IMG/VR virus record: IMGVR_UViG_3300050821_009413 | Location: 17,490 to 81,489 of that record | DNA from: a virus | Lineage: Duplodnaviria > Heunggongvirae > Uroviricota > Caudoviricetes | Direction: 5' to 3' (one strand) | DNA length: 64,000 nt | Shown here: in pieces, positions 1 to 64,000 of the stretch | Position numbering within the stretch: the first letter of the stretch is position 1 | Layout: every line of letters starts with the position of its first letter | Made by a program: the position numbers and the translations under genes | The notes under the pieces: model-generated | The model's database searches: none | What the model was told of the DNA's origin: nothing | What the model saw: the letters and a program-made list of their open reading frames with translations, nothing else

Positions 1-2
1 CC

Positions 3-767
3 GGTATAGGGCAGACGTTCCTGCTTGAGCAGTTGGTGAACGTAGCGCCCAACCCGCCGCAGGTGATTTGGTGGGACGGCCAGTGGAACGGAATGCAGAA
101 CACAGATTTGGCGTGGAGCCGCGACAACACCAAAACAACAATGGTCGGGTCGAAATCGCCTGTACTCATAAATGAAGCCCAAACATTTGGGATTAAGTAC
201 GCGTTGGCTGAATTATCGGACCTTATTTATTATGCGGCCCCGGGCGGTTTAGCCGCATACCAAGGTTCGGTTCAAACACCCGGAACCCCAGGCTTAGACT
301 CGCTCTATCAGAACCAATTGGATGATGTACTTTTCGCTTGGGAAAGATTCACCGACCCTATTCGCGCACTGTATGCTGGCGATGTAGCGTGGCAGGAACA
401 TTATCAGAAAGGATCATCTGGCACCGCCTACACGTTAGCGTCCATTCTGGATATGCGTTTAGGTGATTGGAACACTCGAACGTTCGCGATATTCCAAGCT
501 AAAACATACGACGCACATCCGTGGATAGCTAATTACGATTACTTCCTGGGTGACCGGGTCGGTTTCGAACAAAACGGAATCATTTATGTGGACAACATTT
601 ACAGCATTAAACGGACGTGGAGTTGGTCTGAGCCGCTGGTGGTGAGCGCCACCGTCGGCGAACACCGCGACATGGGTGACCCGTTCGCTGCTGCATTCAA
701 AACCATTGGAACGCTGTACAACCTGGTCAGCAGTGTTGTCGGCGAAGGAACGATTTTCACCGGATAA
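3..767 (+). CDS. Minor tail protein, 5'-truncated at window edge
   Basis: Frame open from base 3; resembles actinophage minor tail C-terminus (YxxGxDYFLGDRVGF-like); heads a tail gene block. Confidence 0.7.
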   Translation, partial: GIGQTFLLEQLVNVAPNPPQVIWWDGQWNGMQNTDLAWSRDNTKTTMVGSKSPVLINEAQTFGIKYALAELSDLIYYAAPGGLAAYQGSVQTPGTPGLDSLYQNQLDDVLFAWERFTDPIRALYAGDVAWQEHYQKGSSGTAYTLASILDMRLGDWNTRTFAIFQAKTYDAHPWIANYDYFLGDRVGFEQNGIIYVDNIYSIKRTWSWSEPLVVSATVGEHRDMGDPFAAAFKTIGTLYNLVSSVVGEGTIFTG

Positions 768-794
768 GGATAAACATGACAAGTTGGAGAAGGG

Positions 795-1409
795 GTGCTG
801 AAGTTGCCTGAATCACGGAAACGGAAGATAGTTCACGGCACCCAACGCAAGCCCGAGTTCGCCGGTAATCGTAAACGTATGCCGATGGGGGAGGCACCGA
901 AATTGGAGTTCGGTCAGTTCGGTGAGTTGACCCCTAAAACTATTCGGCAAGCCCACCTTTCCAAAGAGGAAGAGGACCGGGCGTGGGAGATGCTGCACGT
1001 CCAGAACGCTTATCTGCAGATCGTTGACTGCTTGTCCTATCCCGTTGACCCGGAAGGCCATATTCATGACCTGTCTGCGATAGGGCCGACGAAGCTGGCG
1101 ATCGCGTGGACGTTGGCGTTGAACGGGTTCCGCCCGACCGGGCCGAAGTACATCAAGAAACGCCCGTTCAGCGCGCCGGGGTGCTACAAGGATGCGCACA
1201 CGTGGGTGGATGTTCGGCAGCCCGATGATGCGGCCCAGGAGTTGCGGCCTGAGCACCGTTCTGGTGACTACAAACTGCCTCCCGATACCAGACGGTTGGC
1301 TGCTCAACGTGACGGTGAGCAGCCGGACCCGCCGCCTGCGTGGAGTGTGCGCCCAGAAGTGTCCGTCGACTTTGTGCCTCGCGCGCCTACCGAGGAAGCC
1401 GCGACGTGA
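795..1409 (+). CDS. DUF2744-like phage protein
   Basis: PVDPEGH..L..LALNGFR segment recalls mycobacteriophage DUF2744 genes that follow minor tail genes; start uncertain. Confidence 0.6.
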   Translation: MLKLPESRKRKIVHGTQRKPEFAGNRKRMPMGEAPKLEFGQFGELTPKTIRQAHLSKEEEDRAWEMLHVQNAYLQIVDCLSYPVDPEGHIHDLSAIGPTKLAIAWTLALNGFRPTGPKYIKKRPFSAPGCYKDAHTWVDVRQPDDAAQELRPEHRSGDYKLPPDTRRLAAQRDGEQPDPPPAWSVRPEVSVDFVPRAPTEEAAT

Positions 1410-1452
1410 CTGGAAACATTAGCCGAATGTGTTATCGCAGTGAGATGCGGGA

Positions 1453-2931
1453 ATGACCCTTTTTAGCGGTCTTCCAGCGCTGCAGTCAACGCCGTCGAAC
1501 GTTCCGTCGATCGGCGAGATTGTGTACCTCGCATCCTATGTGTTCAAAGTTGGTGTGACGGCAGCTCAAACTATGCCTGATACGCCGCCTATGTATTCGG
1601 CGAATATCGGGATTCTTGGTGATGCTGGGGCGATGAATCTGGATCCTTTGGTGGGTCCTGCCGGTCCTGCGGGTGTCGCTAATTTCACGTTGCGGGACCA
1701 GTCGGACACGTTGCCGATCGTTAACACTGTTTCCGATTTGCCTAACGATCTGACCAATACTGCCGAAGATATCGGTAAGTACTGGTTGTTGGACACTTTG
1801 GATGACACCGGTCACGTCATCATGGTGACGGCCTACGTGTGGTATGGCACCAATTTCCGGGAGTACATGTCGGGGTCTTTCGGGCCGCCCGGGCCGATAC
1901 CCGCGGTGGAACTCACCGTTCAGGACATTCCTGATAATGAGAAGTCTTACGTTCTGACCAGCGGTCCTTCGACCGCGCCTAGCTGGGACTTTTTCGTCGC
2001 CGCCCCGCAGGGGCCTACCGGTATTTCTGGTCCGTTCGCGCAGTTCCCTGATTTCGATGAGTTTGAGGCCGCGCCGCAGCCGTTCGACATTCTCGCGTTC
2101 ACCGGTGGGTACACGTCGTCTGGGGATCCGATCTGGCAGCCTGTGCGCGTCGACCAGTCGATCGTCGGCCCGTACTCGATGCCGGAGGCGGCGTTCTCCC
2201 CTGCCGCCGGGGTTGGCAGGCAGATACCGATCGGGGTGTTCGCGGTCCCTCAGCAGCCTTTCCCGTGGACTCCTGTGGTGTGGGGGCATATCGGCGGCTC
2301 CGGTGTCTCGCTGAGCACCGACCCGTTCATGGTGGGCTGCGAAGTTCTCCTCGGAAACCAATTATCCGGTCAGCAGGTTTCCCGCGGAATCGGGAACACG
2401 ACCGGCGTGGTGAATGTGATGCCGCATTATTCGACGCCGACGAACAAGTCCGGTTCGATTACGCCCACCAACAAAACGGCTGTTGTGCCGGCTTTTCACA
2501 CCGGAACGCAAGGCACAATTTATATCAATCTTTACAATGACGGCGCTGAGCAGGTGGTTTTCTTCGAGCCCGGTAATGCGCAGTTGTTCATTATGGTTGT
2601 TCCGATCGGGGAGTCGTTTGCTTCCATTACTGGTATTCCGACGAGTCCTTACATTTCTGGTTCCGGGGTGCTGGCCGCCGCTGTTCACACCAACGGGTAC
2701 AGGCTGCCGGGTGGGGCGTTGGGGCATGGCCAGTTGTCGGCGGGGGCGGTGGCGAAGCAATTCAGGATTCCCCTCACCTTCCCCGGCCATGGAGGGTTGT
2801 TTGGTTTAGCGCAGCCGAACGCTGTCGCGCCGAACATCCCCGGTACCGGCACTTTGTCGGCGGTTGCGCACGCCACCAAATTCACATTGACCGGGCACTT
2901 GGCCGGCCACGGAACTTTGAAGCATACGTGA
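1453..2931 (+). CDS. Minor tail protein (collagen-like GPxGP segments)
   Basis: GPAGPAG and GPPGP motifs; paralog of 2940..4382 (YSMPEAAF, QPFPWTPxVWGHIG shared). Confidence 0.75.
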   Translation: MTLFSGLPALQSTPSNVPSIGEIVYLASYVFKVGVTAAQTMPDTPPMYSANIGILGDAGAMNLDPLVGPAGPAGVANFTLRDQSDTLPIVNTVSDLPNDLTNTAEDIGKYWLLDTLDDTGHVIMVTAYVWYGTNFREYMSGSFGPPGPIPAVELTVQDIPDNEKSYVLTSGPSTAPSWDFFVAAPQGPTGISGPFAQFPDFDEFEAAPQPFDILAFTGGYTSSGDPIWQPVRVDQSIVGPYSMPEAAFSPAAGVGRQIPIGVFAVPQQPFPWTPVVWGHIGGSGVSLSTDPFMVGCEVLLGNQLSGQQVSRGIGNTTGVVNVMPHYSTPTNKSGSITPTNKTAVVPAFHTGTQGTIYINLYNDGAEQVVFFEPGNAQLFIMVVPIGESFASITGIPTSPYISGSGVLAAAVHTNGYRLPGGALGHGQLSAGAVAKQFRIPLTFPGHGGLFGLAQPNAVAPNIPGTGTLSAVAHATKFTLTGHLAGHGTLKHT

Positions 2932-2939
2932 GGTGACTT

Positions 2940-4382
2940 ATGACCAGCCCAGCTGTCGGTGACACAGTTCTTCTGCAGAGCTACCTCATCAATACCCGCG
3001 TGTATGGGGTGGTGGTTCCGGGTAGTTCGACGCAGGAATTCACGGCCACCTACGAGATCCAGGGCGACCAGGGCACGTTGACGATGGCCGCCGTGGTTGG
3101 CCCGCAGGGGCCTGCCGGGGCGAGCATGTTTTTGCTTAGCCTGCAAAACGACGGTGTCGAAGACCCCGCTGACCTTCCGCAGAACCTGACCAATTCGACA
3201 GCTGATATCGGTAAGACGTGGCTGTTCGATGATATCGACGCTAACGACGACATCATCGGGACGAGCGCCTATGTGTGGTACGGCACCACCTATCGGCGGT
3301 TGATGTTCGGTTCGCCTGGTCCACCGGGTCCGGTGCCGATCATCACCCCGGGTGTCGATCTGATCCAAGGTCCCGGTAATTCTTTTGTCGCCACGGGCGG
3401 CACCGACTACGAGCCGACGATGACGTTCACGTTGGCTGTTCCGCCCGGACCCCAGGGGACGGCGGGGGCGTTGGCGTTGTGCCCCGATGTGGATTTCACC
3501 AGCAACCCGCCGGAGCCGGGTGATGTGCTGGGATTCACCGGCAGCTACCTCGATCAGGATTTGCCGCAGCCCACCAACCTGGCTGTTGTTTTGGCGGGCA
3601 GCGGAAGCTTGACCGGCACATTTTATTGGGTGGCGACCGCCACCAACGCTGCGGGCGAAACGACCGCCTCCAATGAGGTTTTCCTCACGCTGACCAGCGA
3701 GTCAGCAACATTGACGTGGACGCGCGTAAATGGTGCCACCGGGTACAACATTTACCGGGGCACCGGTACCGGGGCTGAGAACAAACTGATCACCCACATC
3801 GGGTCGGGTGCCACCGTCACCTACACCGACACCGGTGCGGCGGGGTCCACGCAGTCGCCGCCTGGCAGCAACACCGCCGCGGTGCAGTACCCGATCTGGG
3901 TGCCGGTGGCGCTGAACCAGCTGCTGCCCAGCCCGTACTCGATGCCGGAGGCGGCGTTCTCCGCGTTCACCGGGATCAGCCAGCAGGCACCGATCGGGTC
4001 GTTCACCATCCCGCCGCAGCCTTTCCCGTGGACCCCGATCGTGTGGGGCCATATCGGCGCGTTCGGTTTGGAGTTGTCGGTCAATCCGCTGCTCATCGGC
4101 TGCGAAGTTCTGTTGGGCAATCCGACCGGCGGAACGATGATCGCCCGAGGGTTCGGAAACAGTCTGGGCGAGGTGAACATTATGCCTCACTACAGCACCC
4201 CGTATTCGCCGGCTGTTGCTTTATCGCCAAATAACGGTTTGGCTGTCGTTCCCGCTAACAACACCAACCCGGCTGAATCAACCATTTACGTCAACCTCTA
4301 TAACGACGGCGAGTTGGGGTTGTACGTCTATAACCCGACGGATTCCCAGATCTTCATCATGGTGATGCCGGTGAGCGGATGA
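2940..4382 (+). CDS. Minor tail protein with inserted FN3-like segment
   Basis: Paralog of previous gene; YWVATATNAAGET..ATGYNIYRG..YTDTG insert. Confidence 0.75.
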   Translation: MTSPAVGDTVLLQSYLINTRVYGVVVPGSSTQEFTATYEIQGDQGTLTMAAVVGPQGPAGASMFLLSLQNDGVEDPADLPQNLTNSTADIGKTWLFDDIDANDDIIGTSAYVWYGTTYRRLMFGSPGPPGPVPIITPGVDLIQGPGNSFVATGGTDYEPTMTFTLAVPPGPQGTAGALALCPDVDFTSNPPEPGDVLGFTGSYLDQDLPQPTNLAVVLAGSGSLTGTFYWVATATNAAGETTASNEVFLTLTSESATLTWTRVNGATGYNIYRGTGTGAENKLITHIGSGATVTYTDTGAAGSTQSPPGSNTAAVQYPIWVPVALNQLLPSPYSMPEAAFSAFTGISQQAPIGSFTIPPQPFPWTPIVWGHIGAFGLELSVNPLLIGCEVLLGNPTGGTMIARGFGNSLGEVNIMPHYSTPYSPAVALSPNNGLAVVPANNTNPAESTIYVNLYNDGELGLYVYNPTDSQIFIMVMPVSG

Positions 4383-7300
4383 CGAACCCTTTCGGCGCTA
4401 TCGATTTGTTCGCCGGCCAGAACGCTATTTCTGGTACGGATCTTTTTGGTCTCGACAAGAACCCGCTCAACGTTTTGTCGCTGGGGCAGGGGCTGTTGGA
4501 CGATGCGGTAACCGCGATTGAGAATGCGATAGACGAGGCCATCCAGAACGTCCCCAAGTTCTTTGAGGCGTTCTTCTATTTCCTCGGTGAATTGACCGAA
4601 GACATGGTCAATGACATTTTGACGTTTTTTGGGTTGCCGAACCTTCCGCCCGGTGCCAGCGTCGAAGTTATCGGGCAGATATTTGCGCTGCCGATGGAGA
4701 TCCTCAACGATCTGCTCACATTCCTGGGGCTCGGCACCGTCAACACGGTTGAAGCTGGGCTGATCTTGGGTGAGGTGATCCAGCGGCCCGCGTTGTTCCT
4801 GGAGTTCCTTCTCGAAGGGCTTGGCCTGCCGGCGGATTTGACCAGCGCTGATGGTTTGGTGGCGTTTCTGGAAAACCTGGGCGGAGACGTCATCTCCGGT
4901 ATCGGAAACTTCCTCGACGCGCTGCTTTCTGGCCTGGGGTTGGAGGGTATCACCGGGCCGGTGGGCGCAGAGCTGGCCGCCCTGATCAACAGCCTGGCCC
5001 CGCTGTCCACGGTCAACGCTTTGTTCGATGAGGCGATCGCCACCATCGACAACGCTGTCGGGCAGACCCTTAACTTCCTGGTCAGCTTCGTGGACTCCCT
5101 CGTCGGCGCGGTTGTCGGCACGGTGGAAAACGTTTTCCCGCTGATCACCCCGCTTGTTATCGGCGCAGAAACAACCATCGGCGATCTGACTGGTTTCTTG
5201 ACGAGTCTCGCCAGTGTCCACGATCTGCAGTCCCTGCAAGACCTGATCTACAACACGTTGACGGGTATCCAAGGCGGCATCGGGTGGGTGAGCGGTGTCA
5301 CTACCGGAACGTTGACCCTTGCTTTGCAGGAGTTGTACGCCGGGCTCACAACAACAGCCCACCAGGCCAACAACGCTTTGATCAGTGTCGGTGACCTCGT
5401 CGTTAGCGTCAACCAGCAGATCGAAAACGCGTTCGCGCTTATCCCCAGCGGAAACCTTGTGGGAGTTATTGAGCAGGATTTGATTCCCGACATCACCCTG
5501 GAAATGTCGACCGCGTTGCAAACCCTAATCAACGACCTGACCAACAACTTCGCCGGTCTGCAAAACCCTGGCGTCAACGCCACATTCACCGACCTGGCGG
5601 ACGCTTTGGCTGGGGTGAATTTCAATGTGCAAACCGCGGTGACAGACGCGGGCACCGCGGTCAGTAACCTGCTGTCCCTGTTCGAATCGGTCGGTCAGGC
5701 CACCATCGGGGAATTCACGACATGGCTGACCGGTGTAACTCAACACCTGGACGCTGTCACCGGAGAATTCGACGCCACTTTCCTGGCCAACGTTGACGAG
5801 TTGACGGGGTTCGCGATCTCCGCGATCACCGGCCTGGCCGGCTACCTGACGAACCTGACTGTCACCGGCCAATTCGACGCCGCTTTCCTCACTGATATCG
5901 AGAACATTCCCGCCCTGGCTATCGCCAGCATCACCGGACTCGAAGGCTACTTGAGCAACCTGGATGCGTCGGGTGTCTACGTCGCCAATCTGGCCATCTC
6001 CGCGGTCACAGGCTTGGCGGGATATTTGAGCAACATCGCGTCCAACGGTGTGATAAATGTGGCCGGCTTGGCGGGTGCCCTGACCTCGGCGGTGACCGTG
6101 GGCGCTGCCAGTGACATCGCGGCGCTCATCGGCACCGTGGTCGGGACAGTCGAAAACGATCTCCCCCTCGCGCTTCCTTACACCATCGGCACCACCACAA
6201 CGCTGCCTGATTTGGCGGCGTTCCTTAGTTCTTTGGCGACGCAAACCTCGTTGCAGGGTCTGCAAGATCTGATCTTTAACACGCTGTCTGGGCTGCCGCA
6301 GCTGAGTTGGGTGACCGGAACGACTTCGCAGCAACTGGCCCAGGCGATGGCCGAATTTTCGGCGACCGCCAGTTCCGCCCAGTCCATGGCGGCCCAGGCG
6401 TTGGCCAACGTGGAAGCTGTGCTGGCTGGGCTTGGGGAAATCACCATCCCCAACGAAAGCCTGTCAGGGCTTTTGGGTGAGACGGTCGCCAACACTGAGG
6501 GGCTGGCCGGTCAGGTGCAGAAAGCGCTCAACTCCCTCATCAACGGGTTCAACGGGTCGGCGATCCTCGGCGGCACGGTAGCTCAGCTTCAGCAAGCAGC
6601 TAACGGTATCGCGTCCCTTCTCGGATGGAACCCGACCGGTCCGCCGCCGGCGCAGTCGATCAGCGCTATCACCCAGACTCACACGGATTTCATTGCGAAC
6701 TTGGCGGCGGCGAAACCCAACTATGCGGCGCTGCTTAAAGGTGCCGACGTGACGTTCCCCGCAACAGCGCTTCTCAGCACTGTTTCCGCGCCGACGGTGG
6801 GGGTGACTCAAACGGCGAGCCTGATCGGATACATCACCACAAATACGGGTGGGACAAAAAAATCCGTCGGCTGGCTCGGCGGCGCGACAACAAACATTTC
6901 GTCTATTGTCGTCAACATTTATCAGGTCAACATCGACACCGGAGATATGAGTCTCATTTCCACTTCGGGGAACCTTCTCGCTTCCGCGAACCCGCCTGGT
7001 AATAACGTTGTCCCGGAATGGACGTATTGGAACTTCTCCGACACTGGAAACCCTGACATTGTCACCGCGCAAGGCAACGTTTACGGGGTTGAGATTCAAA
7101 CGTTGGGGACAGGCACGTACGAAGTTGTGGGTTTGTCGTCGGCGACGTGGATAAATCCGCATCCGACGGCCATACCGGCAGGATGGGCGGCGTCGCGGAC
7201 CACGCTGGCACCGCCCACGTTCGATGCTGCGGCTCTTACCGCAACCACTTCTGATGACTCACCCGACCCGTTGACGTGGACTCATGTCGTGGGCGCTAAC

Positions 7301-8542
7301 GCGACCGCGATTGTGGTGGGTATTTTGTTGTTCACGGATTCGGGAAGTGGACCTACCGCCGTTTCCTGCGGCGGCCATTCGCTGGGGCTGATACCTTCCG
7401 GATTCCAGTTCTACAATCCTGGCGGGGAGTCTTGGAATCTTTACTTTTATGGACTCATCGATCCCCCTACCGGATCGCAAACCATGTCCGTCACCTATAC
7501 CGGCGGCAATAACGTTGTCACCGTAATGTCGGCTTCTTATGCTGGTGTCTCAAATTTTGGTACGCAGGTTACGGCCAGCGGTGAGGGAACCCACGCGTTC
7601 CAAACCATCGCATCGTCTGTGGGGCAGACGTTGGTTAACATGATCGGCGACACGGCAACGTCAACTGCGCTCATTGAATACAGCCAGAATGTGCGGGAGA
7701 ACCTCACCGGGAATGCTGGCGGGTTTGACACTTATACTTCCGCGTTGGGGGATGCGGCTGGGTCGTCTTCACCGATCACATTCTCAGCCAATGTGCAGGG
7801 CACGGGAACAATCCAATGGGGATCTATAACGGTTCCCCTTAACGGTGTGGTCCCACCGGCTCCGGCGTTGCTTCCCGCGCCGGCCCCGGTCACTATGGTG
7901 CCCTATTTGGAGCTGGCGGGAAGTGCCGGGCAAACGCAGTACGCCCCGGATCTTTACACATTCGATTCGCCGGGGACCACCTACTTCACCCCGCCGTCCT
8001 GGGCGAACTTCATCGACGTGATCGTCTGCAGCGACGGCGGTGCCGGGGAGACAGGCGGCCCGCTTGAGGGTGGTGCCGGTGGGGCACCGGGTTCATTCTT
8101 TGGGTTCACGATAACACCGGCCCAATTCGTGGACGGTGTATGGACGATATTCGTCGGCGGCGGAGGTGCCCCCAACTTTTCGACACCAGCCGGCGGGGGC
8201 GGGAACGGTCAGGGATGCAGCGTCGCCATCCCGGGATACGCACCTCCCGGTGGCTCCGTCCCGGGCAGTCCACTTCTGATCGCGGGCGGTCTGGGTGGCC
8301 CTCAGGGCGGAATCAGTGGCAGCCAGCTCGGCGGCCCCGGAGGAACCCCCAGCAACTTTTTGTTCAACGGCCAGGAATATGTGGGCGGCGGGGTCGCCGG
8401 CTCATCCCAGCAGCCCGGGCTGATACCAGGGGGCGGCGGTGCCGGTGGGGCCGGCGAGTTTGTGGGCCGATTCATTTACGGCGGCCCGGGAGCGCCGGGG
8501 ACTATATGGATTTTGTGTTACCAGTATGAAGGGCAGAATTAA
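4379..8542 (+). CDS. Large minor tail protein with Gly-rich C-terminal domain
   Basis: 1387 aa; internal AISAITGLAGYLxN repeats; C-terminal GGxGG-rich domain typical of actinophage tail proteins. Confidence 0.75.
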   Translation: MTNPFGAIDLFAGQNAISGTDLFGLDKNPLNVLSLGQGLLDDAVTAIENAIDEAIQNVPKFFEAFFYFLGELTEDMVNDILTFFGLPNLPPGASVEVIGQIFALPMEILNDLLTFLGLGTVNTVEAGLILGEVIQRPALFLEFLLEGLGLPADLTSADGLVAFLENLGGDVISGIGNFLDALLSGLGLEGITGPVGAELAALINSLAPLSTVNALFDEAIATIDNAVGQTLNFLVSFVDSLVGAVVGTVENVFPLITPLVIGAETTIGDLTGFLTSLASVHDLQSLQDLIYNTLTGIQGGIGWVSGVTTGTLTLALQELYAGLTTTAHQANNALISVGDLVVSVNQQIENAFALIPSGNLVGVIEQDLIPDITLEMSTALQTLINDLTNNFAGLQNPGVNATFTDLADALAGVNFNVQTAVTDAGTAVSNLLSLFESVGQATIGEFTTWLTGVTQHLDAVTGEFDATFLANVDELTGFAISAITGLAGYLTNLTVTGQFDAAFLTDIENIPALAIASITGLEGYLSNLDASGVYVANLAISAVTGLAGYLSNIASNGVINVAGLAGALTSAVTVGAASDIAALIGTVVGTVENDLPLALPYTIGTTTTLPDLAAFLSSLATQTSLQGLQDLIFNTLSGLPQLSWVTGTTSQQLAQAMAEFSATASSAQSMAAQALANVEAVLAGLGEITIPNESLSGLLGETVANTEGLAGQVQKALNSLINGFNGSAILGGTVAQLQQAANGIASLLGWNPTGPPPAQSISAITQTHTDFIANLAAAKPNYAALLKGADVTFPATALLSTVSAPTVGVTQTASLIGYITTNTGGTKKSVGWLGGATTNISSIVVNIYQVNIDTGDMSLISTSGNLLASANPPGNNVVPEWTYWNFSDTGNPDIVTAQGNVYGVEIQTLGTGTYEVVGLSSATWINPHPTAIPAGWAASRTTLAPPTFDAAALTATTSDDSPDPLTWTHVVGANATAIVVGILLFTDSGSGPTAVSCGGHSLGLIPSGFQFYNPGGESWNLYFYGLIDPPTGSQTMSVTYTGGNNVVTVMSASYAGVSNFGTQVTASGEGTHAFQTIASSVGQTLVNMIGDTATSTALIEYSQNVRENLTGNAGGFDTYTSALGDAAGSSSPITFSANVQGTGTIQWGSITVPLNGVVPPAPALLPAPAPVTMVPYLELAGSAGQTQYAPDLYTFDSPGTTYFTPPSWANFIDVIVCSDGGAGETGGPLEGGAGGAPGSFFGFTITPAQFVDGVWTIFVGGGGAPNFSTPAGGGGNGQGCSVAIPGYAPPGGSVPGSPLLIAGGLGGPQGGISGSQLGGPGGTPSNFLFNGQEYVGGGVAGSSQQPGLIPGGGGAGGAGEFVGRFIYGGPGAPGTIWILCYQYEGQN

Positions 8543-9424
8543 ATGACATATCCGTTGCCAACTAACTTCACCAGCGGAAGCACGGTCACCGCGACCAACT
8601 TGAACAACATTTCCTCGCTGGTTAACACATTGTGGGTGCTGGTCGCGGGTGTTCCGGCGTTGCCGACGGCGCACGCGGCCACCACTGGTTCTGAAACATT
8701 CACTATCACATCAGGCGCGGTGGCGACGATAAACGGAACCTCCATCGACGGTGTTTCAGTGGCAACCAATGACTACGTCTTGGTCAAAGACGCTCCGGCC
8801 ACCACCGGTACAGGAAGTGTGTTATCGACGCAGCCGGCTAACGGTCTGTACCAGGTCACTGGGGTGGCCACGAACATCAGTTTGACGCGGGCCACTCAAA
8901 TGTCGGCCAGCGGCGGCGCGGTCACCCCGGCTGGAATGTTTGTGGTAGTGATGGCCGGCACCGTGAACGGTGGCCTGGGCTGGAATGTTTCGTCGCCTAA
9001 CAGCGAATCTGCGTTCACTTATGGGACGACGGCTGTGGCGTGGACGCAGTTGACCGCCCCGCCAACTGTGGCGCAAACATTCCAAAATAAAAGGATAACC
9101 AAACGTATCGGGTCGGTAGGGACGGGAACCACCATTTCGATCGACACCGACAACTATGACATTTTCCAGGTCACAGCGTTGGCTAGCGGAATAACTGGTT
9201 ACACGATCACTGGGACACCTAACCATGGTGACCGGCTCGAGTTGGAGATCACCGACAACGGATCGACTCAGGCGTTGGGTGGCTGGTCGTGGATAACTCC
9301 GTGCGGGGCGGTGTCGCTCCCAGGTTTCACGACGCCAGGAAAGAAAATGACATTTAGCTTGAAATACGACTCGACATACACCACATGGGTCTGCCTGGCT
9401 GTGGATGTTAAGGGATATGCGTAA
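8543..9424 (+). CDS. Putative tail fibre/virion protein
   Basis: Thr/Gly-rich; IDGVSV..NDYVLVKD..ANGLY motif; N-terminus resembles 18244..18723. Confidence 0.6.
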   Translation: MTYPLPTNFTSGSTVTATNLNNISSLVNTLWVLVAGVPALPTAHAATTGSETFTITSGAVATINGTSIDGVSVATNDYVLVKDAPATTGTGSVLSTQPANGLYQVTGVATNISLTRATQMSASGGAVTPAGMFVVVMAGTVNGGLGWNVSSPNSESAFTYGTTAVAWTQLTAPPTVAQTFQNKRITKRIGSVGTGTTISIDTDNYDIFQVTALASGITGYTITGTPNHGDRLELEITDNGSTQALGGWSWITPCGAVSLPGFTTPGKKMTFSLKYDSTYTTWVCLAVDVKGYA

Positions 9425-9440
9425 AAGGAAAGGGAAGTAA

Positions 9441-10034
9441 ATGTCATTCACTACCGCTACAGTCACGGAGTGCCTCTATCTGAGCACTACGGTGGGGGCC
9501 ACGCTTGCGTCGTTCACCTCTGAGGCAGTGTTGAACACTGTCGGCACTATGGGTGTTCAGGCGAACCTGCCGACGAATTTCTGGTTGCCGAACCAGTCGC
9601 AGACGGGCCGCGGTTTCTATGTCCGCGCGTTCGGGATTCTGTCGAGCACTGGTACGCCGACTTACACGTTCACTGTGCGGCTCGGGGGTTCGGCCTCCGT
9701 GTCGGGGCCGGTCGTGCTGGGTTCGGCGGCGTTGCAGACGGCGTCGGGGGCGTCTAACCAGTTCTGGGAGTTGGATGGGTATGTTTCCCTGACCGCGATG
9801 GGCGGTGTTGGTGCTAACTCTACGGTGCGCGGCACCGGCAGGATCATCTCGCCTGGGCTGACTGGCACCAACGCTGGTATCAACCCGCTCTACGGAGGGT
9901 CGGCGTCGCCGGGAACGGTGACCACCGTCGACACCAGTATCACCAACTTCGTCAACGTCAACGTTGCGTGCTCAGCGAACTCGGGATCTAACAGCATCAC
10001 CTTGCAGCAGCTTGTTGTTCTGGGACTGAACTAA
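9441..10034 (+). CDS. Putative virion structural protein
   Basis: Strong RBS (aaggaaagggaag); beta-rich Thr/Ser/Gly composition; tail operon. Confidence 0.6.
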   Translation: MSFTTATVTECLYLSTTVGATLASFTSEAVLNTVGTMGVQANLPTNFWLPNQSQTGRGFYVRAFGILSSTGTPTYTFTVRLGGSASVSGPVVLGSAALQTASGASNQFWELDGYVSLTAMGGVGANSTVRGTGRIISPGLTGTNAGINPLYGGSASPGTVTTVDTSITNFVNVNVACSANSGSNSITLQQLVVLGLN

Positions 10035-10100
10035 GTAGTCCCATTGGCAACCGCGACGGTGACTCAGGCACCGCCGCCATTCGGCAGGCGGTGCTGACTC

Positions 10101-13100
10101 ATGTCCATCGCCTATGACGGCACATCCGGGGCCGGCGCGTTCACCAGCGGGTTCCCTGCCGCGAACTGCACGTGGAACGACCACATCACGGGCAACTATG
10201 CGTTCGTTGTTCTGAACTATCAGGCCAGTGGCTCGCCGACACCGACGTGCACGATGGGCGGCACGTCCATGACGTTGCTGAACACCCCGCTGGTTTATGT
10301 CAGTACCAACACCATCGCGCTGTTCGGGTTGGCCAGCCCGCCGACCGGCAGCAGCGTCGCTATCGTAGGCAGTTTGGGTGGGAGCGCATTCAACATTCAG
10401 GGCGCTTCGATCTCCTATACCGGCGTGGGCAGTGTTGGTACGCCCGCAACGAACAGCAGCAACAGTTCTTCGTCGGCGTCTGATTCGGTGTCCTCGAGCA
10501 CGGGGGATCTGGCCCTGGTGGCGTTGGCCTCTAACAACGGAACTGCGGGAAATTTCACCAGCTTCAGCGGAACCAGCCGCGTCGCTTTGAACACCAGCAA
10601 CGGCGGATTCCCTGTTCTGATAGGTGACGCGGCAGGCTCGTCCACCGTGAACTTCACCGCCACAGCCCCGGCGTCCAACTTTGGTGCCGTCGCGGTGGAT
10701 GTGGCCCCGTCGGGGAGCGCAGCCTCAGGCAACGCCACCGGTAAAGGCACTTTGTCGCCAACCCCGTCAGGTGCCTACGGTGGGGCGCACCTAACGGGTA
10801 AAGGCACCTTGTCGGCGGTGGCGCACGCCACCAAATTCATTCTGACGGCCAGCCCAGCCGGTTTAGGAACGCTGTCGGCTGCAACCCAGGTTGGTAATCA
10901 GCGCACAGGATCCCTGCACGGCAAGGGCACGCTGACAACTCCCATCGAAGTCATCCTGGCACCCACCCCAATCCCCGGAACCGGGGTGCTGTCGGGGACG
11001 TTCCTGGCTATTCAGCCATCAGGTCCGCACCTCGCTGGCCAAGGTGCCCTGTCTGCTGCTGCCGCCGCGGTGCCCCAAGGTGTCGCCTTCGACGCGGTCG
11101 GTCCCGGCCTGGTCAGCGCTATCATCACCGGGGGAACCGCAACAACGCTGACGCACACCCCCGCGAAAGCCAACGCGTATGTGATTCTGGGCATCATAGG
11201 CGACGCCGGCGGACAGTCGATTTCCAGCGTCACCTACGGCGGGAACGCCATGACGTCGCTGGGCAGCGTCGCCGTCAACAACAACCCCAGCTTCTGCGGA
11301 ATCCTGTTCCTGTACGGCATCGCCAACCAGCCGGCCACCACTAAAACGATTTCCTTCACACCAGCCCAAAGCGACTACATGGTCGCCGGCACCGTCAGCT
11401 ACCAAAACGTGTCCACTGTTTCTGTGGCAACCGCGTATGGTGCCAGCACCTCACCAGCGACAGGATCAACCACCTGCAACACCGGGCAGGCCGTTGTCGG
11501 GATGCTGTGCTGGGGTTACGGCGGAGACCAGTTCGAGAACATGTCATTCTCCGGCCTGTCCGGGGGCACCAACCGGTATTCGGCTGAGCAGACCAGCTAC
11601 ACGTCCGGGTTGGCGATCAGCGACGCCACTTCCACCACCAACTTCACCGGGACGCTGAGCAGCGCCACCTACGATTATTGGGCCGCGGCTGCGTTAACGC
11701 TGACCCCGCCGATCACAGCGTTCGGGGGGCCGCGGGGCACCGGAACGCTGTCGGCCACCACTAAGCCGATCATCAAAACCACCGCCGCGCTGTCAGGAAA
11801 AGGTGCCCTCGTCAGCTTGGCTGGCCGCGGCCCCGCCTACCTGAAAGGCGTCGGAACGTTCGCGATGACTTTCAAGCAGCTGTGCAACGCTGCCGTCCCG
11901 GTCCGCGGCGTAGGAACACTGTACGCGGGGGCCGGCAAACCCAGCGCGGTGGGAACCCACGGTGTTGGGGTGCTGTCGGGAACCGCGTCCAACCCGCAGG
12001 CCGTCCAGTGGGATGCCACAGGTGCGGGGTTCAACGGTGAGCCGGCCACTGGATTCACCTTCAGTCACACCCCGAACTCGCTGGGATCCTATGTGATTTT
12101 GGCGATCGGATCAGCCAGCCCCGTCACATTGTCCAACGTCACTTACGGCGGTGCCGCCATGACGTTGCTCGGCAGCATCCTGGATGACAACAACGCGTTC
12201 TGCGGCACCATCTGGATGTACGGGATACGCGACAGCCAACACGGTGCCTTAATGGCCCAGACCGTGTCAGTGTCGATGGGTGCCCAAACGTGGATGGCGG
12301 CCAACACCGTCGGCTACTCCAACGTCACCACTGTCAGCGCCTCTGTTCCGACGAACTACGGTGAAAGCGCCACACTGTCATCGGGTGCGGTCACCTGCGG
12401 CAACAACCAGCGAATCGTCAACGCGCTAGGAATGGGATACGGCGGCAGCACCTCGGTGCTAAGTTCCCCAACAGGGGGAACGAACCGTTACCTGTGCGCC
12501 CAGAGCGGCAACGACAGCAGCGGGTTGGCGATCAGCGACTCCGGCGCTAACGCCACTTTCGGGTTGTCCGCATCCAACGCAACCACCTATTGGGCTTCTA
12601 TCACAGTGAAACTCAACGGTGGTGCCCACACGAACCCCTCCCCGTCGGGTAACGGTTCCTTGTCGGCTTTAGCGAACGACCGGACGAAGCCGCTACCCAA
12701 ACTTCCCGGCAAGGGCCAACTGTCAGGAAGCGCCCTGGTAACAAAAACTGGGGTATCACCAACACCACACGGTCAAGGAACATTAACCGCGAAAATTTCG
12801 AACCCATTCTTCGGGCTGCTGAATAAACTGGCTAACGGTCTAAACGCTAACATCCAGATTTTGGGGGACTCTACCGCGGCGGGTGTCGGCGGCTCAATTC
12901 AGGGCGGCTGGTCCGGCGCGATGGGTGTCCTGCTGGGAACCTACTTCAACTGCACTGTCACCGCGTGGGGCTGGGGCACCGGAACCCCCGGCAACGAGTA
13001 CCTCATGTTGTCGACCCTTTACACCGGGTCCACCGGAAACACGCTCACCATATACAACGGAGGCATCGGCGGCAGCACCCTGTCCCAGGAAGAGAGCGAC

Positions 13101-15029
13101 ATCACCAACGCCACCCTACTGGCCGTCCAGAACGGCTATCCAGCGCCGGACTGCGTGATCATCTACGACGGGTACAACGACATCGGGACAGCGCTTCCCG
13201 GTATCACCCCGGCGCAGTGGGTGTCCGACGTCCAAACCTACCTGAGTAACTTTGTGCTGCCGCTAGTGCCTGGTGTTCCGGTGGTGTTCTGCACGCAACA
13301 CACCGCGGTCAGTGGAATGCAAACCGTGTGGTACACCGACCAGTCGGCGGTTGCACAAATGCTGACCGGTAACGGTCTGCCGCTCACCCCAGCTTTGCAG
13401 GTGAGCAACAACAGTTCCTACCCGGACTGCTGGTCACTGGACACCCAACAAATATTCCCCGACACGCGCGTCAACATCAGCAACTACACCATCGACGGGC
13501 TGCACCCCAACAACGCCGGCTACACCCTGATCGCCGAATGGATGTTGGCGCAGCTGGCAGACGGAAACGTTGTCAACTACCAGCCGATCACACTACCCGG
13601 CACGGGCACCTTATCGGTCACCCTTATCCAGCGTGAACCGATAGGAACCGTCAACTTCCCGGGCCACGGCCAACTGCACGCATCGGCGTTCCAGTCGGTC
13701 GCGGTCAGCGCCGCCCTCACCGGAAACGGGTTGGCGCACGGTCTTACCGGGACCCGTCACCTGCTGGGCACCGGCACCCTGTCGGCGGTTGCGCACGCCA
13801 CCAAATTCGTTTTGTCCGCCGCACTGGCCGGGCACGGCGCGTCAGCTAAAGCGTCGCGCGCCGCCGGACACGCCACCGGTAAGGGCACCTTGTCTGCTGT
13901 CTTCCCGAAGGTGACCATCTTCACCGTGGACGGCACCCAAGGAATCCTCAACTGGACCACCGGGGCGGTTATCCCCATCCCCAATAACCCGCTGATTCCC
14001 ACCACGCTGCCCGCGCTGCTCAACCCGAACTTTTGCGAAGTGCAAAACATTTCCTGGGAACCCAGCTTGCCGATGGCAAACAGCATCTCCGAAGCATTCA
14101 ATTCCCTGTCGGATGCGATTGTCGCGGCGGACGGACCGTTCATGGTGGTGGGATATTCGCAGGGCGCAGCCGTCGTCAGTGAGGCCCTCAACTCTATGCA
14201 GTCCGGGGAGTTGGCACCTTACGCGTCCAGCTGCGTGGGTGGGGTCACTTTCGGGAACCTTTGCCGCCAAGAGGGCAGCGTCGCACCGGTACAAACCGAC
14301 CCAGGTGGGCATGGTGTTTGGACAAATAATCTGATCACCGACACACCATCGTGGTGGTGGGATTTCGCCCTGCCGTTGGACGCGGCCACCGCCGTTCCTG
14401 ACACTGTGTTCGGTGTCGATATCGGAACGTTCTTCGACGCTGTCGTCACAAACTTCGATGGCGGTGCCCTGATCGCGTTCTTGGCGCAAAGCTGGGTTAC
14501 CGGGCAGCTGCAAATCGACCTCACCGCGGTGCCCGATTTAACTACTTTCCTGTTCGTCCTCACCGGGGTGCTACCTGACCCGTCCGGGATGATCAGCCTC
14601 GGTCCGCACGGGAGTTACTACAATTCCGCTCCGCCTGGTGCGTCGCAGACTTGCGCGCAACTGGCCGCGAACTACATCAACGAAGCTTCCGCGGCTGCGT
14701 TGGCGGCGAAATCGTTACCCGCGAAACTTCACAGCCAGGGTGTCCTGTCGGCGACAGCATCAGGACAGGGCCTCGGAGGTGCCCCCGCGCGGGGCGCTGG
14801 AACGTTGGCGGCGACGATCAAACCTGTGTTCCAAATCTCGGCTTCGCTGACCGGGAGCGGCTCCATCGCCAGCTCTTCAGCCGGCGGTTCGCCGCCCCTG
14901 CACGGCACCGGGAAACTGTCGGCGACGACATCGGTGAAGATCAAATTCACCGTCCCGCTGGCCGGGCACGGCCAACTGGTGGCCTCAACACTTTCGTTCC
15001 CGTACACGTTCTCATTCACCCTCGGGTGA
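10101..15029 (+). CDS. Multidomain tail/virion protein with SGNH hydrolase and cutinase/LysB-like domains
   Basis: ILGDS..G..YND..DGLHPN (SGNH); TVDGT..VGYSQGA..TFGN..WWWDFA (cutinase-like); repeated GxGTLSA linkers; three related beta domains. Confidence 0.75.
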   Translation: MSIAYDGTSGAGAFTSGFPAANCTWNDHITGNYAFVVLNYQASGSPTPTCTMGGTSMTLLNTPLVYVSTNTIALFGLASPPTGSSVAIVGSLGGSAFNIQGASISYTGVGSVGTPATNSSNSSSSASDSVSSSTGDLALVALASNNGTAGNFTSFSGTSRVALNTSNGGFPVLIGDAAGSSTVNFTATAPASNFGAVAVDVAPSGSAASGNATGKGTLSPTPSGAYGGAHLTGKGTLSAVAHATKFILTASPAGLGTLSAATQVGNQRTGSLHGKGTLTTPIEVILAPTPIPGTGVLSGTFLAIQPSGPHLAGQGALSAAAAAVPQGVAFDAVGPGLVSAIITGGTATTLTHTPAKANAYVILGIIGDAGGQSISSVTYGGNAMTSLGSVAVNNNPSFCGILFLYGIANQPATTKTISFTPAQSDYMVAGTVSYQNVSTVSVATAYGASTSPATGSTTCNTGQAVVGMLCWGYGGDQFENMSFSGLSGGTNRYSAEQTSYTSGLAISDATSTTNFTGTLSSATYDYWAAAALTLTPPITAFGGPRGTGTLSATTKPIIKTTAALSGKGALVSLAGRGPAYLKGVGTFAMTFKQLCNAAVPVRGVGTLYAGAGKPSAVGTHGVGVLSGTASNPQAVQWDATGAGFNGEPATGFTFSHTPNSLGSYVILAIGSASPVTLSNVTYGGAAMTLLGSILDDNNAFCGTIWMYGIRDSQHGALMAQTVSVSMGAQTWMAANTVGYSNVTTVSASVPTNYGESATLSSGAVTCGNNQRIVNALGMGYGGSTSVLSSPTGGTNRYLCAQSGNDSSGLAISDSGANATFGLSASNATTYWASITVKLNGGAHTNPSPSGNGSLSALANDRTKPLPKLPGKGQLSGSALVTKTGVSPTPHGQGTLTAKISNPFFGLLNKLANGLNANIQILGDSTAAGVGGSIQGGWSGAMGVLLGTYFNCTVTAWGWGTGTPGNEYLMLSTLYTGSTGNTLTIYNGGIGGSTLSQEESDITNATLLAVQNGYPAPDCVIIYDGYNDIGTALPGITPAQWVSDVQTYLSNFVLPLVPGVPVVFCTQHTAVSGMQTVWYTDQSAVAQMLTGNGLPLTPALQVSNNSSYPDCWSLDTQQIFPDTRVNISNYTIDGLHPNNAGYTLIAEWMLAQLADGNVVNYQPITLPGTGTLSVTLIQREPIGTVNFPGHGQLHASAFQSVAVSAALTGNGLAHGLTGTRHLLGTGTLSAVAHATKFVLSAALAGHGASAKASRAAGHATGKGTLSAVFPKVTIFTVDGTQGILNWTTGAVIPIPNNPLIPTTLPALLNPNFCEVQNISWEPSLPMANSISEAFNSLSDAIVAADGPFMVVGYSQGAAVVSEALNSMQSGELAPYASSCVGGVTFGNLCRQEGSVAPVQTDPGGHGVWTNNLITDTPSWWWDFALPLDAATAVPDTVFGVDIGTFFDAVVTNFDGGALIAFLAQSWVTGQLQIDLTAVPDLTTFLFVLTGVLPDPSGMISLGPHGSYYNSAPPGASQTCAQLAANYINEASAAALAAKSLPAKLHSQGVLSATASGQGLGGAPARGAGTLAATIKPVFQISASLTGSGSIASSSAGGSPPLHGTGKLSATTSVKIKFTVPLAGHGQLVASTLSFPYTFSFTLG

Positions 15030-15245
15030 ATCGGCGTGGCAGAACCAATAAAACCCCCAAAAAAGGCAGACTCGACCCGTGGCCGGCAACGTTCAGATCA
15101 ACTTCGTCGCAGCCGCCGGGAACGGCGGCATACCGGTTGGTGCCGGAAAAACGCTCGGCGCGTTCCTATGGAACGGCTTCGTAGCCGGTGCCAAAGAACG
15201 ACCCACAGACCCGCCGACCAACCAATTCTTCCAGTAAGGGGAGAC

Positions 15246-15494
15246 GTGAGTTTCATGCCATCCGCCCCCGAAGGCGCGGCCCAACTATACAGCGAGTTGA
15301 AGCCCAAACCCAATGGCCGTATCGCCACCCTGGAAGCTAAAGTTGCTGAGCTGGAATCCAAGGTGGACACCATCGCCTGGTTGCACGCCGAGTTGATGCA
15401 GAAGCTGAAGATGATGCTTGCGCAGCAACTACTGGCCAACCCCGACGTTCAGGAACGCATCAAACAGGCCATCGCTTCCCAACTCGGCGGCTAG
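15246..15494 (+). CDS. Small coiled-coil protein
   Basis: RBS aaggggag; heptad-like stretch. Confidence 0.55.
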   Translation: MSFMPSAPEGAAQLYSELKPKPNGRIATLEAKVAELESKVDTIAWLHAELMQKLKMMLAQQLLANPDVQERIKQAIASQLGG

Positions 15495-15496
15495 CC

Positions 15497-15778
15497 ATGT
15501 TCCGCGACGTCAAGCAAGGCGACATAGCCTGGGGCGTGATCTTGGCCGGTGTCGTGTTTTTCGAACTGACCGCCGACGACCTGCTCAGCGAAGCCACCGA
15601 ACGGTACTGGACGAAACACCCGATACTGACCAGGGTCGTCATCGGTGCCGTCGCAGGCCACCTCGCCGGTGTTATCCCGTCAACGCTGGACCTTTTTTCC
15701 GCGGAGAACGTAGTCCACCAATGGGCAGTGGAACACTGGCCGCTGGCCAGGCCCGACCGTGCGGCTAACTGTCGCTGA
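15497..15778 (+). CDS. Small membrane protein (lysis-region type)
   Basis: Two hydrophobic helices; DLLSEATERY..HP motif seen in mycobacteriophage post-tail genes. Confidence 0.6.
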   Translation: MFRDVKQGDIAWGVILAGVVFFELTADDLLSEATERYWTKHPILTRVVIGAVAGHLAGVIPSTLDLFSAENVVHQWAVEHWPLARPDRAANCR

Positions 15779-16008
15779 AAATGTGGCCGCTCTTCACCTC
15801 ATGGGCAACGTCGTCGCCGTTGCTTTTCTGCTGGGAGTCAAAGAAGTGCAGCACGGGGCTTAGCTGTTCCAGCAACGCCCTGGCCTGGTCCTCGGTCACA
15901 GCGATCATCGTGTTCGTGCCGTCGAACCTCCGCAACACGCGGCCCGGCATTTCCACTGTCATCTCTCTAATACGCGCCGTCATCGGCGGCTCCTCTCCTA
16001 GTGGCTGG

Positions 16009-16272
16009 CTAAGAAGCCGTGTCGTGGCTGGCCTGCTCCTGATCCCGCAAGGCGAACTTAATCTGGTAGGCCCGTGACCCTGACAGCCCGGTCGCTTCCT
16101 TGATCGGCCCTACGAGGACACCTTCAGCGAACGCCCCACGAATAGCTTCGCCGAGTTCCTCCTCGGTTTCGTCCACCAGCCTACGCCTGCGCGCTAACTT
16201 TTGCGCCAGTCCGCGTAGGATCTCGGTCCAACGCTCAGTGATCGCCGGGTCCGGGCGTTTGCGTTTGGCCAT
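16009..16272 (-). CDS. Small HTH-like DNA-binding protein
   Basis: GPIKEATGLSGSRAYQIK helix-turn-helix pattern; RBS ggaggcg. Confidence 0.55.
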   Translation of the reverse strand: MAKRKRPDPAITERWTEILRGLAQKLARRRRLVDETEEELGEAIRGAFAEGVLVGPIKEATGLSGSRAYQIKFALRDQEQASHDTAS

Positions 16273-16387
16273 TTCGCCTCCGAATGTCTTGTGCTTGTCG
16301 TATCATCCTAGCAGCGCGATGGCGTTAAAGGCAGTAAGCTGGGTAACACCAAGGTGGCTGGCAGTGGGCCGGCTGGATCGGGGAATT

Positions 16388-16693
16388 ATGAGTGACTGGG
16401 ATAGTCCTGTGCCGTGTGCAAGTAACCCTGAAGCGTGGTTCGGGTACGACAGCGACCGGGGTCGCCGCACACCTGAGCAGGTCAGGGACATCGAGCGGGC
16501 TAAGCTGCTGTGCACGCGGGAATGCCCGCTGTCCAGGCAGCGGCAGTGCGCCCGCGATGCGCTGGCCAACGACGAACGTTACGGTATTTGGGCTGGGGTT
16601 GAGTTAGTGATCCGTAAGACAACATCAGCGAAGGAGATGCACAGCCTCCTGCGGGTGGGCCGTGAGCAGCTGAGGGCGATCGCCGCGGGGTAA
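16388..16693 (+). CDS. whiB: WhiB-family transcription factor
   Basis: Four Cys (C..NPEAWF..AKLLC..CP..QC) and YGIWAG signature. Confidence 0.9.
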   Translation: MSDWDSPVPCASNPEAWFGYDSDRGRRTPEQVRDIERAKLLCTRECPLSRQRQCARDALANDERYGIWAGVELVIRKTTSAKEMHSLLRVGREQLRAIAAG

Positions 16694-16734
16694 TAGGGTC
16701 GTCGCCACGGCCTTACCCGGGATAAGTTTCCTAT

Positions 16735-17118
16735 ATGGCCGATATTCCAGCGATGACCCCCGCAGAAATGCAGGTCACAAAAGAATATCTCGGGCTAAAC
16801 ACCAAGTGGATGGCCCGCCGTCTCGTCCTGGACGAACGCAGGCTGCGACGCATGGAAGCCGGATCGGAAGAGATCCCGCAGTTCATTGTGACGTTCCTCG
16901 ATGACGTGTACGCGGAAACTAAGCAGCTCGTGGAAGACATGACCGCCGAGTACCGCCGCAAAGTCAAAGGCAGCGACGGGTACGGGGTCATCACCATGAA
17001 AACATACCGCACCGACGGGGCGTACGCAGCCGCCGGCGGCTACTACCCGTCTTCCTGGCATCGCAGGGTGTCCGGTCGCGTCCAAGCCGCCGTACCAGGC
17101 TTGGTGCTAATCAACTAG
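16735..17118 (+). CDS. YdiL/DUF1870(Aca2)-like HTH protein
   Basis: MTPAEMQ..EYLGL..WMARRL..RRMEAG..IP pattern. Confidence 0.6.
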   Translation: MADIPAMTPAEMQVTKEYLGLNTKWMARRLVLDERRLRRMEAGSEEIPQFIVTFLDDVYAETKQLVEDMTAEYRRKVKGSDGYGVITMKTYRTDGAYAAAGGYYPSSWHRRVSGRVQAAVPGLVLIN

Positions 17119-17297
17119 TTCTTGCTGCTTCGGGCCAGGCACGGGACCTTGCGGGCACGTCCTGTCATCGGATTGATGCAAGTCGACCAGGGCTCTGCAC
17201 CACACGAACACGGCTGGTCGATGACGGCGTTGTAGGACGGCGGCCATTGCACCGGGGCGAGCGCGCCCACGGTGTCCAGATATGCTTCGGAGTCCAT
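17115..17297 (-). CDS. Small Cys-rich zinc-finger protein
   Basis: C.CGA..C.NP..P.C..R motif. Confidence 0.55.
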   Translation of the reverse strand: MDSEAYLDTVGALAPVQWPPSYNAVIDQPCSCGAEPWSTCINPMTGRARKVPCLARSSKN

Positions 17298-17402
17298 GCG
17301 TCAAGTATGACACGCGGCGTGTCAGAGTGGACATTTCGTTGCGGTGATGCCCTCAGCGTGTCCTGCCGGCGAAATACAGCCAGCGCGGTAGCGTTCGCAA
17401 CC

Positions 17403-17693
17403 ATGCCGGATATGCCATCAGAGCTGCGCACCGCGTTCGAACAGATGACCGAAAAACTCACCGACGAAATGTTCAACTCTTGGACGCGTGGGGTTTGTGA
17501 CGGGTTGGAGTTCGCCGCTCGGCTGATCGAACGTGTGCTAGGTGATCTCGGCGACGCCGAGGCGTCGGCGCGGGAAATTCTGCTTCCTTTAGCTTTGTCG
17601 CTTCGCCACACCGAGATGGCTGTCTTGGTGGACGGTTTAGATGCCGCGAAAAACATCGGGGATGAGGCCGAGGATGCCGGCGAAGTTCGTTGA
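17403..17693 (+). CDS. Hypothetical protein
   Basis: ORF with phage-like codon use; start uncertain. Confidence 0.45.
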   Translation: MPDMPSELRTAFEQMTEKLTDEMFNSWTRGVCDGLEFAARLIERVLGDLGDAEASAREILLPLALSLRHTEMAVLVDGLDAAKNIGDEAEDAGEVR

Positions 17694-18234
17694 GCAGCGG
17701 GAAGTCCCGGTCAATGACCTAAAGGCGCACCCGCAGAATCCGAACCGGGGATCGGTTCCGGATATCGCTGCGAGTTTGCGCCAGTTCGGGCAGTACCGGT
17801 CGGTGGTCGCCACCCAAGATTTGACGATTTTGGCTGGCCATCATGTTGTTGAAGCGGCGAAGGGGCTGGGCCTTAAGTCGGTGCGCGTGGACATCATTGA
17901 GGCTGACGCGCAGACCGCGCAGAAGATTCTGTTGGCCGACAACAGGCTGGCCGATCTAGGCCTTGGCCCAGACCTGGAGTTGTTGCTTAAAAATCTGGAA
18001 GATCTGGCCGGCGACCTTGAGGGCACCGGGTTCGACGCCGACTATGTGAAGCTTCTCGAGGACGCCGTCTCTGGTGTGGGCGAGAAAGAACAACCAGAGG
18101 AGCCCGGCGAGGGCGACGGGCTGGGTCTTAAACGGATCAGCTTACTTCTGGACACTAGGTTGGCCGATCATTGGGAGGCTCACCGGAAACTGTTCCCCGA
18201 TGATACTTCTGCTTTCGGATATTTACTTGACTAA
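17674..18234 (+). CDS. ParB/Srx N-terminal domain protein
   Basis: HPQNPN.G..IAASLRQFGQ..ILAGHH..AAK.LG..LADNR. Confidence 0.8.
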   Translation: MPAKFVEQREVPVNDLKAHPQNPNRGSVPDIAASLRQFGQYRSVVATQDLTILAGHHVVEAAKGLGLKSVRVDIIEADAQTAQKILLADNRLADLGLGPDLELLLKNLEDLAGDLEGTGFDADYVKLLEDAVSGVGEKEQPEEPGEGDGLGLKRISLLLDTRLADHWEAHRKLFPDDTSAFGYLLD

Positions 18235-18243
18235 GGAAAAAGC

Positions 18244-18723
18244 ATGACTGAGCCAGGTAATCTGCCCGCTAACTGGACGGCGGGCGGGGTGTTCACGGCT
18301 GCCGCGGAGAACGCCGTGGAAACGGCTATCAACTGGCTGCTGGGAGTGTTCAACGGCGCAACAACGGGGCAGACGTTAACTAATCCGACTATCGCCGGAT
18401 ACACCGAAGCTGTGACAGCGGTCGGGACGGTCACCACTTCCTCCACGCTCAGCGTTTCCTCTGGCACACTGCTTACGGCAACCCTGACCGCGTCGACAGC
18501 GTGTACGTTCACGATGCCCACCCCGACGGCGGGGAAGTCGTTCACGCTGCTGCTGAAGCAGCCGGCCAGCACCGGAAACGGCACCGCGACCTTCGCTGGG
18601 GTCAAGTGGCCCGGCGGGGTTGCCCCCACCATCACGCCCACTGCCGGGGAGATGGATATTCTGAGTTTCTGCTCCGACGGTACTGACTGGTTCGGCTCTT
18701 ACGCCCAGGGCTACACCTATTAA
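18244..18723 (+). CDS. Putative virion/structural protein
   Basis: LPANWTAG start like 8543..9424; VKWPGG..PT.T..DILSF..DGT.W motif. Confidence 0.55.
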   Translation: MTEPGNLPANWTAGGVFTAAAENAVETAINWLLGVFNGATTGQTLTNPTIAGYTEAVTAVGTVTTSSTLSVSSGTLLTATLTASTACTFTMPTPTAGKSFTLLLKQPASTGNGTATFAGVKWPGGVAPTITPTAGEMDILSFCSDGTDWFGSYAQGYTY

Positions 18724-18734
18724 TCGGGGGTAAT

Positions 18735-19466
18735 ATGTTCGCCAGTCGCGGTCAAGCTTTTTCGTCGGTGAGTGCGCCTATCACGCAGTATTCAGATCTT
18801 CTTCTAGCGTTTCTGGATAACACTTTCATTAACCCGGCTACAACGTTTTTGCCGGAGCTTCAGACAGCATCAACTCCTTACGGTCCTGGGTTTCAGTTTT
18901 CTGTTTCCGACACCGCTGATGTGACGCTGTGGGATTCCACATTGAAGGCTGTTCTTGTTAAGGTGAAAACGGCGGGTACCAAGAATGTTGTGATGAATAA
19001 GACTCAGCTGTGGAATTTCTACATCTATCTGCCCAGCCAGAGCCTCGTCACTTCATGGAATGGTGGCACGCTGTGGGAGTTCCACACCCCGTTCAACGCC
19101 AGCGGGCACACCCTTGAGCTGGACAACACTGGGCGCGGCCCAACCACCCCGTCGTTTCGGTTCGGGTTTGAGACCGCCGGCGGTGCCAGCTACACCTACG
19201 CCTACAATTGGGCACCGCTAACGTTCAACACGTGGCACCACGTCACCATATATGTGAGGTGGTCCACCGGCGCTGACGGGTTCTACCAGGCGTGGCTGGA
19301 CGGCACCCGCTACATGAACCGTACTGGGGCGACCGTGTACACGGCAGATAACGGCACCCCGTTTTTGCAGTTCGGCCTGTACGCGGACATCGGTTCGCAG
19401 CAGAATCCTGTGGTCCCCGACGCGGGTACCAACCAAATCACCTACGGTGGCATCACTTTGCGGTAA
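18735..19466 (+). CDS. Polysaccharide lyase/ConA-like beta-jelly-roll protein
   Basis: WEFH..FNTWHH.TI.VRWS..DGFYQ.WLDG..FLQFGLY; paralog of C-terminus of 44820..46184. Confidence 0.6.
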   Translation: MFASRGQAFSSVSAPITQYSDLLLAFLDNTFINPATTFLPELQTASTPYGPGFQFSVSDTADVTLWDSTLKAVLVKVKTAGTKNVVMNKTQLWNFYIYLPSQSLVTSWNGGTLWEFHTPFNASGHTLELDNTGRGPTTPSFRFGFETAGGASYTYAYNWAPLTFNTWHHVTIYVRWSTGADGFYQAWLDGTRYMNRTGATVYTADNGTPFLQFGLYADIGSQQNPVVPDAGTNQITYGGITLR

Positions 19467-19475
19467 AGAGGAGCA

Positions 19476-20243
19476 ATGGAAATTGATCAGACTTTCGAAG
19501 AGTTCGCCGCCGCGGCGGAGAAGGAAGAGATCGCGAAGCAGGTCGCAGCCAACTCTGTGAGCTTCGTGGAGCATCAGTCCCGCGCGTGGTCGGAGTTGCA
19601 GAAATGGTGGGCTGAGGCCCAGGGCTTCGGGAAGCCACCGGAAACGGCGAACGGCCCGGGGAGCACGGTTGAGGCGACGGAGGCTATCCGGGAATGGCTG
19701 CCCGGTTTATTCGTCCGGTACGACATCCGAACTATGTTGGACGCTCCGTGCGGGGATTGGAATTGGATGCGGCTGGTAGACCTGGATTACCTGAACGAAT
19801 ACACAGGCTGGGATACCGACACGAATATGGTGCTGAAATGCCAGCATCGGCTCGAAGAGGGAGACCATGGGGGGAGTTTCACGCCGGACGCCATCTTTGA
19901 GCGCGTCAACATTCTGACGGTCCCCGAGATTCCGGCCTACGACCTGATCTTGTCCCGCGATTTCCTGGCCCATCTGCCCAACGAGCCGATCCGGGGCGTG
20001 CTGAACAAGTTCAAAACCTCAGGCAGCCGGTTCCTGCTGGCCTCCCATTACCCGGACGCCGACAACGAGTTCGTCTACAAACCGCAGGACTTCACATATT
20101 TTGGGTATGCGGAACGTCCGGTGAATCTAGAGAAATCGCCGTTCAATCTCACGAAGCGTGAATCCCGGGGCGAAGCTCAGGGTCCCGGTGGTGTGATCAG
20201 CCAGCCGCACGAGCTTGCGCTGTTCGAGTTGAACATGCCGTAA
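19476..20243 (+). CDS. Class I SAM-dependent methyltransferase
   Basis: MLDAPCGD..YTG.D..DLILSRDFL.HL; paralog of 31327..31989. Confidence 0.75.
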   Translation: MEIDQTFEEFAAAAEKEEIAKQVAANSVSFVEHQSRAWSELQKWWAEAQGFGKPPETANGPGSTVEATEAIREWLPGLFVRYDIRTMLDAPCGDWNWMRLVDLDYLNEYTGWDTDTNMVLKCQHRLEEGDHGGSFTPDAIFERVNILTVPEIPAYDLILSRDFLAHLPNEPIRGVLNKFKTSGSRFLLASHYPDADNEFVYKPQDFTYFGYAERPVNLEKSPFNLTKRESRGEAQGPGGVISQPHELALFELNMP

Positions 20244-20245
20244 AC

Positions 20246-20297
20246 GCCGGGGCGGCGGGTGGGAGTTGGGCATCGCACACATCATGGCCGCCCCGGC
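20246..20297 (-). ncRNA. TIGR-like dual-guide hairpin (solo)
   Basis: Minus strand: GCCGGGGCGG-CCA-TGATGTGTG-CG-ATGC-CCA-ACTCCCACC-CG-CCGCCCCGGC. Confidence 0.75.
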
Positions 20298-20404
20298 TCT
20301 TTCTAGAGTACCGTTGTTGCGCCCACAGGTCACCCCCGGCTTTACTGAAATCGAACAGGTCGAAGATCACCCATTCGGCCAGGTCCAACGGCCACGTCGG
20401 GAGC

Positions 20405-20788
20405 TTAAACATTCGTGTTCAAAAGTTTGCATTGGTGCACTGGGCGGCGCAACAGCGGGTCTCGGGTGTGGGTGCCGGTTTCGATGATCCGATCGGTAGC
20501 CCCGAGCACGCCGGCGTCTTGCAGTCCTTTGAGGACCCCTTCGGTGTCGCCGTAATTACGTAGGAACACCGATCCAGGCGGTGGGACCTCGCCCATATCC
20601 ACTAAGCTCACTGTGGCGTCGCATAAGATCTGCCCGTAGCGGCCAATCAGGGTCAGTTTGGTGCTGCCGTCAGGGTAAGTTCCTGTGCGGACGGTGACAT
20701 AATTGTCGCGCCAGATTTTAGCGCGTAGTTGAAACGTCACGGAACGACCCCTTCTTGTTGGCCTTGTCCGTCTGATGGTAAGCCTCAT
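20405..20788 (-). CDS. Hypothetical protein
   Basis: ORF; YxDGS..ATV.L..P..VFL..Y..EG.L..L..AG pattern; start uncertain. Confidence 0.5.
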   Translation of the reverse strand: MRLTIRRTRPTRRGRSVTFQLRAKIWRDNYVTVRTGTYPDGSTKLTLIGRYGQILCDATVSLVDMGEVPPPGSVFLRNYGDTEGVLKGLQDAGVLGATDRIIETGTHTRDPLLRRPVHQCKLLNTNV

Positions 20789-20932
20789 TACGTAGCCATT
20801 TGGCTTAACCGCGCCGTGTCAACGATGTTTGATCAGGGTGACTATGATCCACGCCAGCGACGGCGGCCCGGTCAACCAGCCCGCCGTGTAGGGGAGATTG
20901 TGGATGAGGTCATGCACCATCTGCGCGTTCAT

Positions 20933-21568
20933 TTAGGCGTGCTGTAGATATTGGGGGCAGTAGGCTTGGATCGCGGCCTGAACTGTTCCGTTGGCTTCTT
21001 GCCATGTGAGCGGCTTCCCGGTGTCGGGTTCTTTGTATTTGTCCATGAGCGCCTCAGCCGCTGAGCTGGGTGTGGCACCAGGCTGCGCCAGGTAGTCGCA
21101 TTGCTGGTGGCCGAGCACGATCAGCACATCAGGGTCGGCGACCCCAAGTCCTGTGAGCTGGGAGAACAAGCGCAGGTAAAGCTCGTCTGGGGTTTCCGGC
21201 GGCGGCGTGACTGTGGTGGTGAAGGTTCGCGGTGCTTGCGCAGTCACTGGTGGCGCAGCGACGGTTGAAGAACGTTGGGACGGCGGCTGGTAGGACACCA
21301 AGAAGATCACGATCGCCGCGCCGATGGCGACCGCCAGGGCCGCGGCCACCGTTTTGATTACAGCGTCCCGGAATCCGCGCTGTTCGATGGGTGCCGGCTC
21401 GGTCAGCGGATAGTCCACCACCTCCGGACCGTTGACCCACGCCCGGGCGTACGGGTCGGCCCACGCGGCATATGCCAGCCCGGTTTGCGCGTCGGCGTCG
21501 GCGGCTTCACCCGTCATGGTCGAGGCGTCTGCGGTTCCTTCCAGCAGCTTTCCCTGTTCGGGATCCAT
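20933..21568 (-). CDS. DUF732-like membrane protein
   Basis: One TM helix, then D..YL..L..G...CDYL..A...YCPQY. Confidence 0.75.
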   Translation of the reverse strand: MDPEQGKLLEGTADASTMTGEAADADAQTGLAYAAWADPYARAWVNGPEVVDYPLTEPAPIEQRGFRDAVIKTVAAALAVAIGAAIVIFLVSYQPPSQRSSTVAAPPVTAQAPRTFTTTVTPPPETPDELYLRLFSQLTGLGVADPDVLIVLGHQQCDYLAQPGATPSSAAEALMDKYKEPDTGKPLTWQEANGTVQAAIQAYCPQYLQHA

Positions 21569-21896
21569 GGCTCCTCCTCAGGGGTGGCGATACATCATTG
21601 GATAGGTATGTTGTCTCACCGGTGAGACGCTGCACCGGGATGTTTTCTGGGTCTTCGTAGCTGCGCAGCGACAGCCCTCGGGCTTCGGCCTCTTTGATGT
21701 ATTTGGTTTCAGTGACCCGGTTGTGGCAGGGCCTGCATAGGTGCAGGATGTTCGCTGGTATCCACTTGCCGCCCAGGCTGCGGGGAACGCGGTGGTGCAT
21801 GTCGCAGGCCCGGGCTGCGCAGCAGCCTTCACAGATCCCGCCGGATCTGCCGGCCACCGCCGCCCGGGTGTCCGACTCGTTCCATGCGTGTGGCAC
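21507..21896 (-). CDS. HNH endonuclease
   Basis: RSGGICEGC..HHR..RSLGG..NILHLC..CHN. Confidence 0.8.
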   Translation of the reverse strand: MPHAWNESDTRAAVAGRSGGICEGCCAARACDMHHRVPRSLGGKWIPANILHLCRPCHNRVTETKYIKEAEARGLSLRSYEDPENIPVQRLTGETTYLSNDVSPPLRRSHGSRTGKAAGRNRRRLDHDG

Positions 21897-22075
21897 GCAT
21901 TCATTTTGCCGTGTGAGCTAGCCATTTCTCGCCGGCGCTCTTAGCGCCACGCTCGGTTTTATAAAGTTTCGGCCCCACGTATTCGGCACCACCGGGGGTG
22001 ATGTACCGGAACCGGAACTCGCCGTCTTTGGTTTTCATGACATCAACCTCGCCGCCAGCTACGACGGACTGGTTC

Positions 22076-22297
22076 TTAGTCGCCACGGGACTGCTCCGAT
22101 TGCAGGCTGCGTATAGCTTCTTCGATATAGCACAGCGCGGAGAAAAACTCGGAGAACGCGAACACCGCGGTGACTGTCCAGGTTATCGACCAGCCATGAG
22201 GGCTGTCGTGAAAGATGTTGAGGAAAACGGATCCAAGGATGGCCAGCAGCCAGATGATGTGCCGGTTGCGTGTCGCTTTCATGCGGCGCGCGTCCAT
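22076..22297 (-). CDS. Small membrane protein
   Basis: Two hydrophobic segments; coupled to neighbours. Confidence 0.5.
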   Translation of the reverse strand: MDARRMKATRNRHIIWLLAILGSVFLNIFHDSPHGWSITWTVTAVFAFSEFFSALCYIEEAIRSLQSEQSRGD

Positions 22298-22569
22298 TAG
22301 GCCTCATCCATGCCGTCGTAAATGATCTCCTCGAGGGGTGGGTAATCGACGTTGGACTCGGCCCGCGCTGCGCGGCGCAACTGCCGGACTCCTTTGACGG
22401 CGTAGATCACCACGTCGAGCGCCAACCAAACGATCAGGCAGGTCACGAACTGGCCCCAGGTGGGCTGTGGGGTATGCACCCACAGCCCACCCAGCCACAC
22501 CGCCAGCATCCCGAAGGCCAGGCCAACGGTCGCCTGCATCAGTTGGTTCCGCTGTTCATGGACCACCAC
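22297..22569 (-). CDS. Small membrane protein
   Basis: Two hydrophobic segments. Confidence 0.5.
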   Translation of the reverse strand: MVVHEQRNQLMQATVGLAFGMLAVWLGGLWVHTPQPTWGQFVTCLIVWLALDVVIYAVKGVRQLRRAARAESNVDYPPLEEIIYDGMDEA

Positions 22570-23447
22570 GTGGCCAGCCGGGGTCCGCTCTTGCCACGGT
22601 TGTAGGTTTCCACGACCGCCACCGCGATAGCGTGGGCAACTGAGATGTCGTACTTCAGTTTAAGGCGCTCCGCCTCGCCCTTGAGGCCATTCACGCCGCC
22701 CCTCTTAGCGGCAAGGCGAGCGATCAAGACGCTCTCGTTGAAGCCGCCGACACCGTACATTTCCACGAACGAACCCACGCCCTCGGTCACTTTCGCGGCG
22801 AACCCGGGCATGCCGAACGAATCGCGGATAATCCGCAGCGTCGCCGCCAACACCTCAGGTCCTGCATGGCTGTAGATCTTCTGCACCGCACCGACGCAGC
22901 CGATACCGTCACGCTGCCCACCGATACTGAGGTCCGCGGCCCGAACGATACGGTCGATGTCGCACTCGGCTTCGCGGCCAGCGATAACACCCTGCTTGTA
23001 CTTGTCCAGGCCCGACACCGGCTTGGTATCGTTGAGGGCCAAAAACTTGTCGGCCTCCTCGGCCTCCGACAGCCCCTTATAGGTCCAGCACTGAAGCAGC
23101 TGGTCTTCCCAGCCGAGCTGGATCACGGACAGGTAGCGGTGCCCGCCGTCGATGACCCAGTAGGTGCCGTCGCGGAAGTTCACAGTCAACGTCCCAAACT
23201 TGTCGGGATCGAAATGCCTCGTGATGTCATCGATCTTAGCGATGCTGCTGGCGGTGTCGTGGCGGCGCTGGGCCACCTCGGAGATCCGCATCAACGCGAC
23301 AGGAATCCACTCAAGGTGCTTGTCGCCGCTGCTGATCTTATCGTGGGCCACAACAGGCTGTCTACGGGCCTGCCGCGGTGCCGGCTTCACACCGTTACCG
23401 GTATCGGGCTTAACCAAAGTGGTGGCCCGTCCTGCTCCTCGACTCAC
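22539..23447 (-). CDS. ParB-like (DUF6551-type) protein
   Basis: FDPDKFG.L.V..YWVIDGGHR..EEA..F..LN. Confidence 0.7.
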   Translation of the reverse strand: MSRGAGRATTLVKPDTGNGVKPAPRQARRQPVVAHDKISSGDKHLEWIPVALMRISEVAQRRHDTASSIAKIDDITRHFDPDKFGTLTVNFRDGTYWVIDGGHRYLSVIQLGWEDQLLQCWTYKGLSEAEEADKFLALNDTKPVSGLDKYKQGVIAGREAECDIDRIVRAADLSIGGQRDGIGCVGAVQKIYSHAGPEVLAATLRIIRDSFGMPGFAAKVTEGVGSFVEMYGVGGFNESVLIARLAAKRGGVNGLKGEAERLKLKYDISVAHAIAVAVVETYNRGKSGPRLATWWSMNSGTN

Positions 23448-24790
23448 TTATCTTGCTCCTTTACTTTGTTGAGGAACTTCCTGATGGTGTCCATCGACCG
23501 AAAGACATCGGTGATGTCATCTTTGTGGTTGGTCAGATCCACTTCCCATGGATCTGTTTCCTCGGCGATGAACGCCAAGCTGTTCATGGTGATGAAAATG
23601 TCGGTCATCACCTTTCTGGCCGCGGCGGTTTTCCGGACTTTGCGCGGCGGCGGGGCATCTGTTATCTCTTGGAGGATCTGGGGCGCTGACTCGGTGGCGG
23701 TCAACTGGGTTCTTCGCACGTCGTCCAGGCGTAAAGCTGGAAACCCGACGCCATATCGTGCCCTGTAGAACTGGTTCTGAAGTGTCGATATCGCCAGATG
23801 TCCCCCATGGTTGGCGGGGAACAGGAACGCGTCCATGTCAGGCTCAACGTACTGCACCAAGTGGTCTTTAAGGGCCGGAACCAGAGCTTCTGGAATCACC
23901 ACATCCCGCGGCGGGGTGCGACTACCGGGCTTCATAACGTAGACGATGAAGCTGGTGCGGCTCTTCACGGCCCGCCGAACACGGATCAGCCTTTCGTCGA
24001 TGTCGATGTCGCCGCGGCGAAGCTCTTGAAGCTCCCCAAAATGGAGCCCGCACCACGCAGTGAGAAGTACCAACATCTGGTACTTCTTGGGCATGGCCTT
24101 GGCTAGCTTAGCCACCTCGTCTAACGTCAAAGACGTCCCGCCGGTAGGCGCTGGCTTCTCTGGCTTCGGCTCAGGCTTTCGCACCGCGCGACACAGCCGA
24201 GCGACATTGGTCCGCGACAAGCCGGTCTGAGTTCCGTCGCGGGCCTGCGTGAGCACCTGCTCAAACTCCTCATCTGTTAAGCCGTCAGTCAAGGCGTACA
24301 CGCCGTTGTTCCCCTCGTCTCCGGACAGCTCCTTCTTGGGGAGTAGGTTGCAGATTTTTTGGGGGTGCCGGTTCTGCCCTTTGACGGCGACTTCGCCATG
24401 CTGTTGGGCGTCGCGGATCGTCTGGCCGAGCTTACGGTCGGCGCGGCGGCTAAGTTCCATCGCGTCGAACTTCAAATCCTTCAGCCTAAGCTCGACGCAG
24501 ATCTTCTGAATCGCGTTCGCCTGCGACCTGTATGCGATGACACCGGAGATGTCGCGTACCACCGCGGCTGCGCCCAGCCCGGCACGCGCCTGCGTTAGGA
24601 GCGTCTCTACCTCACGGGCTTGGCTTTCGGGGTGCAGCGACAGCAGTATGCGTCCCTGTTCTTCGGCTGGCATGTCAGCCAGCGACGGCTGGTGACCGTT
24701 TTTGGCTTGCCCGGTCTGCGCCTGGTAAGATTGTTTAGACAGCCCGTTGGCTTGTCTTGGCCGGCTAGCGGCCTCCGATCCCTTTGCCAT
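23444..24790 (-). CDS. Chimeric protein with inserted, catalytically degenerate tyrosine-integrase core
   Basis: WCGLHFGELQELRRGDID..RDV.IP..LFP..LRLDDVRRT; no catalytic Tyr segment; ATG at 24790. Confidence 0.65.
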   Translation of the reverse strand: MAKGSEAASRPRQANGLSKQSYQAQTGQAKNGHQPSLADMPAEEQGRILLSLHPESQAREVETLLTQARAGLGAAAVVRDISGVIAYRSQANAIQKICVELRLKDLKFDAMELSRRADRKLGQTIRDAQQHGEVAVKGQNRHPQKICNLLPKKELSGDEGNNGVYALTDGLTDEEFEQVLTQARDGTQTGLSRTNVARLCRAVRKPEPKPEKPAPTGGTSLTLDEVAKLAKAMPKKYQMLVLLTAWCGLHFGELQELRRGDIDIDERLIRVRRAVKSRTSFIVYVMKPGSRTPPRDVVIPEALVPALKDHLVQYVEPDMDAFLFPANHGGHLAISTLQNQFYRARYGVGFPALRLDDVRRTQLTATESAPQILQEITDAPPPRKVRKTAAARKVMTDIFITMNSLAFIAEETDPWEVDLTNHKDDITDVFRSMDTIRKFLNKVKEQDK

Positions 24791-24905
24791 ACCTAAAAGT
24801 ATATCACACCCCGGTACCATAACCAATTCTTGGGGTACAGCGCAGCCCGCTGGCGTTACGGCGCGCCTCACCGAACTTGTCATACCCTGGTGTTTTAGTG
24901 ACGGC

Positions 24906-25778
24906 ATGACAGTCGCGGGACATCGCCGCGGCGACCCAGAGTTCATCGCCCCTGGCAGCGAAGCGCACGGTCGCCTCATCACCGCAAGCAAGGTGGCCTC
25001 TATATTAGGGGTCTCCCGCTGGGAATCCGCCTACTCCCTTTGGCACCGCATGCGCGGCAACATCCAATCCGAACCCGCCAAAGACATCTACAACGTCGGG
25101 TTGGCGTTCGAGATGGCGCTGGCTGAACTGTGGAAGATAGAGCACCCCGGCTGGCGGCTATCAGCCGGGGAAGTGCAGTTCGTGTCCGACAGGTTCGGGT
25201 TCCCCGCCATGGCCACCGTCGACCGCAGAGCGATGCGCGGCAAACACCGCCGCATAGTGGAATTCAAAATCGCCCGCGACCTAGGCGAGTGGGGAGACCC
25301 GGAGCTGTCCGGTGACCTGCCCATGGACTACGTCACCCAGGTCATCTTCCAACAAATGGTTTCCGGGATCACCGACACCGCCGATGTGGTCCTCATGTCG
25401 GCGTGGTTCAAACACTTCACCTACCACGTTGAACACGACCAGACGGTCGCCGACTGGATCGCCAAAGAATGCCTCCAATTCTGGCAGTCCCTACAGACCG
25501 GAGACGCACCAGACCTGGACGACTCGGTGTCCACCTACGCGTGCGTGAAGGCGCTGCACCCAGAGATCGACGGCACCGAAGTGGAGGTGCCGGCAGAACT
25601 GGTGATCCAACTCCGGGAGATCAGAAAGGGGATCGGCGAGATACAGGCCAAGCAGCTCGCCCTGCGCGCCCAGCTTCTCGACCTGATGGGAAACGCCCAA
25701 TACGCCCACGTCAACGGAGAAACGGTCGCCAGACGGCAACGCGGCCCTAAGAACGGTGTGGCATTGATGGTGTTATAA
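24906..25778 (+). CDS. YqaJ-like viral recombinase exonuclease
   Basis: ITASKVASILG.S.W.S..G..E..ATVDR..EFK..QV..QQ. Confidence 0.85.
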   Translation: MTVAGHRRGDPEFIAPGSEAHGRLITASKVASILGVSRWESAYSLWHRMRGNIQSEPAKDIYNVGLAFEMALAELWKIEHPGWRLSAGEVQFVSDRFGFPAMATVDRRAMRGKHRRIVEFKIARDLGEWGDPELSGDLPMDYVTQVIFQQMVSGITDTADVVLMSAWFKHFTYHVEHDQTVADWIAKECLQFWQSLQTGDAPDLDDSVSTYACVKALHPEIDGTEVEVPAELVIQLREIRKGIGEIQAKQLALRAQLLDLMGNAQYAHVNGETVARRQRGPKNGVALMVL

Positions 25779-25849
25779 AAATCTGCGATTCCACCACCGA
25801 CACGGCGCGTCACTAGCAGGAGCGGCACTGCCGTGTATATGGTACCCGA

Positions 25850-26476
25850 ATGGCAAATGGTGGACTTACTCATGAGCATCGAGAGCTGGCAAGGCGTACG
25901 GCAGTCGAGCGGCAGGTGCGCCACGATGAACGGCGTGATCCTGACAAGCAGATCGCACGTCGTTGCGCCCTTGCGTCACAGGCCTGCACCGGGATCACGG
26001 AATTGCTCGGTCAGTATGGTTGGCACAATGACAGCCACGGCGCGTGTAAGCATTACGTTGGAATCCTCGGCGATATAACTGCTTGTGTTTGTTTTAGGTG
26101 CTCGCCTGATCTACAGTTTCGTCCGGGTGGTGACGGAGGAATCGATTTGTTCCTCCCGATAACTTCCCCAAGCGGTAGGGTTTGGGATTATCCGGCAGAC
26201 GTTAAGGTCTCAACATTTCGTGATGCCGACCCACACCTACGTTGCCCCATTAATCAGTTTCACGAAAAAATCAATGATTTGTCGGTGATTTATATTGCTG
26301 GCTCATACGATAGCCGCAGCGACGACGTCGAATTGAAAGGCTGGCAACGTGGACCTGATCTGATTTCCAGCACCCCTAGGACATACGGACCTTATCGCAC
26401 GTTTAATTATTGGTGCCGGTATAACGAACTGCGGCCTATTTCCGACCTACTAAGCTTGATTCGTCCATCTAACTGA
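25850..26476 (+). CDS. Putative PD-(D/E)XK nuclease-fold protein
   Basis: GD..A..DGGID..DVK spacing; visibly more AT-rich than flanks. Confidence 0.4.
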   Translation: MANGGLTHEHRELARRTAVERQVRHDERRDPDKQIARRCALASQACTGITELLGQYGWHNDSHGACKHYVGILGDITACVCFRCSPDLQFRPGGDGGIDLFLPITSPSGRVWDYPADVKVSTFRDADPHLRCPINQFHEKINDLSVIYIAGSYDSRSDDVELKGWQRGPDLISSTPRTYGPYRTFNYWCRYNELRPISDLLSLIRPSN

Positions 26477-26587
26477 CTCGGAACCGATGGTCACCTTCTT
26501 AGGTTTGTCGGTGGAGGTGCATACCGTTCAGAACAGGAAGCTTCCTGATCATCACCGCCACAACGCAACCAGAGAAGGGCTAATACG

Positions 26588-27517
26588 ATGACCGAGCAAG
26601 ACATCCAGGTGTACGAACCGCAGGAAGTCGCCGCCGCCGGCCCGCTGCAGCGCCTCGAGCAAGAGGCCGCCGCGATGGAGCTGGCGTACAAGATCGCCAA
26701 AGGCCTGTCACACAGCGGCATGGTGCCAGAGCACTTCCAGTTCAATGCGAAGCCCCGCGGCTGCACCGACATCCGCGGCGAAGCCGCCATCTATGACCTG
26801 GCCGCGGCGATCCTGTACGGGGCGGAACTCGGGATGAGCGCCGCAACGTCGGCGCAGAACATCTTCATCGTCAAAGGAAAGCCCGCCGTCTACGCCCGAA
26901 CGATGGCCGCCCAGGTGCGCCGCGCGGGCTTCCGGATGGAAGAAGTGGAGGCCAGCGACGAACGCGTTGTGTGGCGCGCGGAGCGCGACGGGCACTGGGC
27001 CAGCTCCGAATGGACCATCGAACGGGCTAAACAGGCCGGCTACACAGCTAACGAAAAGTACACAAGTAACCCTCAGGAGATGCTCAGGGCGAAGTGCATT
27101 GCGGAGGTTTGCCGCATCCAGTATCAGGACGTTCTACTCGGCATGTCCTACAGCGTTGAAGAATTACAACTCGATAACGTTACGGTCCAGCGGGTTGTCC
27201 GTCGCGACGCTCCGGGGGTGGCTCGGGGAGCCGCCGCGCTGCGAGAGTTAGCTGAGAAAGCCGCGCAGGAGGCACCCGCGCCGCCCGCACCGGAAGCTCC
27301 CCCTGGGGAACAGTCCACTACAGAGGTAGTTTTAGCGAGTAACGACCAGGTAAAAACCATCGAAAAGCTATACAAGGAGGCTGGCGTAACCGGTCCGGCG
27401 CTGCTAGACGAAATCACCCAGTTCCTACAGCTAGACAAAAGACTGGCCGGTCTACCTGACCTCACCCGTGAAGACGCCGAAGAGCTACTGGAAGTGTTGC
27501 AGCCGCCCACAACCTGA
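26588..27517 (+). CDS. RecT-like single-strand annealing protein
   Basis: AAILYGAELG..I..VKGKP..WTIERAKQAG..Y..P.EML.A; follows YqaJ exonuclease. Confidence 0.75.
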   Translation: MTEQDIQVYEPQEVAAAGPLQRLEQEAAAMELAYKIAKGLSHSGMVPEHFQFNAKPRGCTDIRGEAAIYDLAAAILYGAELGMSAATSAQNIFIVKGKPAVYARTMAAQVRRAGFRMEEVEASDERVVWRAERDGHWASSEWTIERAKQAGYTANEKYTSNPQEMLRAKCIAEVCRIQYQDVLLGMSYSVEELQLDNVTVQRVVRRDAPGVARGAAALRELAEKAAQEAPAPPAPEAPPGEQSTTEVVLASNDQVKTIEKLYKEAGVTGPALLDEITQFLQLDKRLAGLPDLTREDAEELLEVLQPPTT

Positions 27518-27871
27518 CCCGCCAGTAAACATCTGTTTGGACGTACGTACCACTTTTCCCAGCAAACCCCAGGATGGACACTTGCCTAATTACAACGATG
27601 TAATTTTTGCCAATAGCTTGGGAAACGCGTGCGTCAATAATAGGGTTTCCACGTCTTATTTCAGTACCTCTCGTGCAGCGGGGATCGGCGGAACAGAACT
27701 TAGTTCTACCGAGGGGCTCACCGGGATACCGACCGCATGGGGCAGAAGGGAACAAGGTAGTTACCGAGATGGCCACCCTAGGAAAATGGTACGGGTCGGG
27801 AAGATGCCGCGGACACAGAAGGTAACCCCAGAAGTCTTCCGAAGCGCGCATCCAAGACGCGAGGCCACCTG

Positions 27872-29020
27872 ATGGCCGAGTACGGGAAACTTTTCTCGAG
27901 CATCTGGACGAACAGCGACTTCCGGAAACTAGCCGCACGTGAACAGCAGCTGTACTGCCTGCTGATCTCGTTCCCCACCCGCAGTCTCGCCGGCGTCCTT
28001 CCGTTGACCATCAAGCGATGGGCTAACTGCACAGAAGACGCCACCGAGGCGAACATCACCGAAGCGCTCAGCGCCCTAGATGCCCTCCGATTCATCGTCG
28101 TGGACTGGCAATCCGAGGAACTCCTCGTTCGAACATTTATTCGAAACGACGAGGTTTACAAGCAGCCGAACCTCATGAAGGCGTGCCTAAAGGACGCCCA
28201 AAAGACCGAATCTACGGCCCTGAGGCAGGTTCTTCAGAGGGAATTATTAGGCCTCCCGGAGCACAGAAACAAGGAATTGACGGAGATCGTCGCAAACAAG
28301 CTGGTAGAAACCCCTAGCGAAGGGTTCCCGGAGGGGATCTCGAAGCCATCCGGAACCCTTGTTGAAGTGATAACCGAGAAACCGGAAACCCTTCTCGAAC
28401 CCATCCTCGAAGGGTGCGGTGTAGGTGTAACTACAGTAAGTAACCCACCTACACCTACACCTGCAGCCTCCACCGACACCTACACCGAACACCTGCACCC
28501 AAGTGGTCAAGTAAGCGGTAAGCGATCTGTAAGCAACGCGCGAGAACGAAACGACTCCAGCCGACAGCCCGATCGCATGGGCCGCCCCGAAATGTCGCTG
28601 ACCGTCCTGGCGGGCGGAAAAGAGTCGGTCCCCGAAGTCCCGCCGCCCGACCGGCGAGCCAACGTGAACTCCAACGATCCAGACGCACGGGCCATGGTCG
28701 CCGCCACCGTCCCCAAGGAAATCCTGGTCTCCGGGAAAACCGCGTGGGGTCTCAGAACGCACGTCGCTACGCTGCTGCACAACGGTGCCGATCCGCAGAT
28801 TCTCGAAAGGACCCTGCGGAGGTGGGTCCAGTCCTCAGGGGTGTACCCGGGCGACGTGCCCCACATGTACGCTGAGGAAGTCAAGGCCGCGGCAGGCCCA
28901 CTTGCGCCGCGCAACGCGCCCAGGCTGTCGCCGGTCGACGAAAAAGCGATGAGCTACCAGCGCAGACGCCAAGAGGTCGAACGCGAAGAAGCGATGGAAA
29001 TCCAAGGAGAACTCGAATGA
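27872..29020 (+). CDS. Phage replication initiator (RepA-like)
   Basis: YGKL..IW..DF..L N-terminus; internal iteron-like repeats; followed by helicase-loader-like gene. Confidence 0.7.
   Translation: MAEYGKLFSSIWTNSDFRKLAAREQQLYCLLISFPTRSLAGVLPLTIKRWANCTEDATEANITEALSALDALRFIVVDWQSEELLVRTFIRNDEVYKQPNLMKACLKDAQKTESTALRQVLQRELLGLPEHRNKELTEIVANKLVETPSEGFPEGISKPSGTLVEVITEKPETLLEPILEGCGVGVTTVSNPPTPTPAASTDTYTEHLHPSGQVSGKRSVSNARERNDSSRQPDRMGRPEMSLTVLAGGKESVPEVPPPDRRANVNSNDPDARAMVAATVPKEILVSGKTAWGLRTHVATLLHNGADPQILERTLRRWVQSSGVYPGDVPHMYAEEVKAAAGPLAPRNAPRLSPVDEKAMSYQRRRQEVEREEAMEIQGELE
28307..28500. repeat. Iteron-like repeats inside rep gene
   Basis: Recurrent GAAACCC(C/T), CGAAGGG and ACACCT(A/G)CACC motifs. 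Confidence 0.45.
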
Positions 29021-29406
29021 TCAAACGCACCGATATCCTGGACGCGCTGACAAAATGCGTCGGCTACGACCCGATCCATGCGCCCACGCAATCTCCGCGG
29101 ATCATGGAAGAGGCTTGGGTTGATCACTTCGCGCTTTACCCCGCGCTAGGTCGGGACGATCTGATGGACGCGGTCCGGGAGTATTACCGGACTCCTGCGC
29201 GGCCTTGGCCGCAGCCGGCGGACTTGTCGAGCATCGCCCGGGCTAAGCAGCGGGACGCCGCTGACCGGGCACCGCTGCCGGAGATCACCCAGGCGGTGCC
29301 GGCGTCAGCGGAGGTCCGAGAAAAAAACATGGCTGAGATTCGCCGTGTGCTGTCGAAACTGTCCGGCAGGCACTCTCTCCCTAGGGACGGGTCGAATGGG
29401 CTTTGA
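29017..29406 (+). CDS. Helicase loader/inhibitor-like protein
   Basis: AW..L..DD..DAV..YY..P.PAD..; ATGA-coupled to rep. Confidence 0.55.
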   Translation: MIKRTDILDALTKCVGYDPIHAPTQSPRIMEEAWVDHFALYPALGRDDLMDAVREYYRTPARPWPQPADLSSIARAKQRDAADRAPLPEITQAVPASAEVREKNMAEIRRVLSKLSGRHSLPRDGSNGL

Positions 29407-29674
29407 GGACGAAGCTGACGGCTATTTCGAAGGTCCTGTGGACAAGTATGGGCAGCCGAAAATCTCAAACGATCCCCTTGACATCGAAGTGAGGTTCCAA
29501 AAAGAGGGGCCTGTCCTGTACCGGTGGGTGTGGGATTCGGAAACCAAGGGGGCCTATGTGGGGCCGTGGCGCGAATCGCGAAAACAGGCGTGGGATGAGG
29601 GCGAACGCTGGCTGCAGTCTGGTAGGTTGTGACGCAGTTGCCGGCCAGGTGGCTGGCGTAACCGAGGAGAACAC

Positions 29675-30313
29675 GTGACCGACGCCAATAAAACCCTGAT
29701 CGGTATCCTAGTGGACCGCAGCGGCTCGATGCAGTCCTGCAAGACCGACATGGAGGGCGGCATCAACACCCTGATCGAGGAGCAGGCCGAGCAGCCGGGT
29801 GACTGCGAAGTCACGTTGGCGCAGTTCGACACCCAGTACGAGTACGTGTGGGAAACCAGGGCGATCGCCAAAGCCGAGAAATACAAGCTGACGCCGCGCG
29901 GTGGGACCGCGCTCCTGGACGCGATGGGCAAGTTCATCACCGAGATCGGTGAGCAGCTGGCCGACCGTAAAGCCGCTAAGCGGCCCGGGAAAGTGGTGAT
30001 CGTGGTCGTCACCGACGGGTACGAGAACTCGTCCAAGGAATGGACTCGATCCGACGTGAAAGACCTGGTGACTCAGCAGAAGAACATCTACTCGTGGGAG
30101 TTCATGTTCCTGGGTGCCAACATGGACGCGGTCGCCGAGGGCGGCAGCATCGGCATCAGCCCGCGCGCCTCAATGACATTCGATGCGCAGAACTCCGCCG
30201 CGGTCGGGGCGGCTTACGCCGCCACCAGCAACCTGATTTCGGGTTACCGCGGCGGCCAGTCGATTCAGTACACCGAAGCTGACCGGGCTAACGCGGGCGG
30301 TCAATCCAACTGA
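29675..30313 (+). CDS. von Willebrand factor A domain protein
   Basis: DRSGSM MIDAS; TALLDA; TDGYENSS; FLGAN. Confidence 0.9.
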   Translation: MTDANKTLIGILVDRSGSMQSCKTDMEGGINTLIEEQAEQPGDCEVTLAQFDTQYEYVWETRAIAKAEKYKLTPRGGTALLDAMGKFITEIGEQLADRKAAKRPGKVVIVVVTDGYENSSKEWTRSDVKDLVTQQKNIYSWEFMFLGANMDAVAEGGSIGISPRASMTFDAQNSAAVGAAYAATSNLISGYRGGQSIQYTEADRANAGGQSN

Positions 30314-30698
30314 CCGACCGTAGGATTTGGACGCGTGACGGCTGGGCGGACCTGCGGGCTATGCAGGATTTCCGCACAGAGAGCGGTGTGCAGGCGATGA
30401 TCGACCAGTACGCGAACAGCTTGCCGGCGGAGTTACAGGACGCGACCCGCGACGTGTATGTGCGCGCCTACCGGCGCGCCGGTTTGTTGCCGGGCAACCC
30501 GGATGAGATCGGTACCAGGCTTCCGGCTTTGCGGAACCCGGAAAAGCCAGTAGAGTGTGATTCAGCCTCCGCATCCGCTGCTTGGACTTCGGATGCGGAG
30601 TGCCCTCCAGGTCCGGGGACGGCCAGAGACGGCATGTCACCCATCGACAATTTGCCGTCCCCGGATCCCGCGGGACCCGAAACCTGAGGAGAAATCGA

Positions 30699-30926
30699 AT
30701 GTCTTGGCAGCTGATTGTTCTGATCGCTATCGGCGCGGTCGTTGTGCTTTGCGTAGGCGGAGGATTATTGATTTGGGCGCTGTGGAATAAGGCGCAGAAA
30801 CAGATGGAAAGAATGGTTTCAGAATTTGGTGAGCCATCCAAACCTAGGGAGAGCGTTGAGGAAATGGTGGACCGTTTAACGGGGCCGTCTAATCCGTTCG
30901 ATATTCTGAAGAATAATAGGAAATGA
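30699..30926 (+). CDS. Small membrane protein
   Basis: N-terminal TM helix; RBS gaggag. Confidence 0.55.
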   Translation: MSWQLIVLIAIGAVVVLCVGGGLLIWALWNKAQKQMERMVSEFGEPSKPRESVEEMVDRLTGPSNPFDILKNNRK

Positions 30927-31326
30927 TCCGGTGGTGGCTGCACGATAAACACCTCGGGCACCGCTACCAACTTGGCTATTCCGATACGGTTCCGGTGGCC
31001 TGGTTTTTTGTCTGCCGGTGTGGGGCGTGGTGGCGCACCGAAAAGCGTGAAAGGTTAGCCGCCACCCTGACGCGGCGCGATGTTTACGAGAGGTATCGGG
31101 GACCGCAATGACGGCTTGGGTAAGTGAGAGTAAACACTATTCGTTTAAGCATGATTTGAGGGTCGCGGAGATCCGCGGCCCGTTCACTGATAACGGTTTC
31201 GTGGTGGAGTTTCAGGAAGATGTCCAGCATGGAGACACTGTCTCGGTGAAGTTGAGCCTTGAAGAATGCCGGGAGTTAGCGCAGGATCTTTTCGTGCGCA
31301 CCGAGCAGATAGTGGGAATAGCCCGG

Positions 31327-31989
31327 CTAGCCTAGTTCGAACAGGGCCAGTTCGTGCTCGTTGGCGAGGACCCCTCCGGGTGGGGAGTCCTCTGGGATGC
31401 CGTCGATGCGGACCAGGTTGAACGGGTCCTTGGTGAGGTCGTGGGGCCGCTCTAAATATCCCAGCCACGGGTAGTCGTCGGCGTTGTATTCGAAGGTGTT
31501 GGATGAGCCTGGGTAGTTCGACGCCAGCAGGTAGGTGCTTCCTGAGGCTTTGTATTTGTCGAGCATCAGGAGGATGTAGTCGTTGGTGAGGTGGGCGAGG
31601 AAGTCCCGCGACATGATGACATCGACTTTGGGGAATTTTTTGCGGGTGATCAGGTTGGTGCGGATGAAAACATACCGCGGGTCTGTGGTTTCTTGTTTGT
31701 TGGTGCCGATGATGCGGGGGTCGACGTCCATCCCGATGTAGGTGTGCAGATAGCTGAAGTCGACCAGTTTGGTCCAGGTGCGGTCGCCGCACGGCGCGTC
31801 CAGCATGGTGGTGACGCCGTAGGCCTTCAACAGTTTGGGGAGGGCTTCGCGGAGGTCTTCGGTGTAGCGCAGGGAGCTGCCCGGTCCGTTGACGGAGCCG
31901 CCGTTGATGGCGCAGAACATGGGTTGGGTGAGCATTTCGGTGACGATGGCGCACCACGCGTCCTGCTGGTTTTGTATAAAGTTGTCCAC
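31327..31989 (-). CDS. Class I SAM-dependent methyltransferase
   Basis: GSVNGPGS..MLDAPCGD..SRDFLAHL; paralog of 19476..20243. Confidence 0.75.
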   Translation of the reverse strand: MDNFIQNQQDAWCAIVTEMLTQPMFCAINGGSVNGPGSSLRYTEDLREALPKLLKAYGVTTMLDAPCGDRTWTKLVDFSYLHTYIGMDVDPRIIGTNKQETTDPRYVFIRTNLITRKKFPKVDVIMSRDFLAHLTNDYILLMLDKYKASGSTYLLASNYPGSSNTFEYNADDYPWLGYLERPHDLTKDPFNLVRIDGIPEDSPPGGVLANEHELALFELG

Positions 31990-32025
31990 GCCTGTCAGTA
32001 CCCGCCTGCTGGGAGTTTCAAAACA

Positions 32026-32388
32026 TCACCGTGTGGTCAGTTTACGGAGCCGCTTGTCGGGCTTCCATGTCAGGTTGGTGAGTTGGTTGTTGGCTGGGTT
32101 GTCATCGATGTTGGCGGCGTCGAGCCCGGTCGGGCGTGGTTTGTCGAACGCTTCCAGGACGAGGCGGCGGATCGGGACTTGCCGGTAGTCGTTTTGCACC
32201 CACAGGTTGACGGCGTAGGTGCCGTCGGGTCGGACCCGCGGGGTCAGGACTTTGCCTTGGATTTCTCGTGTCGATCCGTCGCGGCCACGCACGGTACGGA
32301 CTACGGATTGGACCCGACCGAGGCTCGATACCTCGTATTGGCCTTCATAGCCCCGGACGGGGAGCCACTTTTCGCTGGTCGGATCCAC
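32026..32388 (-). CDS. NUMOD4 + degenerate HNH protein
   Basis: W.PV.GYEGQYEVS..GRV.S; HNH region reads ANIDDNPANN..NL.W. Confidence 0.75.
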   Translation of the reverse strand: MDPTSEKWLPVRGYEGQYEVSSLGRVQSVVRTVRGRDGSTREIQGKVLTPRVRPDGTYAVNLWVQNDYRQVPIRRLVLEAFDKPRPTGLDAANIDDNPANNQLTNLTWKPDKRLRKLTTR

Positions 32389-32772
32389 ACCGAAACGGTA
32401 ATATGAGCACAGCTAAGTTCTTTGTAATGACAAAGTTACCGGCGTGTCGCCTTGCGGTCGGTAACGGCAAACAGGTTAGATAATGCGCCTATGCCGCTCA
32501 CCGCGACGGGCTCTCGAATCACATACCTCGCCTTCTACCTTCCAGGACCCGAGTGGCCCCACAACGTCTTCACCTTCCACGCCAATTTCCAGGACGCCGT
32601 GGACAACTGCCGTGTCATGGCTACGCTGGACCCCGGCTACCGCAGGGATTTCTACGTACAGGCATGGAAGACGGCGAATTGGCGCAACTCCGGACCCGCT
32701 AGCCAGCCCATCAGGATCGACACAGAGGATCGCTCACCGGCTAGGCAATAGCAGCCCAGTGGCGTATATTTC

Positions 32773-33120
32773 ATGCATGTGGATCACCGACAACCGGCGG
32801 AATACATGAACGACGGTGTCTCCCCGCAGATCGTTTTCTTCGCCGACCAGTGCTACGAGGAAGCTAAACACCGCCTCAACAACCTGCTCGATGCGCTGGT
32901 GATAGACATGAAAACCCGACCTCAACCACAAACCGACTCGCTGTCGTGGGCAGCGTCAACGCTGGTGATGATGGGGAAACTGCAAAACCCACCGAATCCC
33001 GAATACGCGGCGCACGCGGTGGAGGTGTGGCAGGCCGCCATCTACCAGATAGCCCGCCAACGCCTAGCGGCGGAACGAGCCGCGGAACTAGCCCGCAAAC
33101 ACCTACAAGGGGAGCCGTGA
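32773..33120 (+). CDS. Hypothetical protein
   Basis: ORF coupled to downstream small genes. Confidence 0.5.
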   Translation: MHVDHRQPAEYMNDGVSPQIVFFADQCYEEAKHRLNNLLDALVIDMKTRPQPQTDSLSWAASTLVMMGKLQNPPNPEYAAHAVEVWQAAIYQIARQRLAAERAAELARKHLQGEP

Positions 33121-33690
33121 CGGATCAGGAATGGGAGAACCTTATTCAGGAGGCGTGCGACCGCAGCTACGCGTCGGCGTGCGATTTGATCTTGACTAAG
33201 GTAGTTGAAGAGTTGGACGGTTTAGCCGCGGGGGTTAATCCCGGCGACGACCCGGATATCGCCGTCGCCGCGCTGCGCCAGTGGTGTGAGACGCTAAAAC
33301 TGCAACTGATGATGGAGTTCTCCTGAATGCCTTACCGTGTACGGTGCCGGGAATGCCCCTATGAACCCAGGGTGTTGAATTTCCCGATCAGCGCCCAAGT
33401 GACAGCCGAACATCACACCCTGGTCACCGGCCATCAGTGCCGCATCGAGAAAGCGCAGCTATCTTGCAGCACCAACTCCTCGTAGAAGAATTCGCCGAAC
33501 TGTTGATGCCCACCAGCCGGGCATGGCCGTACCCGGAAGTCAACGGTGTCGGAACATGTACCGACGGGGACCTGAACCAGTGCATCTTGGTCACCCTGGA
33601 AAAGGAGCCACCAGCCTGGAATCCGATCATCCCCGACTACAAGGGGATGCGGGTCATCTGGAGAATCGTTGGAAGGATAGAAGCGCTCTA

Positions 33691-34140
33691 ATGACGGACT
33701 GGACGATCCGCGAATGGCCGAACAGGACCGGCGGCAATGAGGACACTTCCGCTTTCATCACTGGAACTTCGGAAGGTTTTATGGATTACGGTGAAGCGTG
33801 GAGTTACATCGGCGGCAACGTCGCACCTGGAGACACCGTCACAGTCCTGGAACCCGACCCGACCGGGATGGATCGCGAGTCTGAGTATGAATTCGAAGAC
33901 GGCCTAGAGTTCGGTGTGAGCACCCACGAGAACATCGGCGAAACCCAGGTTGTATGGATCACTGAGGGGGTTGACGCCGTTGGGCGTACCCGCGACCTGC
34001 GCCGCGAAACCAAATTCTTCCCAACCCAGCAACTGGCCAACGACGAGGGACACAAGATCATGCACGCCAACCGCGGCAAGATCAAGAAAATTTGGTTGCA
34101 AGGCCGGAAGAAGAACTGGGATGGCAGCCTCGCGGATTGA
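33691..34140 (+). CDS. Hypothetical protein
   Basis: Acidic ORF coupled (TAATG) to upstream gene. Confidence 0.5.
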   Translation: MTDWTIREWPNRTGGNEDTSAFITGTSEGFMDYGEAWSYIGGNVAPGDTVTVLEPDPTGMDRESEYEFEDGLEFGVSTHENIGETQVVWITEGVDAVGRTRDLRRETKFFPTQQLANDEGHKIMHANRGKIKKIWLQGRKKNWDGSLAD

Positions 34141-34316
34141 GCCGCTGCGGCTGCTGTACCCGAGGATGTGCCTCGACTGCCACGCCGTATTGACTTCACT
34201 CAGCCGCCGCCGCCCAACGCTACGGTGGTGCCGTAAATGCTTTTGCACATGGGAGTACATCACCGACAACTTCGCGCAGTCATTGACGTATAAGTAAGCG
34301 TGGCACCCGGGCGGGG

Positions 34317-35159
34317 ATGCTGTCACATGGAAAACTTACGGGCGTGTCCACGGCCATCATCATCCCGTACCGAGACCGGGGTAAGGATCCGCTGCGCGCC
34401 GCTAACCTGGAGCGGTGCTTGGAGTGGTGGGCCGGCTTCGGTGCCCCGGTGATCGTCGCCGACGACGGCAGGGAAGGCGACGCACAGTTCAACCGTTCCG
34501 CGGCCTATAACCGGGGGACCGCACAAACCGACGCTGACATGCTCGTCTACGTCGAATCAGACACCCTGATCCCGTACGAACAAATCCACCAAGCCATCGA
34601 AATGGCGCAACGACGCCTCGGCATGGTCGTACCGTTCACCCACCAAAAGAAACTGTCAGAAACCGACAGCGTACTGGTCCGCGGACGTGAGAAAGAGCCA
34701 GCCGACTGCATACCCACCCGGCACCCGTACGGCGAAAACACCAACTACGGCTGCTGCAACGTCCTATCACGTCGCGCCCTTGAAGGGATCGGGCAGTGGG
34801 ACGAACAATTCGAAGGCCACGGACACGACGACAACGGTATGTTCCACGCTTTCGACACCGTTTTCAAACCGGTAAGGTGGGTAGATGGCAATTCTTATCA
34901 TCTTTACCATCTGGATTTTGATCCGGACACCACCCGGGACCATTCCTACCTAACTAAAGAGGACGTTCTAGCGCAGTCCCGTAACCGGCAACGACTCGAA
35001 TTGTATCGATGCGCGAAAAGCGCCGAAGAAATCCGTCTACTCACCTCAGGGACACCCGTCGCCGAATGGGTTGAGAAACATTGGGGAAGGTTGAACTGGC
35101 GGATCCGCGCATTCATCGGCGACAAGAACGACCCGCTGGTGGGACGGTACACTCCGTGA
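34317..35159 (+). CDS. Glycosyltransferase (GT-A fold, GT2/GT7-like)
   Basis: IIIPYRD..FNRSAAYNRG..VESD..GQWDEQFEGHGHDD. Confidence 0.8.
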   Translation: MLSHGKLTGVSTAIIIPYRDRGKDPLRAANLERCLEWWAGFGAPVIVADDGREGDAQFNRSAAYNRGTAQTDADMLVYVESDTLIPYEQIHQAIEMAQRRLGMVVPFTHQKKLSETDSVLVRGREKEPADCIPTRHPYGENTNYGCCNVLSRRALEGIGQWDEQFEGHGHDDNGMFHAFDTVFKPVRWVDGNSYHLYHLDFDPDTTRDHSYLTKEDVLAQSRNRQRLELYRCAKSAEEIRLLTSGTPVAEWVEKHWGRLNWRIRAFIGDKNDPLVGRYTP

Positions 35160-36166
35160 CCGACAACGATCCGCTGGCGGGCAGGCTCGACCACACATAT
35201 ACTGAAGACCACGGGGACGGCCACCGCGCACGTGATACCCATAGCCCCACTGCCGTCCCCGTTTCAAGCCCTAACTTGTTCGCCGAAGTTACCTGGGAAA
35301 AGACCGACGCCCCACTAGTCGGGGACATGGCCAGGATCCTGCGCGCCGGGCAGTGGGACATCAACAAAATGGCCCACTATCTGCCGGTCTACGAGTCGGC
35401 GTTCGGTGACCGCCATCGCCGGGTGAGGGTGCTTGAGATCGGTGTCAATGTGGGCGGTTCGTTGGAGCTGTGGCGCAAATGGTTCACCAACCGCGGCTCA
35501 GTGATCGTGGGTATCGACTACAACAACAGATGTGCCCAGCTGGAAAACCCGGCCAAGAACATTCACATCAGGATAGGTAAGCAGCAGGACACCGAATTTC
35601 TGCAACGTGTGGTTGAGGAGTTCGGCCCGTTCGATGTAATCCTGGACGACGGCTCCCACATTCCCAGCTTCACATTGAAATCCTTCCAGTACCTGTTCGT
35701 TAACGGACTCAACGACGGGGGATCATATGTTGTGGAGGATTTGCACGCCTGCTATTCCCCAGATTCTTGCGAGCCGTTCCCAGAAGGCCACCCCGAGCTT
35801 GCTGACGCCAATGACGGGTCGCCCACATTCACAGAATTCGTTAAAAATCTGATTAATGTAATGCACGCACACTGGGTGCAGATGCCGACCGGTTTGGACA
35901 TCGACAAGGTTGAGCCAGACAACCCCGCGCGGGTCGATTCATTCCAGGTTCCGTGGGCCACGAAAATGATCAAAAGTATCGAACTACACGATGCGATCGT
36001 TGTTATTAGGCGAGGCGAAAAGGAACTCCCACGCATGATCCGCCGCTGGTCCGAAGAGAAGATGTCGTTGATCGGAAAGCCTGACGACGCCGCCCGATTC
36101 CTTTACGAAAAATTTCCTCATCTCGGTGAGGCCGACAAGACACGACGCGACTATTGGAGCAGATGA
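35156..36166 (+). CDS. Class I SAM-dependent methyltransferase
   Basis: VLEIGV..GGS..W..GID..GKQ.D..FDVILDDGSH..YVVED. Confidence 0.8.
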   Translation: MTDNDPLAGRLDHTYTEDHGDGHRARDTHSPTAVPVSSPNLFAEVTWEKTDAPLVGDMARILRAGQWDINKMAHYLPVYESAFGDRHRRVRVLEIGVNVGGSLELWRKWFTNRGSVIVGIDYNNRCAQLENPAKNIHIRIGKQQDTEFLQRVVEEFGPFDVILDDGSHIPSFTLKSFQYLFVNGLNDGGSYVVEDLHACYSPDSCEPFPEGHPELADANDGSPTFTEFVKNLINVMHAHWVQMPTGLDIDKVEPDNPARVDSFQVPWATKMIKSIELHDAIVVIRRGEKELPRMIRRWSEEKMSLIGKPDDAARFLYEKFPHLGEADKTRRDYWSR

Positions 36167-37080
36167 TGGACTTTCTGGTTACCGGCGGGATGGGTTTCAT
36201 AGGCCGCCACACCATAGCGGCGCTCAAGCAGAAGCATCCGACCGCCGAGATCGTGTGCCTGGACAACCTGTCGCTGAGCGAGGAAGCCGACCTGGGGCCG
36301 CGTGTGGAGTTCGTCCGCGGCGACGTCCGCGATGAATCCCTGGTCAACTACCTGGTCGGTAAATGCCGAGCGGGTGTCATCCACCTGGCCGCAGACTCAC
36401 GTGTCCTGCCATCTCTAGACGACCCGGCCAGGGTGATCGACTCCGCGGGCAGCAACGTCATCGGGACAGCGAACATCCTGGCGGCGATCGCGAAGTCGCC
36501 GCTATGCATCAGCCTGGTCTACGCGGGTTCGTCCACCGCGTACGGTAACCGGCCATGCCCGCAAACTGAGGACACCCTGCCATCGGTGCAGAGTCCGTAC
36601 TCGGCCACCAAGCTGTGCGGCGAAGAACTTATCCGCTCGTTCGTGGTGACGTTCGGAATCCCCGCCACGGTGTTGCGCTACTTCCAGGTGTACGGTCCGG
36701 GACAGCCCACAACAGGAGCCTACGCCTTAGTCACCGGAATTTTCCTGCGACAGTACGCCGCCGGCGAACCCTTAACCATCGAGGGCGATGGCTCCCAGTC
36801 CCGCGATTTCGTGCACGTCACCGACGTGGCCCGAGCCAACGTAAAAGCTTTGGACGTGAACTCGAAGGGCTGGCCGATTAACATCGGATCCGGCGAAAAG
36901 TGGACGATAAAGTCGTTAGCTGACCTCATCTCCCCACACCAAACCCACCTCCCCCCGCGCCGCATCGACCTCCAATCGACACACGCCGACATCACCCGCG
37001 CCAAAGTGCTGCTCGGCTGGGTGCCAACCATCTCGTTCGCTAAAGGGATGAGCGAAATGCGCGCGGCGGCCAAAGGATGA
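36154..37080 (+). CDS. NAD-dependent epimerase/dehydratase
   Basis: TGGMGFIG; SS.AYG; SPYSATK; RDFVHV. Confidence 0.9.
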   Translation: MEQMMDFLVTGGMGFIGRHTIAALKQKHPTAEIVCLDNLSLSEEADLGPRVEFVRGDVRDESLVNYLVGKCRAGVIHLAADSRVLPSLDDPARVIDSAGSNVIGTANILAAIAKSPLCISLVYAGSSTAYGNRPCPQTEDTLPSVQSPYSATKLCGEELIRSFVVTFGIPATVLRYFQVYGPGQPTTGAYALVTGIFLRQYAAGEPLTIEGDGSQSRDFVHVTDVARANVKALDVNSKGWPINIGSGEKWTIKSLADLISPHQTHLPPRRIDLQSTHADITRAKVLLGWVPTISFAKGMSEMRAAAKG

Positions 37081-37697
37081 GCCAAGACTTTTCGCTAGGA
37101 CCTAACTTCCCGTCACCTCCGTCAGATCCAGACGCTAAAGATTGGCTGAGCCTTCCCGAAGGTGATACCCACTTGTGTCACGGGGGTGTCTGCTATCCAC
37201 TGCTACGCCACTGCATAAACCTATGCGAGCCGGGCTTCGCGCTGGAGTTCGGCGTCCAGTCAGGCCACAGCCTCGCGCTCATCTCCCAACGCCTGTCCGC
37301 GGTCGGCTTCGACAGTTTCCTGGGACTGCCAGAGGCTTGGGGACCGTTCACCCCCGGAGCGTTCGCTCAAGATGACCCGCCAACAGTCCCTAACGCGCGT
37401 CTAGTCACCGGCTGGTTCTCCGATACGCTGCCAACGTTCGACTTCGCCTCGGTCGCCCCGCTGCGGCTAGTCCACATAGATTGCGATCTATACAGCTCAA
37501 CAAAAACCGTGCTAAACCATGTTGGTCAACACCTCAAGCCCGGAACATTTGTGGTGTTCGATGAATTCGTCCACGACTGGGATGCTTCTAAACCTGGCGA
37601 AGAACAGGTAGCTTGGCGCGAATTCGCTGAACGAGCACAGATCGGTTGGAAAGTCATCGGCAACTCATCTGGCGCGTGGGCGGTTCAGATAGCCTGA
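37077..37697 (+). CDS. TylF/MycF(NovP)-like O-methyltransferase
   Basis: LEFGV..FDSF.GLPE.W..GWF..LVHIDCDLYSS..FDE. Confidence 0.85.
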   Translation: MSQDFSLGPNFPSPPSDPDAKDWLSLPEGDTHLCHGGVCYPLLRHCINLCEPGFALEFGVQSGHSLALISQRLSAVGFDSFLGLPEAWGPFTPGAFAQDDPPTVPNARLVTGWFSDTLPTFDFASVAPLRLVHIDCDLYSSTKTVLNHVGQHLKPGTFVVFDEFVHDWDASKPGEEQVAWREFAERAQIGWKVIGNSSGAWAVQIA

Positions 37698-37748
37698 CGC
37701 GGCGTGGCGTACGCTATTTGTCTGTGCTAATGCTGGCAAACTTGACGC

Positions 37749-38822
37749 GTGAAAGCCACACAGCAGCGCGTGATCCTATTCACGTTCGCTGGCCGCCAGC
37801 CGAACTTGGAGCTACAGCTGCCGATGGCCCGCCGCATCCTCGAAGATCATCCGAACGTTCATTACCACGTATGGAATTTCGCCCGTAACAACCAGGACAG
37901 GGCATTCATCAAGACCATCTCTGGTGAGCGGATCACGGTGTGGAACGGGTCCGGTGAGGACGGGTTCGCTTCGCCTATCACAACCGGTGTGGTGGGGGCT
38001 AAGCAGTTCGGCGCAGGCGAACACAACGCCGCATACAGGCACTATTCGCAGCCTGAGTTCGAGGATTGCCTGTTCGTAAAAATCGATGACGACATCGTTT
38101 TTTTAGAGACCGCCAGGTTCGGGAAGTTCGTAGAGGCCATCGACACGCACCGCGGGTCCGCGCTGGTCGCTAACATCTTCAACAACGGGGCCTGCATCCC
38201 AGTCAACCCGGGCTTGTGGGAGCGGTTCCAAGCTTTACGCATCCCGCTGCTGGACATGCACCTGAGTAACAAGTTCTGCGAGCTGGCCCACACCTACCTG
38301 TTCGACAACTACCAGAACATTCTGAATCAGCCGATCGAACTGGTCCCCACCGAAGACTGGCTGTCGATCAACGCTGTCGGGTATGACTGGAAGTTCCTGC
38401 GTCACGTCCTGAAGGTGATCGGCACCCCGCACCCACCGTATCTGGCTGGCCGCAACATGCACGGCTGGGGCCGCTGCTTCGGAGACGAAGGCGTCTTCCA
38501 AACACTGCCCCGCATGATCATGAAAGGTTTCACCGCCGGCCACATCTCTTACGGCCCGCAAAACCCCACCCGCCAGCAGATGGAGTCATGGCTGCAAAGC
38601 TACCGCGAACTTGGGGAACTGTATCTGGGTAGCGAAATGTCAACCAAAGACGACAGTGTGGGGTTGCCGGAATTGTCGGAGGTTTCCTGCGGATACGTCG
38701 GTGTCCGCGGCTATGAGGCGCTCACCGGGCACGCCCCGGACTGGCGTTCCCGTTGGCTGAACCTTCCACCCCACTCCGCCGGCGACGTCAACGACCCGAC
38801 CGTTGGCCGCTTCAGGCCCTGA
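37749..38822 (+). CDS. Putative glycosyltransferase
   Basis: FVKIDDDIVF DxD motif; paralog of 39322..40284. Confidence 0.7.
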   Translation: MKATQQRVILFTFAGRQPNLELQLPMARRILEDHPNVHYHVWNFARNNQDRAFIKTISGERITVWNGSGEDGFASPITTGVVGAKQFGAGEHNAAYRHYSQPEFEDCLFVKIDDDIVFLETARFGKFVEAIDTHRGSALVANIFNNGACIPVNPGLWERFQALRIPLLDMHLSNKFCELAHTYLFDNYQNILNQPIELVPTEDWLSINAVGYDWKFLRHVLKVIGTPHPPYLAGRNMHGWGRCFGDEGVFQTLPRMIMKGFTAGHISYGPQNPTRQQMESWLQSYRELGELYLGSEMSTKDDSVGLPELSEVSCGYVGVRGYEALTGHAPDWRSRWLNLPPHSAGDVNDPTVGRFRP

Positions 38823-39325
38823 TGTCGCTGCACGAAATCTTCGAACGCCACGGCACCGACAAAGCGGGGCACGGTTACGCGAAGATTTATGAGCCACTGT
38901 TGGAGCCCCGCCGGGAAACGATCAGGCTGGTGTTAGAGGTGGGGATCGGCACCATGATCCACAACGCCCCATCCACAATGCGAGGCTACGTTCCAGACGA
39001 CTACCAGCCAGGGGCGTCGCTGCGGGCGTGGCGCGAATACTTCCCCAACGCCGTCATCTGGGGGGTGGACACCCAACGTGACACGCAGTTCAGGGAGCAC
39101 CGGATCGTCACCTGTTTAGCTGACACCACCGACGAAAACCAGGTGAACGCCGCACTGTCGGGTGTCGTGTTCGACCTGATCATCGATGACGGCTGCCACC
39201 TTTTACAGTCCCAGCGGGCCACCGCGAAGCACCTGTGGAAACACCTCAACCACGGCGGCCTGTATGTGATTGAGGATGTGACCGACTTCCCGACCCGCCA
39301 CGTTCTGACGGTGATGGCGAAATGA
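38822..39325 (+). CDS. Class I SAM-dependent methyltransferase
   Basis: GTDK..Y..VLEVGIG..GASL..W..FDLIIDDG.H..YVIED. Confidence 0.8.
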   Translation: MSLHEIFERHGTDKAGHGYAKIYEPLLEPRRETIRLVLEVGIGTMIHNAPSTMRGYVPDDYQPGASLRAWREYFPNAVIWGVDTQRDTQFREHRIVTCLADTTDENQVNAALSGVVFDLIIDDGCHLLQSQRATAKHLWKHLNHGGLYVIEDVTDFPTRHVLTVMAK

Positions 39326-40284
39326 GACCCCGCGTCATCATCTTTTGTTTCGCCGGTAGAAAACCCAACATGGAGCTGCAACTCCCGTTCATCCAGAGAA
39401 TCCTCGAGGAGAACCGCAACGCCGAGTTCGACATCTGGAACCTGGCCCGCGACAACGGGGACTCTAAATATTTACAAACCATCGACGGCGACCGGATCAC
39501 GGTCCGCAACGAATACCGCCGCGCCAGCCCGGGCTACGACCACGTGTTCCGCCACTACGGCCACGAAGACTACAGGGGCACCGTGTTCGTCAAACTGGAC
39601 GACGACATCGTATTTTTGCAGACCGAACGGTTCCACCAGTTCATCCGAGCTATCCAAGCGAACCCGACCGCAGTCCTATCCGCCAACGTCATCAACAACG
39701 GGGCCTGCACACCACTACAACCAGAGTTGTTCGAAAAGTTTCAGCGCATCGCCATCCCACTACTGGATGTGCACAAGTCGGGGGCCTTCGCCGGCGTCGC
39801 GCACAACTATTTCTTCGACCACACCCCAGAACTACTGGACCAACCAATCGAACTCATCCCCACCAAAGACTGGCTGTCGATCAACGCGATCGGCTACACC
39901 TGGAAAACAGGACAACGAATCGCGAAGCTAGTGTTCACCAAATGCGCCCGCCAGAACGTTGCCGGCAGAGACCTTGACTGGCTGGGCGACGAAGGCACCG
40001 TCAACACCATGCCCCGCATCCTGGTCCGCGGGTTCCTGGCCTGCCATTTAACGTTCGGCCCGCAAAACTTGATACCGCTGCAGCTGGCCCCGTGGCGGGA
40101 GCGTTACAAAGCTATCGCCGACCACTACCTAGCCCACACGGTCGCCTGCCCAGACATAGAATTACCGGGGTTAAGCGAAGTGTCCCACGCCCAAGGCTTA
40201 CCGGTCATCACCCCGGACTGGCGGGAACGCTGGACGCCACCACCAGGCGAAAACGACCCGCTAGTAGGACGATACAAAGGCTAA
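39322..40284 (+). CDS. Putative glycosyltransferase
   Basis: FVKLDDDIVF; paralog of 37749..38822. Confidence 0.7.
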   Translation: MRPRVIIFCFAGRKPNMELQLPFIQRILEENRNAEFDIWNLARDNGDSKYLQTIDGDRITVRNEYRRASPGYDHVFRHYGHEDYRGTVFVKLDDDIVFLQTERFHQFIRAIQANPTAVLSANVINNGACTPLQPELFEKFQRIAIPLLDVHKSGAFAGVAHNYFFDHTPELLDQPIELIPTKDWLSINAIGYTWKTGQRIAKLVFTKCARQNVAGRDLDWLGDEGTVNTMPRILVRGFLACHLTFGPQNLIPLQLAPWRERYKAIADHYLAHTVACPDIELPGLSEVSHAQGLPVITPDWRERWTPPPGENDPLVGRYKG

Positions 40285-40668
40285 CGGAAAGCCACTTCCA
40301 GCCGCGCTATCTCACACCAACTCCGCACCGCCTGAACAGCGACGAAAGCATCGGGAACCTCAACCTCAACACCGAGCTGGCTGATGAACTTATCCAACTC
40401 GGTAATAATTCCCCCGAAGACGTATTCGGCACCGTCGTGGAACGCTTGAAGGGCGAACTCACGCAGGTCCTTCTCGAACTTAGCCCTGTCCTGCTCACCG
40501 GTGAAGATCATTGATCGGCGTCCGCCCGCACATCGGAATGGAACCCGGCAGCCGCCAACGCATCCTCTATACGTTTGCGGATCGAGCGCCGCGCGATGCG
40601 GATCTTCATCCGCCACAGCCACACCCGAACACTGCGGAACCACACTTGATACACCCACTTCAGATAGG

Positions 40669-40959
40669 TCACCGAACACCTGCCTGGCAGTCACAGCTGG
40701 TGGGAACACCCACCAAGTGCTGCGGAACACGATAGATGTCGGAGATTTCCTGGCCCTGCTTGACACGGTCGGTTGGCACCTTCCCCCGGCAGCGCCCCGT
40801 CTTTTTATGTTTCTTGGGGGCATGCTCACACGTGCAGGGGGTGCGGTGACGGACCTCGGCGATCGTCACCGGAACCCCGCGCCGCTCCTTACGCTCCTGC
40901 CGGGTTTTCTCTTTCTCCAACGCCCACGTGGCCTGCTTAGTTGTAGTCATTTCTTCCAC
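40669..40959 (-). CDS. Small Cys-rich protein
   Basis: C.C.H..H..C..C.C motif. Confidence 0.5.
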   Translation of the reverse strand: MEEMTTTKQATWALEKEKTRQERKERRGVPVTIAEVRHRTPCTCEHAPKKHKKTGRCRGKVPTDRVKQGQEISDIYRVPQHLVGVPTSCDCQAGVR

Positions 40960-41498
40960 ACCTTGTAGTCGACCATTTCGAGCTGCGTCGTGCCTAAGAG
41001 GTTTTTCCGAACGTACGCAGAACCAATCACTTCACCGCGCACCGTCAACGGGATGGACCACACCTCACACGCCTCCGCTATCAATGTCATAACTGGGCAG
41101 CCAACGCATCGTAGGCGGCCTGAAGACTCCCACCTTTACCTGTGAGACCGCTGGCCCGGTGCCGGCACGTGTACACCCGATGCCCATCCTCAGTCTCCGA
41201 CAACACCGTGATCCCCTTAGAATGCAAATCGACCGTGTTAACGTTCATGCCTTTCCTCCCACCAACAGCCGCCGCACGCCGCTGCGGAGGCGCAGGATAC
41301 GCTTTCGCATAGTCAGCCATCAGGTCACCTTCCCGCCGTGAATACGGCCATCAGAATCCATCCACCGCACCTCAGGATGCGCCGTCGTCATATGTAACCA
41401 CATCAACTCCGGCACACCGTCCCTAGTATCAGGGCTGAACACACCATATTCACACACGCTGCACGCCAACCCGATCCAACTACGGGAACGCTGCCCGC

Positions 41499-41807
41499 TC
41501 ACCAGGCCACCGTCGGCGGCAACATAATCAACGGCGGCTCAACAACCCTTTTCGCGCGCATACAGTCGCAACCGCTGCAACCAGCAGCACAATCACGCTG
41601 CTCCGGAGCGCAACAAGGACACGAAGCCCCACGCGCAAACAAATCAGGATTACTCGTCATATCGGAACCTTCTAGGAGGGCTTTCTGCTTATGCGCATCA
41701 ACCACGGTTTTGTGACAACCCACAACCATGCCGGTCTTTGTGTCGGTGACACTGACCGGCGCACCGAACGGGCAGTTCTCGTCACCGGTTTTGATCGCGA
41801 AACGCAT
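41499..41807 (-). CDS. Hypothetical Cys-rich protein (possibly two small genes)
   Basis: First ORF downstream of the leftward guide array. Confidence 0.45.
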   Translation of the reverse strand: MRFAIKTGDENCPFGAPVSVTDTKTGMVVGCHKTVVDAHKQKALLEGSDMTSNPDLFARGASCPCCAPEQRDCAAGCSGCDCMRAKRVVEPPLIMLPPTVAW

Positions 41808-41846
41808 CGCCTAATAATAAGTGGTCAGAGGGCTAGTGGGCGGTGC

Positions 41847-41897
41847 TCCGGGCCGGCGATTCGCCTTGGGGATCGTGCACTCTATAGCCGACCCGGA
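41847..41897 (-). ncRNA. TIGR-like dual-guide hairpin
   Basis: TCCGGGTCGG-CTA-TAGAGTGCA-CG-ATCC-CCA-AGGCGAAT-CG-CCGGCCCGGA (first box variant CTA). Confidence 0.65.
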
Positions 41898-41912
41898 ACG
41901 CCGCGGCTGGGG

Positions 41913-41966
41913 CTTCAGGACGGCGCTCTCGTTTTGGGGAACGGGCTCAAGATGGCCGCCCTGAAG
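41913..41966 (-). ncRNA. TIGR-like dual-guide hairpin
   Basis: CTTCAGGGCGG-CCA-TCTTGAGCC-CG-TTCC-CCA-AAACGAGAG-CG-CCGTCCTGAAG. Confidence 0.8.
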
Positions 41967-42001
41967 CGGTCGATGGGCTTCCTTTCGTTGCTGGGGTGGC
42001 C

Positions 42002-42046
42002 CGGGCGGCGGACACGTCTTGGTTTGCACGGAATCATGGCCGCCCG
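42002..42046 (-). ncRNA. TIGR-like dual-guide hairpin
   Basis: CGGGCGG-CCA-TGATTCCG-TG-CAAA-CCA-AGACGTGTC-CG-CCGCCCG. Confidence 0.8.
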
Positions 42047-42057
42047 AACCACCCAAG

Positions 42058-42063
42058 AGTATA
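42058..42063 (-). promoter_or_regulatory. Putative leftward -10 box (TATACT)
   Basis: 12 nt upstream of first leftward guide hairpin; -35 not clear. Confidence 0.45.
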
Positions 42064-42218
42064 GCAGCCAACTGGCACCTTGCGTCCAGCCTTAACGACC
42101 TGCTACACTTACACCATGTTCACTGCGCGCAACCACACACGACCGTCGTGGCCCTGGCCTTATACGGCCCAGGGTTAATAGCGCGCATCACCACCCGCTA
42201 GCAACCCCGGGCTACAAC

Positions 42219-42297
42219 CGGGGTGTGGGCCAACTTGGTAGGCCACCTGCTTTGGGTGCAGGCATCGCTGGGGGTTCGAATCCCTCCTCCCCGACCA
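42219..42297 (+). tRNA. tRNA-Pro(TGG)
   Basis: Cloverleaf; cctgc-TT TGG GT-gcagg; encoded CCA. Confidence 0.9.
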
Positions 42298-42298
42298 C

Positions 42299-42372
42299 AT
42301 ACCCGTGGTGTAGTGGTAGCACAAGGGCCTCCAAACCCCTTAGTGTGGGTTCGATTCCTACCGGGTGTGCCA
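42299..42372 (+). tRNA. tRNA-Trp(CCA)
   Basis: Loop CT CCA AA; TTCGATT; encoded CCA. Confidence 0.9.
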
Positions 42373-42393
42373 ACTTTGGGTGCGCGCTTTCAT

Positions 42394-42472
42394 GCGGGTC
42401 AGCGACGGGTGTCGCAAGCCGCCTGTAAAGCGGCTGCCGTTGGCATGGACAGTTCGAGTCTGTCGGCCCGCA
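42394..42472 (+). tRNA. tRNA-Tyr(GTA), reduced D loop
   Basis: gccgc-CT GTA AA-gcggc; long variable arm; 4-nt D loop. Confidence 0.8.
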
Positions 42473-42482
42473 CGATAGCTGG

Positions 42483-42512
42483 TTGCGTAGCCAATGGCCA
42501 CCATGGTATGAT
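42483..42512 (+). promoter_or_regulatory. SigA-type promoter
   Basis: TTGCGT-N18-TATGAT. Confidence 0.6.
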
Positions 42513-42558
42513 TTAAGTAACGGCAATTGCTATGACTTTTGACAACTGAAAACATTGT

Positions 42559-42630
42559 GCGACCGTGGCCGAGTGGCGAGGCAACAGCCTGCAAAGCTGT
42601 TCTACGCGAGTTCGATTCTCGCCGGGCGCT
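42559..42630 (+). tRNA. tRNA-Cys(GCA)
   Basis: acagc-CT GCA AA-gctgt. Confidence 0.9.
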
Positions 42631-42634
42631 CAAA

Positions 42635-42680
42635 CCGGCGGCCATTCCCAGTACGTTCCCCAGATGGCAACTGCCGCCGG
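42635..42680 (+). ncRNA. TIGR-like dual-guide hairpin (between tRNA-Cys and tRNA-His)
   Basis: CCGGCGG-CCA-TTCCCAGTA-CG-TTCC-CCA-GATGGCAAC-TG-CCGCCGG. Confidence 0.85.
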
Positions 42681-42687
42681 GTCAATC

Positions 42688-42758
42688 CCTGCGTTAGCCT
42701 AGTGGTAAGGCATCTGGTTGTGATCCAGAGAACCGGCGTTCGATTCGCCGACGTGGGA
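42688..42758 (+). tRNA. tRNA-His(GTG)
   Basis: tctgg-TT GTG AT-ccaga; lacks G-1/C73. Confidence 0.85.
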
Positions 42759-42840
42759 CAGTGGGCCAGGGTTCCCAGTGTTTGCCCTCATTGAGGCCGT
42801 GGCTCCGGAGCCAAGAAGCCCACGAACCGGAGCATTTAAA

Positions 42841-42911
42841 GCGGATGTGGTGTAGTGGTAACATCTCACTCTTCCAAAGTGATGTCGCCGGTTCGAACCC
42901 GGTCTTCCGCT
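42841..42911 (+). tRNA. tRNA-Gly(TCC)
   Basis: tcact-CT TCC AA-agtga. Confidence 0.9.
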
Positions 42912-43018
42912 CGCTAGCACCCCTCACCGCTGATGCTGGGGCATCACGCGCCGAAAGGCCTGGGGGGCGCTGACCCGAAACGGTGAGAAGGGTTGGCAAC
43001 AAAAATGCTGGCACCAAA

Positions 43019-43438
43019 GGGGCCGAAAGGTTTCGACAGGTGATTTGACAACTGAACAGCGGGCAAGTGTTGACCGCATTTCTACTTTGAGTGAACGCGG
43101 TAAAAAGATAAACGTCGACACTAACGACGCAACGGTCACCGAGGCCGACTTCGCCGAGATCGAGGCTTTCGCCAACGGTCTCGTCGCCGTCTGAATCGGC
43201 TGACCAGCCTGAAACAAGCTGACCGCTCGCAGCGTTTCGGGCTTAAAATCTAGAAGCGGTAGACCAGACGACAGCCACGTCTCTAAACCGGGTTGGCTCC
43301 CGCCGTAGGGAGTTATTAGGTGCGGCTTTGGTAGCAGGAGTTGTCTCGTACAACCTGCGCCGAGAAGTAAACGAGACTACGCCCGTAGAACCCTTTTAGA
43401 TAAAATCCTGGACCCGTGTTCGATTCACGGCGGCTCCA
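43019..43438 (+). ncRNA. ssrA: tmRNA
   Basis: GGGGCCG/CGGCTCC acceptor with G3.U70; GGTTTCGAC 5' motif; T arm at 3' end; tag ORF 43114..43194 (A)VDTNDATVTEADFAEIEAFANGLVAV*. Confidence 0.92.
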
Positions 43439-43442
43439 CAAA

Positions 43443-43488
43443 GGGAAGGCCAGGTAGAGCGTGACACCCAAAAACAGGATGCCTTCCC
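43443..43488 (+). ncRNA. TIGR-like dual-guide hairpin (between tmRNA and tRNA-Ala)
   Basis: GGGAAGG-CCA-GGTAGAGCG-TG-ACAC-CCA-AAAACAGGA-TG-CCTTCCC. Confidence 0.85.
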
Positions 43489-43492
43489 ACCT

Positions 43493-43565
43493 GGGGATAT
43501 AGCTCCAACGGTAGAGCAACTCCTTTGCAAGGAGACGGCTGGGGGTTCGAATCCCTCTATCTCCA
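43493..43565 (+). tRNA. tRNA-Ala(TGC)
   Basis: GGGGATA start; loop TT TGC AA. Confidence 0.9.
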
Positions 43566-43614
43566 CACCGTGCGGGCACGGTATTGGCAGGAATCGACCT
43601 GCCAGCCCGCACTT

Positions 43615-43687
43615 GCCTAGTTAGCTCAGATGGAAGAGCGTCCGGTTGAAGCCCGGAAGGCCCAAGGTTCGACTCCTTGACTTGGCA
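43615..43687 (+). tRNA. tRNA-Phe(GAA)
   Basis: tccgg-TT GAA GC-ccgga. Confidence 0.9.
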
Positions 43688-43852
43688 CAGGGCGGAGCGG
43701 CTTGCACCAGGTACCGGGTTGCAGGTTCCTTCGGTGAGAGCCGAGGGTCGGTCGTTGTTCGCGACAGCGACCGGGAACCGCCCGTTAAGTACAGGCTGGT
43801 GTTCGCACGCACCGCTCCGATGCACCCGCGCCGTCGGGGGCCTGTACTTGAT

Positions 43853-43923
43853 GCCCGATTAGCTCAATGGGAGAGCACCCCGTTCACACCGGGGATACTG
43901 GGGTTCGATTCCCTGATTGGGTA
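43853..43923 (+). tRNA. tRNA-Val(CAC)
   Basis: ccccg-TT CAC AC-cgggg. Confidence 0.88.
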
Positions 43924-43926
43924 CAA

Positions 43927-43972
43927 GGGACGGCCATACCCGATGTGTTACCCAAGTGCGTTCTGCTGTCCC
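43927..43972 (+). ncRNA. TIGR-like dual-guide hairpin (between two tRNA-Val)
   Basis: GGGACGG-CCA-TACCCGATG-TG-TTAC-CCA-AGTGCGTTC-TG-CTGTCCC. Confidence 0.85.
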
Positions 43973-43976
43973 GATT

Positions 43977-44048
43977 GTCCTGTTAGCTCAGTGGTAGAGC
44001 GCCGCGGTGACATCGCGGAGGCCCGGAGTTCAATCCTCTGACGGGACA
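43977..44048 (+). tRNA. tRNA-Val(GAC)
   Basis: ccgcg-GT GAC AT-cgcgg. Confidence 0.88.
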
Positions 44049-44049
44049 C

Positions 44050-44310
44050 ATGATGAAATGGTCTTGGCGTTGCGCCAGCTGCACGAATCGTGTGGTTATT
44101 GAGTCGGATTTTGCGGGCGCTGTTCCGCGGCGTGTGGTGTGCGCACAGTGCCGCGGGGCGGTCGTCGCGGAGTGGCCACATTCACGCGCGTTAGGGGAGC
44201 GGTGGATAGTGTTTCCGTGTCCGTGGCCGGCTGACCAGAAATGGCCTGGCCTAAAATTTTTTGCTACTCGCGAAGAAGCGCAGGATTGGGTACAATCGTT
44301 ACAACCATAA
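44050..44310 (+). CDS. Small Cys-rich hypothetical protein within tRNA array
   Basis: CxxC..CxxC pairs. Confidence 0.5.
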   Translation: MMKWSWRCASCTNRVVIESDFAGAVPRRVVCAQCRGAVVAEWPHSRALGERWIVFPCPWPADQKWPGLKFFATREEAQDWVQSLQP

Positions 44311-44363
44311 GGAGCTACGGAATGAAGCGAAAGCAGACAACGCGAACTACCGCGTACTTTCGC

Positions 44364-44435
44364 GCGCCCGTAGCTGAGTGGTTATAGCTCGAGACTCTTA
44401 ATCTTGAGACGTGGGTTCGATTCCCACCGGGCGTA
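44364..44435 (+). tRNA. tRNA-Lys(CTT)
   Basis: cgaga-CT CTT AA-tcttg. Confidence 0.9.
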
Positions 44436-44440
44436 CGTAC

Positions 44441-44485
44441 GGGACGGCCAATTCGTTGTGATTCCCAAAAGATGGCCGCCGTCCC
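44441..44485 (+). ncRNA. TIGR-like dual-guide hairpin (between tRNA-Lys and tRNA-Thr)
   Basis: GGGACGG-CCA-ATTCGTTG-TG-ATTC-CCA-AAAGATGGC-CG-CCGTCCC. Confidence 0.82.
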
Positions 44486-44491
44486 GTCGCT

Positions 44492-44566
44492 GCCACTGTA
44501 GCTGTTGTTGGCATCAGCACCGACCTCGTAAGTCGGAGAGCGCGAGTTCGATTCTCGCCCGTGGCT
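44492..44566 (+). tRNA. tRNA-Thr(CGT)
   Basis: ccgac-CT CGT AA-gtcgg. Confidence 0.85.
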
Positions 44567-44570
44567 CGAA

Positions 44571-44616
44571 GGGACGGCCAAACGCCAAGCGACACCCAGA
44601 GACCGGTTGCCGTCCC
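44571..44616 (+). ncRNA. TIGR-like dual-guide hairpin (between tRNA-Thr genes)
   Basis: GGGACGG-CCA-AACGCCAAG-CG-ACAC-CCA-GAGACCGGT-TG-CCGTCCC. Confidence 0.85.
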
Positions 44617-44620
44617 GCAC

Positions 44621-44691
44621 GCCGACATAGCATAGTGGTAGTGCGCTTCCATGGTAAGGAAGTGGCCCGGGTCCGATTCCCGGTTTCGGCT
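44621..44691 (+). tRNA. tRNA-Thr(GGT)
   Basis: cttcc-AT GGT AA-ggaag. Confidence 0.88.
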
Positions 44692-44696
44692 CGATC

Positions 44697-44742
44697 TCGA
44701 CGGCCATTGAAGATGCGGCACCCATACCTGAACTGCCGTCGA
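44697..44742 (+). ncRNA. TIGR-like dual-guide hairpin (between tRNA-Thr genes)
   Basis: TCGACGG-CCA-TTGAAGATG-CG-GCAC-CCA-TACCTGAAC-TG-CCGTCGA. Confidence 0.85.
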
Positions 44743-44747
44743 GACGC

Positions 44748-44820
44748 GCCGTTGTAGCTCAACTGGTAGAGCACTCGCCTTGTAAGCGAAAGGTTCGGGG
44801 TTCGAGACCTCGTAGCGGCT
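44748..44820 (+). tRNA. tRNA-Thr(TGT)
   Basis: tcgc-CT TGT AA-gcga. Confidence 0.9.
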
Positions 44821-46184
44821 CAGCTGTTGGTGACGGTGAGCCCGGCGATCGTGACTTGGGAGTTTCCGACGCCGGCCACGCCTACCTGCGTTCCGATGTC
44901 GGCGTATAGGCCGAATTGGAGGAACGGGGTTCCTCCGTCGCCGGAGTACACGGTGGGAACGCCGGTGTGGTTGACGTATTGGGTGCCGTCCAGCGACAGT
45001 TGGTAGAACCCGTCAGTGCCCAGCGACCAGCGGACTTTGATGGTGACGTGGTGCCACGTGTTGAACGTTAGCGGTGCCCAGGTGTAGAGGTAGTTCGCGC
45101 CTGCCGCGTGTTGGAACCCGAACCGGAACGAAGGAACCCCGGCACCGCCGGGTCCGCGTCCGGTGTTGTCCAGTTCGACGGTGTGCCCGCTGGAGACGCC
45201 TGGTGTGTGGAATTCCATCAACACCCCGCCGTTCCATGAGGTGACGACACCTTGGGTGGGGAGGTAAAGGTAGGCGTCCCACTGTTGGGTGGTGTTCATG
45301 GCGACGTCTTTGCCGGCGCCTGGGTTGACTTTGGCGAGGACAGCTTTCATCGTGTTGTCCCACAGGGTGACGTCGGTGGTGTCGGAGACAACGCACTGCC
45401 AGCCGGGGCCGAATGGTGTGGTGACGATCTGGAAGTCCGGTGTGAGTTGGACTGCGGGGTTGTAGAACGTTTTCCGCGCGAACAGCAGCAGCAGGTCGGA
45501 CAGCGCTGAGATGCTGCCAGCTGGTGGCGGCGGTGGTGGTGGTGTGACAACTGATTCGGTGGCCGACAGGACACCATGCCCGGCTGGCGCGCCGGACGCG
45601 ATTCCCGGTGGCGGCGGGGGTGGTGGTGTTACTGGGGCGATGTTGAGGCTGGCGATCATGTCAACGCTGGTGCCGCTGTTCTGCCGCGACGTGAACAGCA
45701 GGTTGCAGGCACTCAAAGCGAGTGTGCTGTATGACAGGCTGGACAGCTGCGTCCACGCGACACCGTCGGGGGAGGCGTCTAAGTATCCGACACCGGCGGA
45801 TTCGCGTAGCCGCAACCAAGCGTGGCTGGTCGGGTTGTACAGGACCCCGGGCGCGGATGCGTAGGCACCCGCAACGAACCGGTACAGGAAGATGACCGGT
45901 TTCGTTCCGCCTGAAATTTCCAGGCCGAACCGGTTGTTGCTGTCCGCGAGTTCGGTGCGCAGGTCGAACAGGAATGTCCGGTCGGAGGTGTCTCCGATGG
46001 TCACTTTCGCGAACACGGTGGACCCGACGAAGCTGTATTGCGCTTTGGTGTGCGCCTGCACGGTCCATGTCGCGGCTGCGGCCAGGTTCAGGGCACCACC
46101 AGACACTGATGCGCCCGTCCCGTATGACCAGACCGTAGTGTTGGGGGCTGAGAAGTTATCGGTTAACGACGAGATGAGCGCCAC
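44820..46184 (-). CDS. Two-domain lectin/ConA-like + polysaccharide-lyase-like protein with Pro-rich linker
   Basis: N-terminal YNPTSHAWLRLRES..G..Y.DAS.DG..W domain; PPPPPPP linker; C-terminus paralogous to 18735..19466. Confidence 0.65.
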   Translation of the reverse strand: MALISSLTDNFSAPNTTVWSYGTGASVSGGALNLAAAATWTVQAHTKAQYSFVGSTVFAKVTIGDTSDRTFLFDLRTELADSNNRFGLEISGGTKPVIFLYRFVAGAYASAPGVLYNPTSHAWLRLRESAGVGYLDASPDGVAWTQLSSLSYSTLALSACNLLFTSRQNSGTSVDMIASLNIAPVTPPPPPPPGIASGAPAGHGVLSATESVVTPPPPPPPAGSISALSDLLLLFARKTFYNPAVQLTPDFQIVTTPFGPGWQCVVSDTTDVTLWDNTMKAVLAKVNPGAGKDVAMNTTQQWDAYLYLPTQGVVTSWNGGVLMEFHTPGVSSGHTVELDNTGRGPGGAGVPSFRFGFQHAAGANYLYTWAPLTFNTWHHVTIKVRWSLGTDGFYQLSLDGTQYVNHTGVPTVYSGDGGTPFLQFGLYADIGTQVGVAGVGNSQVTIAGLTVTNS

Positions 46185-46214
46185 AGCGCAACTCCTTCAG
46201 GAGGCGAAACAGTC

Positions 46215-46397
46215 TTACAGTGCGGTGATGTTAGATCCGGAAACACTGATGGTGACCGCGTCGTCGCCTCCGGAAGCGATAACGTCCACATTTTTCAGCC
46301 AAGCACGCAAAGCGTTAAGTGAGCACGGAGTGGCGAGCGTCGCCGCGGGAGGCGGTCCGCTGGTTACCGGCGCAACAATATGTCTCGAAGAAGCCAT
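46215..46397 (-). CDS. Micro-protein, tandem paralog 4
   Basis: HIV..GPP..LATPCSLNALRAWL..GG..VTI; RBS aggaaaaggg. Confidence 0.75.
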   Translation of the reverse strand: MASSRHIVAPVTSGPPPAATLATPCSLNALRAWLKNVDVIASGGDDAVTISVSGSNITAL

Positions 46398-46408
46398 TTC
46401 CCTTTTCC

Positions 46409-46588
46409 TTACGCCGCCGTGATCTTAGATGAGGTGGTGGTGATGGTGACGTCTTCTTCGCCACCGACGCCGAGGACGTCCATCTGCTGCAACCAAACAC
46501 GCAAAGCGTTCAGCGTGCACGGGGTGGTTAGGGTTATCGGAGGCCCAACTTGCAGGCTTCCTTGAGAACCAACGATGTGCTTAGCCAT
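46409..46588 (-). CDS. Micro-protein, tandem paralog 3 (59 aa, missed by ORF track)
   Basis: MAKHIVGSQGSLQVGPPITLTTPCTLNALRVWLQQMDVLGVGGEEDVTITTTSSKITAA. Confidence 0.75.
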   Translation of the reverse strand: MAKHIVGSQGSLQVGPPITLTTPCTLNALRVWLQQMDVLGVGGEEDVTITTTSSKITAA

Positions 46589-46605
46589 AGTCGAAACCTT
46601 CCTGT

Positions 46606-46794
46606 TTAGGCGGCTGTCATGGTTGAGCTGGTGGTGGTGATGGTGACCGTCCCGGTGCCACCGGCACCGACGATCGTCACCAGGCCGTCCAGCCAGGCGT
46701 GGAGCTGCATCAAAGTGCAGGGCGTAGACAATGGTGCCGGCGGCCCGACCTGAGCGCCGCCCTGGCTACCAACAATGTGCAAAGATGAGGCCAT
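46606..46794 (-). CDS. Micro-protein, tandem paralog 2
   Basis: HIVGSQGGAQVGPP..TPCTL..L.AWL..VTITTTSS.MTAA; RBS aggag. Confidence 0.75.
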   Translation of the reverse strand: MASSLHIVGSQGGAQVGPPAPLSTPCTLMQLHAWLDGLVTIVGAGGTGTVTITTTSSTMTAA

Positions 46795-46806
46795 TCTGCT
46801 GCTCCT

Positions 46807-46995
46807 TTAGGCCGCGGTAACAGTGTTTGAGGTGGTGGTGATAGTGACAACGGTTTCGCCGACGCCGCCACCAAGAGCGTCGATGTTGTTCACCCAGTTC
46901 AGCAGCGCTTGCAGCGTGCACGGGGTGGCCAGGTTAGCCGGAGGCCCCACCTGCATCCCGCCCTGCGACCCGGTGATGTGGTCGGAAACGGCCAT
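46807..46995 (-). CDS. Micro-protein, tandem paralog 1
   Basis: HITGSQGGMQVGPP..TPCTLQALL.W..VTITTTS..VTAA; RBS gagagga. Confidence 0.75.
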   Translation of the reverse strand: MAVSDHITGSQGGMQVGPPANLATPCTLQALLNWVNNIDALGGGVGETVVTITTTSNTVTAA

Positions 46996-47088
46996 GGTTC
47001 ATTCCTCTCCAAGAATGGATCTACATCATGATGAACCGGAATTGCCGGTGTACAACGTCAGGCACACCGTGTTATCATCGATGTAATT

Positions 47089-47160
47089 GCACTAGTGGCC
47101 TAGTGGTATGGCGTCACCTTGCCAAGGTGAAGGACGCGGGTTCGAGTCCCGCCTGGTGCT
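47089..47160 (+). tRNA. tRNA-Gly(GCC)
   Basis: tcacc-TT GCC AA-ggtga. Confidence 0.9.
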
Positions 47161-47163
47161 CGA

Positions 47164-47215
47164 TCTTGATCTGCCATTCCACTGATGTCTCCCATCTGTA
47201 GCTTGCGGATCAAGA
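47164..47215 (+). ncRNA. TIGR-like dual-guide hairpin (between tRNA-Gly and tRNA-Asp)
   Basis: TCTTGATCTG-CCA-TTCCACTGA-TG-TCTC-CCA-TCTGTAGCT-TG-CGGATCAAGA. Confidence 0.85.
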
Positions 47216-47219
47216 CCAT

Positions 47220-47294
47220 GGTTCTGTAGATCAGCGTGGAGTGATCGCCGCCCTGTCACGGCGGAGGCCGCGGGTTCGAGTCCCGTCAGAGCCG
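47220..47294 (+). tRNA. tRNA-Asp(GTC)
   Basis: ccgcc-CT GTC AC-ggcgg. Confidence 0.9.
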
Positions 47295-47355
47295 CATGTA
47301 TATAGATGGTCTGCGAATTAAGCAGCGACGCCAACCGCGTCGCTGATTTCCGCAC

Positions 47356-47427
47356 GCCCGTCTAACTCATTGGCAGAGTGGCACCCTGATATGGTGCTGG
47401 TACGAGGTCCGATTCCTCGGATGGGCA
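47356..47427 (+). tRNA. tRNA-Ile(GAT)
   Basis: gcacc-CT GAT AT-ggtgc. Confidence 0.88.
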
Positions 47428-47428
47428 C

Positions 47429-47500
47429 GCCTTTGTAGCTCAGAGGAAGAGTGCTTGACTACGAATCAAGAGGCCGCAGGTTCGACTCCTGCCAGGGGCA
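47429..47500 (+). tRNA. tRNA-Arg(ACG)
   Basis: cttga-CT ACG AA-tcaag. Confidence 0.9.
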
Positions 47501-47501
47501 C

Positions 47502-47780
47502 GTGACCGTTAAGTTTGATGATGTGTCTAAGGCGTGGGCGTCAGCGAAGCTGACGAAACACCACGTCGCGCACACGGCTATCCGTAACGTCGACTTCGAC
47601 ATCATGGCTTCTGGGGGCTGTGTCGGGCACGGCGAGAATGAGTACTGCTACTGCGACACGTCGGCGGACGTTGACATCACGATCTACTACTTCAATAAAA
47701 CCAAAAAATGCAGCTACTACACAATTAACTGCGGCGAATACAGTCTAGGTTCCTTACTTAAGGAGCTGGTGGAGTGGTAA
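47502..47780 (+). CDS. Hypothetical protein within tRNA array
   Basis: GC..C.C motif; starts right after tRNA-Arg. Confidence 0.5.
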   Translation: MTVKFDDVSKAWASAKLTKHHVAHTAIRNVDFDIMASGGCVGHGENEYCYCDTSADVDITIYYFNKTKKCSYYTINCGEYSLGSLLKELVEW

Positions 47781-47794
47781 CAAACATACGCAAC

Positions 47795-47866
47795 GCCTCC
47801 GTGGCGCGGCGGTCTGCGTATCATGCTTATAACATGAAGGTTCGGGTTCAACTCCCGACGGAGGTA
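47795..47866 (+). tRNA. tRNA-Ile(TAT)
   Basis: tcatg-CT TAT AA-catga; acceptor gcctccg/cggaggt. Confidence 0.8.
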
Positions 47867-47923
47867 CAATAGGAACATGATCCAGCGACGGCGTAGAGAC
47901 AGGCGACAACAACATGTCGCCAT

Positions 47924-47998
47924 GCCGTCGTAGCTAAATCGGATGTAGCATCAGCTTTCTAATCTGCGTTTATGCGGGTTCGAGTCCCGTCGGCGGCA
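47924..47998 (+). tRNA. tRNA-Arg(TCT)
   Basis: Loop TT TCT AA; weak anticodon stem; good acceptor and T arms. Confidence 0.8.
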
Positions 47999-48004
47999 CC
48001 CAAA

Positions 48005-48078
48005 TGAGGTGTGGGGTAATTTGGCAGCCCGCTGGATTTTGGTTCCGGACGATGAAGGTTCGAGTCCTTCCGCCTCAG
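48005..48078 (+). tRNA. tRNA-Gln(TTG)
   Basis: ctgga-TT TTG GT-tccgg. Confidence 0.88.
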
Positions 48079-48082
48079 CTCA

Positions 48083-48152
48083 GCCTTCGCCAGCGGACCT
48101 GGCGTCGGGGTTCCGATCCCCGGCTGCGGCAGTTCAACTCTGCCCGGGGGCG
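48083..48152 (+). tRNA. tRNA-Arg(CCG), atypical short D arm
   Basis: cgggg-TT CCG AT-ccccg; D arm ccag-cggac-ctgg abuts the acceptor stem. Confidence 0.7.
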
Positions 48153-48156
48153 CGAG

Positions 48157-48231
48157 GCCGCCGTGGCTGAACGGATAAGCACTCCTCTCCTAAGGGAGCT
48201 TATGCAGGTTCGAGTCCTGCCGGTGGCACCA
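48157..48231 (+). tRNA. tRNA-Arg(CCT)
   Basis: ctcct-CT CCT AA-gggag; encoded CCA. Confidence 0.9.
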
Positions 48232-48309
48232 CCGCCCGCCCGTTTAATTAACACACCGCTGGCGTGTTTCGGGTAGGTTTTAGCCGGTGGCTGGGTTACA
48301 GTTCCGGTC

Positions 48310-49347
48310 ATGCGAATGCTTGCCTGGGTTGCGTTAGCTTTCGGGATCCCAACCGCGGCCTGGTGGACGTTTTTTTGGGCTGGCCTGCCGGTTCGGCGTG
48401 GGGAGTGGAAGTTTTTCACGGGCTGGATTGACGATTCGTCGCAGGAGACAACCCCGGGCCGGTGGAATCATGTCCGCCGGTACAGCGGGGAGATGCACTC
48501 CCGCGGTCACCCGCTCGCGCGGTGCCAAAGCAACCATGACGGGTCCCGGTTCGTTGTGTTGAACCTGGACCATTTCGGCTACCCGTGGGATGGTGGTTGT
48601 TTGGCGCGCAGGCTGCGCAGGTTGATCGATTTCGCTGCCCGGAGCGCGCTGGTTCAGGTGTTCCCGATCCCGAACGCGGCGTGGCACAGGCTGACACCCC
48701 GGGGCAGCGAGCGCCGTGAGTACAACTTTCGTGTGGTGCAGCGCCGCGGCAGGGAGTGCGTGTTCACTAGGACACACAAGTCGGGTGGGGATCCCGACTA
48801 CTTTCTGTCCGGGTTTGACCGTAATGAGCGCCCTGCGCTGTATTTTTTGACGCAGCTGCCCGGTCCGGTGGAGTCGATTCGGGCTGCGCGGGAAGCGTTG
48901 AAGCCGGACAGTGTGTTGATGGCCCTGGCTGGTGGCCGGAAGGTGTACCGGCAGGGCGACATGTTCGCTATCTGCACCGATCTGACGACCGCCGAGATTA
49001 GGGCGTTGGGCGGCACGGTGGAGGTGCTTACCGCCTATGCCGCCGCCGCCGACCGTGATGCGTTCGCGTTGTATGGGACGGCGCACACCGCGGACTATGT
49101 GGCGACGATGCCCGACGGGACGATGCTGGCGTTCGGGAAGATGCGTCACACGCCGTGGCTGATCGGCGATAACCGGGAGCCGGATCATAAGCCGTTAAAG
49201 TTGAAACGCGGCAGGTGGCATTTGGTCGCGAAGAACACCACCCCGATGGTCAAACCCGTCGAACCTGATCAGCCGTTTCAGAGTGTTGTGCGGCGGTTGG
49301 CGGCAGGCGACCAGGTGGCTATCACTTACATGCCGGAGGGGAGGTGA
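48310..49347 (+). CDS. Hypothetical phage protein
   Basis: C-terminal RQGD..H..RH..H motif seen in actinophage accessory proteins. Confidence 0.55.
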   Translation: MRMLAWVALAFGIPTAAWWTFFWAGLPVRRGEWKFFTGWIDDSSQETTPGRWNHVRRYSGEMHSRGHPLARCQSNHDGSRFVVLNLDHFGYPWDGGCLARRLRRLIDFAARSALVQVFPIPNAAWHRLTPRGSERREYNFRVVQRRGRECVFTRTHKSGGDPDYFLSGFDRNERPALYFLTQLPGPVESIRAAREALKPDSVLMALAGGRKVYRQGDMFAICTDLTTAEIRALGGTVEVLTAYAAAADRDAFALYGTAHTADYVATMPDGTMLAFGKMRHTPWLIGDNREPDHKPLKLKRGRWHLVAKNTTPMVKPVEPDQPFQSVVRRLAAGDQVAITYMPEGR

Positions 49348-49493
49348 ATGAATTGAAGGATGTCACGTTGTTAGAGCGTGTCAGCGAGGAGGTTTCGGAG
49401 ATCAAGGCCGAGAACAACCTCACCCCGGATCAGCCGGTGAAGTACGAGCCGATGGCGTGGACCCGTCAGGGTTTCGCCGACTAAGACCTTGTT

Positions 49494-49548
49494 GTCCGGG
49501 GCTGGCCATAGTTGCTGTGATATCCAGACCGAATCCGCCGCCCCGGAC
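49494..49548 (+). ncRNA. TIGR-like dual-guide hairpin (solo, intergenic)
   Basis: GTCCGGGGCTGG-CCA-TAGTTGCTG-TG-ATAT-CCA-GACCGAATC-CG-CCGCCCCGGAC. Confidence 0.8.
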
Positions 49549-49604
49549 TTCAAGCAAATTATGCCACCCGCCTGATATATTGGTGTGGACGGAAGGAGAG
49601 GTAA

Positions 49605-49727
49605 ATGGGAGAGATCGGGACGAATCCGCGCCGGATCGAGGTGATTCCCGCGACGCCGCCAGTGCGCCGCGAGGTCCCCGAGAAGTCGCCGACCCCAACG
49701 CGTGAACCGGAAAAAGTACCGGCATGA
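49605..49727 (+). CDS. 40-aa Pro/Glu-rich peptide
   Basis: RBS gaaggagag; MGEIGTNPRRIEVIPATPPVRREVPEKSPTPTREPEKVPA; ATGA overlap with next gene. Confidence 0.65.
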   Translation: MGEIGTNPRRIEVIPATPPVRREVPEKSPTPTREPEKVPA

Positions 49728-50398
49728 CCGAGGCGGTCAAAGCCGACGAGATCGGCGATATCGAGGTCGGAAGGTACGGGCTACGTACCTTCAAAATCGA
49801 CCATAAACGCCGTGAACTGCGCGCTTTGACCCAACGCAATGGGTCCCCAACGGAATGGGACGGCGGCATCTGCATCGCCAGGTGCCGCTATTCCAAACAC
49901 AAAGCACCCAACGACCTGTGCTCAGCTGGCTGCGGCGTGTACGCCGCTAACAGCTTGGAAGGGTTGAAACAGTTCGGGTTTTTCCCGCGGGAGTTGACCG
50001 CGGTGATCGCCGCGGAAGGCAAAACCATCATCGGTGAGACCGGCTTCCGCACCGAAGCGGCCCGGGTGGTCGCCTACTGGGCACCGTATCAACGCGCCCG
50101 CAAGGTTTGTGAGCAGCGCTGCGCCGGAGCTAAGCATTACACCATGTTGGATGACATGTTGAGGGATTACGGCCTGCCCCGCGGCGACGTCAAGTGGGGT
50201 CGCCGCCGGTTCACGATGACGCTGGGCCGCCTCCAAGCGTTCTGGGTGGTGTGGTGCGCATCGTTCTGCGTGTACGACTCGGTGTCCGCGTGGGCCTACT
50301 TCATGAACCACAATGTGGCTATGACGATAACCGACGCCGCGTCAGCGCTGCTGATGGGCGCTTTGACGTTCTTCAACTACCACGCCCGTAAACGCTGA
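49724..50398 (+). CDS. Hypothetical protein, CxCG(V/I)Y family, C-terminal TM helices
   Basis: EVGRYGLRTF..H..P..C..GVYA..VIAAEG..IG..G.RT; paralog of 54019..54723. Confidence 0.6.
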   Translation: MTEAVKADEIGDIEVGRYGLRTFKIDHKRRELRALTQRNGSPTEWDGGICIARCRYSKHKAPNDLCSAGCGVYAANSLEGLKQFGFFPRELTAVIAAEGKTIIGETGFRTEAARVVAYWAPYQRARKVCEQRCAGAKHYTMLDDMLRDYGLPRGDVKWGRRRFTMTLGRLQAFWVVWCASFCVYDSVSAWAYFMNHNVAMTITDAASALLMGALTFFNYHARKR

Positions 50399-50399
50399 G

Positions 50400-50663
50400 A
50401 TGGCAGCGATGATCGTAGTCGACCACCAGCCGGCCTATGTCCCTATAGGCGGCAACCGGCTGATGCTGCTGGGCGAGTTCAGTCGCACAGTCACCGTCGA
50501 GTGCGCCGCGTGTGAATGGAGTTGGCCGCTCAAACTGATAGCTGACGATGTACTTACCGATGACCAGTGCGATGAGCTACTGAACTCGTATTTACGAGAC
50601 CATGGTTGGGGCGTCGGCGTCGATGACACCTGCCCGACCTGCGCCACCTCGCTGGACGCCTGA
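50400..50663 (+). CDS. Small CxxC protein
   Basis: CAAC..CPTC. Confidence 0.5.
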   Translation: MAAMIVVDHQPAYVPIGGNRLMLLGEFSRTVTVECAACEWSWPLKLIADDVLTDDQCDELLNSYLRDHGWGVGVDDTCPTCATSLDA

Positions 50664-50958
50664 TGCCGACGTGCGCCCGATGCGACCACCCTCCAGTGTG
50701 TCATCGCCGCGGCCCATGCGAACACGTCAAGCGGACGGGTTGGATTCCGTCACGCAGCCGCTTCGAATTTGAGACGCCCTGCGCCTGCCCGGAGTGGACA
50801 GATACCGCCCCGCCGAAGGGGAAACCGAAGGCCCGGTAAAGGGTCGGTAACACCCAAAAATTGGCCCGCCTCAAGGGCATCTCAATCCCAAGTTTGCGCG
50901 ACACGCCGTTGTATGCTGCGCGTTAGTGGCCTCCGTCACGGCCACGGATGGGTGCCAG

Positions 50959-51198
50959 ATGCAGTCGCTCGAAGACCTGTTCAACACGATAGAAGACCCC
51001 GCGCGGCGCTGTAAAACATGCCGATGGTATGAGGCGTTGGACGCCCCGAACAAGGCGTTCTTCGACCGTAAGGCCGACGAAAACAAAACGAAACTGTGGC
51101 ACGCCTGCCGCAAAGGCGGCCTAGATATCGCCTACTCATCGTTCCGTGACCACTTCCTCCACGGACATCACGAAGGCCCGGCGCGTGTCTCTGGTTGA
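50959..51198 (+). CDS. Small Cys/His protein
   Basis: CKTC..C..H..H; precedes phosphoesterase. Confidence 0.5.
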   Translation: MQSLEDLFNTIEDPARRCKTCRWYEALDAPNKAFFDRKADENKTKLWHACRKGGLDIAYSSFRDHFLHGHHEGPARVSG

Positions 51199-52381
51199 CG
51201 ACTACGAGGAAGGCCCAGACCCCGGCGAAGAGGCCCTAGCACAAAGGGTCGAGTTCGACGGCAACTCAGGTTTCGTGGAGACCGGCCCGATACCGCTGAA
51301 CGCCGACGTCCCAACCGTTGTTCAAGGGATCCTCACCGAGATCGGCTACGACGTCTCCAACCTCCACATCGGGCGCACACTACGGGCGTCGCACTGGCAG
51401 CAACGCGCCCGTAAACGCGAATGGTCCGACAAACACCTCGCCTACATCCAGACCGACGAGTTCGAAACGGTGTGGCTGCACGCCGTGAAGGTGGAAATCC
51501 AAACCAACGTCCTGACCGCGGACCTGCCCGCACTGTACGCGGCGACGGAGAAAACGAAAGCGTCAAAGCAGTTCAACCCGAAGACCGGGGACTCCACAAT
51601 CGTGGTGTGCTGGGCCGACATCCAAACCGGCAAATGCGATCACCTCGGCGGCCTCCAAGAACAGCTGGACCGCCTCGAAGCTAAACGCGGCAACCTGGAA
51701 AACTACTTCAAACAACACCAATTCGACCATGTGGTGATCGCCGACTGCGGCGACATCATCGAAGGCTTCCAAAACTTCGACGCCCAAACCCGCACCAACA
51801 GCCTATCCGTCATGGACCAGGTTGATGTGGCGGCCACCGAACTGTGGAAACTGATCGAACTGTGCGCCTCCAAAGCCCACGTCGACATGCTGTCCATCCC
51901 GTCGAATCACTGCAGGTGGGCCAGGGGTAAGTCGTTGATCGGGAAAACCACAGACGACTGGGGTCTGCACGTCAATAAACGCCTCGAACGGATGAACGAA
52001 CAGGTTGGCCTCCCAGTGCGGTTCCACCGCGCCGAGGAGTGGATGGAAACCTTGCAGTTCGATATCCGTAACAGCCGCCTCGGCCTCGCCCACGGCCATC
52101 AGGTCAACAACCCCGACCAAATCAAAAACTGGTGGGCCAAAATGACCCACGCCGGCGTCCTGTCCTGCGACATCCTGGTCACCGGGCATTTCCACTTCCC
52201 GTCGCTGCGCCCGTCAGGGAAAACCGCGGACGGGCGCTCAAAATGGCACGTCCAAGCGTCCACCCTCGACAACGGATCCTCATGGGTCCGCAACAAGTAC
52301 GGCGAAGACGGCGACCCCGCGCTGACCGTGTTCAAAATCACCGACGACGGATTCGATGTCGGCGGTTTCTCGCTGATATGA
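51185..52381 (+). CDS. Calcineurin-like metallophosphoesterase
   Basis: WADIQ..GDIIEG..PSNH..AHGH..GHFH. Confidence 0.85.
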   Translation: MSLVDDYEEGPDPGEEALAQRVEFDGNSGFVETGPIPLNADVPTVVQGILTEIGYDVSNLHIGRTLRASHWQQRARKREWSDKHLAYIQTDEFETVWLHAVKVEIQTNVLTADLPALYAATEKTKASKQFNPKTGDSTIVVCWADIQTGKCDHLGGLQEQLDRLEAKRGNLENYFKQHQFDHVVIADCGDIIEGFQNFDAQTRTNSLSVMDQVDVAATELWKLIELCASKAHVDMLSIPSNHCRWARGKSLIGKTTDDWGLHVNKRLERMNEQVGLPVRFHRAEEWMETLQFDIRNSRLGLAHGHQVNNPDQIKNWWAKMTHAGVLSCDILVTGHFHFPSLRPSGKTADGRSKWHVQASTLDNGSSWVRNKYGEDGDPALTVFKITDDGFDVGGFSLI

Positions 52382-53122
52382 GAATTAGGCTGGTGGTGTT
52401 CGGTGCCGAAGTGTTCCTGCTCGAATTATCGCGCCAAAACCCGGAGGAACTGCTGGCCGGAGCCTTCGCCGATATGCAACAAGACGACGACGACGAACAT
52501 GAACACCGCGCACAATTCAACTACGGCCCCGGGCACTGCCACATCGAACGCAGCCCAGAATGCGACGACTGGGGCGACGACAGGAAACATGGAAACACCA
52601 TCGGATTCAGATAGCCCAGACCGCGACGCCATCGATGACCTGGTCGACTGGCAGATGAAAGAAAGCCTCGCCGCAGAAAAAGAAGCCAACGTCCCAGCCT
52701 GGTTCCTAGGCTTCTACTAACAGCCCGTACTAAGATGAACTAGTTGGGTGAAGGCCCGTAATAAAGGATCACGCACTCGCAGCAACGACTGCCCAGCACC
52801 GATTCGGTTCCCGGCTAAACGGTTGGGCCGCCCAACTCCTAAGCGAACGGCGCGATCCTGTGCATCGTCGCTAACACTTCTTCCAGGCCGGCGACAACGT
52901 CGGCGACGCCTTCTTGCACAGCCTGCGCAACAACCTGAGGTATTTGCAGCGTGTCCGCCACGTTCTGCGGCACCGCCTCAACAGTCGGCGTCATCCCGGT
53001 GCATGTGGTTGGTGCCACACCAGCGATAGCGGCTTCGAGCGCAGCGAACCGCGCATCCACAACACAGCGGACACGCTGTTCAATCCAACGGGAAAACCAA
53101 CCCACCACATAAGTGTGACACC

Positions 53123-53152
53123 TTGACCGCCTACTACGCGCGATGGTACAGT
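53123..53152 (+). promoter_or_regulatory. SigA-type promoter for distal tRNA block
   Basis: TTGACC-N18-TACAGT. Confidence 0.6.
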
Positions 53153-53311
53153 TATGACACCCTGTGGGAAACCGCAGGGTGCAAACTTTTGAGCTAGAGA
53201 GGAGCGCCTTAACATGCGAATGCACCGTAAACCGGAGCCTGAACAGCAGAATCAGGTGCCCGTAGCTCAGGAGCAGAATTCTTAAGGGTTGCTCGCCTGC
53301 CTCTGCGTTCA

Positions 53312-53383
53312 GGGGCGTTGGTGAAATGGCATCACCCTAGACTTTTAATCTATGAGTTGCGGGTTCGACCCCCGTGCGCCCCA
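53312..53383 (+). tRNA. tRNA-Lys(TTT)
   Basis: taga-CT TTT AA-tcta. Confidence 0.88.
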
Positions 53384-53387
53384 CTCT

Positions 53388-53460
53388 GGTTCCATGAGGT
53401 AAAGGCAAGCCTGCGAGGTTTTCACCCTCGTTGTCCGGGTTCGACTTCCCGGTGGAACTA
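53388..53460 (+). tRNA. tRNA-Glu(TTC)
   Basis: cgagg-TT TTC AC-cctcg. Confidence 0.88.
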
Positions 53461-53461
53461 C

Positions 53462-53534
53462 GCCTCCTTAGAGTAGCGGTCATCTCGTCGCGTTCTCAGC
53501 GCGAAGATCGCCGGTTCGAACCCGGCAGGAGGTA
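53462..53534 (+). tRNA. tRNA-Glu(CTC)
   Basis: tcgcg-TT CTC AG-cgcga. Confidence 0.88.
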
Positions 53535-53550
53535 CGCAACAACTAAACAG

Positions 53551-53625
53551 TGGCATGTAGCTCAATTAGGCAGCAGCGCCTGGCCGTTAACCAGGAGGTT
53601 GAAGGTTCGATTCCTTCCGTGCCAG
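53551..53625 (+). tRNA. tRNA-Asn(GTT)
   Basis: cctgg-CC GTT AA-ccagg (C33). Confidence 0.85.
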
Positions 53626-53694
53626 CGATATCGCTAGTGTCCGGTTATAGGTGATTGGAATTCTGGGGTCATTCCCCGGTGAGGTCGGACGCCT

Positions 53695-53766
53695 TGGGAT
53701 GTGGTGTAACGGCAGCATGACAGGCTCTGAACCTGTCGGTTTTTGGTTCGAATCCAGGCATCCCAG
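53695..53766 (+). tRNA. tRNA-Gln(CTG)
   Basis: acagg-CT CTG AA-cctgt. Confidence 0.9.
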
Positions 53767-53779
53767 CGGTACAACTTAA

Positions 53780-53852
53780 TGCGGGGTATATCAGCGGCAG
53801 ATTGTCGGCCTCATAAGCCTGACGGACAAGGGTTCGAGTCCCTTCCTCGCTA
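53780..53852 (+). tRNA. tRNA-Met/Ile2(CAT)
   Basis: Loop CT CAT AA; isotype ambiguous. Confidence 0.8.
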
Positions 53853-53855
53853 CTA

Positions 53856-53930
53856 GACAGGTAGTCCGGTTCGACTCCGGCGGCGTGGCCGCGGCGACGC
53901 TGAAGTGTAATGGGAGCACGCCTGTCGCCA
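53856..53930 (+). ncRNA. Circularly permuted tRNA-like RNA (YrlA-like) ending in GCCA
   Basis: GACAGGT/GCCTGTC closing stem; T arm ccgg-TTCGACT-ccgg first; looped acceptor cggcgt/acgctg; then D arm gtgt-aatggga-gcac. Confidence 0.7.
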
Positions 53931-53932
53931 AA

Positions 53933-54006
53933 CGCGCGGTGGAGGAGTTAGGTTCCTTGCAGGGTTCATACCCCTGAGACGCTCGGTTCGAATCCGGCCC
54001 GCGCAA
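53933..54006 (+). tRNA. Initiator tRNA-fMet(CAT)
   Basis: C1:A72 mismatch; caggg-TT CAT AC-ccctg with three G-C pairs. Confidence 0.88.
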
Positions 54007-54018
54007 CTAAGCCTAGGA

Positions 54019-54723
54019 ATGGGCACTCGTGTGGCATATTCTGGTGGTGTGTCTGTGCCTGATGGTTCGTTGCCTGATGTTGAGGTTGGTCGGTTCGCGT
54101 TGCGGACGTTCGCGCTCAGATACATCCGTGTGACTGATCCGGCGCTTAGATACACAGGTTGGGAGACTGTGACTGATCTGGTTCAGAGGTTCGGGTGGTG
54201 GGAGGAAGGCCCGAACGCGGTTGTTAAGGTGTGGGCGTCGCCGTCGTATGCGAAGGATGGTGATTGGGAGGACGGCACGTGTACGGCGACCTGTTCCCGC
54301 GGCCCGCAGGTCAACCGTAAGCTGCGCCAGAATAAGCTGGGCCAGAATGTGTATACGCACGAGGCGGCGCATCAGGTTCCTGATATGGATTGTTCTTGCG
54401 GTATTTATGGGTCGTTGTCGTATGCGGATCTGATTCACCAGTATAAGAGGAATGCGCATAATATTGTTGCGGTGGTTGCTGCTGAGGGTGCGACGGTGAT
54501 CGGGGATCGCGGTTTGCGGACGGCGTTCGCCCGGGTGGTGGCGTATTGGGTCGGTCCGGACCCGGTTCATATTAAGGTGGCTGAGGTTCAGTTTTCGGGG
54601 GCGAAGCGGTTCGATTCGATCACCGATATGTTGCCGGCGTACGGGTTGGCGTTGTTGCCGCCGGGTGTGGAACCGGACGGTAGTGGCCCGAACTGGTGGA
54701 CGGAGAAAACCGGTGGCCGCTGA
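54019..54723 (+). CDS. Hypothetical protein, CxCG(V/I)Y family
   Basis: EVGRFALRTF..H.VP..CSCGIYG..VVAAEG..IG..G.RT; paralog of 49724..50398. Confidence 0.6.
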   Translation: MGTRVAYSGGVSVPDGSLPDVEVGRFALRTFALRYIRVTDPALRYTGWETVTDLVQRFGWWEEGPNAVVKVWASPSYAKDGDWEDGTCTATCSRGPQVNRKLRQNKLGQNVYTHEAAHQVPDMDCSCGIYGSLSYADLIHQYKRNAHNIVAVVAAEGATVIGDRGLRTAFARVVAYWVGPDPVHIKVAEVQFSGAKRFDSITDMLPAYGLALLPPGVEPDGSGPNWWTEKTGGR

Positions 54724-55104
54724 CGAGTGGGACGCTTTGAACTGGTCGGAGAAGGACGGCGTCTGGTACGCCGGCTCAGTGACTGGCGGTGTCTACAAGG
54801 TTTTTAAGTCCCCATACGATTTCATCAGATCCACCTTTGGTTTAGAGAAGACGAAAAGCGAGTTGTGGGAGTGTGACTATACGTCGTCGCGGTCGGGGAA
54901 GTTGATCGGTCACGTGGGGGAAAGCTACGACCTTGCGGAGATCAAGAAAGCGGCTGCGGCGCATCATACTAAGCGGCGGCTGTTGGGGTTTGTGGATATT
55001 ATGTCTCGTCCGGTGTGGCATCCGGCGTCTGAGTTGCCGGCGTTTCTGCAGCGTAAATCTGGTGCTCTGGATGAGTGGAGATCAGACCACGGCGAGGGCG
55101 GCGA

Positions 55105-55296
55105 ATGACCACCAATGCACTGCGCTACTTCACGACCATGCCCATCGTGCCGAACGGCGCGAGGCGGAACTTCCAAATCTATCGGCGCGACGGCGAACCG
55201 GCCTACATCATGAGCGTCGGCCCGAATACTACAGGCATTCTGGTGCCGGACGGTTGCGCGGCGGCGGAGATGATCACGATCGAGTTGAATGCTTGA
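55105..55296 (+). CDS. Hypothetical protein
   Basis: Coupled small ORF. Confidence 0.45.
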   Translation: MTTNALRYFTTMPIVPNGARRNFQIYRRDGEPAYIMSVGPNTTGILVPDGCAAAEMITIELNA

Positions 55297-55466
55297 CAGC
55301 ACCATAGTGGTGTGGGTAGGTTGTTGGTGTGTAGGTAGCCAAGTACTTAAGCCCATCAACCACCGTCTGGTCGTTGGTGGGCTTTCTTGTGTCTGAAACC
55401 CCTAGCGTTAAAGGCCAGCTTGGTGGTAGGCTTGCACACCGTTACGAAGGATCAAAGTGAGGAACG

Positions 55467-56231
55467 ATGACCAATCAAATTAAGCTCAACCAAATCATTG
55501 CCATCGAGAAAGGTGTCAAGAATCAGACCACCCGCGTGGAGACTGATCTGTACCACTCTTTGGAGAAGAAGCAGCTTTTCGCGGGTTTGAGTCGGACGTA
55601 CCGTCCGAAGGATGAGGAGGACGGTGACCGTCTTCCGCCGGAGTCGGTGTCGGTTCAGATCAAGTCGACGGATGTGCTTAAGCAGCTCACCCAGGTGTTG
55701 ACGAGGCTGTTCGATGTCACGGCCACTAAGGACGCGGCTAACACCAGGGCCAAGGCCGACGTTGTTGTAGACGGAACTGTGATCGCGGCGGCGGTGCCGG
55801 TGACGACGTTGATGTTCTTCGAGAAGGAGTTGGAGAAGATCGCTGCGTTCGTGGGCCGGGTGCCTCTGCTTGATCCGGCTATCCAGTGGAGTTACGACGA
55901 TTCGGTCGGGGTGTTCCGGTCCGCTCCGGTGGAGACGGTCCGCACGAAGAAGGTTCCGAAGAACCACGTGCTGGCCGAGGCCACGAAGGAACACCCTGCG
56001 CAGGTGCAGATGTTCACCGAAGATATCCCTGTCGGTATGTGGTCGAAGACCGAGTTTTCCGGTGCGATGAAGGCTGATGACGTCGCCGCTATCGCGTCGC
56101 GGGTCGATAAGCTGCGCACCGCGGTGAAGTTCGCGCGGGAAGAAGCTAACAGCATCGCCGTGGAGGACGTTCACTACGGCGAGAACATCCTTAACTACCT
56201 CTTCGAAGGAGGTTCACAAGTTTCGGGTTGA
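55467..56231 (+). CDS. Conserved actinobacterial hypothetical protein (KLNQIIAxEKG family)
   Basis: Strong RBS; helical plus beta-hairpin pattern; directly upstream of tandem tRNA-mimic RNAs. Confidence 0.7.
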   Translation: MTNQIKLNQIIAIEKGVKNQTTRVETDLYHSLEKKQLFAGLSRTYRPKDEEDGDRLPPESVSVQIKSTDVLKQLTQVLTRLFDVTATKDAANTRAKADVVVDGTVIAAAVPVTTLMFFEKELEKIAAFVGRVPLLDPAIQWSYDDSVGVFRSAPVETVRTKKVPKNHVLAEATKEHPAQVQMFTEDIPVGMWSKTEFSGAMKADDVAAIASRVDKLRTAVKFAREEANSIAVEDVHYGENILNYLFEGGSQVSG

Positions 56232-56274
56232 GCACCCGATGCCAAGCGCAGCTTGGCGAATCTCAGATTGATGA

Positions 56275-56398
56275 TTGAAGCTGAGATAACCGATGTCCAG
56301 TGCAAGTTCGAATCTTGCCCTCGGCTCCACATGCCGGGGTAGCCCAATTGGTAGAGGCAACATCGGCCATCAACGTTAAATTATTGCTCTAGATTCAA
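56275..56398 (+). ncRNA. Permuted tRNA-like RNA 1 with long basal stem (Y-RNA-like)
   Basis: ccgatgt/acatcgg; T arm gcaag-TTCGAAT-cttgc; looped acceptor cctcggc/gccgggg; D arm with AATTGGTA; basal TTGAAGCTGAG..CTCTAGATTCAA. Confidence 0.75.
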
Positions 56399-56427
56399 AC
56401 CCAGGTAGACGTGTCAAATCGACCGGG

Positions 56428-56533
56428 TGAAGGTAGACGTAGCAGAGATGGTGGTTCAATCCCGCCCGCCCCCTCCAAAATTCATGGGGGCGTGGCCCAA
56501 TGGCAAGGCGCTGCGACACTTAAACTAACCTTC
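56428..56533 (+). ncRNA. Permuted tRNA-like RNA 2 with long basal stem (Y-RNA-like)
   Basis: gtagcag/ctgcgac; T arm ggtgg-TTCAATC-ccgcc; looped acceptor cgccccc/gggggcg; D arm AATGGCAA; basal TGAAGGTAG..CTAACCTTC. Confidence 0.75.
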
Positions 56534-56595
56534 GTCCTTAAATGTGTTGACACGGAAATGAATACCACCAAATGACCCGAAAAATCATTTGATTT

Positions 56596-56629
56596 GATGC
56601 CGGGCCGCCGGAGATGCGGCCCGGCATCC
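56596..56629 (+). terminator. GC-rich hairpin, possible terminator/processing site
   Basis: gatgccgggccgc-cggagat-gcggcccggcatc 13-bp stem; no U-tract. Confidence 0.45.
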
Positions 56630-56633
56630 CTAA

Positions 56634-56701
56634 GGCGCACGTTCCGGTGACTAGCGAAGCTCTAACCTTCGCGACCGCGGGTTCGACTCCCGCATGCGCC
56701 G
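56634..56701 (+). tRNA. tRNA-like gene with CUA anticodon (amber suppressor/Pyl-like shape)
   Basis: gcgaag-CT CTA AC-cttcgc 6-bp stem; tiny D arm; normal T arm; ggcgca/tgcgcc acceptor. Confidence 0.7.
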
Positions 56702-56993
56702 CGTGAAAGCCAGGTTCCAAACCATCCCGCCGGAATGTCAGCACTGCGGCATCATCGACAGTCCAGACTTTGGTGCCCCGGTGGATTGCTACGAAGACAA
56801 CGAACCCGACCCGCGCTGGTTCATGTGGTTATGCGCTAATTGCCGAACCGACCAGTGGCATGCCAGCAACGGCACGGTCTCGTTGCGGGAGTTCCTTGGG
56901 CAAACCGAACTGGAACATAAATACTGGGTCGAAGGCAAGTGGGAGCCGTTCGCTGACGCTTACTACGAACGTGTCTGCGGAAACGACTGACAT

Positions 56994-57341
56994 TCACTGT
57001 CCGCGGTCGTGGATGTCTTTGACCATGGCGTGGATTTTCATCATGGTTTCGTGGTTGGCGTCGGCTTGGGCGTCTTGGCGTGCGGTGATCTCGTTTGCTG
57101 TTCGTTGCAGAGCCGGCAACGCCCACCATTGAATCCAGTTGGAGAAGATGAGGACTTTCATCGCTAACGCCGCGTTTCCGACGGTGACTACGGGCAGGAA
57201 AAGGGCGATGTCGAACATGAGCTTTGAGGCCAGTAGGTGGTGGGCCAGCCATGCGCACAGTTTGTCGTTCATGCGGCCCAGCCAGCTTGAAGCCGTCGCC
57301 TGATATTTTTCCAGGTGTTCGTCGCGGTGCCGGATCGCCAT
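56994..57341 (-). CDS. Small membrane protein (DUF1003-like)
   Basis: TM region, then NW.Q..ALP.LQ..Q..Q..A.H. Confidence 0.55.
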   Translation of the reverse strand: MAIRHRDEHLEKYQATASSWLGRMNDKLCAWLAHHLLASKLMFDIALFLPVVTVGNAALAMKVLIFSNWIQWWALPALQRTANEITARQDAQADANHETMMKIHAMVKDIHDRGQ

Positions 57342-58620
57342 AAATCTGATTATCGCCGCGGTTTACCAGTCCTATAGGCAGGACATGGATTGTGTGTTAA
57401 TCTGATCGGCTGCCCCGAACCACTCTGGAGGTTACTATGCCCGGCTAACCCTCCTTCCTGTTGCATAGGAAAGGAGGCAAACAATGCCTGGTCCGATGTC
57501 CGCCCCGAACGGGGACGCTCGACTGGTCGCGATGACAGCCGAGCAGCGAGCGAACTTGCTTGCCGGCAAGAAACTAACTACCGGTAAAACCCGGAAGAAG
57601 AAGGGAGACCTCATGCCGAGGATATAGGTGCGCACAGGGCGCGCCATATTGGCATGAGAGGAGGCAGCTGTGGCTGCCGTCCAGAAAAACAAGGTTCGCG
57701 GCGCGGCCCCCAAGGTCCGCAACGCTAACCGCGCGAAGGGTTACTGGCTGAGTTTGCACAACGCCCGCGCTAACCGCCCCAACCGTGAACTGGTGCACCG
57801 CAACGCACGCCAGGGGATCAACTTCCCCGAGCTTCACCACGTTGGGGCTGCCGCATATCGCCGGCTTCGTGTACGCTGACGGGTGCTGATTATCGACTGG
57901 TGTTACCGGTGCCGCGGCGTTGAGGAAGACGCCGCGGCACCGTCACCCAAGTGCCGAGGCGGCGGCTAACCCGCAACACATGAAGATCGGTAAATTCCTT
58001 GACCACATGGACAAGGTCTATCATCACCATAATCACGGTCCATTCGGGTGGGTTTTCTGCGACCTGCTGGACTACTACTACGGGCAGTCGGCCAAGTCCT
58101 TGTTCAAGGAGCGGTGGGGCCGCGGCTTGGGCGGTCCCCCGCGTGCTGTGTTCCTACTCGGACCCATGGCGATGGTGAAGTTCGCCAACGGCAGGGTGAA
58201 GTGGGATTACAGCAAAGCTGTGCGCCGAACACCACCCCAGGAGTTGTGAGCGCCGAGGATTGCTGCGCCTGTTTAGGCTGCCCCGTCTGCGAACATGACT
58301 GCGGCCTACCCAACGAGGAAGGCGAAGCCAACCGGGCGCATTACCGGGCCGTCATCGACGCGGTCGTCACCGGCTTGATCGATGACAAGCTGGTCCGGGT
58401 GTGCACATCATGCCAGGCGTTGTTCGACCCGAGGTTCGTGCCCGGTGCCGAAGTCTGCCATAGCTGCTTGACGGTAGACCCTGACTACGGCCACGAAGTG
58501 CCACCTAGGGCTATCCCACCCCACTTCGATTGAACTACGAATCGTGCTCCCGCTGAGCCTGATTGGGTGAGGGCGACACGCGCTCCGACCAGTGATAACA
58601 ATCATATAACGGTGGGGTGA

Positions 58621-58956
<336 letters not shown>

Positions 58957-59534
58957 TGCCAGTGCGCTAGCATGGTGGTGTGGTTTACACCGTTGCTGAC
59001 GCGTTGAATAACGCGGTCGCCGCTATCTACGCTGGCGTGGGGCCGTCGCCTCCGCTGGTGGACATTCGGCGCGCTATGCGCCTGCTGGGGATACCGGAAG
59101 ATGACCGCGCGCAAACTTGGGTGAATAACGGTTCGTCTTACGATCCGGTGGACCAGGGCCAGGAAGTCCCGGGTGAGCACTGATGCATCTAACTGAAGCG
59201 TTCGAACTATTAGATGCGTTGGGTGTGCCGCTAGAGAAGGCTAGCGGTGCGCTCCTGGATGCCCTGAAGGGCGGCAGGCTTGAGCTTGACGAGCACCGCA
59301 ACCTGAGGGTAATCAAGCAGGATCTGATCCCGTGAACATCATGACCTCGACTTCCCTGAGCCTGCGCGGCGATGGTGATGGCCGAACTGAGGATTGACGG
59401 TGAGACGGCACGGTGATAACGGTAAGGCGACGTGGGCGAACGAGCGCATCTGTGTTTGCGGTAAGTCGTATCGGACGATGCCTCCGTACACTAATCTGCC
59501 GTCGTTCGCGGAGCATGTAGCGAAGGAGGAAGGC

Positions 59535-59951
59535 ATGTCAGACGCTGCGGCGTGGGGCGATAAGCTGCCGAAGTATCCGGCGGTGGAGTGGTTGGATGAG
59601 CCGGAGGACCACGACTACGACGCGGCCCGCGAGTATTTGTCGTTGATAGATGACCCGGCTTCGGGGCGGGCGACTGATACGGTCACCCGGTTGCGGGCCG
59701 CTGACACGGCCAGCTACTTCGCGAAGGACATTCTGCGGGCTTCGCAGCTGCGGCTGCTTCCCGAGAGTAATCATCATGTGGATAAGGATCTCCGCAAGAT
59801 CAAGAAAGGTGTCAAGCTGTCTCCGGTGTTGTTGGTTCGGGGTTTCTATTTGAAGAACGGGCCGCTGGTCATCGTGGATGGGTATCACCGGGTGTGCGCC
59901 GCCTATTATGTGGACGAGAACGCGCCTATCCGCTGCCGGATCGTCACATGA
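59535..59951 (+). CDS. ParB/Srx-like protein
   Basis: LSPVLLVRG..IVDGYHRVCA. Confidence 0.7.
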   Translation: MSDAAAWGDKLPKYPAVEWLDEPEDHDYDAAREYLSLIDDPASGRATDTVTRLRAADTASYFAKDILRASQLRLLPESNHHVDKDLRKIKKGVKLSPVLLVRGFYLKNGPLVIVDGYHRVCAAYYVDENAPIRCRIVT

Positions 59952-60162
59952 GCACAGAAGTTCCGGCTTATGACCGTCCGCGCCGCTACCGGGGCCGTGG
60001 TCACCGGGCGCTTGCGGCTATTCACGACATCAGAGAGATGCACTTTCAATACCGAGCGCCCGCGTTCGATGAATACGACACCTGCGCTTACTGCAACCAA
60101 CTTGCTAGAGGTTACGTTCGCTGGCCCTGCGCCACGTACCAAGCCATCGAAAAACACGGCCT

Positions 60163-60594
60163 TTGAACAACGCTGCTGACGATCCGTGGTTCGTGCCGAC
60201 CACGGCGGTTCTGCTGGCCCGGTCCTGTATCGACTGCGGCAGGTTGCTGTCCGCGCACCACTTTTGGGGCGGCGAAGGGAAACGCCGGCAGGATTGTTTC
60301 AACTGTTCCCGTAAAAGGATGCAGCCCAAGCAGCTCGCGCAGCAGCGTGAGACGGCGAAAGACTGGTACGAATACTGTCAGGAGCTGACGAAGGCGGTCG
60401 CTGTCCGGGCGAGTAGCCGGTGGACGTTGGACGACGCGGTGGTGTTACGGGACACCAGTAAGTCGAACTTGGATGCGGCGTTGGAGTTGAGGCGCACGTA
60501 TGCGTCGGTGTGCGCGCAGCGCCGCCGGCTGGGTGTGGCTGCTCGCCGCCCGGTTGAGGAGTGGCGGATAATCCTTCCAGAACACGCCGGATAA
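60163..60594 (+). CDS. Hypothetical Zn-binding/HTH-like protein
   Basis: CxxC..CxxC; RWT..D..L..LRRT..V..RRRL. Confidence 0.55.
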   Translation: MNNAADDPWFVPTTAVLLARSCIDCGRLLSAHHFWGGEGKRRQDCFNCSRKRMQPKQLAQQRETAKDWYEYCQELTKAVAVRASSRWTLDDAVVLRDTSKSNLDAALELRRTYASVCAQRRRLGVAARRPVEEWRIILPEHAG

Positions 60595-60651
60595 GGCTAC
60601 GCCTGGGCAGCCCGGTGCCTTACAGTCGGGTGACACTACGAAGGGCGCATC

Positions 60652-60849
60652 ATGGGTTTAATCCCGCAGGAACTGCTCAACAGACTTGGCCATATGGACA
60701 CCGCTGTGACCACGATGGCCGCGATGGCCGACGATATGAAGGACATCAAAAATTTGCTGCAACAGCTGATCGACATCGAAACCGCCCGCGACGCGGTAAC
60801 GGGCCGCATCAGGCCGCGGCCAGGGCAGCGTGAGAAACGCGCCGGCTGA
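60652..60849 (+). CDS. Small coiled-coil protein
   Basis: RBS gaaggg; heptad pattern. Confidence 0.5.
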   Translation: MGLIPQELLNRLGHMDTAVTTMAAMADDMKDIKNLLQQLIDIETARDAVTGRIRPRPGQREKRAG

Positions 60850-61115
60850 TGGCCGACGAACACCTGTTGTTTGAAACCGACAACGGTGTCCGGATCTACT
60901 ACAAACCGGGCACCACCCAGCTACGCATGTCGGTACCCAACCCGGTCACCGACCTGGTCGCCCAAGACTTGTACGCGGTTAAGGAGCGGTTGAAGCAGTT
61001 GGCCGATTTCAGTCCGGAAGCCGAAGAGTCTTACGAGGACATGGTCGGCAAACTTTGGTGGAGGAAGAATGTATCAGGGCAATATGACGGATTGGATCCC
61101 GCCGCGGATGAATGA
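60849..61115 (+). CDS. Hypothetical protein
   Basis: TGATG-coupled ORF. Confidence 0.5.
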   Translation: MADEHLLFETDNGVRIYYKPGTTQLRMSVPNPVTDLVAQDLYAVKERLKQLADFSPEAEESYEDMVGKLWWRKNVSGQYDGLDPAADE

Positions 61116-61599
61116 CAGCGTTTATCCGCTCACCGAGCAGGAGCTGGCCGCCGCGGAGAACGCACTCGATGAAGCTATCACCGGGTCCGCGTCTTTGACA
61201 TCATGTGTGCACGCGGCGCTAGGCGCTATACACCGGCTAAGAGACAATGCTGGCACAGACATAATTAATCACCCCCCGCACTACAACAATCATCCTAGCG
61301 GCGTGGAAACCTTAGAGGTGACCAGGCTGTGTGGCTTCAGCATGGGTAACGCGATTAAGTATTGCTGGAGATATGCGGATAAGAACGGTGTTGAGGACCT
61401 GAAGAAGGCCCGCTTTTATCTGAAGGATTTGTTGGCCACCGGTCAGGCTTCCCGCCCACCGTTCAAGGCTAACGAGCTGTTGCGACAGGTGGTCGCCGCC
61501 GATCATGATCTGCTGCGTATCGAGCTGCTGGGGCGTATCCGTTACGGCCAGATCGCTGAGGCCATCGCACTGATCTCACGGGAGGTTGGCGATGAGTGA
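61108..61599 (+). CDS. DUF3310 domain protein
   Basis: INHPPHY..GVE..GNAIKY.WR..KNG.EDLKKA.FYL. Confidence 0.85.
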   Translation: MNDSVYPLTEQELAAAENALDEAITGSASLTSCVHAALGAIHRLRDNAGTDIINHPPHYNNHPSGVETLEVTRLCGFSMGNAIKYCWRYADKNGVEDLKKARFYLKDLLATGQASRPPFKANELLRQVVAADHDLLRIELLGRIRYGQIAEAIALISREVGDE

Positions 61600-62027
61600 C
61601 CGCATCCCGCACACCTTCTCCGAAGGCGGTGTGGACCACATCAGTTTCTATGACCGGCATTCGGGTGTGGTTTTCACCCACGAGATTCTGCCGGCGGCTG
61701 ATGATCTGGATATGATAGGAGAATGATGATGGATAACCTTGTGACTGTGACGTTGTCGAACGCCCGTGGTCAGGTGAAGCTGAACCCGACGACGATCCAT
61801 AGTATTCGCCCGCGGACCACAGGCAGCGGCTCTGTGATCGTCTGCATCGGCGGAGCTGTTTACTGTGTCGAGGAATCCCTGGTCGGGTGACGCTGACGGC
61901 TACCGGGGTAGCGCTGCAACATTACGTGTGGCCCATGCGGCACGCGAGGGGGTTTTGGTTTCACACCAAACAACGCACCCGGCGGTGCGACCTCCAAGCC
62001 ACGACGCTCCACATATAGGAATCAGGA

Positions 62028-62327
62028 ATGAATAACGGAGATTACAGCGAACTCGACATCCAGGCGTCCAGATACTGCCTGGATCAGGCCACAAAGTTGG
62101 ACGAGTCCCGAAACAAGGGTGTCGTCGTGAAGACGCTTGAAGAATTGTTGGCTGATGCCGATCTGATTTGGCAGTGGATGGCCGGCCAGTATCAGCCGCC
62201 GTCTCCGTCGTCTGGAAGCGTTAACGGTAACGGTTCGTTGGCTGCCGCGACGGCGAAAGGCCGGTCCGTCGGCTACCAGGCGTGGCACGCCGGTTCGGTT
62301 CCCGGCGTGGACGCTGAGGAACGCTGA
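62028..62327 (+). CDS. Hypothetical protein
   Basis: RBS aggaatcagga. Confidence 0.5.
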   Translation: MNNGDYSELDIQASRYCLDQATKLDESRNKGVVVKTLEELLADADLIWQWMAGQYQPPSPSSGSVNGNGSLAAATAKGRSVGYQAWHAGSVPGVDAEER

Positions 62328-62332
62328 GGAGT

Positions 62333-62695
62333 ATGTTTCGGCGCAGAACGCCTCGTAGACCAGTCCAAGATGTTGTGAATTGGGGGCTGGCCGATCGGGG
62401 CGGCGTGTTTGTGCTCTACTTGCCGGATGGCAGCGAAGTGTGGATCAGGCGCAAGTATGGGCGCGTGCTGGTCCGCGCGTTGGCCGACTTCGTAAGTCCG
62501 CGCAACCAGGTGTTTTTCACGCTGTGCAAGCACTGCAATCGGGCTATCACCTTGAACCCTGCGGACTTCAAAGGGTTCGAACCGGACTGGAATGGTCGCC
62601 GCTACTGGGGCCACATGATGCCGCCCGGCGATGAGCACCTGCCTTCGCCGAAGTCTCCGCTGCGGTGGTACCCGCCGTGGAGCGTTAGTCGCTGA
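62333..62695 (+). CDS. Hypothetical protein
   Basis: RBS gaggag; CKHC motif. Confidence 0.5.
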   Translation: MFRRRTPRRPVQDVVNWGLADRGGVFVLYLPDGSEVWIRRKYGRVLVRALADFVSPRNQVFFTLCKHCNRAITLNPADFKGFEPDWNGRRYWGHMMPPGDEHLPSPKSPLRWYPPWSVSR

Positions 62696-63695
62696 TAGCG
62701 AGTGCCCGGGTCTGCTGGAACACGCTGTTCATCCGCAGGACGAACACGTTAACTGCGGTGTCGGTTGGGTTGGTGCCCAGTTTTTCGGCGGCGTGATCGG
62801 TTTCGCGGACCAACTCTTCTGCTTTGGCCCGGTCGGCGTCCGACAGGTTGGGGCGCTCCAAAATCTTCCCCAGAATCCCGTAGCTGCTGGCGAGGATCAT
62901 GTTCGGGGTTGGTGTGTTCGCGGCGTAGGTGTCGTATCCGAGGCGTTTCGTGTTCCCGGCGATCAGTTCGAACGGGTACGAAATGTTGGTCAGCAGCCGT
63001 TGCAGATACTGCATGGAACCTTCCCACGTGACGTTGCGCCACCGCTCAGGGGCGTGCCACGGCCCTAGGAAACCGTTCGGCTGGTGGATCACCTCAGTTT
63101 TGATGAACGGGAATTTGACGTATTCCACCAGGATGTCCCAGTAGGCGACGGTCGGGTCGTCGTCCGTCCCGTCGGACCACGGCGCTGCCGGTGACTGCTG
63201 GATAGCGGCGTGGGCTTTCTCCGCGGACAGGTACGGTTCGACATGCAGCCCAACCACCAGGGCGTTCCCGATGATGTTTCCTTCGTCGTTGACGTTGAGG
63301 AACGACAGTGTGCGCTCGTTAAGTTCGACAGCCACGAAGAAGCTGGTGTTCTCGGCGGCGGTGTACACGTCGGCACCGGTGAACGAATCCCACATCTGCG
63401 TCAGCGGATACAGCGGCCCGTACACACTGTCGTCGGCGAACACGACCCGGTCGTAGTCGTCCAGCCAGCCGTTTTGCACGGCGAGCCACCAACCGTGGTG
63501 CCACGCATCACCTTTGTGGCAGTACACGCCTTTGCAGAGCGGCCAAATGTTGGCTGCGGCTTCGGGATTCAGCTGGCCGCTTGACACAAAGACGATGTCC
63601 CCAAGCTCCCGTAGCTGTTCCAGGTAGTACTGGATTCGCCGGTCGACGGTGTCGAACACGTCGTTGTGGGCGAAAAAGATCAGTGTGCGCATCAA
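62685..63695 (-). CDS. RgpF-like (rhamnan synthesis F) glycosyltransferase
   Basis: LIFFAH.D..YL..L..VFVS..YD.V.F.DDSVYGPL.P..FPFIK. Confidence 0.65.
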   Translation of the reverse strand: MMRTLIFFAHNDVFDTVDRRIQYYLEQLRELGDIVFVSSGQLNPEAAANIWPLCKGVYCHKGDAWHHGWWLAVQNGWLDDYDRVVFADDSVYGPLYPLTQMWDSFTGADVYTAAENTSFFVAVELNERTLSFLNVNDEGNIIGNALVVGLHVEPYLSAEKAHAAIQQSPAAPWSDGTDDDPTVAYWDILVEYVKFPFIKTEVIHQPNGFLGPWHAPERWRNVTWEGSMQYLQRLLTNISYPFELIAGNTKRLGYDTYAANTPTPNMILASSYGILGKILERPNLSDADRAKAEELVRETDHAAEKLGTNPTDTAVNVFVLRMNSVFQQTRALAISD

Positions 63696-64000
63696 ACCTC
63701 CCGCGGGAAAAGGGCCGCGATGTCGTCAATGAATCCTGCGGATTCGAGGGCGATCACCACCCGGTAGTAATTGAACCATTTCTGATGTTTGTCGAAGTCG
63801 CCTAGCAGGGCCATGACGAGGTCGGCTGCGGCGTCCTCGAAGCCGGGCTTCGTGTCATCTATCTTGAACATGTCGGGGATCGGCACATCAACCATGTTGC
63901 CGGCGCTTCCGCGGCGGTTAACAACAACACGCGCCCCGCACACCGCGGCTTCTCGCGGCAACCTGTCCTTACCGGGGTGCGGACCGAAGTCGATGTACAC
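63692..64000 (-). CDS. Glycosyltransferase-like protein, partial (window edge)
   Basis: YIDFG.HPGKDRLPREAA..G, a GT-B-like C-terminus. Confidence 0.55.
   Translation of the reverse strand: MYIDFGPHPGKDRLPREAAVCGARVVVNRRGSAGNMVDVPIPDMFKIDDTKPGFEDAAADLVMALLGDFDKHQKWFNYYRVVIALESAGFIDDIAALFPREV

Follow-up and report, generated by a model that had tools for sequence, protein, structure and literature searches.

A 64,000-nt stretch of viral DNA (hereafter, the window) carries a series of hairpins that each hold two short variable segments, and it raises the question of whether these are guide RNAs of a TIGR-Tas system and, if so, which effector they serve and which targets they read. TIGR-Tas was described only in 2025; what it targets in nature and how its stem-loop guides mature are stated open questions. 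In such systems box C is CCA and box D is UG, and stem-loop arrays carry spacers of 8-12 nt (Faure 2025, PMC12045711).

The original prediction listed 12 guides between positions 20246 and 49548. All 12 pairs of spacers A and B are present where it placed them, and each of its listed targets (17-18-mers) equals spacer A followed by the reverse complement of spacer B (A+rcB), which by our own derivation is the sole order that yields the published 3′ overhangs. The count required correction, since this interval holds 14 units, two having been overlooked (Table 1); across the 145-kb phage genome, a covariance model identifies 37. That the hairpins of the window exist as units far beyond chance is confirmed. 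A strict motif was observed three times and never in 100 shuffles, and the 10-bp stem is paired in 94% of cells and changes in a compensatory manner at eight of its ten pairs, a pattern matched by none of 500 shuffles. The outer stem is also closed in the minimum free energy folds of all 14 window units.

The units share the layout stem-CCA-N9(8)-YG-N4-CCA-N9(8)-YG-stem, in which box C is CCA (with a CTA variant at the first box in two units) and box D is YG, where the G is invariant and Y is C or T. Information content reaches ~2 bits at the box positions (1.0-1.1 at the Y of box D) versus 0.2-0.3 bits in the spacers, all 74 of which are distinct; most are 9 nt long, with 8 nt in a few units and 7 nt in one. 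The TIGR geometry assumed in the prediction thus applies, with the published CCA and UG boxes, 8-9-nt spacers and palindromic stems. In the unit at 30610, spacer A is similar to the complement of that unit's own 3′ stem.

Table 1. Stem-loop guide (tigRNA) units of the window. Positions are in window coordinates; tRNA gaps are given with the distances after the upstream and before the downstream gene, and scores in bits are from the covariance model.
Feature	Position	Strand	Spacer A	Spacer B	Context and remarks
tigRNA unit	20242..20301	-	TGATGTGTG	ACTCCCACC	3′ end of leftward operon; 54.6 bits
tigRNA unit, overlooked in the original prediction	30610..30667	+	GAGACGGCA	TCGACAATT	target GAGACGGCA+AATTGTCGA; 52.3 bits
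tigRNA unit, overlooked in the original prediction	35211..35262	+	CCGCGCACG	TAGCCCCAC	target CCGCGCACG+GTGGGGCTA; 51.9 bits
tigRNA unit, CTA box C variant	41840..41904	-	TAGAGTGCA	AGGCGAAT (8 nt)	third in leftward trio
tigRNA unit	41912..41967	-	TCTTGAGCC	AAACGAGAG	no match in 61 Mycobacterium genomes
tigRNA unit, 19-bp stem	41991..42057	-	TGATTCCG (8 nt)	AGACGTGTC	
tigRNA unit	42633..42682	+	TTCCCAGTA	GATGGCAAC	tRNA-Cys/tRNA-His gap, 1 nt / 5 nt
tigRNA unit	43443..43488	+	GGTAGAGCG	AAAACAGGA	tmRNA/tRNA-Ala gap, 3 nt / 4 nt; scanned against IMG/VR
tigRNA unit	43927..43972	+	TACCCGATG	AGTGCGTTC	tRNA-Val/tRNA-Val gap, 2 nt / 4 nt
tigRNA unit	44439..44487	+	ATTCGTTG (8 nt)	AAAGATGGC	tRNA-Lys/tRNA-Thr gap, 2 nt / 4 nt
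tigRNA unit	44571..44616	+	AACGCCAAG	GAGACCGGT	tRNA-Thr/tRNA-Thr gap, 3 nt / 4 nt
tigRNA unit	44695..44744	+	TTGAAGATG	TACCTGAAC	tRNA-Thr/tRNA-Thr gap, 2 nt / 3 nt
tigRNA unit, divergent A/U-rich stem	47162..47217	+	TTCCACTGA	TCTGTAGCT	tRNA-Gly/tRNA-Asp gap, 0 nt / 2 nt; 41.9 bits
tigRNA unit	49499..49544	+	TAGTTGCTG	GACCGAATC	downstream of rightward gene; no match in 61 Mycobacterium genomes

The window itself contains neither an effector nor an ORF with a Nop domain, as had been reported; the suggestion drawn from this, that the guides are orphans or use a different effector, did not hold, as a canonical tas gene is present in single copy in the same genome, 19.6 kb to the right of the window's end (genome 101058-102068, minus strand; L003:159-1169). 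The gene was located by comparing the ORFs that adjoin unit-dense viral loci, and encodes a 336-aa protein whose ORF is common to eight unit-bearing loci. This protein matches the NCBIfam model NF052498 (TIGR_Tas) across residues 65-298 (E 4e-56; 190 bits, where the cut-off is 100), TasR (PDB 9mty) at E 5e-8 and TasH at 3e-3, and a Foldseek search with its AlphaFold 2 model recovered TasR and TasH at E 1e-7 to 1e-6, with IS621 next and weak matches to Nop5. The model consists of a disordered segment (residues 1-60), a coiled coil, a Nop core, a small beta-hairpin (257-267) and a long C-terminal helix, with no other folded domain. Near the hairpin, H253, C257, C260 and H277 are invariant, a sequence pattern that possibly marks a predicted metal-binding site. 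Pfam assigned the protein no domain at all, and its structural model likewise showed no RuvC or HNH nuclease domain, so that it is of the TasA type. Six-frame Pfam searches for Nop (PF01798) and the IS110 C-terminal domain (PF02371) gave no match, and for a candidate partner protein, P0002, the best Pfam match (E 0.0018) fell short of the cut-off and neither PDB nor Atlas gave a lead.

Homologues of this TasA were recovered with a four-sequence alignment, whereas a seven-sequence alignment proved too divergent and a single-protein query returned none. They come from genomes of Mycobacterium, Mycolicibacterium, Tsukamurella and Nocardia; TasA homologues are also encoded by 83 cultured Mycobacterium phages. 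Among the latter are the cluster-A mycobacteriophage genes exemplified by Euphoria gp70 (NC_023726; phrog_4285), whose TasA is 42-49% identical and which share both the Mycobacterium host and the unit type; in GenBank such genes are labelled transposase or hypothetical, not Tas. The TasA homologues labelled 'transposase' in these 83 cultured phages of Mycobacterium smegmatis offer a tractable laboratory system. Relatives retain the same type of unit adjoining tas and, in Euphoria, about five tandem units lie in the 336-nt gap directly upstream of the TasA gene, in contrast to the scattered units of the phage studied here. We read the hairpins as genuine guide RNAs, each in two parts, that belong to the known TIGR-Tas system and are carried by a large mycobacteriophage-like genome.

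The closest published counterparts are the stem-loop TIGR-TasA systems, namely PlTasA (from a Peromyscus leucopus gut contig), BlTasA and MbTasA (Faure 2025, PMC12045711; Xu 2026, bioRxiv 10.64898/2026.09.09.750476; Guan 2026, bioRxiv 10.64898/2026.08.11.744272). Like these, the phage combines a Tas that has no detected nuclease domain with hairpins that have variable palindromic stems and two 8-9-nt spacers between CCA and UG boxes, and two of its units lie at the 5′ end of the tas coding sequence, in its disordered part (residues about 12-57), as described for stem-loop systems (Xu 2026). Unlike these, in which the units cluster within a few kb of tas, its 37 units extend over about 121 kb, seven are slotted precisely between tRNA and tmRNA genes, and the CUU motif published for the stem base occurs in only 2/37 units. 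The dual-repeat systems TIGR-TasR and TIGR-TasH (TaTasR, PDB 9mty; SpTasH, PDB 9w04) share the Nop-like RNA-binding core, the CCA/UG boxes and tandem 9-nt spacers with which both strands of the DNA are read, but their proteins include a RuvC or HNH nuclease domain, and they use 36-nt units without long stems in regular tandem arrays adjoining the gene.

We consider it likely that the 14 hairpins of the window, like all 37 of the genome, encode stem-loop tigRNAs that belong to a TIGR-TasA system of this 145-kb mycobacteriophage-like virus. By analogy with published relatives, a TasA dimer would bind each hairpin at its boxes C (CCA) and D (UG); the two spacers would pair with opposite DNA strands, A with one and B with the stretch adjacent to it on the other, and the target would read A+rc(B), with a gap of 0-2 bp tolerated. 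Because no nuclease domain was found in TasA, the target would be expected to be bound and transcriptionally repressed rather than cut.

In the searches that were run, no target stood above chance, a null result that does not show the units to be non-guides. True A+rcB pairs were no more frequent than shuffled pairs in any database tested, the outcome that the original prediction had set as its refutation. At up to two mismatches this held for the phage's own genome and for related viral loci (0.96 Mb). Mycobacteriales DNA (1.06 Mb) likewise gave similar scores for true and shuffled pairs, and in IMG/VR true pairs gave 2, 2, 1 and 1 matches versus 5, 3 and 0 for shuffled pairs. Exact matches of six guides were absent from the 61-151 Mycobacterium genomes searched with each. 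The IMG/VR matches of true pairs were rejected as targets, as they lie in unrelated contigs with a GC content of 0.33-0.60; so were the one-mismatch matches in Mycobacteriales DNA, 2/3 of which came from one short 16-nt guide. Guide 44571 had 109 metagenomic matches in diverse coding contexts, falling by eye into ~41 flank families at gap 0 as against 6 and 15 at gaps 1 and 2. We rejected this excess as a target signal, since it is consistent with chance matches that the codon frame makes likelier. The largest group of these matches (~16 copies) encodes, as we read the flanks, a lipoprotein-like signal peptide, and has no counterpart in 151 Mycobacterium genomes.

The guides might instead be directed at DNA of the phage itself or of very close relatives, in temporal regulation or superinfection exclusion, with mismatches beyond the noise limit of the search. 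Spacer GC (0.54) is indeed closer to that of the phage (0.59) than to that of mycobacterial DNA (0.63-0.68), TasR was active at an E. coli site that matched one spacer at only 6/9 positions, and a single one-mismatch, gap-2 site occurs at a gene junction (genome 124122-124141). However, at up to two mismatches the true pairs did not exceed shuffled pairs in either the genome or the related loci, and the cultured phage Euphoria likewise has no self-target, leaving this reading unlikely. The absence of self-matches noted in the original prediction was borne out, save for a trivial one-mismatch match of unit 30610 to its own gene.

An impression that the joined spacers read like codons was not upheld, as there was no in-frame coherence across 268 spacer pairs. 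The GC periodicity of A and rcB gave apparent coherence at shift 1 (z 3.4 and 2.75), and a codon-phase reading of it was rejected because the excess of identity appears at shift 1 only and not at shifts -5, -2 or 4. Given that the excess is confined to one register and that no pair matches at better than 5/8, the signal reflects weak complementarity between spacers A and B in the hairpin register (28.5% vs 25.6%, z = 3.2), not coding targets.

This complementarity also speaks for the hairpins being structural or selfish repeats (REP- or MITE-like elements, terminators or RNA-processing signals), with spacers that are merely fast-drifting loop positions and have no guide role. Such a reading, which we regard as distinctly unlikely, would suit scattered, mostly intergenic, GC-rich palindromes and the empty target searches, but it has to contend with conservation that is sharply two-part and falls at exactly the published TIGR box positions, with a cognate tas in the same genome that has two units inside it, and with relatives that keep the same unit type beside tas. 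In addition, a T-run (at least four within 10 nt) follows only one of the 37 hairpins, whose loops are ~30 nt, so that these are not intrinsic terminators. A box C/D-like role, in which spacers guide modification or processing of host or phage RNAs (rRNA, tRNA or tmRNA) by pairing with them, had been left open in the prediction and is highly improbable: the dual-guide layout resembles C/D RNAs, the fold is distantly Nop5-like, and seven units lie in a tRNA operon, like the plant tRNA-snoRNA genes cited by Faure 2025, yet antisense 9-mers show no excess on phage tRNAs and tmRNA (2 exact vs 1.2 shuffled) or on mycobacterial 16S and 23S rRNA (1 exact vs 1.4; 41 vs 38.6 at up to one mismatch), fibrillarin is absent from the genome in six frames, the boxes are CCA/UG rather than the k-turn RUGAUGA/CUGA, Pfam Nop found no match, and published TasR was inactive on RNA substrates.

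For the TIGR-TasA system favoured here, the unusual part is the layout, with guides scattered and seven of them in tRNA/tmRNA gaps. The window units, single or in threes, are separated from tas by 19.6-64 kb and form no tandem array beside it; only two of the 37 units are at tas. As the units are scattered rather than arrayed beside tas, we treat the system as a variant of TIGR-Tas, in which flexible unit positions near tas have already been reported (Xu 2026). Surveys confined to ~10 kb around tas (e.g. Xu et al.) would miss most guides of such phages.

Judging from their positions, the units may be co-transcribed with neighbouring genes, and RNase P together with tRNA 3′-end enzymes probably releases the seven that occupy tRNA/tmRNA gaps with 0-5 nt left on either side. 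Similar arrangements, in which tRNAs directly flank a small guide RNA that tRNA-processing enzymes can release, are known from plant dicistronic tRNA-snoRNA genes and synthetic polycistronic tRNA-gRNA arrays; their guides, however, serve fibrillarin snoRNPs or Cas9, whereas release by RNase P/Z in the phage is inferred only. We tentatively propose that the tRNA operon might act as a production line for guide RNAs, from which seven flush tigRNAs would be excised by RNase P and tRNA 3′-end enzymes and would join the 30 other scattered units in a 37-guide repression programme of one nuclease-free TasA. If true, this would name the host RNase that matures stem-loop tigRNAs in this lineage and provide a natural counterpart of engineered tRNA-gRNA arrays. 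The flush units, which RNase P/Z could release, offer a clean test case for maturation, although the genome does not reveal their targets. No tRNAs were found in 12 other unit-dense IMG/VR loci.

Contigs from soil RNA libraries match several of the tRNA-unit stretches free of mismatches. These contigs are strandless, lack RNA ends and may reflect DNA carry-over, and the absence of cover over parts of 41800-48300, including the leftward trio, is not interpretable. One contig (42533-43264) spans unit 42633, a second (44449-44768) spans units 44571 and 44695, and a third (43931-44081) covers most of unit 43927.

The guide units in the window share a common hairpin architecture. Each of the twelve target strings put forward in the original prediction proved to combine spacer A with the reverse-complemented spacer B of the hairpin at the corresponding position, and an independent repeat search recovered the same family together with two further members that the prediction lacks. 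An alignment of the 14 window units gave the consensus stem-CCA-N9(8)-YG-N4-CCA-N9(8)-YG-stem, with a 10-bp stem in which 94% of cells are paired and compensatory changes occur at 8 of the 10 pairs, a level of pairing and covariation that no shuffle and no slid register approached. Information content is about 2 bits at box positions, 1.2 bits in the stem and 0.2-0.3 bits in the spacers, and when the 14 window RNAs were folded the outer stem closed in all of them. A covariance model built from the window units found 37 matches genome-wide, 14 of them in the window, with one strand far outscoring the other for each; all 74 spacers are distinct. Only tRNA and tmRNA families reached threshold in an Rfam search of the window. 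Stem-loop TIGR arrays have been described as carrying two spacers of 8-12 nt, flanked by box C (CCA) and box D (UG), within variable palindromes (Faure et al. 2025, PMC12045711), and the units match this definition position by position.

While the original prediction was correct that no effector lies within the window, its suggestion that the guides are orphans did not hold, as a tas gene is present in the same genome, 19,569 bases past the end of the window. Six-frame searches for the Pfam Nop and IS110 C-terminal domains gave no match. The gene was found by scanning IMG/VR for the unit motif and then seeking genome ORFs that recur beside unit-dense loci, which identified a 336-aa ORF common to eight unit-dense viral loci. 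This ORF matches the NCBIfam TIGR-Tas family NF052498 (E 4e-56) over the whole profile, and matches TasR (9mty) and TasH in a PDB search. In its AlphaFold model (pLDDT 77.6) the N-terminus is disordered, and the folded parts are a coiled coil, the Nop-like core, a small beta-hairpin in which His and Cys residues are invariant, and a long helix at the C-terminus; Foldseek ranked TasR and TasH at the top, followed by the IS621 recombinase. Since we found no nuclease domain in the protein and no second tas copy in the genome, it is classed as a TasA. Two units sit inside the disordered 5' coding part of tasA, a feature reported for stem-loop systems (Xu et al. 2026, bioRxiv 10.64898/2026.09.09.750476). 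Directly upstream lies a gene for a 167-aa protein (phrog_4604) with no significant Pfam hit and no PDB match. At 13 of the 26 loci where TasA was matched, among them Tsukamurella, Streptomyces and Mycolicibacterium genomes, it is likewise found in this place, and it is a conserved partner.

For seven units, the gap to the preceding tRNA or tmRNA is 0-3 nt and the gap to the following tRNA 2-5 nt. These tRNA-unit stretches have exact matches among soil RNA-library contigs, which between them span three of the units along with the adjoining tRNAs; these contigs, which lack strand or end information and may include DNA carry-over, are compatible with a polycistronic precursor. In the bacterial contigs with TasA relatives that were searched, and in the cultured phage Euphoria, the units adjoin tas, which makes their genome-wide scatter the derived feature. 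In Euphoria, about five tandem stem-loop guide units occupy an unannotated 336-nt gap upstream of gp70, a TasA homologue annotated as 'transposase'. Such genes occur in 83 Mycobacterium phage records, labelled as transposase, HTH protein or hypothetical protein.

Coordinates of the features discussed, in the window or in the whole record
Feature	Window	Whole record (genome)	Strand	Other record
The window		17490-81489		
Minor tail protein	1453-2931			
Diverged internal repeats	2128-4120; 10722-13894			
Unit with self-resembling spacer A	30610-30667		+	
Members added by repeat search	30614; 35212			
tmRNA	43019-43441			
Four-copy segment (~63 nt)	46215-46869			
CTA tRNA call	56634-56702			
tasA (336 aa)		101058-102068	-	L003:159-1169
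Unit inside tasA with two antisense matches		101899-101950		
phrog_4604 gene (167 aa)		102065-102568	-	L003:1166-1669
One-mismatch, gap-2 A+rc(B) site		124122		
Euphoria locus with gp70 (TasA homologue)				NC_023726 (L205): 44013-45100

The geometry assumed for the targets was sound. Published cleavage leaves 8-nt 3' overhangs with cuts at the fifth spacer position, tolerates gaps of 1-2 bp and still functions after an A/B swap (Faure et al. 2025, PMC12045711); when both A/B orders were worked through, 3' overhangs arose from A+rc(B) only, which makes this the right order. The targets themselves were unsupported by the criterion set in the original prediction, since true A+rc(B) pairs did not exceed shuffled pairs in any database tested, using both A/B orders and gaps of 0-2. 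In the phage's own genome, true pairs did no better than 370 shuffled pairs at up to two mismatches, and the two one-mismatch A+rc(B) sites were one gap-2 site at genome 124122 and a trivial self-match. The latter comes from unit 30610, one of the two added by the repeat search, whose spacer A (GAGACGGCA) is identical at 8 of 9 positions to the complement of its own 3' stem, so that its A+rc(B) site is found in the unit itself at one mismatch; either another fold of the RNA or degeneration of the unit may explain this. The 0.96 Mb of related viral loci yielded 15 and 13 hits at two mismatches, where 11.3 and 10.3 were expected. In 1.06 Mb of DNA from Mycobacterium, Mycolicibacterium and Tsukamurella, counts equalled those of all 1332 shuffled pairs save for three one-mismatch hits, two of them from one short 16-nt guide, and the 14 window guides gave one two-mismatch hit in total. 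Exact IMG/VR scans returned 2, 2, 1 and 1 hits for four true pairs, all in unrelated contigs, and 5, 3 and 0 for three shuffled pairs; for six guides, exact searches of 61-151 Mycobacterium genomes per guide returned nothing. One guide gave 109 scattered metagenome hits in coding contexts, judged to be at chance level for a collection of such size. This null result agrees with the statement of the TIGR authors that natural targets cannot yet be determined.

Some spacer joins had been read as codon-like, a reading that finds no in-frame coherence across 268 distinct spacer pairs drawn from the phage genome and loci L006-L137. A shift-1 signal was rejected as coding evidence, as it traces to slightly raised complementarity between A and B, confined to the hairpin register (A[k] against B[7-k]; 28.5% vs 25.6%, z = 3.2, 268 pairs), in which 54 pairs reach 4-5 of 8 matches where 31.5 would be expected.

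A C/D-box-like, RNA-targeting role gained no support either: antisense matches of spacers stayed at shuffle level both for the phage's own tRNAs and tmRNA and for the 16S and 23S of mycobacteria, and no fibrillarin was found in the phage genome. One unit inside tasA has exact 9-nt antisense matches for both spacers, A in the phage's CTA tRNA and B in the tmRNA tag region; with overall antisense counts at chance, this pairing is probably a coincidence.

The source record is a single IMG/VR virus of 145,489 bp (59% GC) carrying 30 tRNA genes and one tmRNA. Its host is most likely a Mycobacterium or close relative, judging from the minor tail protein, for which 424 of 472 phage matches are to Mycobacterium phages. 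The tmRNA shares 83% identity over 160 nt with its counterpart in Mycobacterium phage Phabba, and across the contigs of four soil RNA libraries no other part of its region is covered as deeply. The CTA tRNA, a 69-nt ARAGORN call with anticodon CTA, labelled Pyl, that falls below threshold in the Rfam tRNA model, is possibly an amber suppressor or a false call. Elsewhere, a segment of about 63 nt occurs in four diverged copies spaced at about 195 nt; the copies coincide with a series of small ORFs and resemble paralogous mini-genes in tandem. Diverged internal repeats of 72-85% identity are common to large structural genes that run rightward in the region of the minor tail protein.

Follow-up and report, generated by a model that had tools for sequence, protein, structure and literature searches.

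The trio locus and its surroundings

We analyzed a 64,000-nt stretch of viral DNA (the window), which is part of a single-contig virus record (G000) that is linear, 145,489 bp long, 59% GC and rated 100% complete. This 145-kb genome, of a soil phage, is actinophage-like. A minor tail protein is ~50% identical to counterparts in Mycobacterium phages, and the window encodes a tyrosine integrase, a tail protein that combines GDSL lipase and PE-PPE domains, 30 tRNAs and one tmRNA. Elsewhere in the window, a 254-aa protein (55467-56231, plus strand) matched DUF7873 (E 1e-100), and ARAGORN called a tRNA with a CUA anticodon, labelled Pyl, at 56634-56702 (plus strand), which was absent from the Rfam tRNA matches at gathering threshold and would be of the amber-suppressor type. 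The features around the three hairpins that concern us here, U1 to U3, are as follows, with scores from a covariance model (R2) introduced in the next section.

42101-42109, plus strand: extended −10 box TGCTACACT, read from the sequence, back-to-back with the leftward box
42066-42058, minus strand: extended −10 box TGCTATACT, with TATACT at 42063-42058 and TGC directly 5' of it
42050-41998, minus strand: U1, from covariance-model coordinates, inverted repeat and fold; 28.8 bits, E 7e-7
41966-41913, minus strand: U2, from covariance-model coordinates and inverted repeat; 31.9 bits, E 1e-7
41898-41846, minus strand: U3, from covariance-model coordinates; 38.2 bits, E 2.5e-9
41814-41819, minus strand: TATTAT hexamer, 6 nt before the ATG at 41807
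41807-41499, 41502-41320, 41320-41087 and 40959-40669, minus strand: small overlapping leftward ORFs after the trio, from the ORF list

The sequence-only reading that preceded this analysis had described a TATACT −10 box on the minus strand, three consecutive units of one architecture (42002-42046, 41913-41966 and 41847-41897), a CTA variant box in one of them, a position ahead of a run of small leftward genes, and divergence from the tRNA operon. We recovered every one of these elements: the box is present and becomes an extended −10 with the preceding TGC, the three units are U1, U2 and U3, the CTA variant belongs to U3, the leftward ORFs run from 41807-41499 to 40959-40669, and the tRNA operon points the other way (tRNA-Pro starts at 42219 on the plus strand), with the TGCTACACT box as the likely promoter of the tRNAs and tmRNA.

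Upstream of the trio −10 box there was no good match to a −35 element at 16–18 nt, and a simple two-hexamer sigma-70 scan did not call the trio promoter; both results count against the promoter-led reading developed below. A 15-mer containing the trio −10, CCAGTTGGCTGCTAT, recurs once in the genome, at G000:531-545 (plus strand), before another gene at the left end, and CTGCTAYACT is common to the trio promoter and the rightward tRNA promoter. The trio promoter (42058-42075, minus strand), the promoter-like left-end site (G000:531-548, plus strand) and the tRNA promoter may be co-regulated or carry a common operator.

Each hairpin could be parsed into a stem, two boxed spacers and a short linker. 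U1 reads as stem CGGGCGG/CCGCCCG, CCA, 8-nt spacer A, TG, CAAA, CCA, 9-nt spacer B and CG, its stem being lengthened by an outer helix to 41991-42057. U2 reads as stem CTTCAGGGCGG/CCGTCCTGAAG, CCA, 9-nt spacer A, CG, TTCC, CCA, 9-nt spacer B and CG, with CUU at its stem foot, and U3 as stem CCGGGTCGG/CCGGCCCGG, the CTA variant box, 9-nt spacer A, CG, ATCC, CCA, 8-nt spacer B and CG. The replacement of the first CCA by CTA is shared by U3 and one other family member, at G000:116524. A 261-nt stretch folded into exactly U1–U3 at −117.7 kcal/mol (z = −4.9), and none of 200 shuffles folded as well. The units are separated by linkers of 31 nt (41967-41997) and 14 nt (41899-41912) on the minus strand, giving a period of 68–84 nt, and together form the largest tandem group of the family in this genome. 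Both linkers open with CCCCAGC; 3' of many other units we observed C-Y-A-A-A-C-like tails (CCTAAAC, CTAAAT, CCAAAC), and these linker starts and tails may be a 3' processing or boundary signal.

The first leftward gene (41499-41807, minus strand) encodes a Cys-rich protein of 102 aa with a positive codon score, for which NCBIfam returned no match. The TATTAT hexamer is a possible leaderless-type promoter that would serve the leftward operon separately, and a terminator scan found none between U3 and this gene.

A hairpin family associated with a TasA-like protein

A first covariance model, built from ten units and searched over the whole genome, found ~38 strand-specific copies of the hairpin on both strands, located between tRNAs, between protein genes and inside ORFs, sometimes antisense to their neighbors; many lie a few to tens of nt 5' of start codons, and many right after stop codons. 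All but one of 38 members (37) parse as stem, CCA, 9 nt, YG, 4 nt, CCA, 9 nt, YG, stem. Among these 37 parsed units, 34 have a 9-nt spacer A, 31 a 9-nt spacer B and 34 a 4-nt linker; box C is CCA in 35 of the first and all 37 of the second boxes. Box D is TG or CG family-wide, the published U often being replaced by C. Every A spacer and every B spacer is distinct (37/37 each), and the closing stems of 8–11 bp hold loops of ~29 nt. Double changes were found in 8 of 10 stem pairs and 94.6% of cells were paired, values that none of 500 shuffles reached. Rfam offered no family for the hairpins at either gathering or permissive thresholds.

Model R2 was built from 32 other family members, with U1–U3 left out, and scored the trio at 28.8–38.2 bits on the minus strand (E 2.5e-9 to 7e-7), in comparison with 15.7, 6.5 and 5.6 bits on the plus strand. 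Given that the trio was left out of the model, its family membership and its orientation are independent results. The best family members score ~50 bits, above the trio. Other members within the window include the following.

42631-42684, plus strand: nearest opposite-strand family member, between tRNA-Cys and tRNA-His
42631, 43439, 43923, 44437, 44567, 44693 and 47163: starts of the seven inter-tRNA units, including the preceding one
20245-20298, minus strand: solo unit, antisense to the plus-strand gene beside it, with TACTCT just 5' of the stem
30612-30665, 35210-35263 and 49494-49548, plus strand: further solo units

Of the 37 parsed units, at least 10 by script and 13 by visual inspection have a TANNNT box 3–10 nt 5' of the stem foot, compared with 3.5% of random positions. 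This recurrence argues for independent, promoter-driven guide transcription. Several of the units with such a box are antisense to flanking genes, and would therefore be expressible from their own promoter alone. CUU at the stem foot was weakly enriched (8/37 units vs. 9% by chance).

With regard to the spacers, we noted a weak consensus for spacer A (T-A-C-C-G-n-G-Y-G) and seven pairs of A spacers differing at two or fewer of nine positions, with ~0.75 expected; such non-randomness suggests either that the spacers were duplicated and then diverged or that their target half-sites are related. Within the trio, the B spacers agree at 4–5 of 8–9 positions, which places them in the top 2–11% of all pairs and is mildly above background, and together with the shared CCCCAGC linker starts this hints at local duplication, not acquisition. 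In the solo unit at 30612-30665 (plus strand), spacer A (GAGACGGCA) resembles the reverse complement of the unit's own 3' stem arm, so that its predicted target is the unit itself with one mismatch (G000:48133-48150), which could be chance or a trace of spacer origin. Another unit lies at codons 43–61 of a methyltransferase-like ORF (35081-36166, plus strand) that resembles PDB 3SSM from residue ~100; TATACT precedes this unit, and the true start codon of the ORF is probably downstream of it, which would give the order promoter, hairpin, gene.

TIGR-Tas systems were first described in 2025 (Faure et al., 2025; PMC12045711). In their stem-loop form, the tigRNA carries two spacers of 8–12 nt, each with a box C (CCA) before and a box D (UG) after it, and palindromic stems (PMC12045711). 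By testing hairpin-containing ORFs, we found a tas gene in the same genome, outside the window.

G000:101058-102068 (window numbering 83569-84579), minus strand: tas gene, 336 aa, TasA-like

The protein matched NCBIfam NF052498 (TIGR_Tas_endo) over residues 65–298 with 190.4 bits (cut-off 100), and a phmmer search of the PDB retrieved 9MTY (TaTasR; E 4.7e-8) and TasH (E 0.003). We collected 581 homologues, some of them named TIGR-Tas by NCBI. The protein consists of a 64-aa low-complexity N-terminus, a 234-aa core and a short tail, and two tigRNA units (G000:101898 and G000:101983) are embedded in the 64 N-terminal codons. Conservation in an alignment with 34 homologues was confined to the core, and Pfam gave no match at E ≤ 1 and no nuclease domain (no RuvC or HNH). 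Given that the core alone is conserved and a nuclease domain is missing, the phage Tas is TasA-like. A six-frame search of the genome with the Pfam models Nop (PF01798) and Transposase_20 (PF02371) returned no match.

At 18 of 20 related tas loci from other Actinomycetota, in genomes including Mycobacterium, Tsukamurella, Nocardia and Streptomyces, the hairpin model placed tandem units on the same strand as tas, either within the gene or a short way 5' of it. This canonical layout ties the hairpin family to the clade of the phage's Tas. Dual boxed spacers, covarying stems, a Tas protein in the same element and no nuclease fusion are thus all found here. These sequence features support the identification of U1–U3 as TIGR stem-loop hairpins with dual guides that form one family with the inter-tRNA units. 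In contrast to every published TIGR locus, the array does not lie beside or inside tas, which is ~42 kb from the trio; proximity to tas is not a mechanistic requirement, and the distance does count against the guide reading. Other explanations (MITE/REP-like elements, attC-like sites, nut/put-like antitermination hairpins and RNase P external guide sequences) were dropped after the TIGR layout and the Tas gene had emerged.

Arrays of stem-loop units with a nuclease-free TasA have been described for PlTasA (from a Peromyscus gut contig), BlTasA (Bifidobacterium longum) and MbTasA (PMC12045711; bioRxiv 10.64898/2026.09.09.750476; Guan et al., 2026, bioRxiv 10.64898/2026.08.11.744272). The phage system shares with them two ~9-nt spacers per hairpin, the CCA and (U/C)G boxes, a covarying stem, a nuclease-free Tas, units inside the 5' end of tas, and CUU or UUC at some stem feet. 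It differs in that the trio is one of ~38 scattered units, carries a −10 box of its own directly next to the first stem, and is back-to-back with a tRNA operon that bears seven units, whereas the known arrays are beside or inside tas. Dual-repeat TIGR systems with TasR or TasH (TaTasR, 9MTY; SpTasH of Salicola phage CGphi29) have in common with the phage units the tandem-spacer logic, CCA/UG boxes, a Nop-type domain and carriage by phages. However, they have fixed edge and loop repeats of 8–12 nt with a period of 36 nt and lack long stems, Tas carries out or takes part in their processing, and they are linked to cleavage by RuvC or HNH, while the phage units have long stems, a period of 68–84 nt and a nuclease-free protein.

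Likenesses extend to box C/D sRNAs and snoRNAs, in which two guide segments are framed by C and D boxes and bound to a Nop-domain protein, and to plant dicistronic tRNA-snoRNA genes, which the inter-tRNA units recall, with tRNA processing enzymes as the obvious release route. Unlike box C/D RNAs, the phage units come without K-turn, L7Ae or fibrillarin, have boxes of 2–3 nt and, by analogy, would have DNA and not RNA as target. Phage CRISPR mini-arrays and solitary repeat units are similar as short viral guide arrays with a leader promoter, far from the effector gene, but they consist of single ~32-nt spacers between direct repeats and need host Cas proteins, in contrast to the dual 9-mers in hairpins and the phage-encoded effector found here.

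Transcripts, targets and competing explanations

Contigs from three soil metatranscriptome runs matched the tRNA/tmRNA array (42140-44768) at 100% identity, including the inter-tRNA hairpins, and one contig spanned 42140-42298. These matches hint weakly at expression of the array in situ; presence in an RNA library is not proof of transcription. The region 40500-42116, with the trio and the leftward genes, had no metatranscriptome contig, and assembled contigs are uninformative for RNAs of ~50 nt and for RNA ends. A DNA run from another sample contained the identical sequence and no variant.

For target searches, we required spacer A on one strand and spacer B on the other, 0–2 bp apart. A scan of the phage itself with this published geometry gave no exact site and two matches with one mismatch (0.3 expected), neither from the trio. 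Exact sites for U1, U2 and U3 were also absent from 401 genomes of the order to which a Mycobacterium with a related tas belongs, and from 1.7 Mb of fetched viral and prophage loci, where matches were at chance level. That the predicted DNA targets were found neither in the phage nor in the fetched loci nor in the 401 genomes weighs against the guide reading.

Relatives of the locus were scarce. The sole match in a nucleotide search of the phage collection was a tRNA, and five viral records related through the minor tail protein were essentially without hairpins. Degenerate DNA patterns gave chance matches in viral contigs and one weak candidate record (G006), neither the Tas protein nor the 102-aa neighbor had close relatives in viral or metagenome contigs, and no related genome with the trio junction was present in the collections searched.

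The hairpins might instead act in cis, as stabilizing stem-loops or a regulatory 5' leader of the leftward operon, without being released as guides. They do follow a promoter-like box and precede the first gene, and without a terminator after U3 they are readable as a 5' leader, which counts against our preferred explanation; the many family members shortly upstream of start codons fit this too. We nonetheless consider a purely cis-acting role unlikely, because members of the family are also found between tRNAs, within ORFs and antisense to genes, because boxes C and D and the precise 9-nt spacing are kept while all spacers differ, because the family accompanies tas in other genomes, and because the leftward operon possibly has its own leaderless-type promoter in TATTAT. 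The leader and guide readings are also compatible, as a guide could be cut from an mRNA leader.

It is likewise improbable that the trio consists of decaying or orphan copies, left over from duplication or dispersal and by now neither expressed nor loaded. Such a history would be consistent with one 8-nt spacer each in U1 and U3, the CTA box of U3, independent-model scores of 29–38 bits compared with ~50 bits for the top members, and the outcome of the target searches. However, the stems are complete in all three, both invariant G-C box pairs are retained along with the 4-nt linker, CTA is also found in another well-formed unit, and a strong −10 box still stands where a promoter for the trio would need it. 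The departures from consensus in U1 (8-nt spacer A, CAAA linker) and U3 (CTA, 8-nt spacer B) do speak against a fully functional trio: one or more of its units may be decaying, and U1 and U3 may be weaker guides.

That the hairpins are terminators or insulators between the divergent tRNA and leftward units is very improbable: GC-rich intergenic stems and the many family members right after stop codons would suit this role, yet the hairpins have no U-tracts, their 29-nt loops are far outside terminator geometry (3–8 nt), the scan called none of them, the trio is downstream of a promoter and not of a gene, and the strand-specific conserved loop boxes would be left unexplained. Just as improbable is a small protein encoded by the 86-aa ORF spanning the three hairpins (42071-41811, minus strand), since, even though the frame stays open across the block and ends 4 nt before the next ATG, and tigRNA units are known inside the coding sequence of tas genes, its codon score is −0.05 per codon (neighbors +0.05 to +0.15, called-gene median 0.19), its TTG start is upstream of the −10 box, and its product is low-complexity and Gly/Pro-rich, as expected from translated GC hairpins.

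Probable guide production from the trio and its implications

We favor the explanation that the trio is probably a small, promoter-led stem-loop TIGR array that provides guides for the phage's TasA-like protein. Leftward transcription would probably begin from the extended −10 at 42066-42058, with a predicted start at ~42052-42050, which is the foot of the U1 stem; given this position, little if any trimming would be required at the 5' end of U1. Cuts by host RNases within the 31-nt and 14-nt linkers would then release the individual units; in the known systems, processing takes place at the stem-foot CUU (Xu et al., 2026, bioRxiv 10.64898/2026.09.09.750476). A dimer of the nuclease-free Tas encoded 42 kb away would take up the mature RNAs, and spacers A and B would pair with opposite DNA strands at a site of ~18 bp. 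TasA and dead TasR are RNA-guided transcriptional repressors (bioRxiv 10.64898/2026.09.09.750476), and by analogy with the tested TasA proteins, binding of the phage Tas would block transcription without cutting. Processing of the tRNA ends would release the sister units located between tRNAs.

The tRNA transcript cannot be the source of the trio, which is encoded on the other strand. The sequence-only reading had proposed a stand-alone array, independent of the tRNAs, and two biogenesis routes for one guide family. The common family, the opposite strand and the recurrent −10 box lend this partial support, while promoter use, processing, loading and repression by the trio are steps that we infer. 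Since the strand is opposite and the box recurs in at least 10 of 37 units, two routes to one guide family, one promoter-led and one tRNA-flanked, would be the most economical reading of the sequence. Such a reading bears on a question raised by Xu et al. (2026), whether stem-loop tigRNAs derive from longer transcripts or from promoters of their own. For the further suggestion of the sequence-only reading, that new guides are possibly acquired at this array, we found no support.

A broader and more doubtful proposal is that the ~38 scattered units form a repertoire of distributed, individually timed guides, which would make TasA a temporally programmed repressor with multiple targets among host or rival-phage genes. 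Many units would then be the first transcribed element, and each transcription unit, such as the trio or the tRNA operon, would deliver its own guides on firing. The trio promoter would be co-regulated through the CTGCTAYACT shared with the tRNA promoter and the 15-mer shared with the left-end promoter, and stem-loop tigRNAs would be initiated at promoters without any 5' processing.

In previous work, sequence alone could not separate co-transcription with tas from transcription by the arrays' own promoters, for which mapping of transcription starts is needed (Xu et al., 2026, bioRxiv 10.64898/2026.09.09.750476). The TIGR system itself is known; what would be new here are unlinked, promoter-led stem-loop tigRNA genes, and the phage trio offers a natural test case for how stem-loop guides are made. 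If the predicted start is true, stem-loop tigRNAs can be primary transcripts, and guide genes can do without linkage to their effector. In that case, surveys restricted to tas neighborhoods would undercount guide genes.

What the first reader, a model, noticed from the sequence alone, without database searches (positions are those of the whole stretch)
42635..47215. TIGR-like dual-spacer guide hairpins interleaved between tRNA genes
SEEN: seven spacers between tRNA/tmRNA genes (42635, 43443, 43927, 44441, 44571, 44697, 47164) each hold one hairpin with a 7-11-bp stem and a loop CCA-N9-YG-N4-CCA-N9-YG (one N8). Stems covary (GGGACGG/CCGTCCC, GGGAAGG/CCTTCCC, TCGACGG/CCGTCGA, CCGGCGG/CCGCCGG) while all N9 segments differ. 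Each unit starts 3-6 nt after the upstream RNA and ends 4-7 nt before the next tRNA. KNOWN: TIGR-Tas guide RNAs carry two ~9-nt spacers, each bracketed by box C (CCA) and box D (UG), and load into Nop-domain Tas proteins. INFERENCE: this is a guide-RNA repertoire stored in a tRNA operon, with host tRNA processing (RNase P, 3' trimming) releasing single guides, like a natural tRNA-gRNA polycistron. I do not know of this arrangement being described.
Basis: partly seen in the sequence, partly recalled or inferred. Interest (0 to 1): 0.96.

Follow-up and report, generated by a model that had tools for sequence, protein, structure and literature searches.

The report
Phage guide RNAs interleaved with tRNAs
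Seven small hairpins sitting between tRNA genes of an uncultured mycobacteriophage-like virus are guide RNAs of the recently discovered TIGR-Tas DNA-targeting system, placed so that ordinary tRNA trimming should cut them free; this layout has not been described and recurs in other large phages.

Summary
Observation confirmed. All seven tRNA/tmRNA spacers hold a hairpin with the loop CCA-N9(8)-YG-N4-CCA-N9-YG. Stems are 7-10 bp, begin 2-3 nt after the upstream RNA and end 3-7 nt before the next tRNA. Genome-wide (145,489 bp) there are 25 strict units against 0.07 expected. Stems covary and all 60 spacers differ.

The units fit the published definition of stem-loop tigRNAs. It has no nuclease domain, so it is TasA-type.

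Only 7-8 of about 31 units sit in tRNA spacers. The rest are scattered between or inside protein genes, which this scan had already noted in the neighbouring window of the same genome.

What is new here is that the tRNA interleaving recurs. An unrelated 119-kb Tas-positive phage has 19 units inside its 37-tRNA array. Two further IMG/VR lineages also show it. Tas-negative phage Phabba, whose tRNA array begins in a similar gene order, has none.

Targets remain unknown. Verdict: a new variant of a known kind. No searched paper mentions tRNA-linked tigRNAs.

The parts
42635..42680 (+). tigRNA unit between tRNA-Cys (42559-42631) and tRNA-His (42688-42759). Stem CCGGCGG/CCGCCGG.
   Evidence: 48.6 bits
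43443..43488 (+). tigRNA unit between tmRNA (43019-43439) and tRNA-Ala (43493-43566). Stem GGGAAGG/CCTTCCC.
43927..43972 (+). tigRNA unit between tRNA-Val(cac) and tRNA-Val(gac). Stem GGGACGG/CTGTCCC, with one G:U pair.
44439..44487 (+). tigRNA unit between tRNA-Lys(ctt) and tRNA-Thr(cgt). The stem is 9 bp and spacer A is 8 nt.
44571..44616 (+). tigRNA unit between tRNA-Thr(cgt) and tRNA-Thr(ggt).
44695..44744 (+). tigRNA unit between tRNA-Thr(ggt) and tRNA-Thr(tgt). Stem TCTCGACGG/CCGTCGAGA.
47164..47215 (+). tigRNA unit between tRNA-Gly(gcc) and tRNA-Asp. The stem is AT-richer and 10 bp long. A promoter-like site lies at 47049-47078, just upstream of tRNA-Gly.
42219..48231 (+). First block of the plus-strand tRNA/tmRNA array: 22 tRNAs and one tmRNA. 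A 2.2-kb minus-strand gene block at 44820-46995 interrupts it. This block carries the seven units.
41845..42054 (-). Leftward mini-array of three units (41845-41899, 41912-41967, 41994-42054), divergent from the tRNA array. Stems are 12-15 bp and one unit has a CTA box C.
20246..20297 (-). Solitary tigRNA unit in a gene gap.
   Evidence: 53.3 bits
30610..30667 (+). Solitary tigRNA unit with a 13-bp stem.
   Evidence: 54.5 bits
35211..35262 (+). Solitary tigRNA unit.
   Evidence: 53.4 bits
49495..49547 (+). Unit with an imperfect stem, found only by the covariance model.
   Evidence: 38.8 bits, E 5e-6

Best explanation
The seven hairpins are genes for stem-loop tigRNAs, the dual-spacer guide RNAs of a phage-encoded TIGR-TasA system.

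Proposed mechanism, all inferred. They are transcribed as passengers of the polycistronic tRNA/tmRNA transcript. RNase P cuts at the 5' end of the downstream tRNA, leaving the guide with a 3-7-nt 3' tail. RNase Z-type cleavage after the discriminator of the CCA-less upstream tRNA leaves a 2-3-nt 5' tail. Each guide is thus released as an RNA of about 51-60 nt without any dedicated nuclease. The freed hairpin loads into a dimer of the phage TasA protein, which is encoded about 37 kb away and lacks a nuclease domain. Box C (CCA) and box D (YG) anchor the RNA, and the two 9-nt spacers pair with opposite strands of an 18-bp DNA site. By analogy with published TasA proteins the complex binds DNA and represses transcription rather than cutting.

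What is shown here: the motif, its statistics, covariation, the presence of Tas, co-orientation with the tRNAs, recurrence in other phages, and absence from a Tas-negative relative.

What is inferred: transcription, the processing enzymes, loading into TasA, and repression. Targets are unknown.
For: 1. Motif and structure. The loop matches the published stem-loop tigRNA definition. There are 25 strict units against 0.07 expected. Nine of 11 stem pairs covary and 0 of 500 shuffles reach the observed values. All 60 spacers are distinct.

2. Effector. There is one Tas gene per genome: NF052498 at 190 bits, with residues 65-298 covering profile positions 1-214 of 215. PDB phmmer gives 9mty (TasR) at 4.7e-8 and TasH at 0.003. 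The AlphaFold model has mean pLDDT 77.9, and its 11 best Foldseek hits are all TasR or TasH, followed by IS110-family recombinases. There is no room for an HNH or RuvC domain, and residues 1-55 are disordered.

3. Homologues of this protein lie next to canonical tandem stem-loop arrays in other viral contigs and in the cultured phage Omega.

4. tRNA coupling. All seven units are on the tRNA strand, 2-3 nt after and 3-7 nt before tRNA ends. None of the seven preceding RNA genes encodes CCA. The hairpins persist when the Lys-Thr-Thr-Thr precursor is folded as one RNA.

5. Recurrence. G001 (118,920 bp, with essentially no nucleotide similarity to this genome) encodes Tas at 207 bits. Nineteen of its 38 units lie inside its tRNA array on the tRNA strand; 12 of them abut a tRNA end by 0-5 nt and the rest sit in tandem beside those. 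G004 reads tmRNA, 2 nt, unit, 4 nt, tRNA-Gln, 1 nt, unit, and has Tas 1.5 kb downstream. G005 and G006 have units 2-3 nt from tRNA-Gly, tRNA-Cys and tRNA-Thr.

6. Negative control. Phabba, whose tRNA array begins in a similar gene order, has no Tas and no units.

7. tRNA-adjacent stems are shorter than the others in this genome (mean 8.0 against 10.4 bp, Mann-Whitney p 0.003). This fits a relaxed need for an extended processing stem.
Against: Most units in this genome (about 23 of 31) are not next to tRNAs, so tRNA processing cannot be the general maturation route.

In G001 two or three units often lie in tandem between two tRNAs, so a cut between units by some other RNase is still needed.

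One unit just outside the window lies antisense between two minus-strand tRNA-Leu genes.

A stable hairpin 2-4 nt from the cleavage sites might hinder RNase P or RNase Z.

No convincing DNA target was found.

The published stem-loop processing motif CUU is not evident at the base of the tRNA-linked stems.
Confidence: 0.62

Rival explanations
1. The hairpins are genuine tigRNA genes, but their position between tRNAs is incidental. On this view the units spread by duplication or insertion into any permissive non-coding gap, and tRNA spacers are simply such gaps. Maturation would use the same still-unidentified host RNase as other stem-loop tigRNAs, and tRNA processing would add nothing specific.
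For: About 23 of 31 units lie between or inside protein genes, usually 4-17 nt from neighbouring genes on the same strand. G001 has tandem units between tRNAs that need an additional cut. One unit is antisense in the tRNA-Leu cluster. Published work concludes only that a host-supplied RNase processes stem-loop tigRNAs.
Against: RNase P and 3' processing must cut at the tRNA ends in any case, and that alone leaves the hairpin with only 2-7-nt tails. The tight abutment recurs in at least three unrelated Tas-positive phages. Co-orientation is 7 of 7 here and 19 of 19 in G001. tRNA-adjacent stems are shorter than the others.
Confidence: 0.27
2. The hairpins are structural elements of the tRNA operon itself, such as processing spacers, insulators that help tRNAs fold, or attenuators. 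On this view they have no link to Tas.
For: Tas-negative Phabba also has other hairpins in its tRNA spacers. All seven units fold stably, with z-scores from -1.2 to -3.5.
Against: A purely structural role does not explain invariant CCA and YG boxes at fixed spacing around hypervariable 9-mers. It does not explain identical units far from any tRNA, their presence only in Tas-positive genomes, or their absence from the Phabba array. The loops are 32 nt and no T-tract follows, so the units are not intrinsic terminators.
Confidence: 0.04
3. They are box C/D-like guides that direct modification of RNA, for example of the phage's own tRNAs or tmRNA, as archaeal box C/D sRNAs do. On this view they do not target DNA.
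For: Tas Nop domains are related to box C/D snoRNP proteins. Archaeal tRNA introns and plant tRNA-snoRNA genes link such guides to tRNAs (my own knowledge, and the references listed).
Against: Spacers show no excess complementarity to the phage's tRNAs and tmRNA. Perfect 9-mers number 2 against 1.2 expected in G000 and 2 against 0.6 in G001, and the one-mismatch counts are also at background. The Tas ORF has no fused methyltransferase domain; the rest of the genome was not searched for fibrillarin or L7Ae homologues. Published Tas proteins bind and cleave DNA, not RNA.
Confidence: 0.03

Closest known systems
Stem-loop TIGR arrays with TasA: the Peromyscus gut PlTasA and Bifidobacterium longum BlTasA (PMC12045711; bioRxiv 10.64898/2026.09.09.750476 and 10.64898/2026.08.11.744272)
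   Same: The unit anatomy is the same: a variable palindromic stem, then CCA-N9-YG, a short linker, and CCA-N9-YG. The effector is a solo-Nop Tas protein without a nuclease. One unit lies within or just upstream of the annotated start of the tas reading frame, as reported for BlTasA.
   Different: Published arrays are tandem and lie beside or inside tas; TIGRFinder looked only within 10 kb of tas. Here the seven units lie singly between tRNA genes 37-42 kb from tas, and the other units are scattered over 120 kb. The published CUU processing motif is not apparent here, whereas tRNA ends bracket the units.
Mycobacterium phage Omega gp21 and the cluster-A mycobacteriophage 'transposase' genes (for example Bethlehem and Rufus)
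   Same: The Tas proteins are homologous, at 41-49% identity in 91 cultured actinophage records. Omega gp21 scores 217 bits against NF052498.
   Different: All 8 covariance-model hits in Omega lie within 14.2-16.6 kb, around the tas gene, which is the canonical local arrangement. No cultured Tas-positive phage that I examined has a large tRNA array.
Plant dicistronic tRNA-snoRNA genes processed by RNase Z (Kruszka et al. 2003, cited in PMC12045711), and the synthetic polycistronic tRNA-gRNA (PTG) design for CRISPR (my own knowledge)
   Same: In each case a small guide RNA is fused to tRNAs, so that the universal tRNA-processing enzymes release it. Box C/D snoRNAs are also the evolutionary kin of tigRNAs.
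   Different: Those systems are eukaryotic or engineered, and their guides act on RNA or belong to CRISPR. Here the arrangement is natural, found in phage genomes, and serves a DNA-targeting Tas protein. Processing has not been shown here.
The phage T4 tRNA cluster with its co-transcribed small stable RNAs, species 1 and 2 (my own knowledge)
   Same: Non-tRNA stable RNAs are embedded in a phage tRNA operon and matured together with the tRNAs.
   Different: The T4 RNAs have no known protein partner or guide architecture.

Membership tests
TIGR-Tas (stem-loop class) | The genome encodes a Tas protein with the Nop-type RNA-binding domain. | tested here: met
   NF052498 scores 190 bits, E 4e-56, cut-off 100, and there is a single copy in the genome. 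The top 11 Foldseek hits are TasR or TasH. Pfam Nop itself gives no hit.
TIGR-Tas (stem-loop class) | Each unit has two spacers of 8-12 nt, each flanked by box C (CCA) and box D (TG or CG), separated by a short linker. | tested here: met
   All seven units, and about 31 genome-wide, have this form. All 60 spacers are distinct.
TIGR-Tas (stem-loop class) | Variable palindromic flanks form a stem that is supported by covariation. | tested here: met
   Nine of 11 pairs show compensatory changes, and 0 of 500 shuffles reach the observed values.
TIGR-Tas (stem-loop class) | Units form tandem arrays adjacent to, or within, the tas gene. | tested here: not met
   The seven units lie singly between tRNAs, 37-42 kb from tas. 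Only one unit adjoins tas, and a three-unit mini-array lies at window 41845-42054.
TIGR-Tas (stem-loop class) | Units are transcribed, processed into discrete RNAs and bound by Tas. | not testable with these tools
TIGR-Tas (stem-loop class) | The spacer pair matches a DNA target, with spacer A and spacer B pairing to opposite strands. | tested here: inconclusive
   There are no credible self-targets. One guide from G001 matches a gene of this phage at 17 of 18 positions, against 0 hits in 1332 mispaired controls. Host and other phage genomes were not searchable for 18-mers.
TasA subtype (no nuclease) | No HNH or RuvC domain is fused to the Nop domain. | tested here: met
   The ORF is 336 aa. 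The Nop profile covers residues 65-298. Residues 1-55 are disordered and not conserved. Pfam finds no domains.
Natural tRNA-guide polycistron (like tRNA-snoRNA or PTG) | Guides are co-oriented with the flanking tRNAs and abut them, with no promoter or terminator in between. | tested here: met
   All seven units are on the tRNA strand, with gaps of 2-7 nt. No promoter-like or terminator-like site separates units from tRNAs. Nineteen of 19 units in the G001 array are co-oriented. One antisense exception lies in the tRNA-Leu cluster.
Natural tRNA-guide polycistron (like tRNA-snoRNA or PTG) | Guide ends are generated by RNase P and RNase Z. | not testable with these tools
   Only indirect support is available. 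The upstream tRNAs and tmRNA lack an encoded CCA, and neither phage encodes a CCA-adding enzyme.

The most novel reading that the evidence does not exclude
Large actinophages use their tRNA arrays as expression and maturation platforms for TIGR guide RNAs. On this reading RNase P and RNase Z are necessary and sufficient to release tRNA-flanked tigRNAs. That would identify the long-sought host RNases for at least one class of stem-loop tigRNA. It would also be a natural prokaryotic counterpart of plant tRNA-snoRNA genes and of the engineered tRNA-gRNA polycistron. The guides, with nuclease-free TasA, would silence genes of rival phages or of the host. One guide from the second phage (G001) matches a gene of this phage at 17 of 18 positions.
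Probability: 0.35. Interest if true: 0.85.

Novelty: new variant of a known kind. Interest (0 to 1): 0.72.

Why it matters
How stem-loop tigRNAs mature is an open question. The published work says only that a conserved host RNase must do it, because these Tas proteins lack the catalytic Tyr/His loop. tRNA-flanked units name two concrete candidate enzymes, and an in vitro assay can test them directly.

The finding also shows that array finders limited to 10 kb around tas miss much of a phage's guide repertoire. Here that is about 30 of 31 units, and at least 35 of 38 in the second phage.

It extends the kinship between tigRNAs and box C/D snoRNAs to their genomic packaging with tRNAs.

It also gives a natural template for compact multiplexed guide expression with the small, PAM-free Tas proteins.

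Tried and rejected
- Pfam Nop (PF01798) gave nothing on the six-frame genome or on the Tas protein. The effector was found by comparing ORFs with those next to canonical arrays in other viral contigs.
- Rfam has no family for the hairpins; only tRNAs and the tmRNA were reported.
- Self-target searches used both possible half-site orders, gaps of 0-4 nt and up to 3 mismatches. They gave only background, plus one artefact in which a spacer resembles its own stem.
- Spacer complementarity to the phage's tRNAs and tmRNA is at background.
- No CCA-adding enzyme (PF01743) is encoded by either phage.
- Pfam on ten neighbouring proteins showed nothing related to tRNA or RNA processing.
None of them was a real tRNA-adjacent unit, so all are chance matches in high-GC genomes, and the result says nothing about absence.
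- An apparent degenerate unit in the Ile-Arg spacer (47868-47922) was rejected, because its 3' 'stem' is the acceptor stem of tRNA-Arg.
- I did not use the search for homologous proteins, the search of protein representatives or complex prediction. The NCBIfam and fold results had already settled family membership.

Full report
**Where the window lies.** The window is bases 17490-81489 of a 145,489-bp IMG/VR phage genome with 59% G+C that CheckV rates as complete. Its only nucleotide match among cultured phages is the tmRNA of Mycobacterium phage Phabba (a Myrnavirus of cluster C type), at 83% identity. Phabba's tRNA array begins in a similar gene order, Pro-Trp-Tyr and so on. The genome is therefore a distant, uncultured relative of the large tRNA-rich mycobacteriophages.

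**The observation.** ARAGORN finds 30 tRNA genes and one tmRNA gene on the plus strand of the window, and Rfam confirms those in the stretch searched, 41500-48500.

The spacers are Cys-His, tmRNA-Ala, Val-Val, Lys-Thr, Thr-Thr, Thr-Thr and Gly-Asp.
- The stems are 7-10 bp. The loop reads CCA-N9-YG-N4-CCA-N9-YG, with one 8-nt spacer.
- Units start 2-3 nt after the upstream RNA and end 3-7 nt before the next tRNA.
- Each hairpin folds as predicted on its own, with z-scores from -1.2 to -3.5. The three hairpins of the 458-nt Lys-Thr-Thr-Thr precursor also form when it is folded as one RNA.

**Chance and covariation.**

- The strict motif with a stem of at least 5 bp occurs 25 times in the genome. 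Second-order Markov simulations give a mean of 0.07.
- With slightly relaxed rules (CTA as box C, a 5-nt linker) there are 30 units. A covariance model adds one more with an imperfect stem.
- On the 13 units detected in the window, 9 of 11 stem pairs show compensatory changes, and no shuffle or slid register comes close.
- All 60 spacers are different.

**What the units are.** They satisfy the published rule for stem-loop tigRNA units of TIGR-Tas systems: box C CCA, box D TG or CG, 14-nt intervals, a short linker and palindromic flanks.

- I scanned IMG/VR for the hairpin pattern. That recovered contigs with canonical tandem arrays of 5-10 units.
- The ORF next to those arrays has one homologue in this genome, at 101058-102068 on the minus strand. 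That is 19.5 kb beyond the window end and 37-42 kb from the tRNA-linked units.
- It matches NCBIfam NF052498, 'TIGR-Tas system RNA-guided endonuclease', at 190 bits against a cut-off of 100, over the whole 215-position profile.
- It hits the TasR structure 9mty and TasH structures by sequence.
- Its AlphaFold model (mean pLDDT 77.9) has TasR and TasH as its 11 best PDB fold matches, followed by IS110-family recombinases.
- Residues 1-55 are disordered and unconserved, and they overlap a tigRNA unit. No nuclease domain is present, so it is a TasA-type protein.
- Homologues occur in 91 cultured actinophage records, where they are usually annotated 'transposase' or 'hypothetical'.
- In phage Omega all eight model hits flank the gene, which is the canonical layout.

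**How the units are distributed.** Only 7 units in the window, plus one just outside it, lie in tRNA spacers. The others are as follows.

- Three form a leftward mini-array at 41845-42054, divergent from the tRNA array.
- One adjoins tas.
- The rest lie singly, mostly in short gaps between co-oriented genes, and a few lie inside annotated reading frames.
- Earlier notes of this scan on the neighbouring window (e1-1837301, e1-1837300) had already called these scattered hairpins tigRNAs. I re-derived that independently.

**Is the tRNA linkage more than an accident?** Two further IMG/VR scans for a tRNA T-arm followed by a unit found independent cases.

- G001 is 118,920 bp, 65% G+C and rated complete. 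It shares no meaningful nucleotide similarity with this genome. It encodes Tas at 207 bits and has 38 units. Nineteen lie inside its 37-tRNA array, all on the tRNA strand. Twelve of these abut a tRNA end by 0-5 nt, and the rest sit in tandem beside those.
- G004 carries tmRNA, 2 nt, unit, 4 nt, tRNA-Gln, 1 nt, unit, leading into arrays and a Tas gene at 227 bits, 1.5 kb away.
- G005 and G006 are incomplete contigs in which no Tas was detected. They have units 2-3 nt from tRNA-Gly, tRNA-Cys and tRNA-Thr.
- Phabba has no Tas and no units.
- In this genome the tRNA-adjacent stems are shorter than the others, 8.0 against 10.4 bp, p 0.003.

**Mechanism.**

- None of the seven RNA genes that precede a unit encodes CCA. 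Neither phage encodes a CCA-adding enzyme. The 3' ends therefore depend on host endonucleolytic or exonucleolytic trimming and CCA addition.
- From established tRNA biology, RNase Z cuts after the discriminator of CCA-less precursors, and RNase P cuts at position +1 of the next tRNA. Those two obligatory cuts would release each hairpin with tails of 2-3 and 3-7 nt.
- This step is inferred. It fits the open question in the literature, where stem-loop Tas proteins lack the Tyr/His processing loop and an unidentified host RNase is invoked.
- Loading into a TasA dimer and DNA binding or repression are inferred from published TasA work.

**Evidence against, and limits.**

- No RNA data are available.
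- Most units are not tRNA-linked, so tRNA processing cannot be the general route.
- Tandem units between tRNAs in G001 need another cut.
- One unit lies antisense within the minus-strand tRNA-Leu cluster.
- Target searches gave nothing convincing within either genome. The exception is a single 17-of-18 match of a G001 guide to an ORF of this phage, against zero such matches in 1332 mispaired controls.
- Spacers are not enriched for complementarity to the phage's tRNAs or tmRNA. That argues against an RNA-modification role.

**Literature.** The two papers on stem-loop tigRNAs (bioRxiv 10.64898/2026.09.09.750476 and 10.64898/2026.08.11.744272) do not contain the word tRNA. The founding paper mentions tRNA only in cited references on plant tRNA-snoRNA genes. 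A further search turned up no paper linking tigRNAs to tRNA processing. The only paper that mentions both TIGR-Tas and mycobacteriophages is the founding paper, through a citation. TIGRFinder examined at most 10 kb around tas.

**Verdict.** These are tigRNA genes of a known system in a previously undescribed, recurrent organisation, namely interleaved with tRNAs and dispersed across the genome. That makes it a new variant of a known kind. I put the full mechanism, tigRNAs released by tRNA-processing enzymes, at 0.62. The hairpins being tigRNA genes at all is about 0.9, counting the rival in which their tRNA position is incidental.

Noticed in passing
window 44820-46995 (minus strand): A 2.2-kb minus-strand block interrupts the plus-strand tRNA array. 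It holds four tandem paralogous small ORFs of 59-62 aa with a conserved ...TPC(T/S)L.AL..W...VTITTTS...TAA pattern. In the direction of transcription these lie upstream of a 454-aa protein with poly-proline linkers and a C-terminal Pfam Polysacc_lyase domain.
   Followed up: partly
genome 82271-82319 (+), equivalent to window 64782-64830, just beyond the window end: A well-formed unit lies antisense between two minus-strand tRNA-Leu genes of a second small tRNA cluster (four Leu and one Ser). It is the only tRNA-spacer unit not co-oriented with its tRNAs.
   Followed up: partly
window 28038-28055, inside ORF 27872-29020 (+): A guide from the tRNA array of the unrelated phage G001 (G001 7988-8029, minus strand) matches this site at 17 of 18 positions in the A+rc(B) geometry. 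Mispaired controls gave 0 such hits in 1332 pairs. G001's own homologue of this ORF is only 36% identical. This could be a hint of targeting between phages.
   Followed up: partly
L011:1559-2569 (-), which is genome 101058-102068: The tas reading frame as called begins 55 codons upstream of the conserved region, and a tigRNA unit (genome 101902-101947) lies inside those codons. Either the true start is downstream or the guide is embedded in the coding sequence, as reported for Bifidobacterium longum TasA.
   Followed up: partly
window 30610-30667: Spacer A of this unit (GAGACGGCA) resembles its own stem. The predicted target A+rc(B) therefore 'matches' its own locus at 17 of 18 positions. This is probably an artefact or a trace of how the unit arose.
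   Followed up: no
window 56634-56702: ARAGORN calls a 69-nt 'tRNA-Pyl' with anticodon CTA, which could be an amber suppressor tRNA. I did not check it with Rfam.
   Followed up: no
window 43567-43614 (Ala-Phe spacer): This tRNA spacer holds a different nested hairpin, GTGCGGGC...TGGCAGG-AATCGAC-CTGCCA...GCCCGCAC, with no C/D boxes. Phabba's tRNA spacers also hold hairpins that are not tigRNAs.
   Followed up: no
Mycobacterium phage Omega NC_004688.1, 14.2-16.6 kb (L037): Omega gp21 is annotated 'transposase' but is a Tas protein (217 bits). Eight stem-loop units flank it. Many cluster-A mycobacteriophage 'transposase' or 'DNA binding' genes next to the Cas4 exonuclease gene are homologues.
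   Followed up: partly
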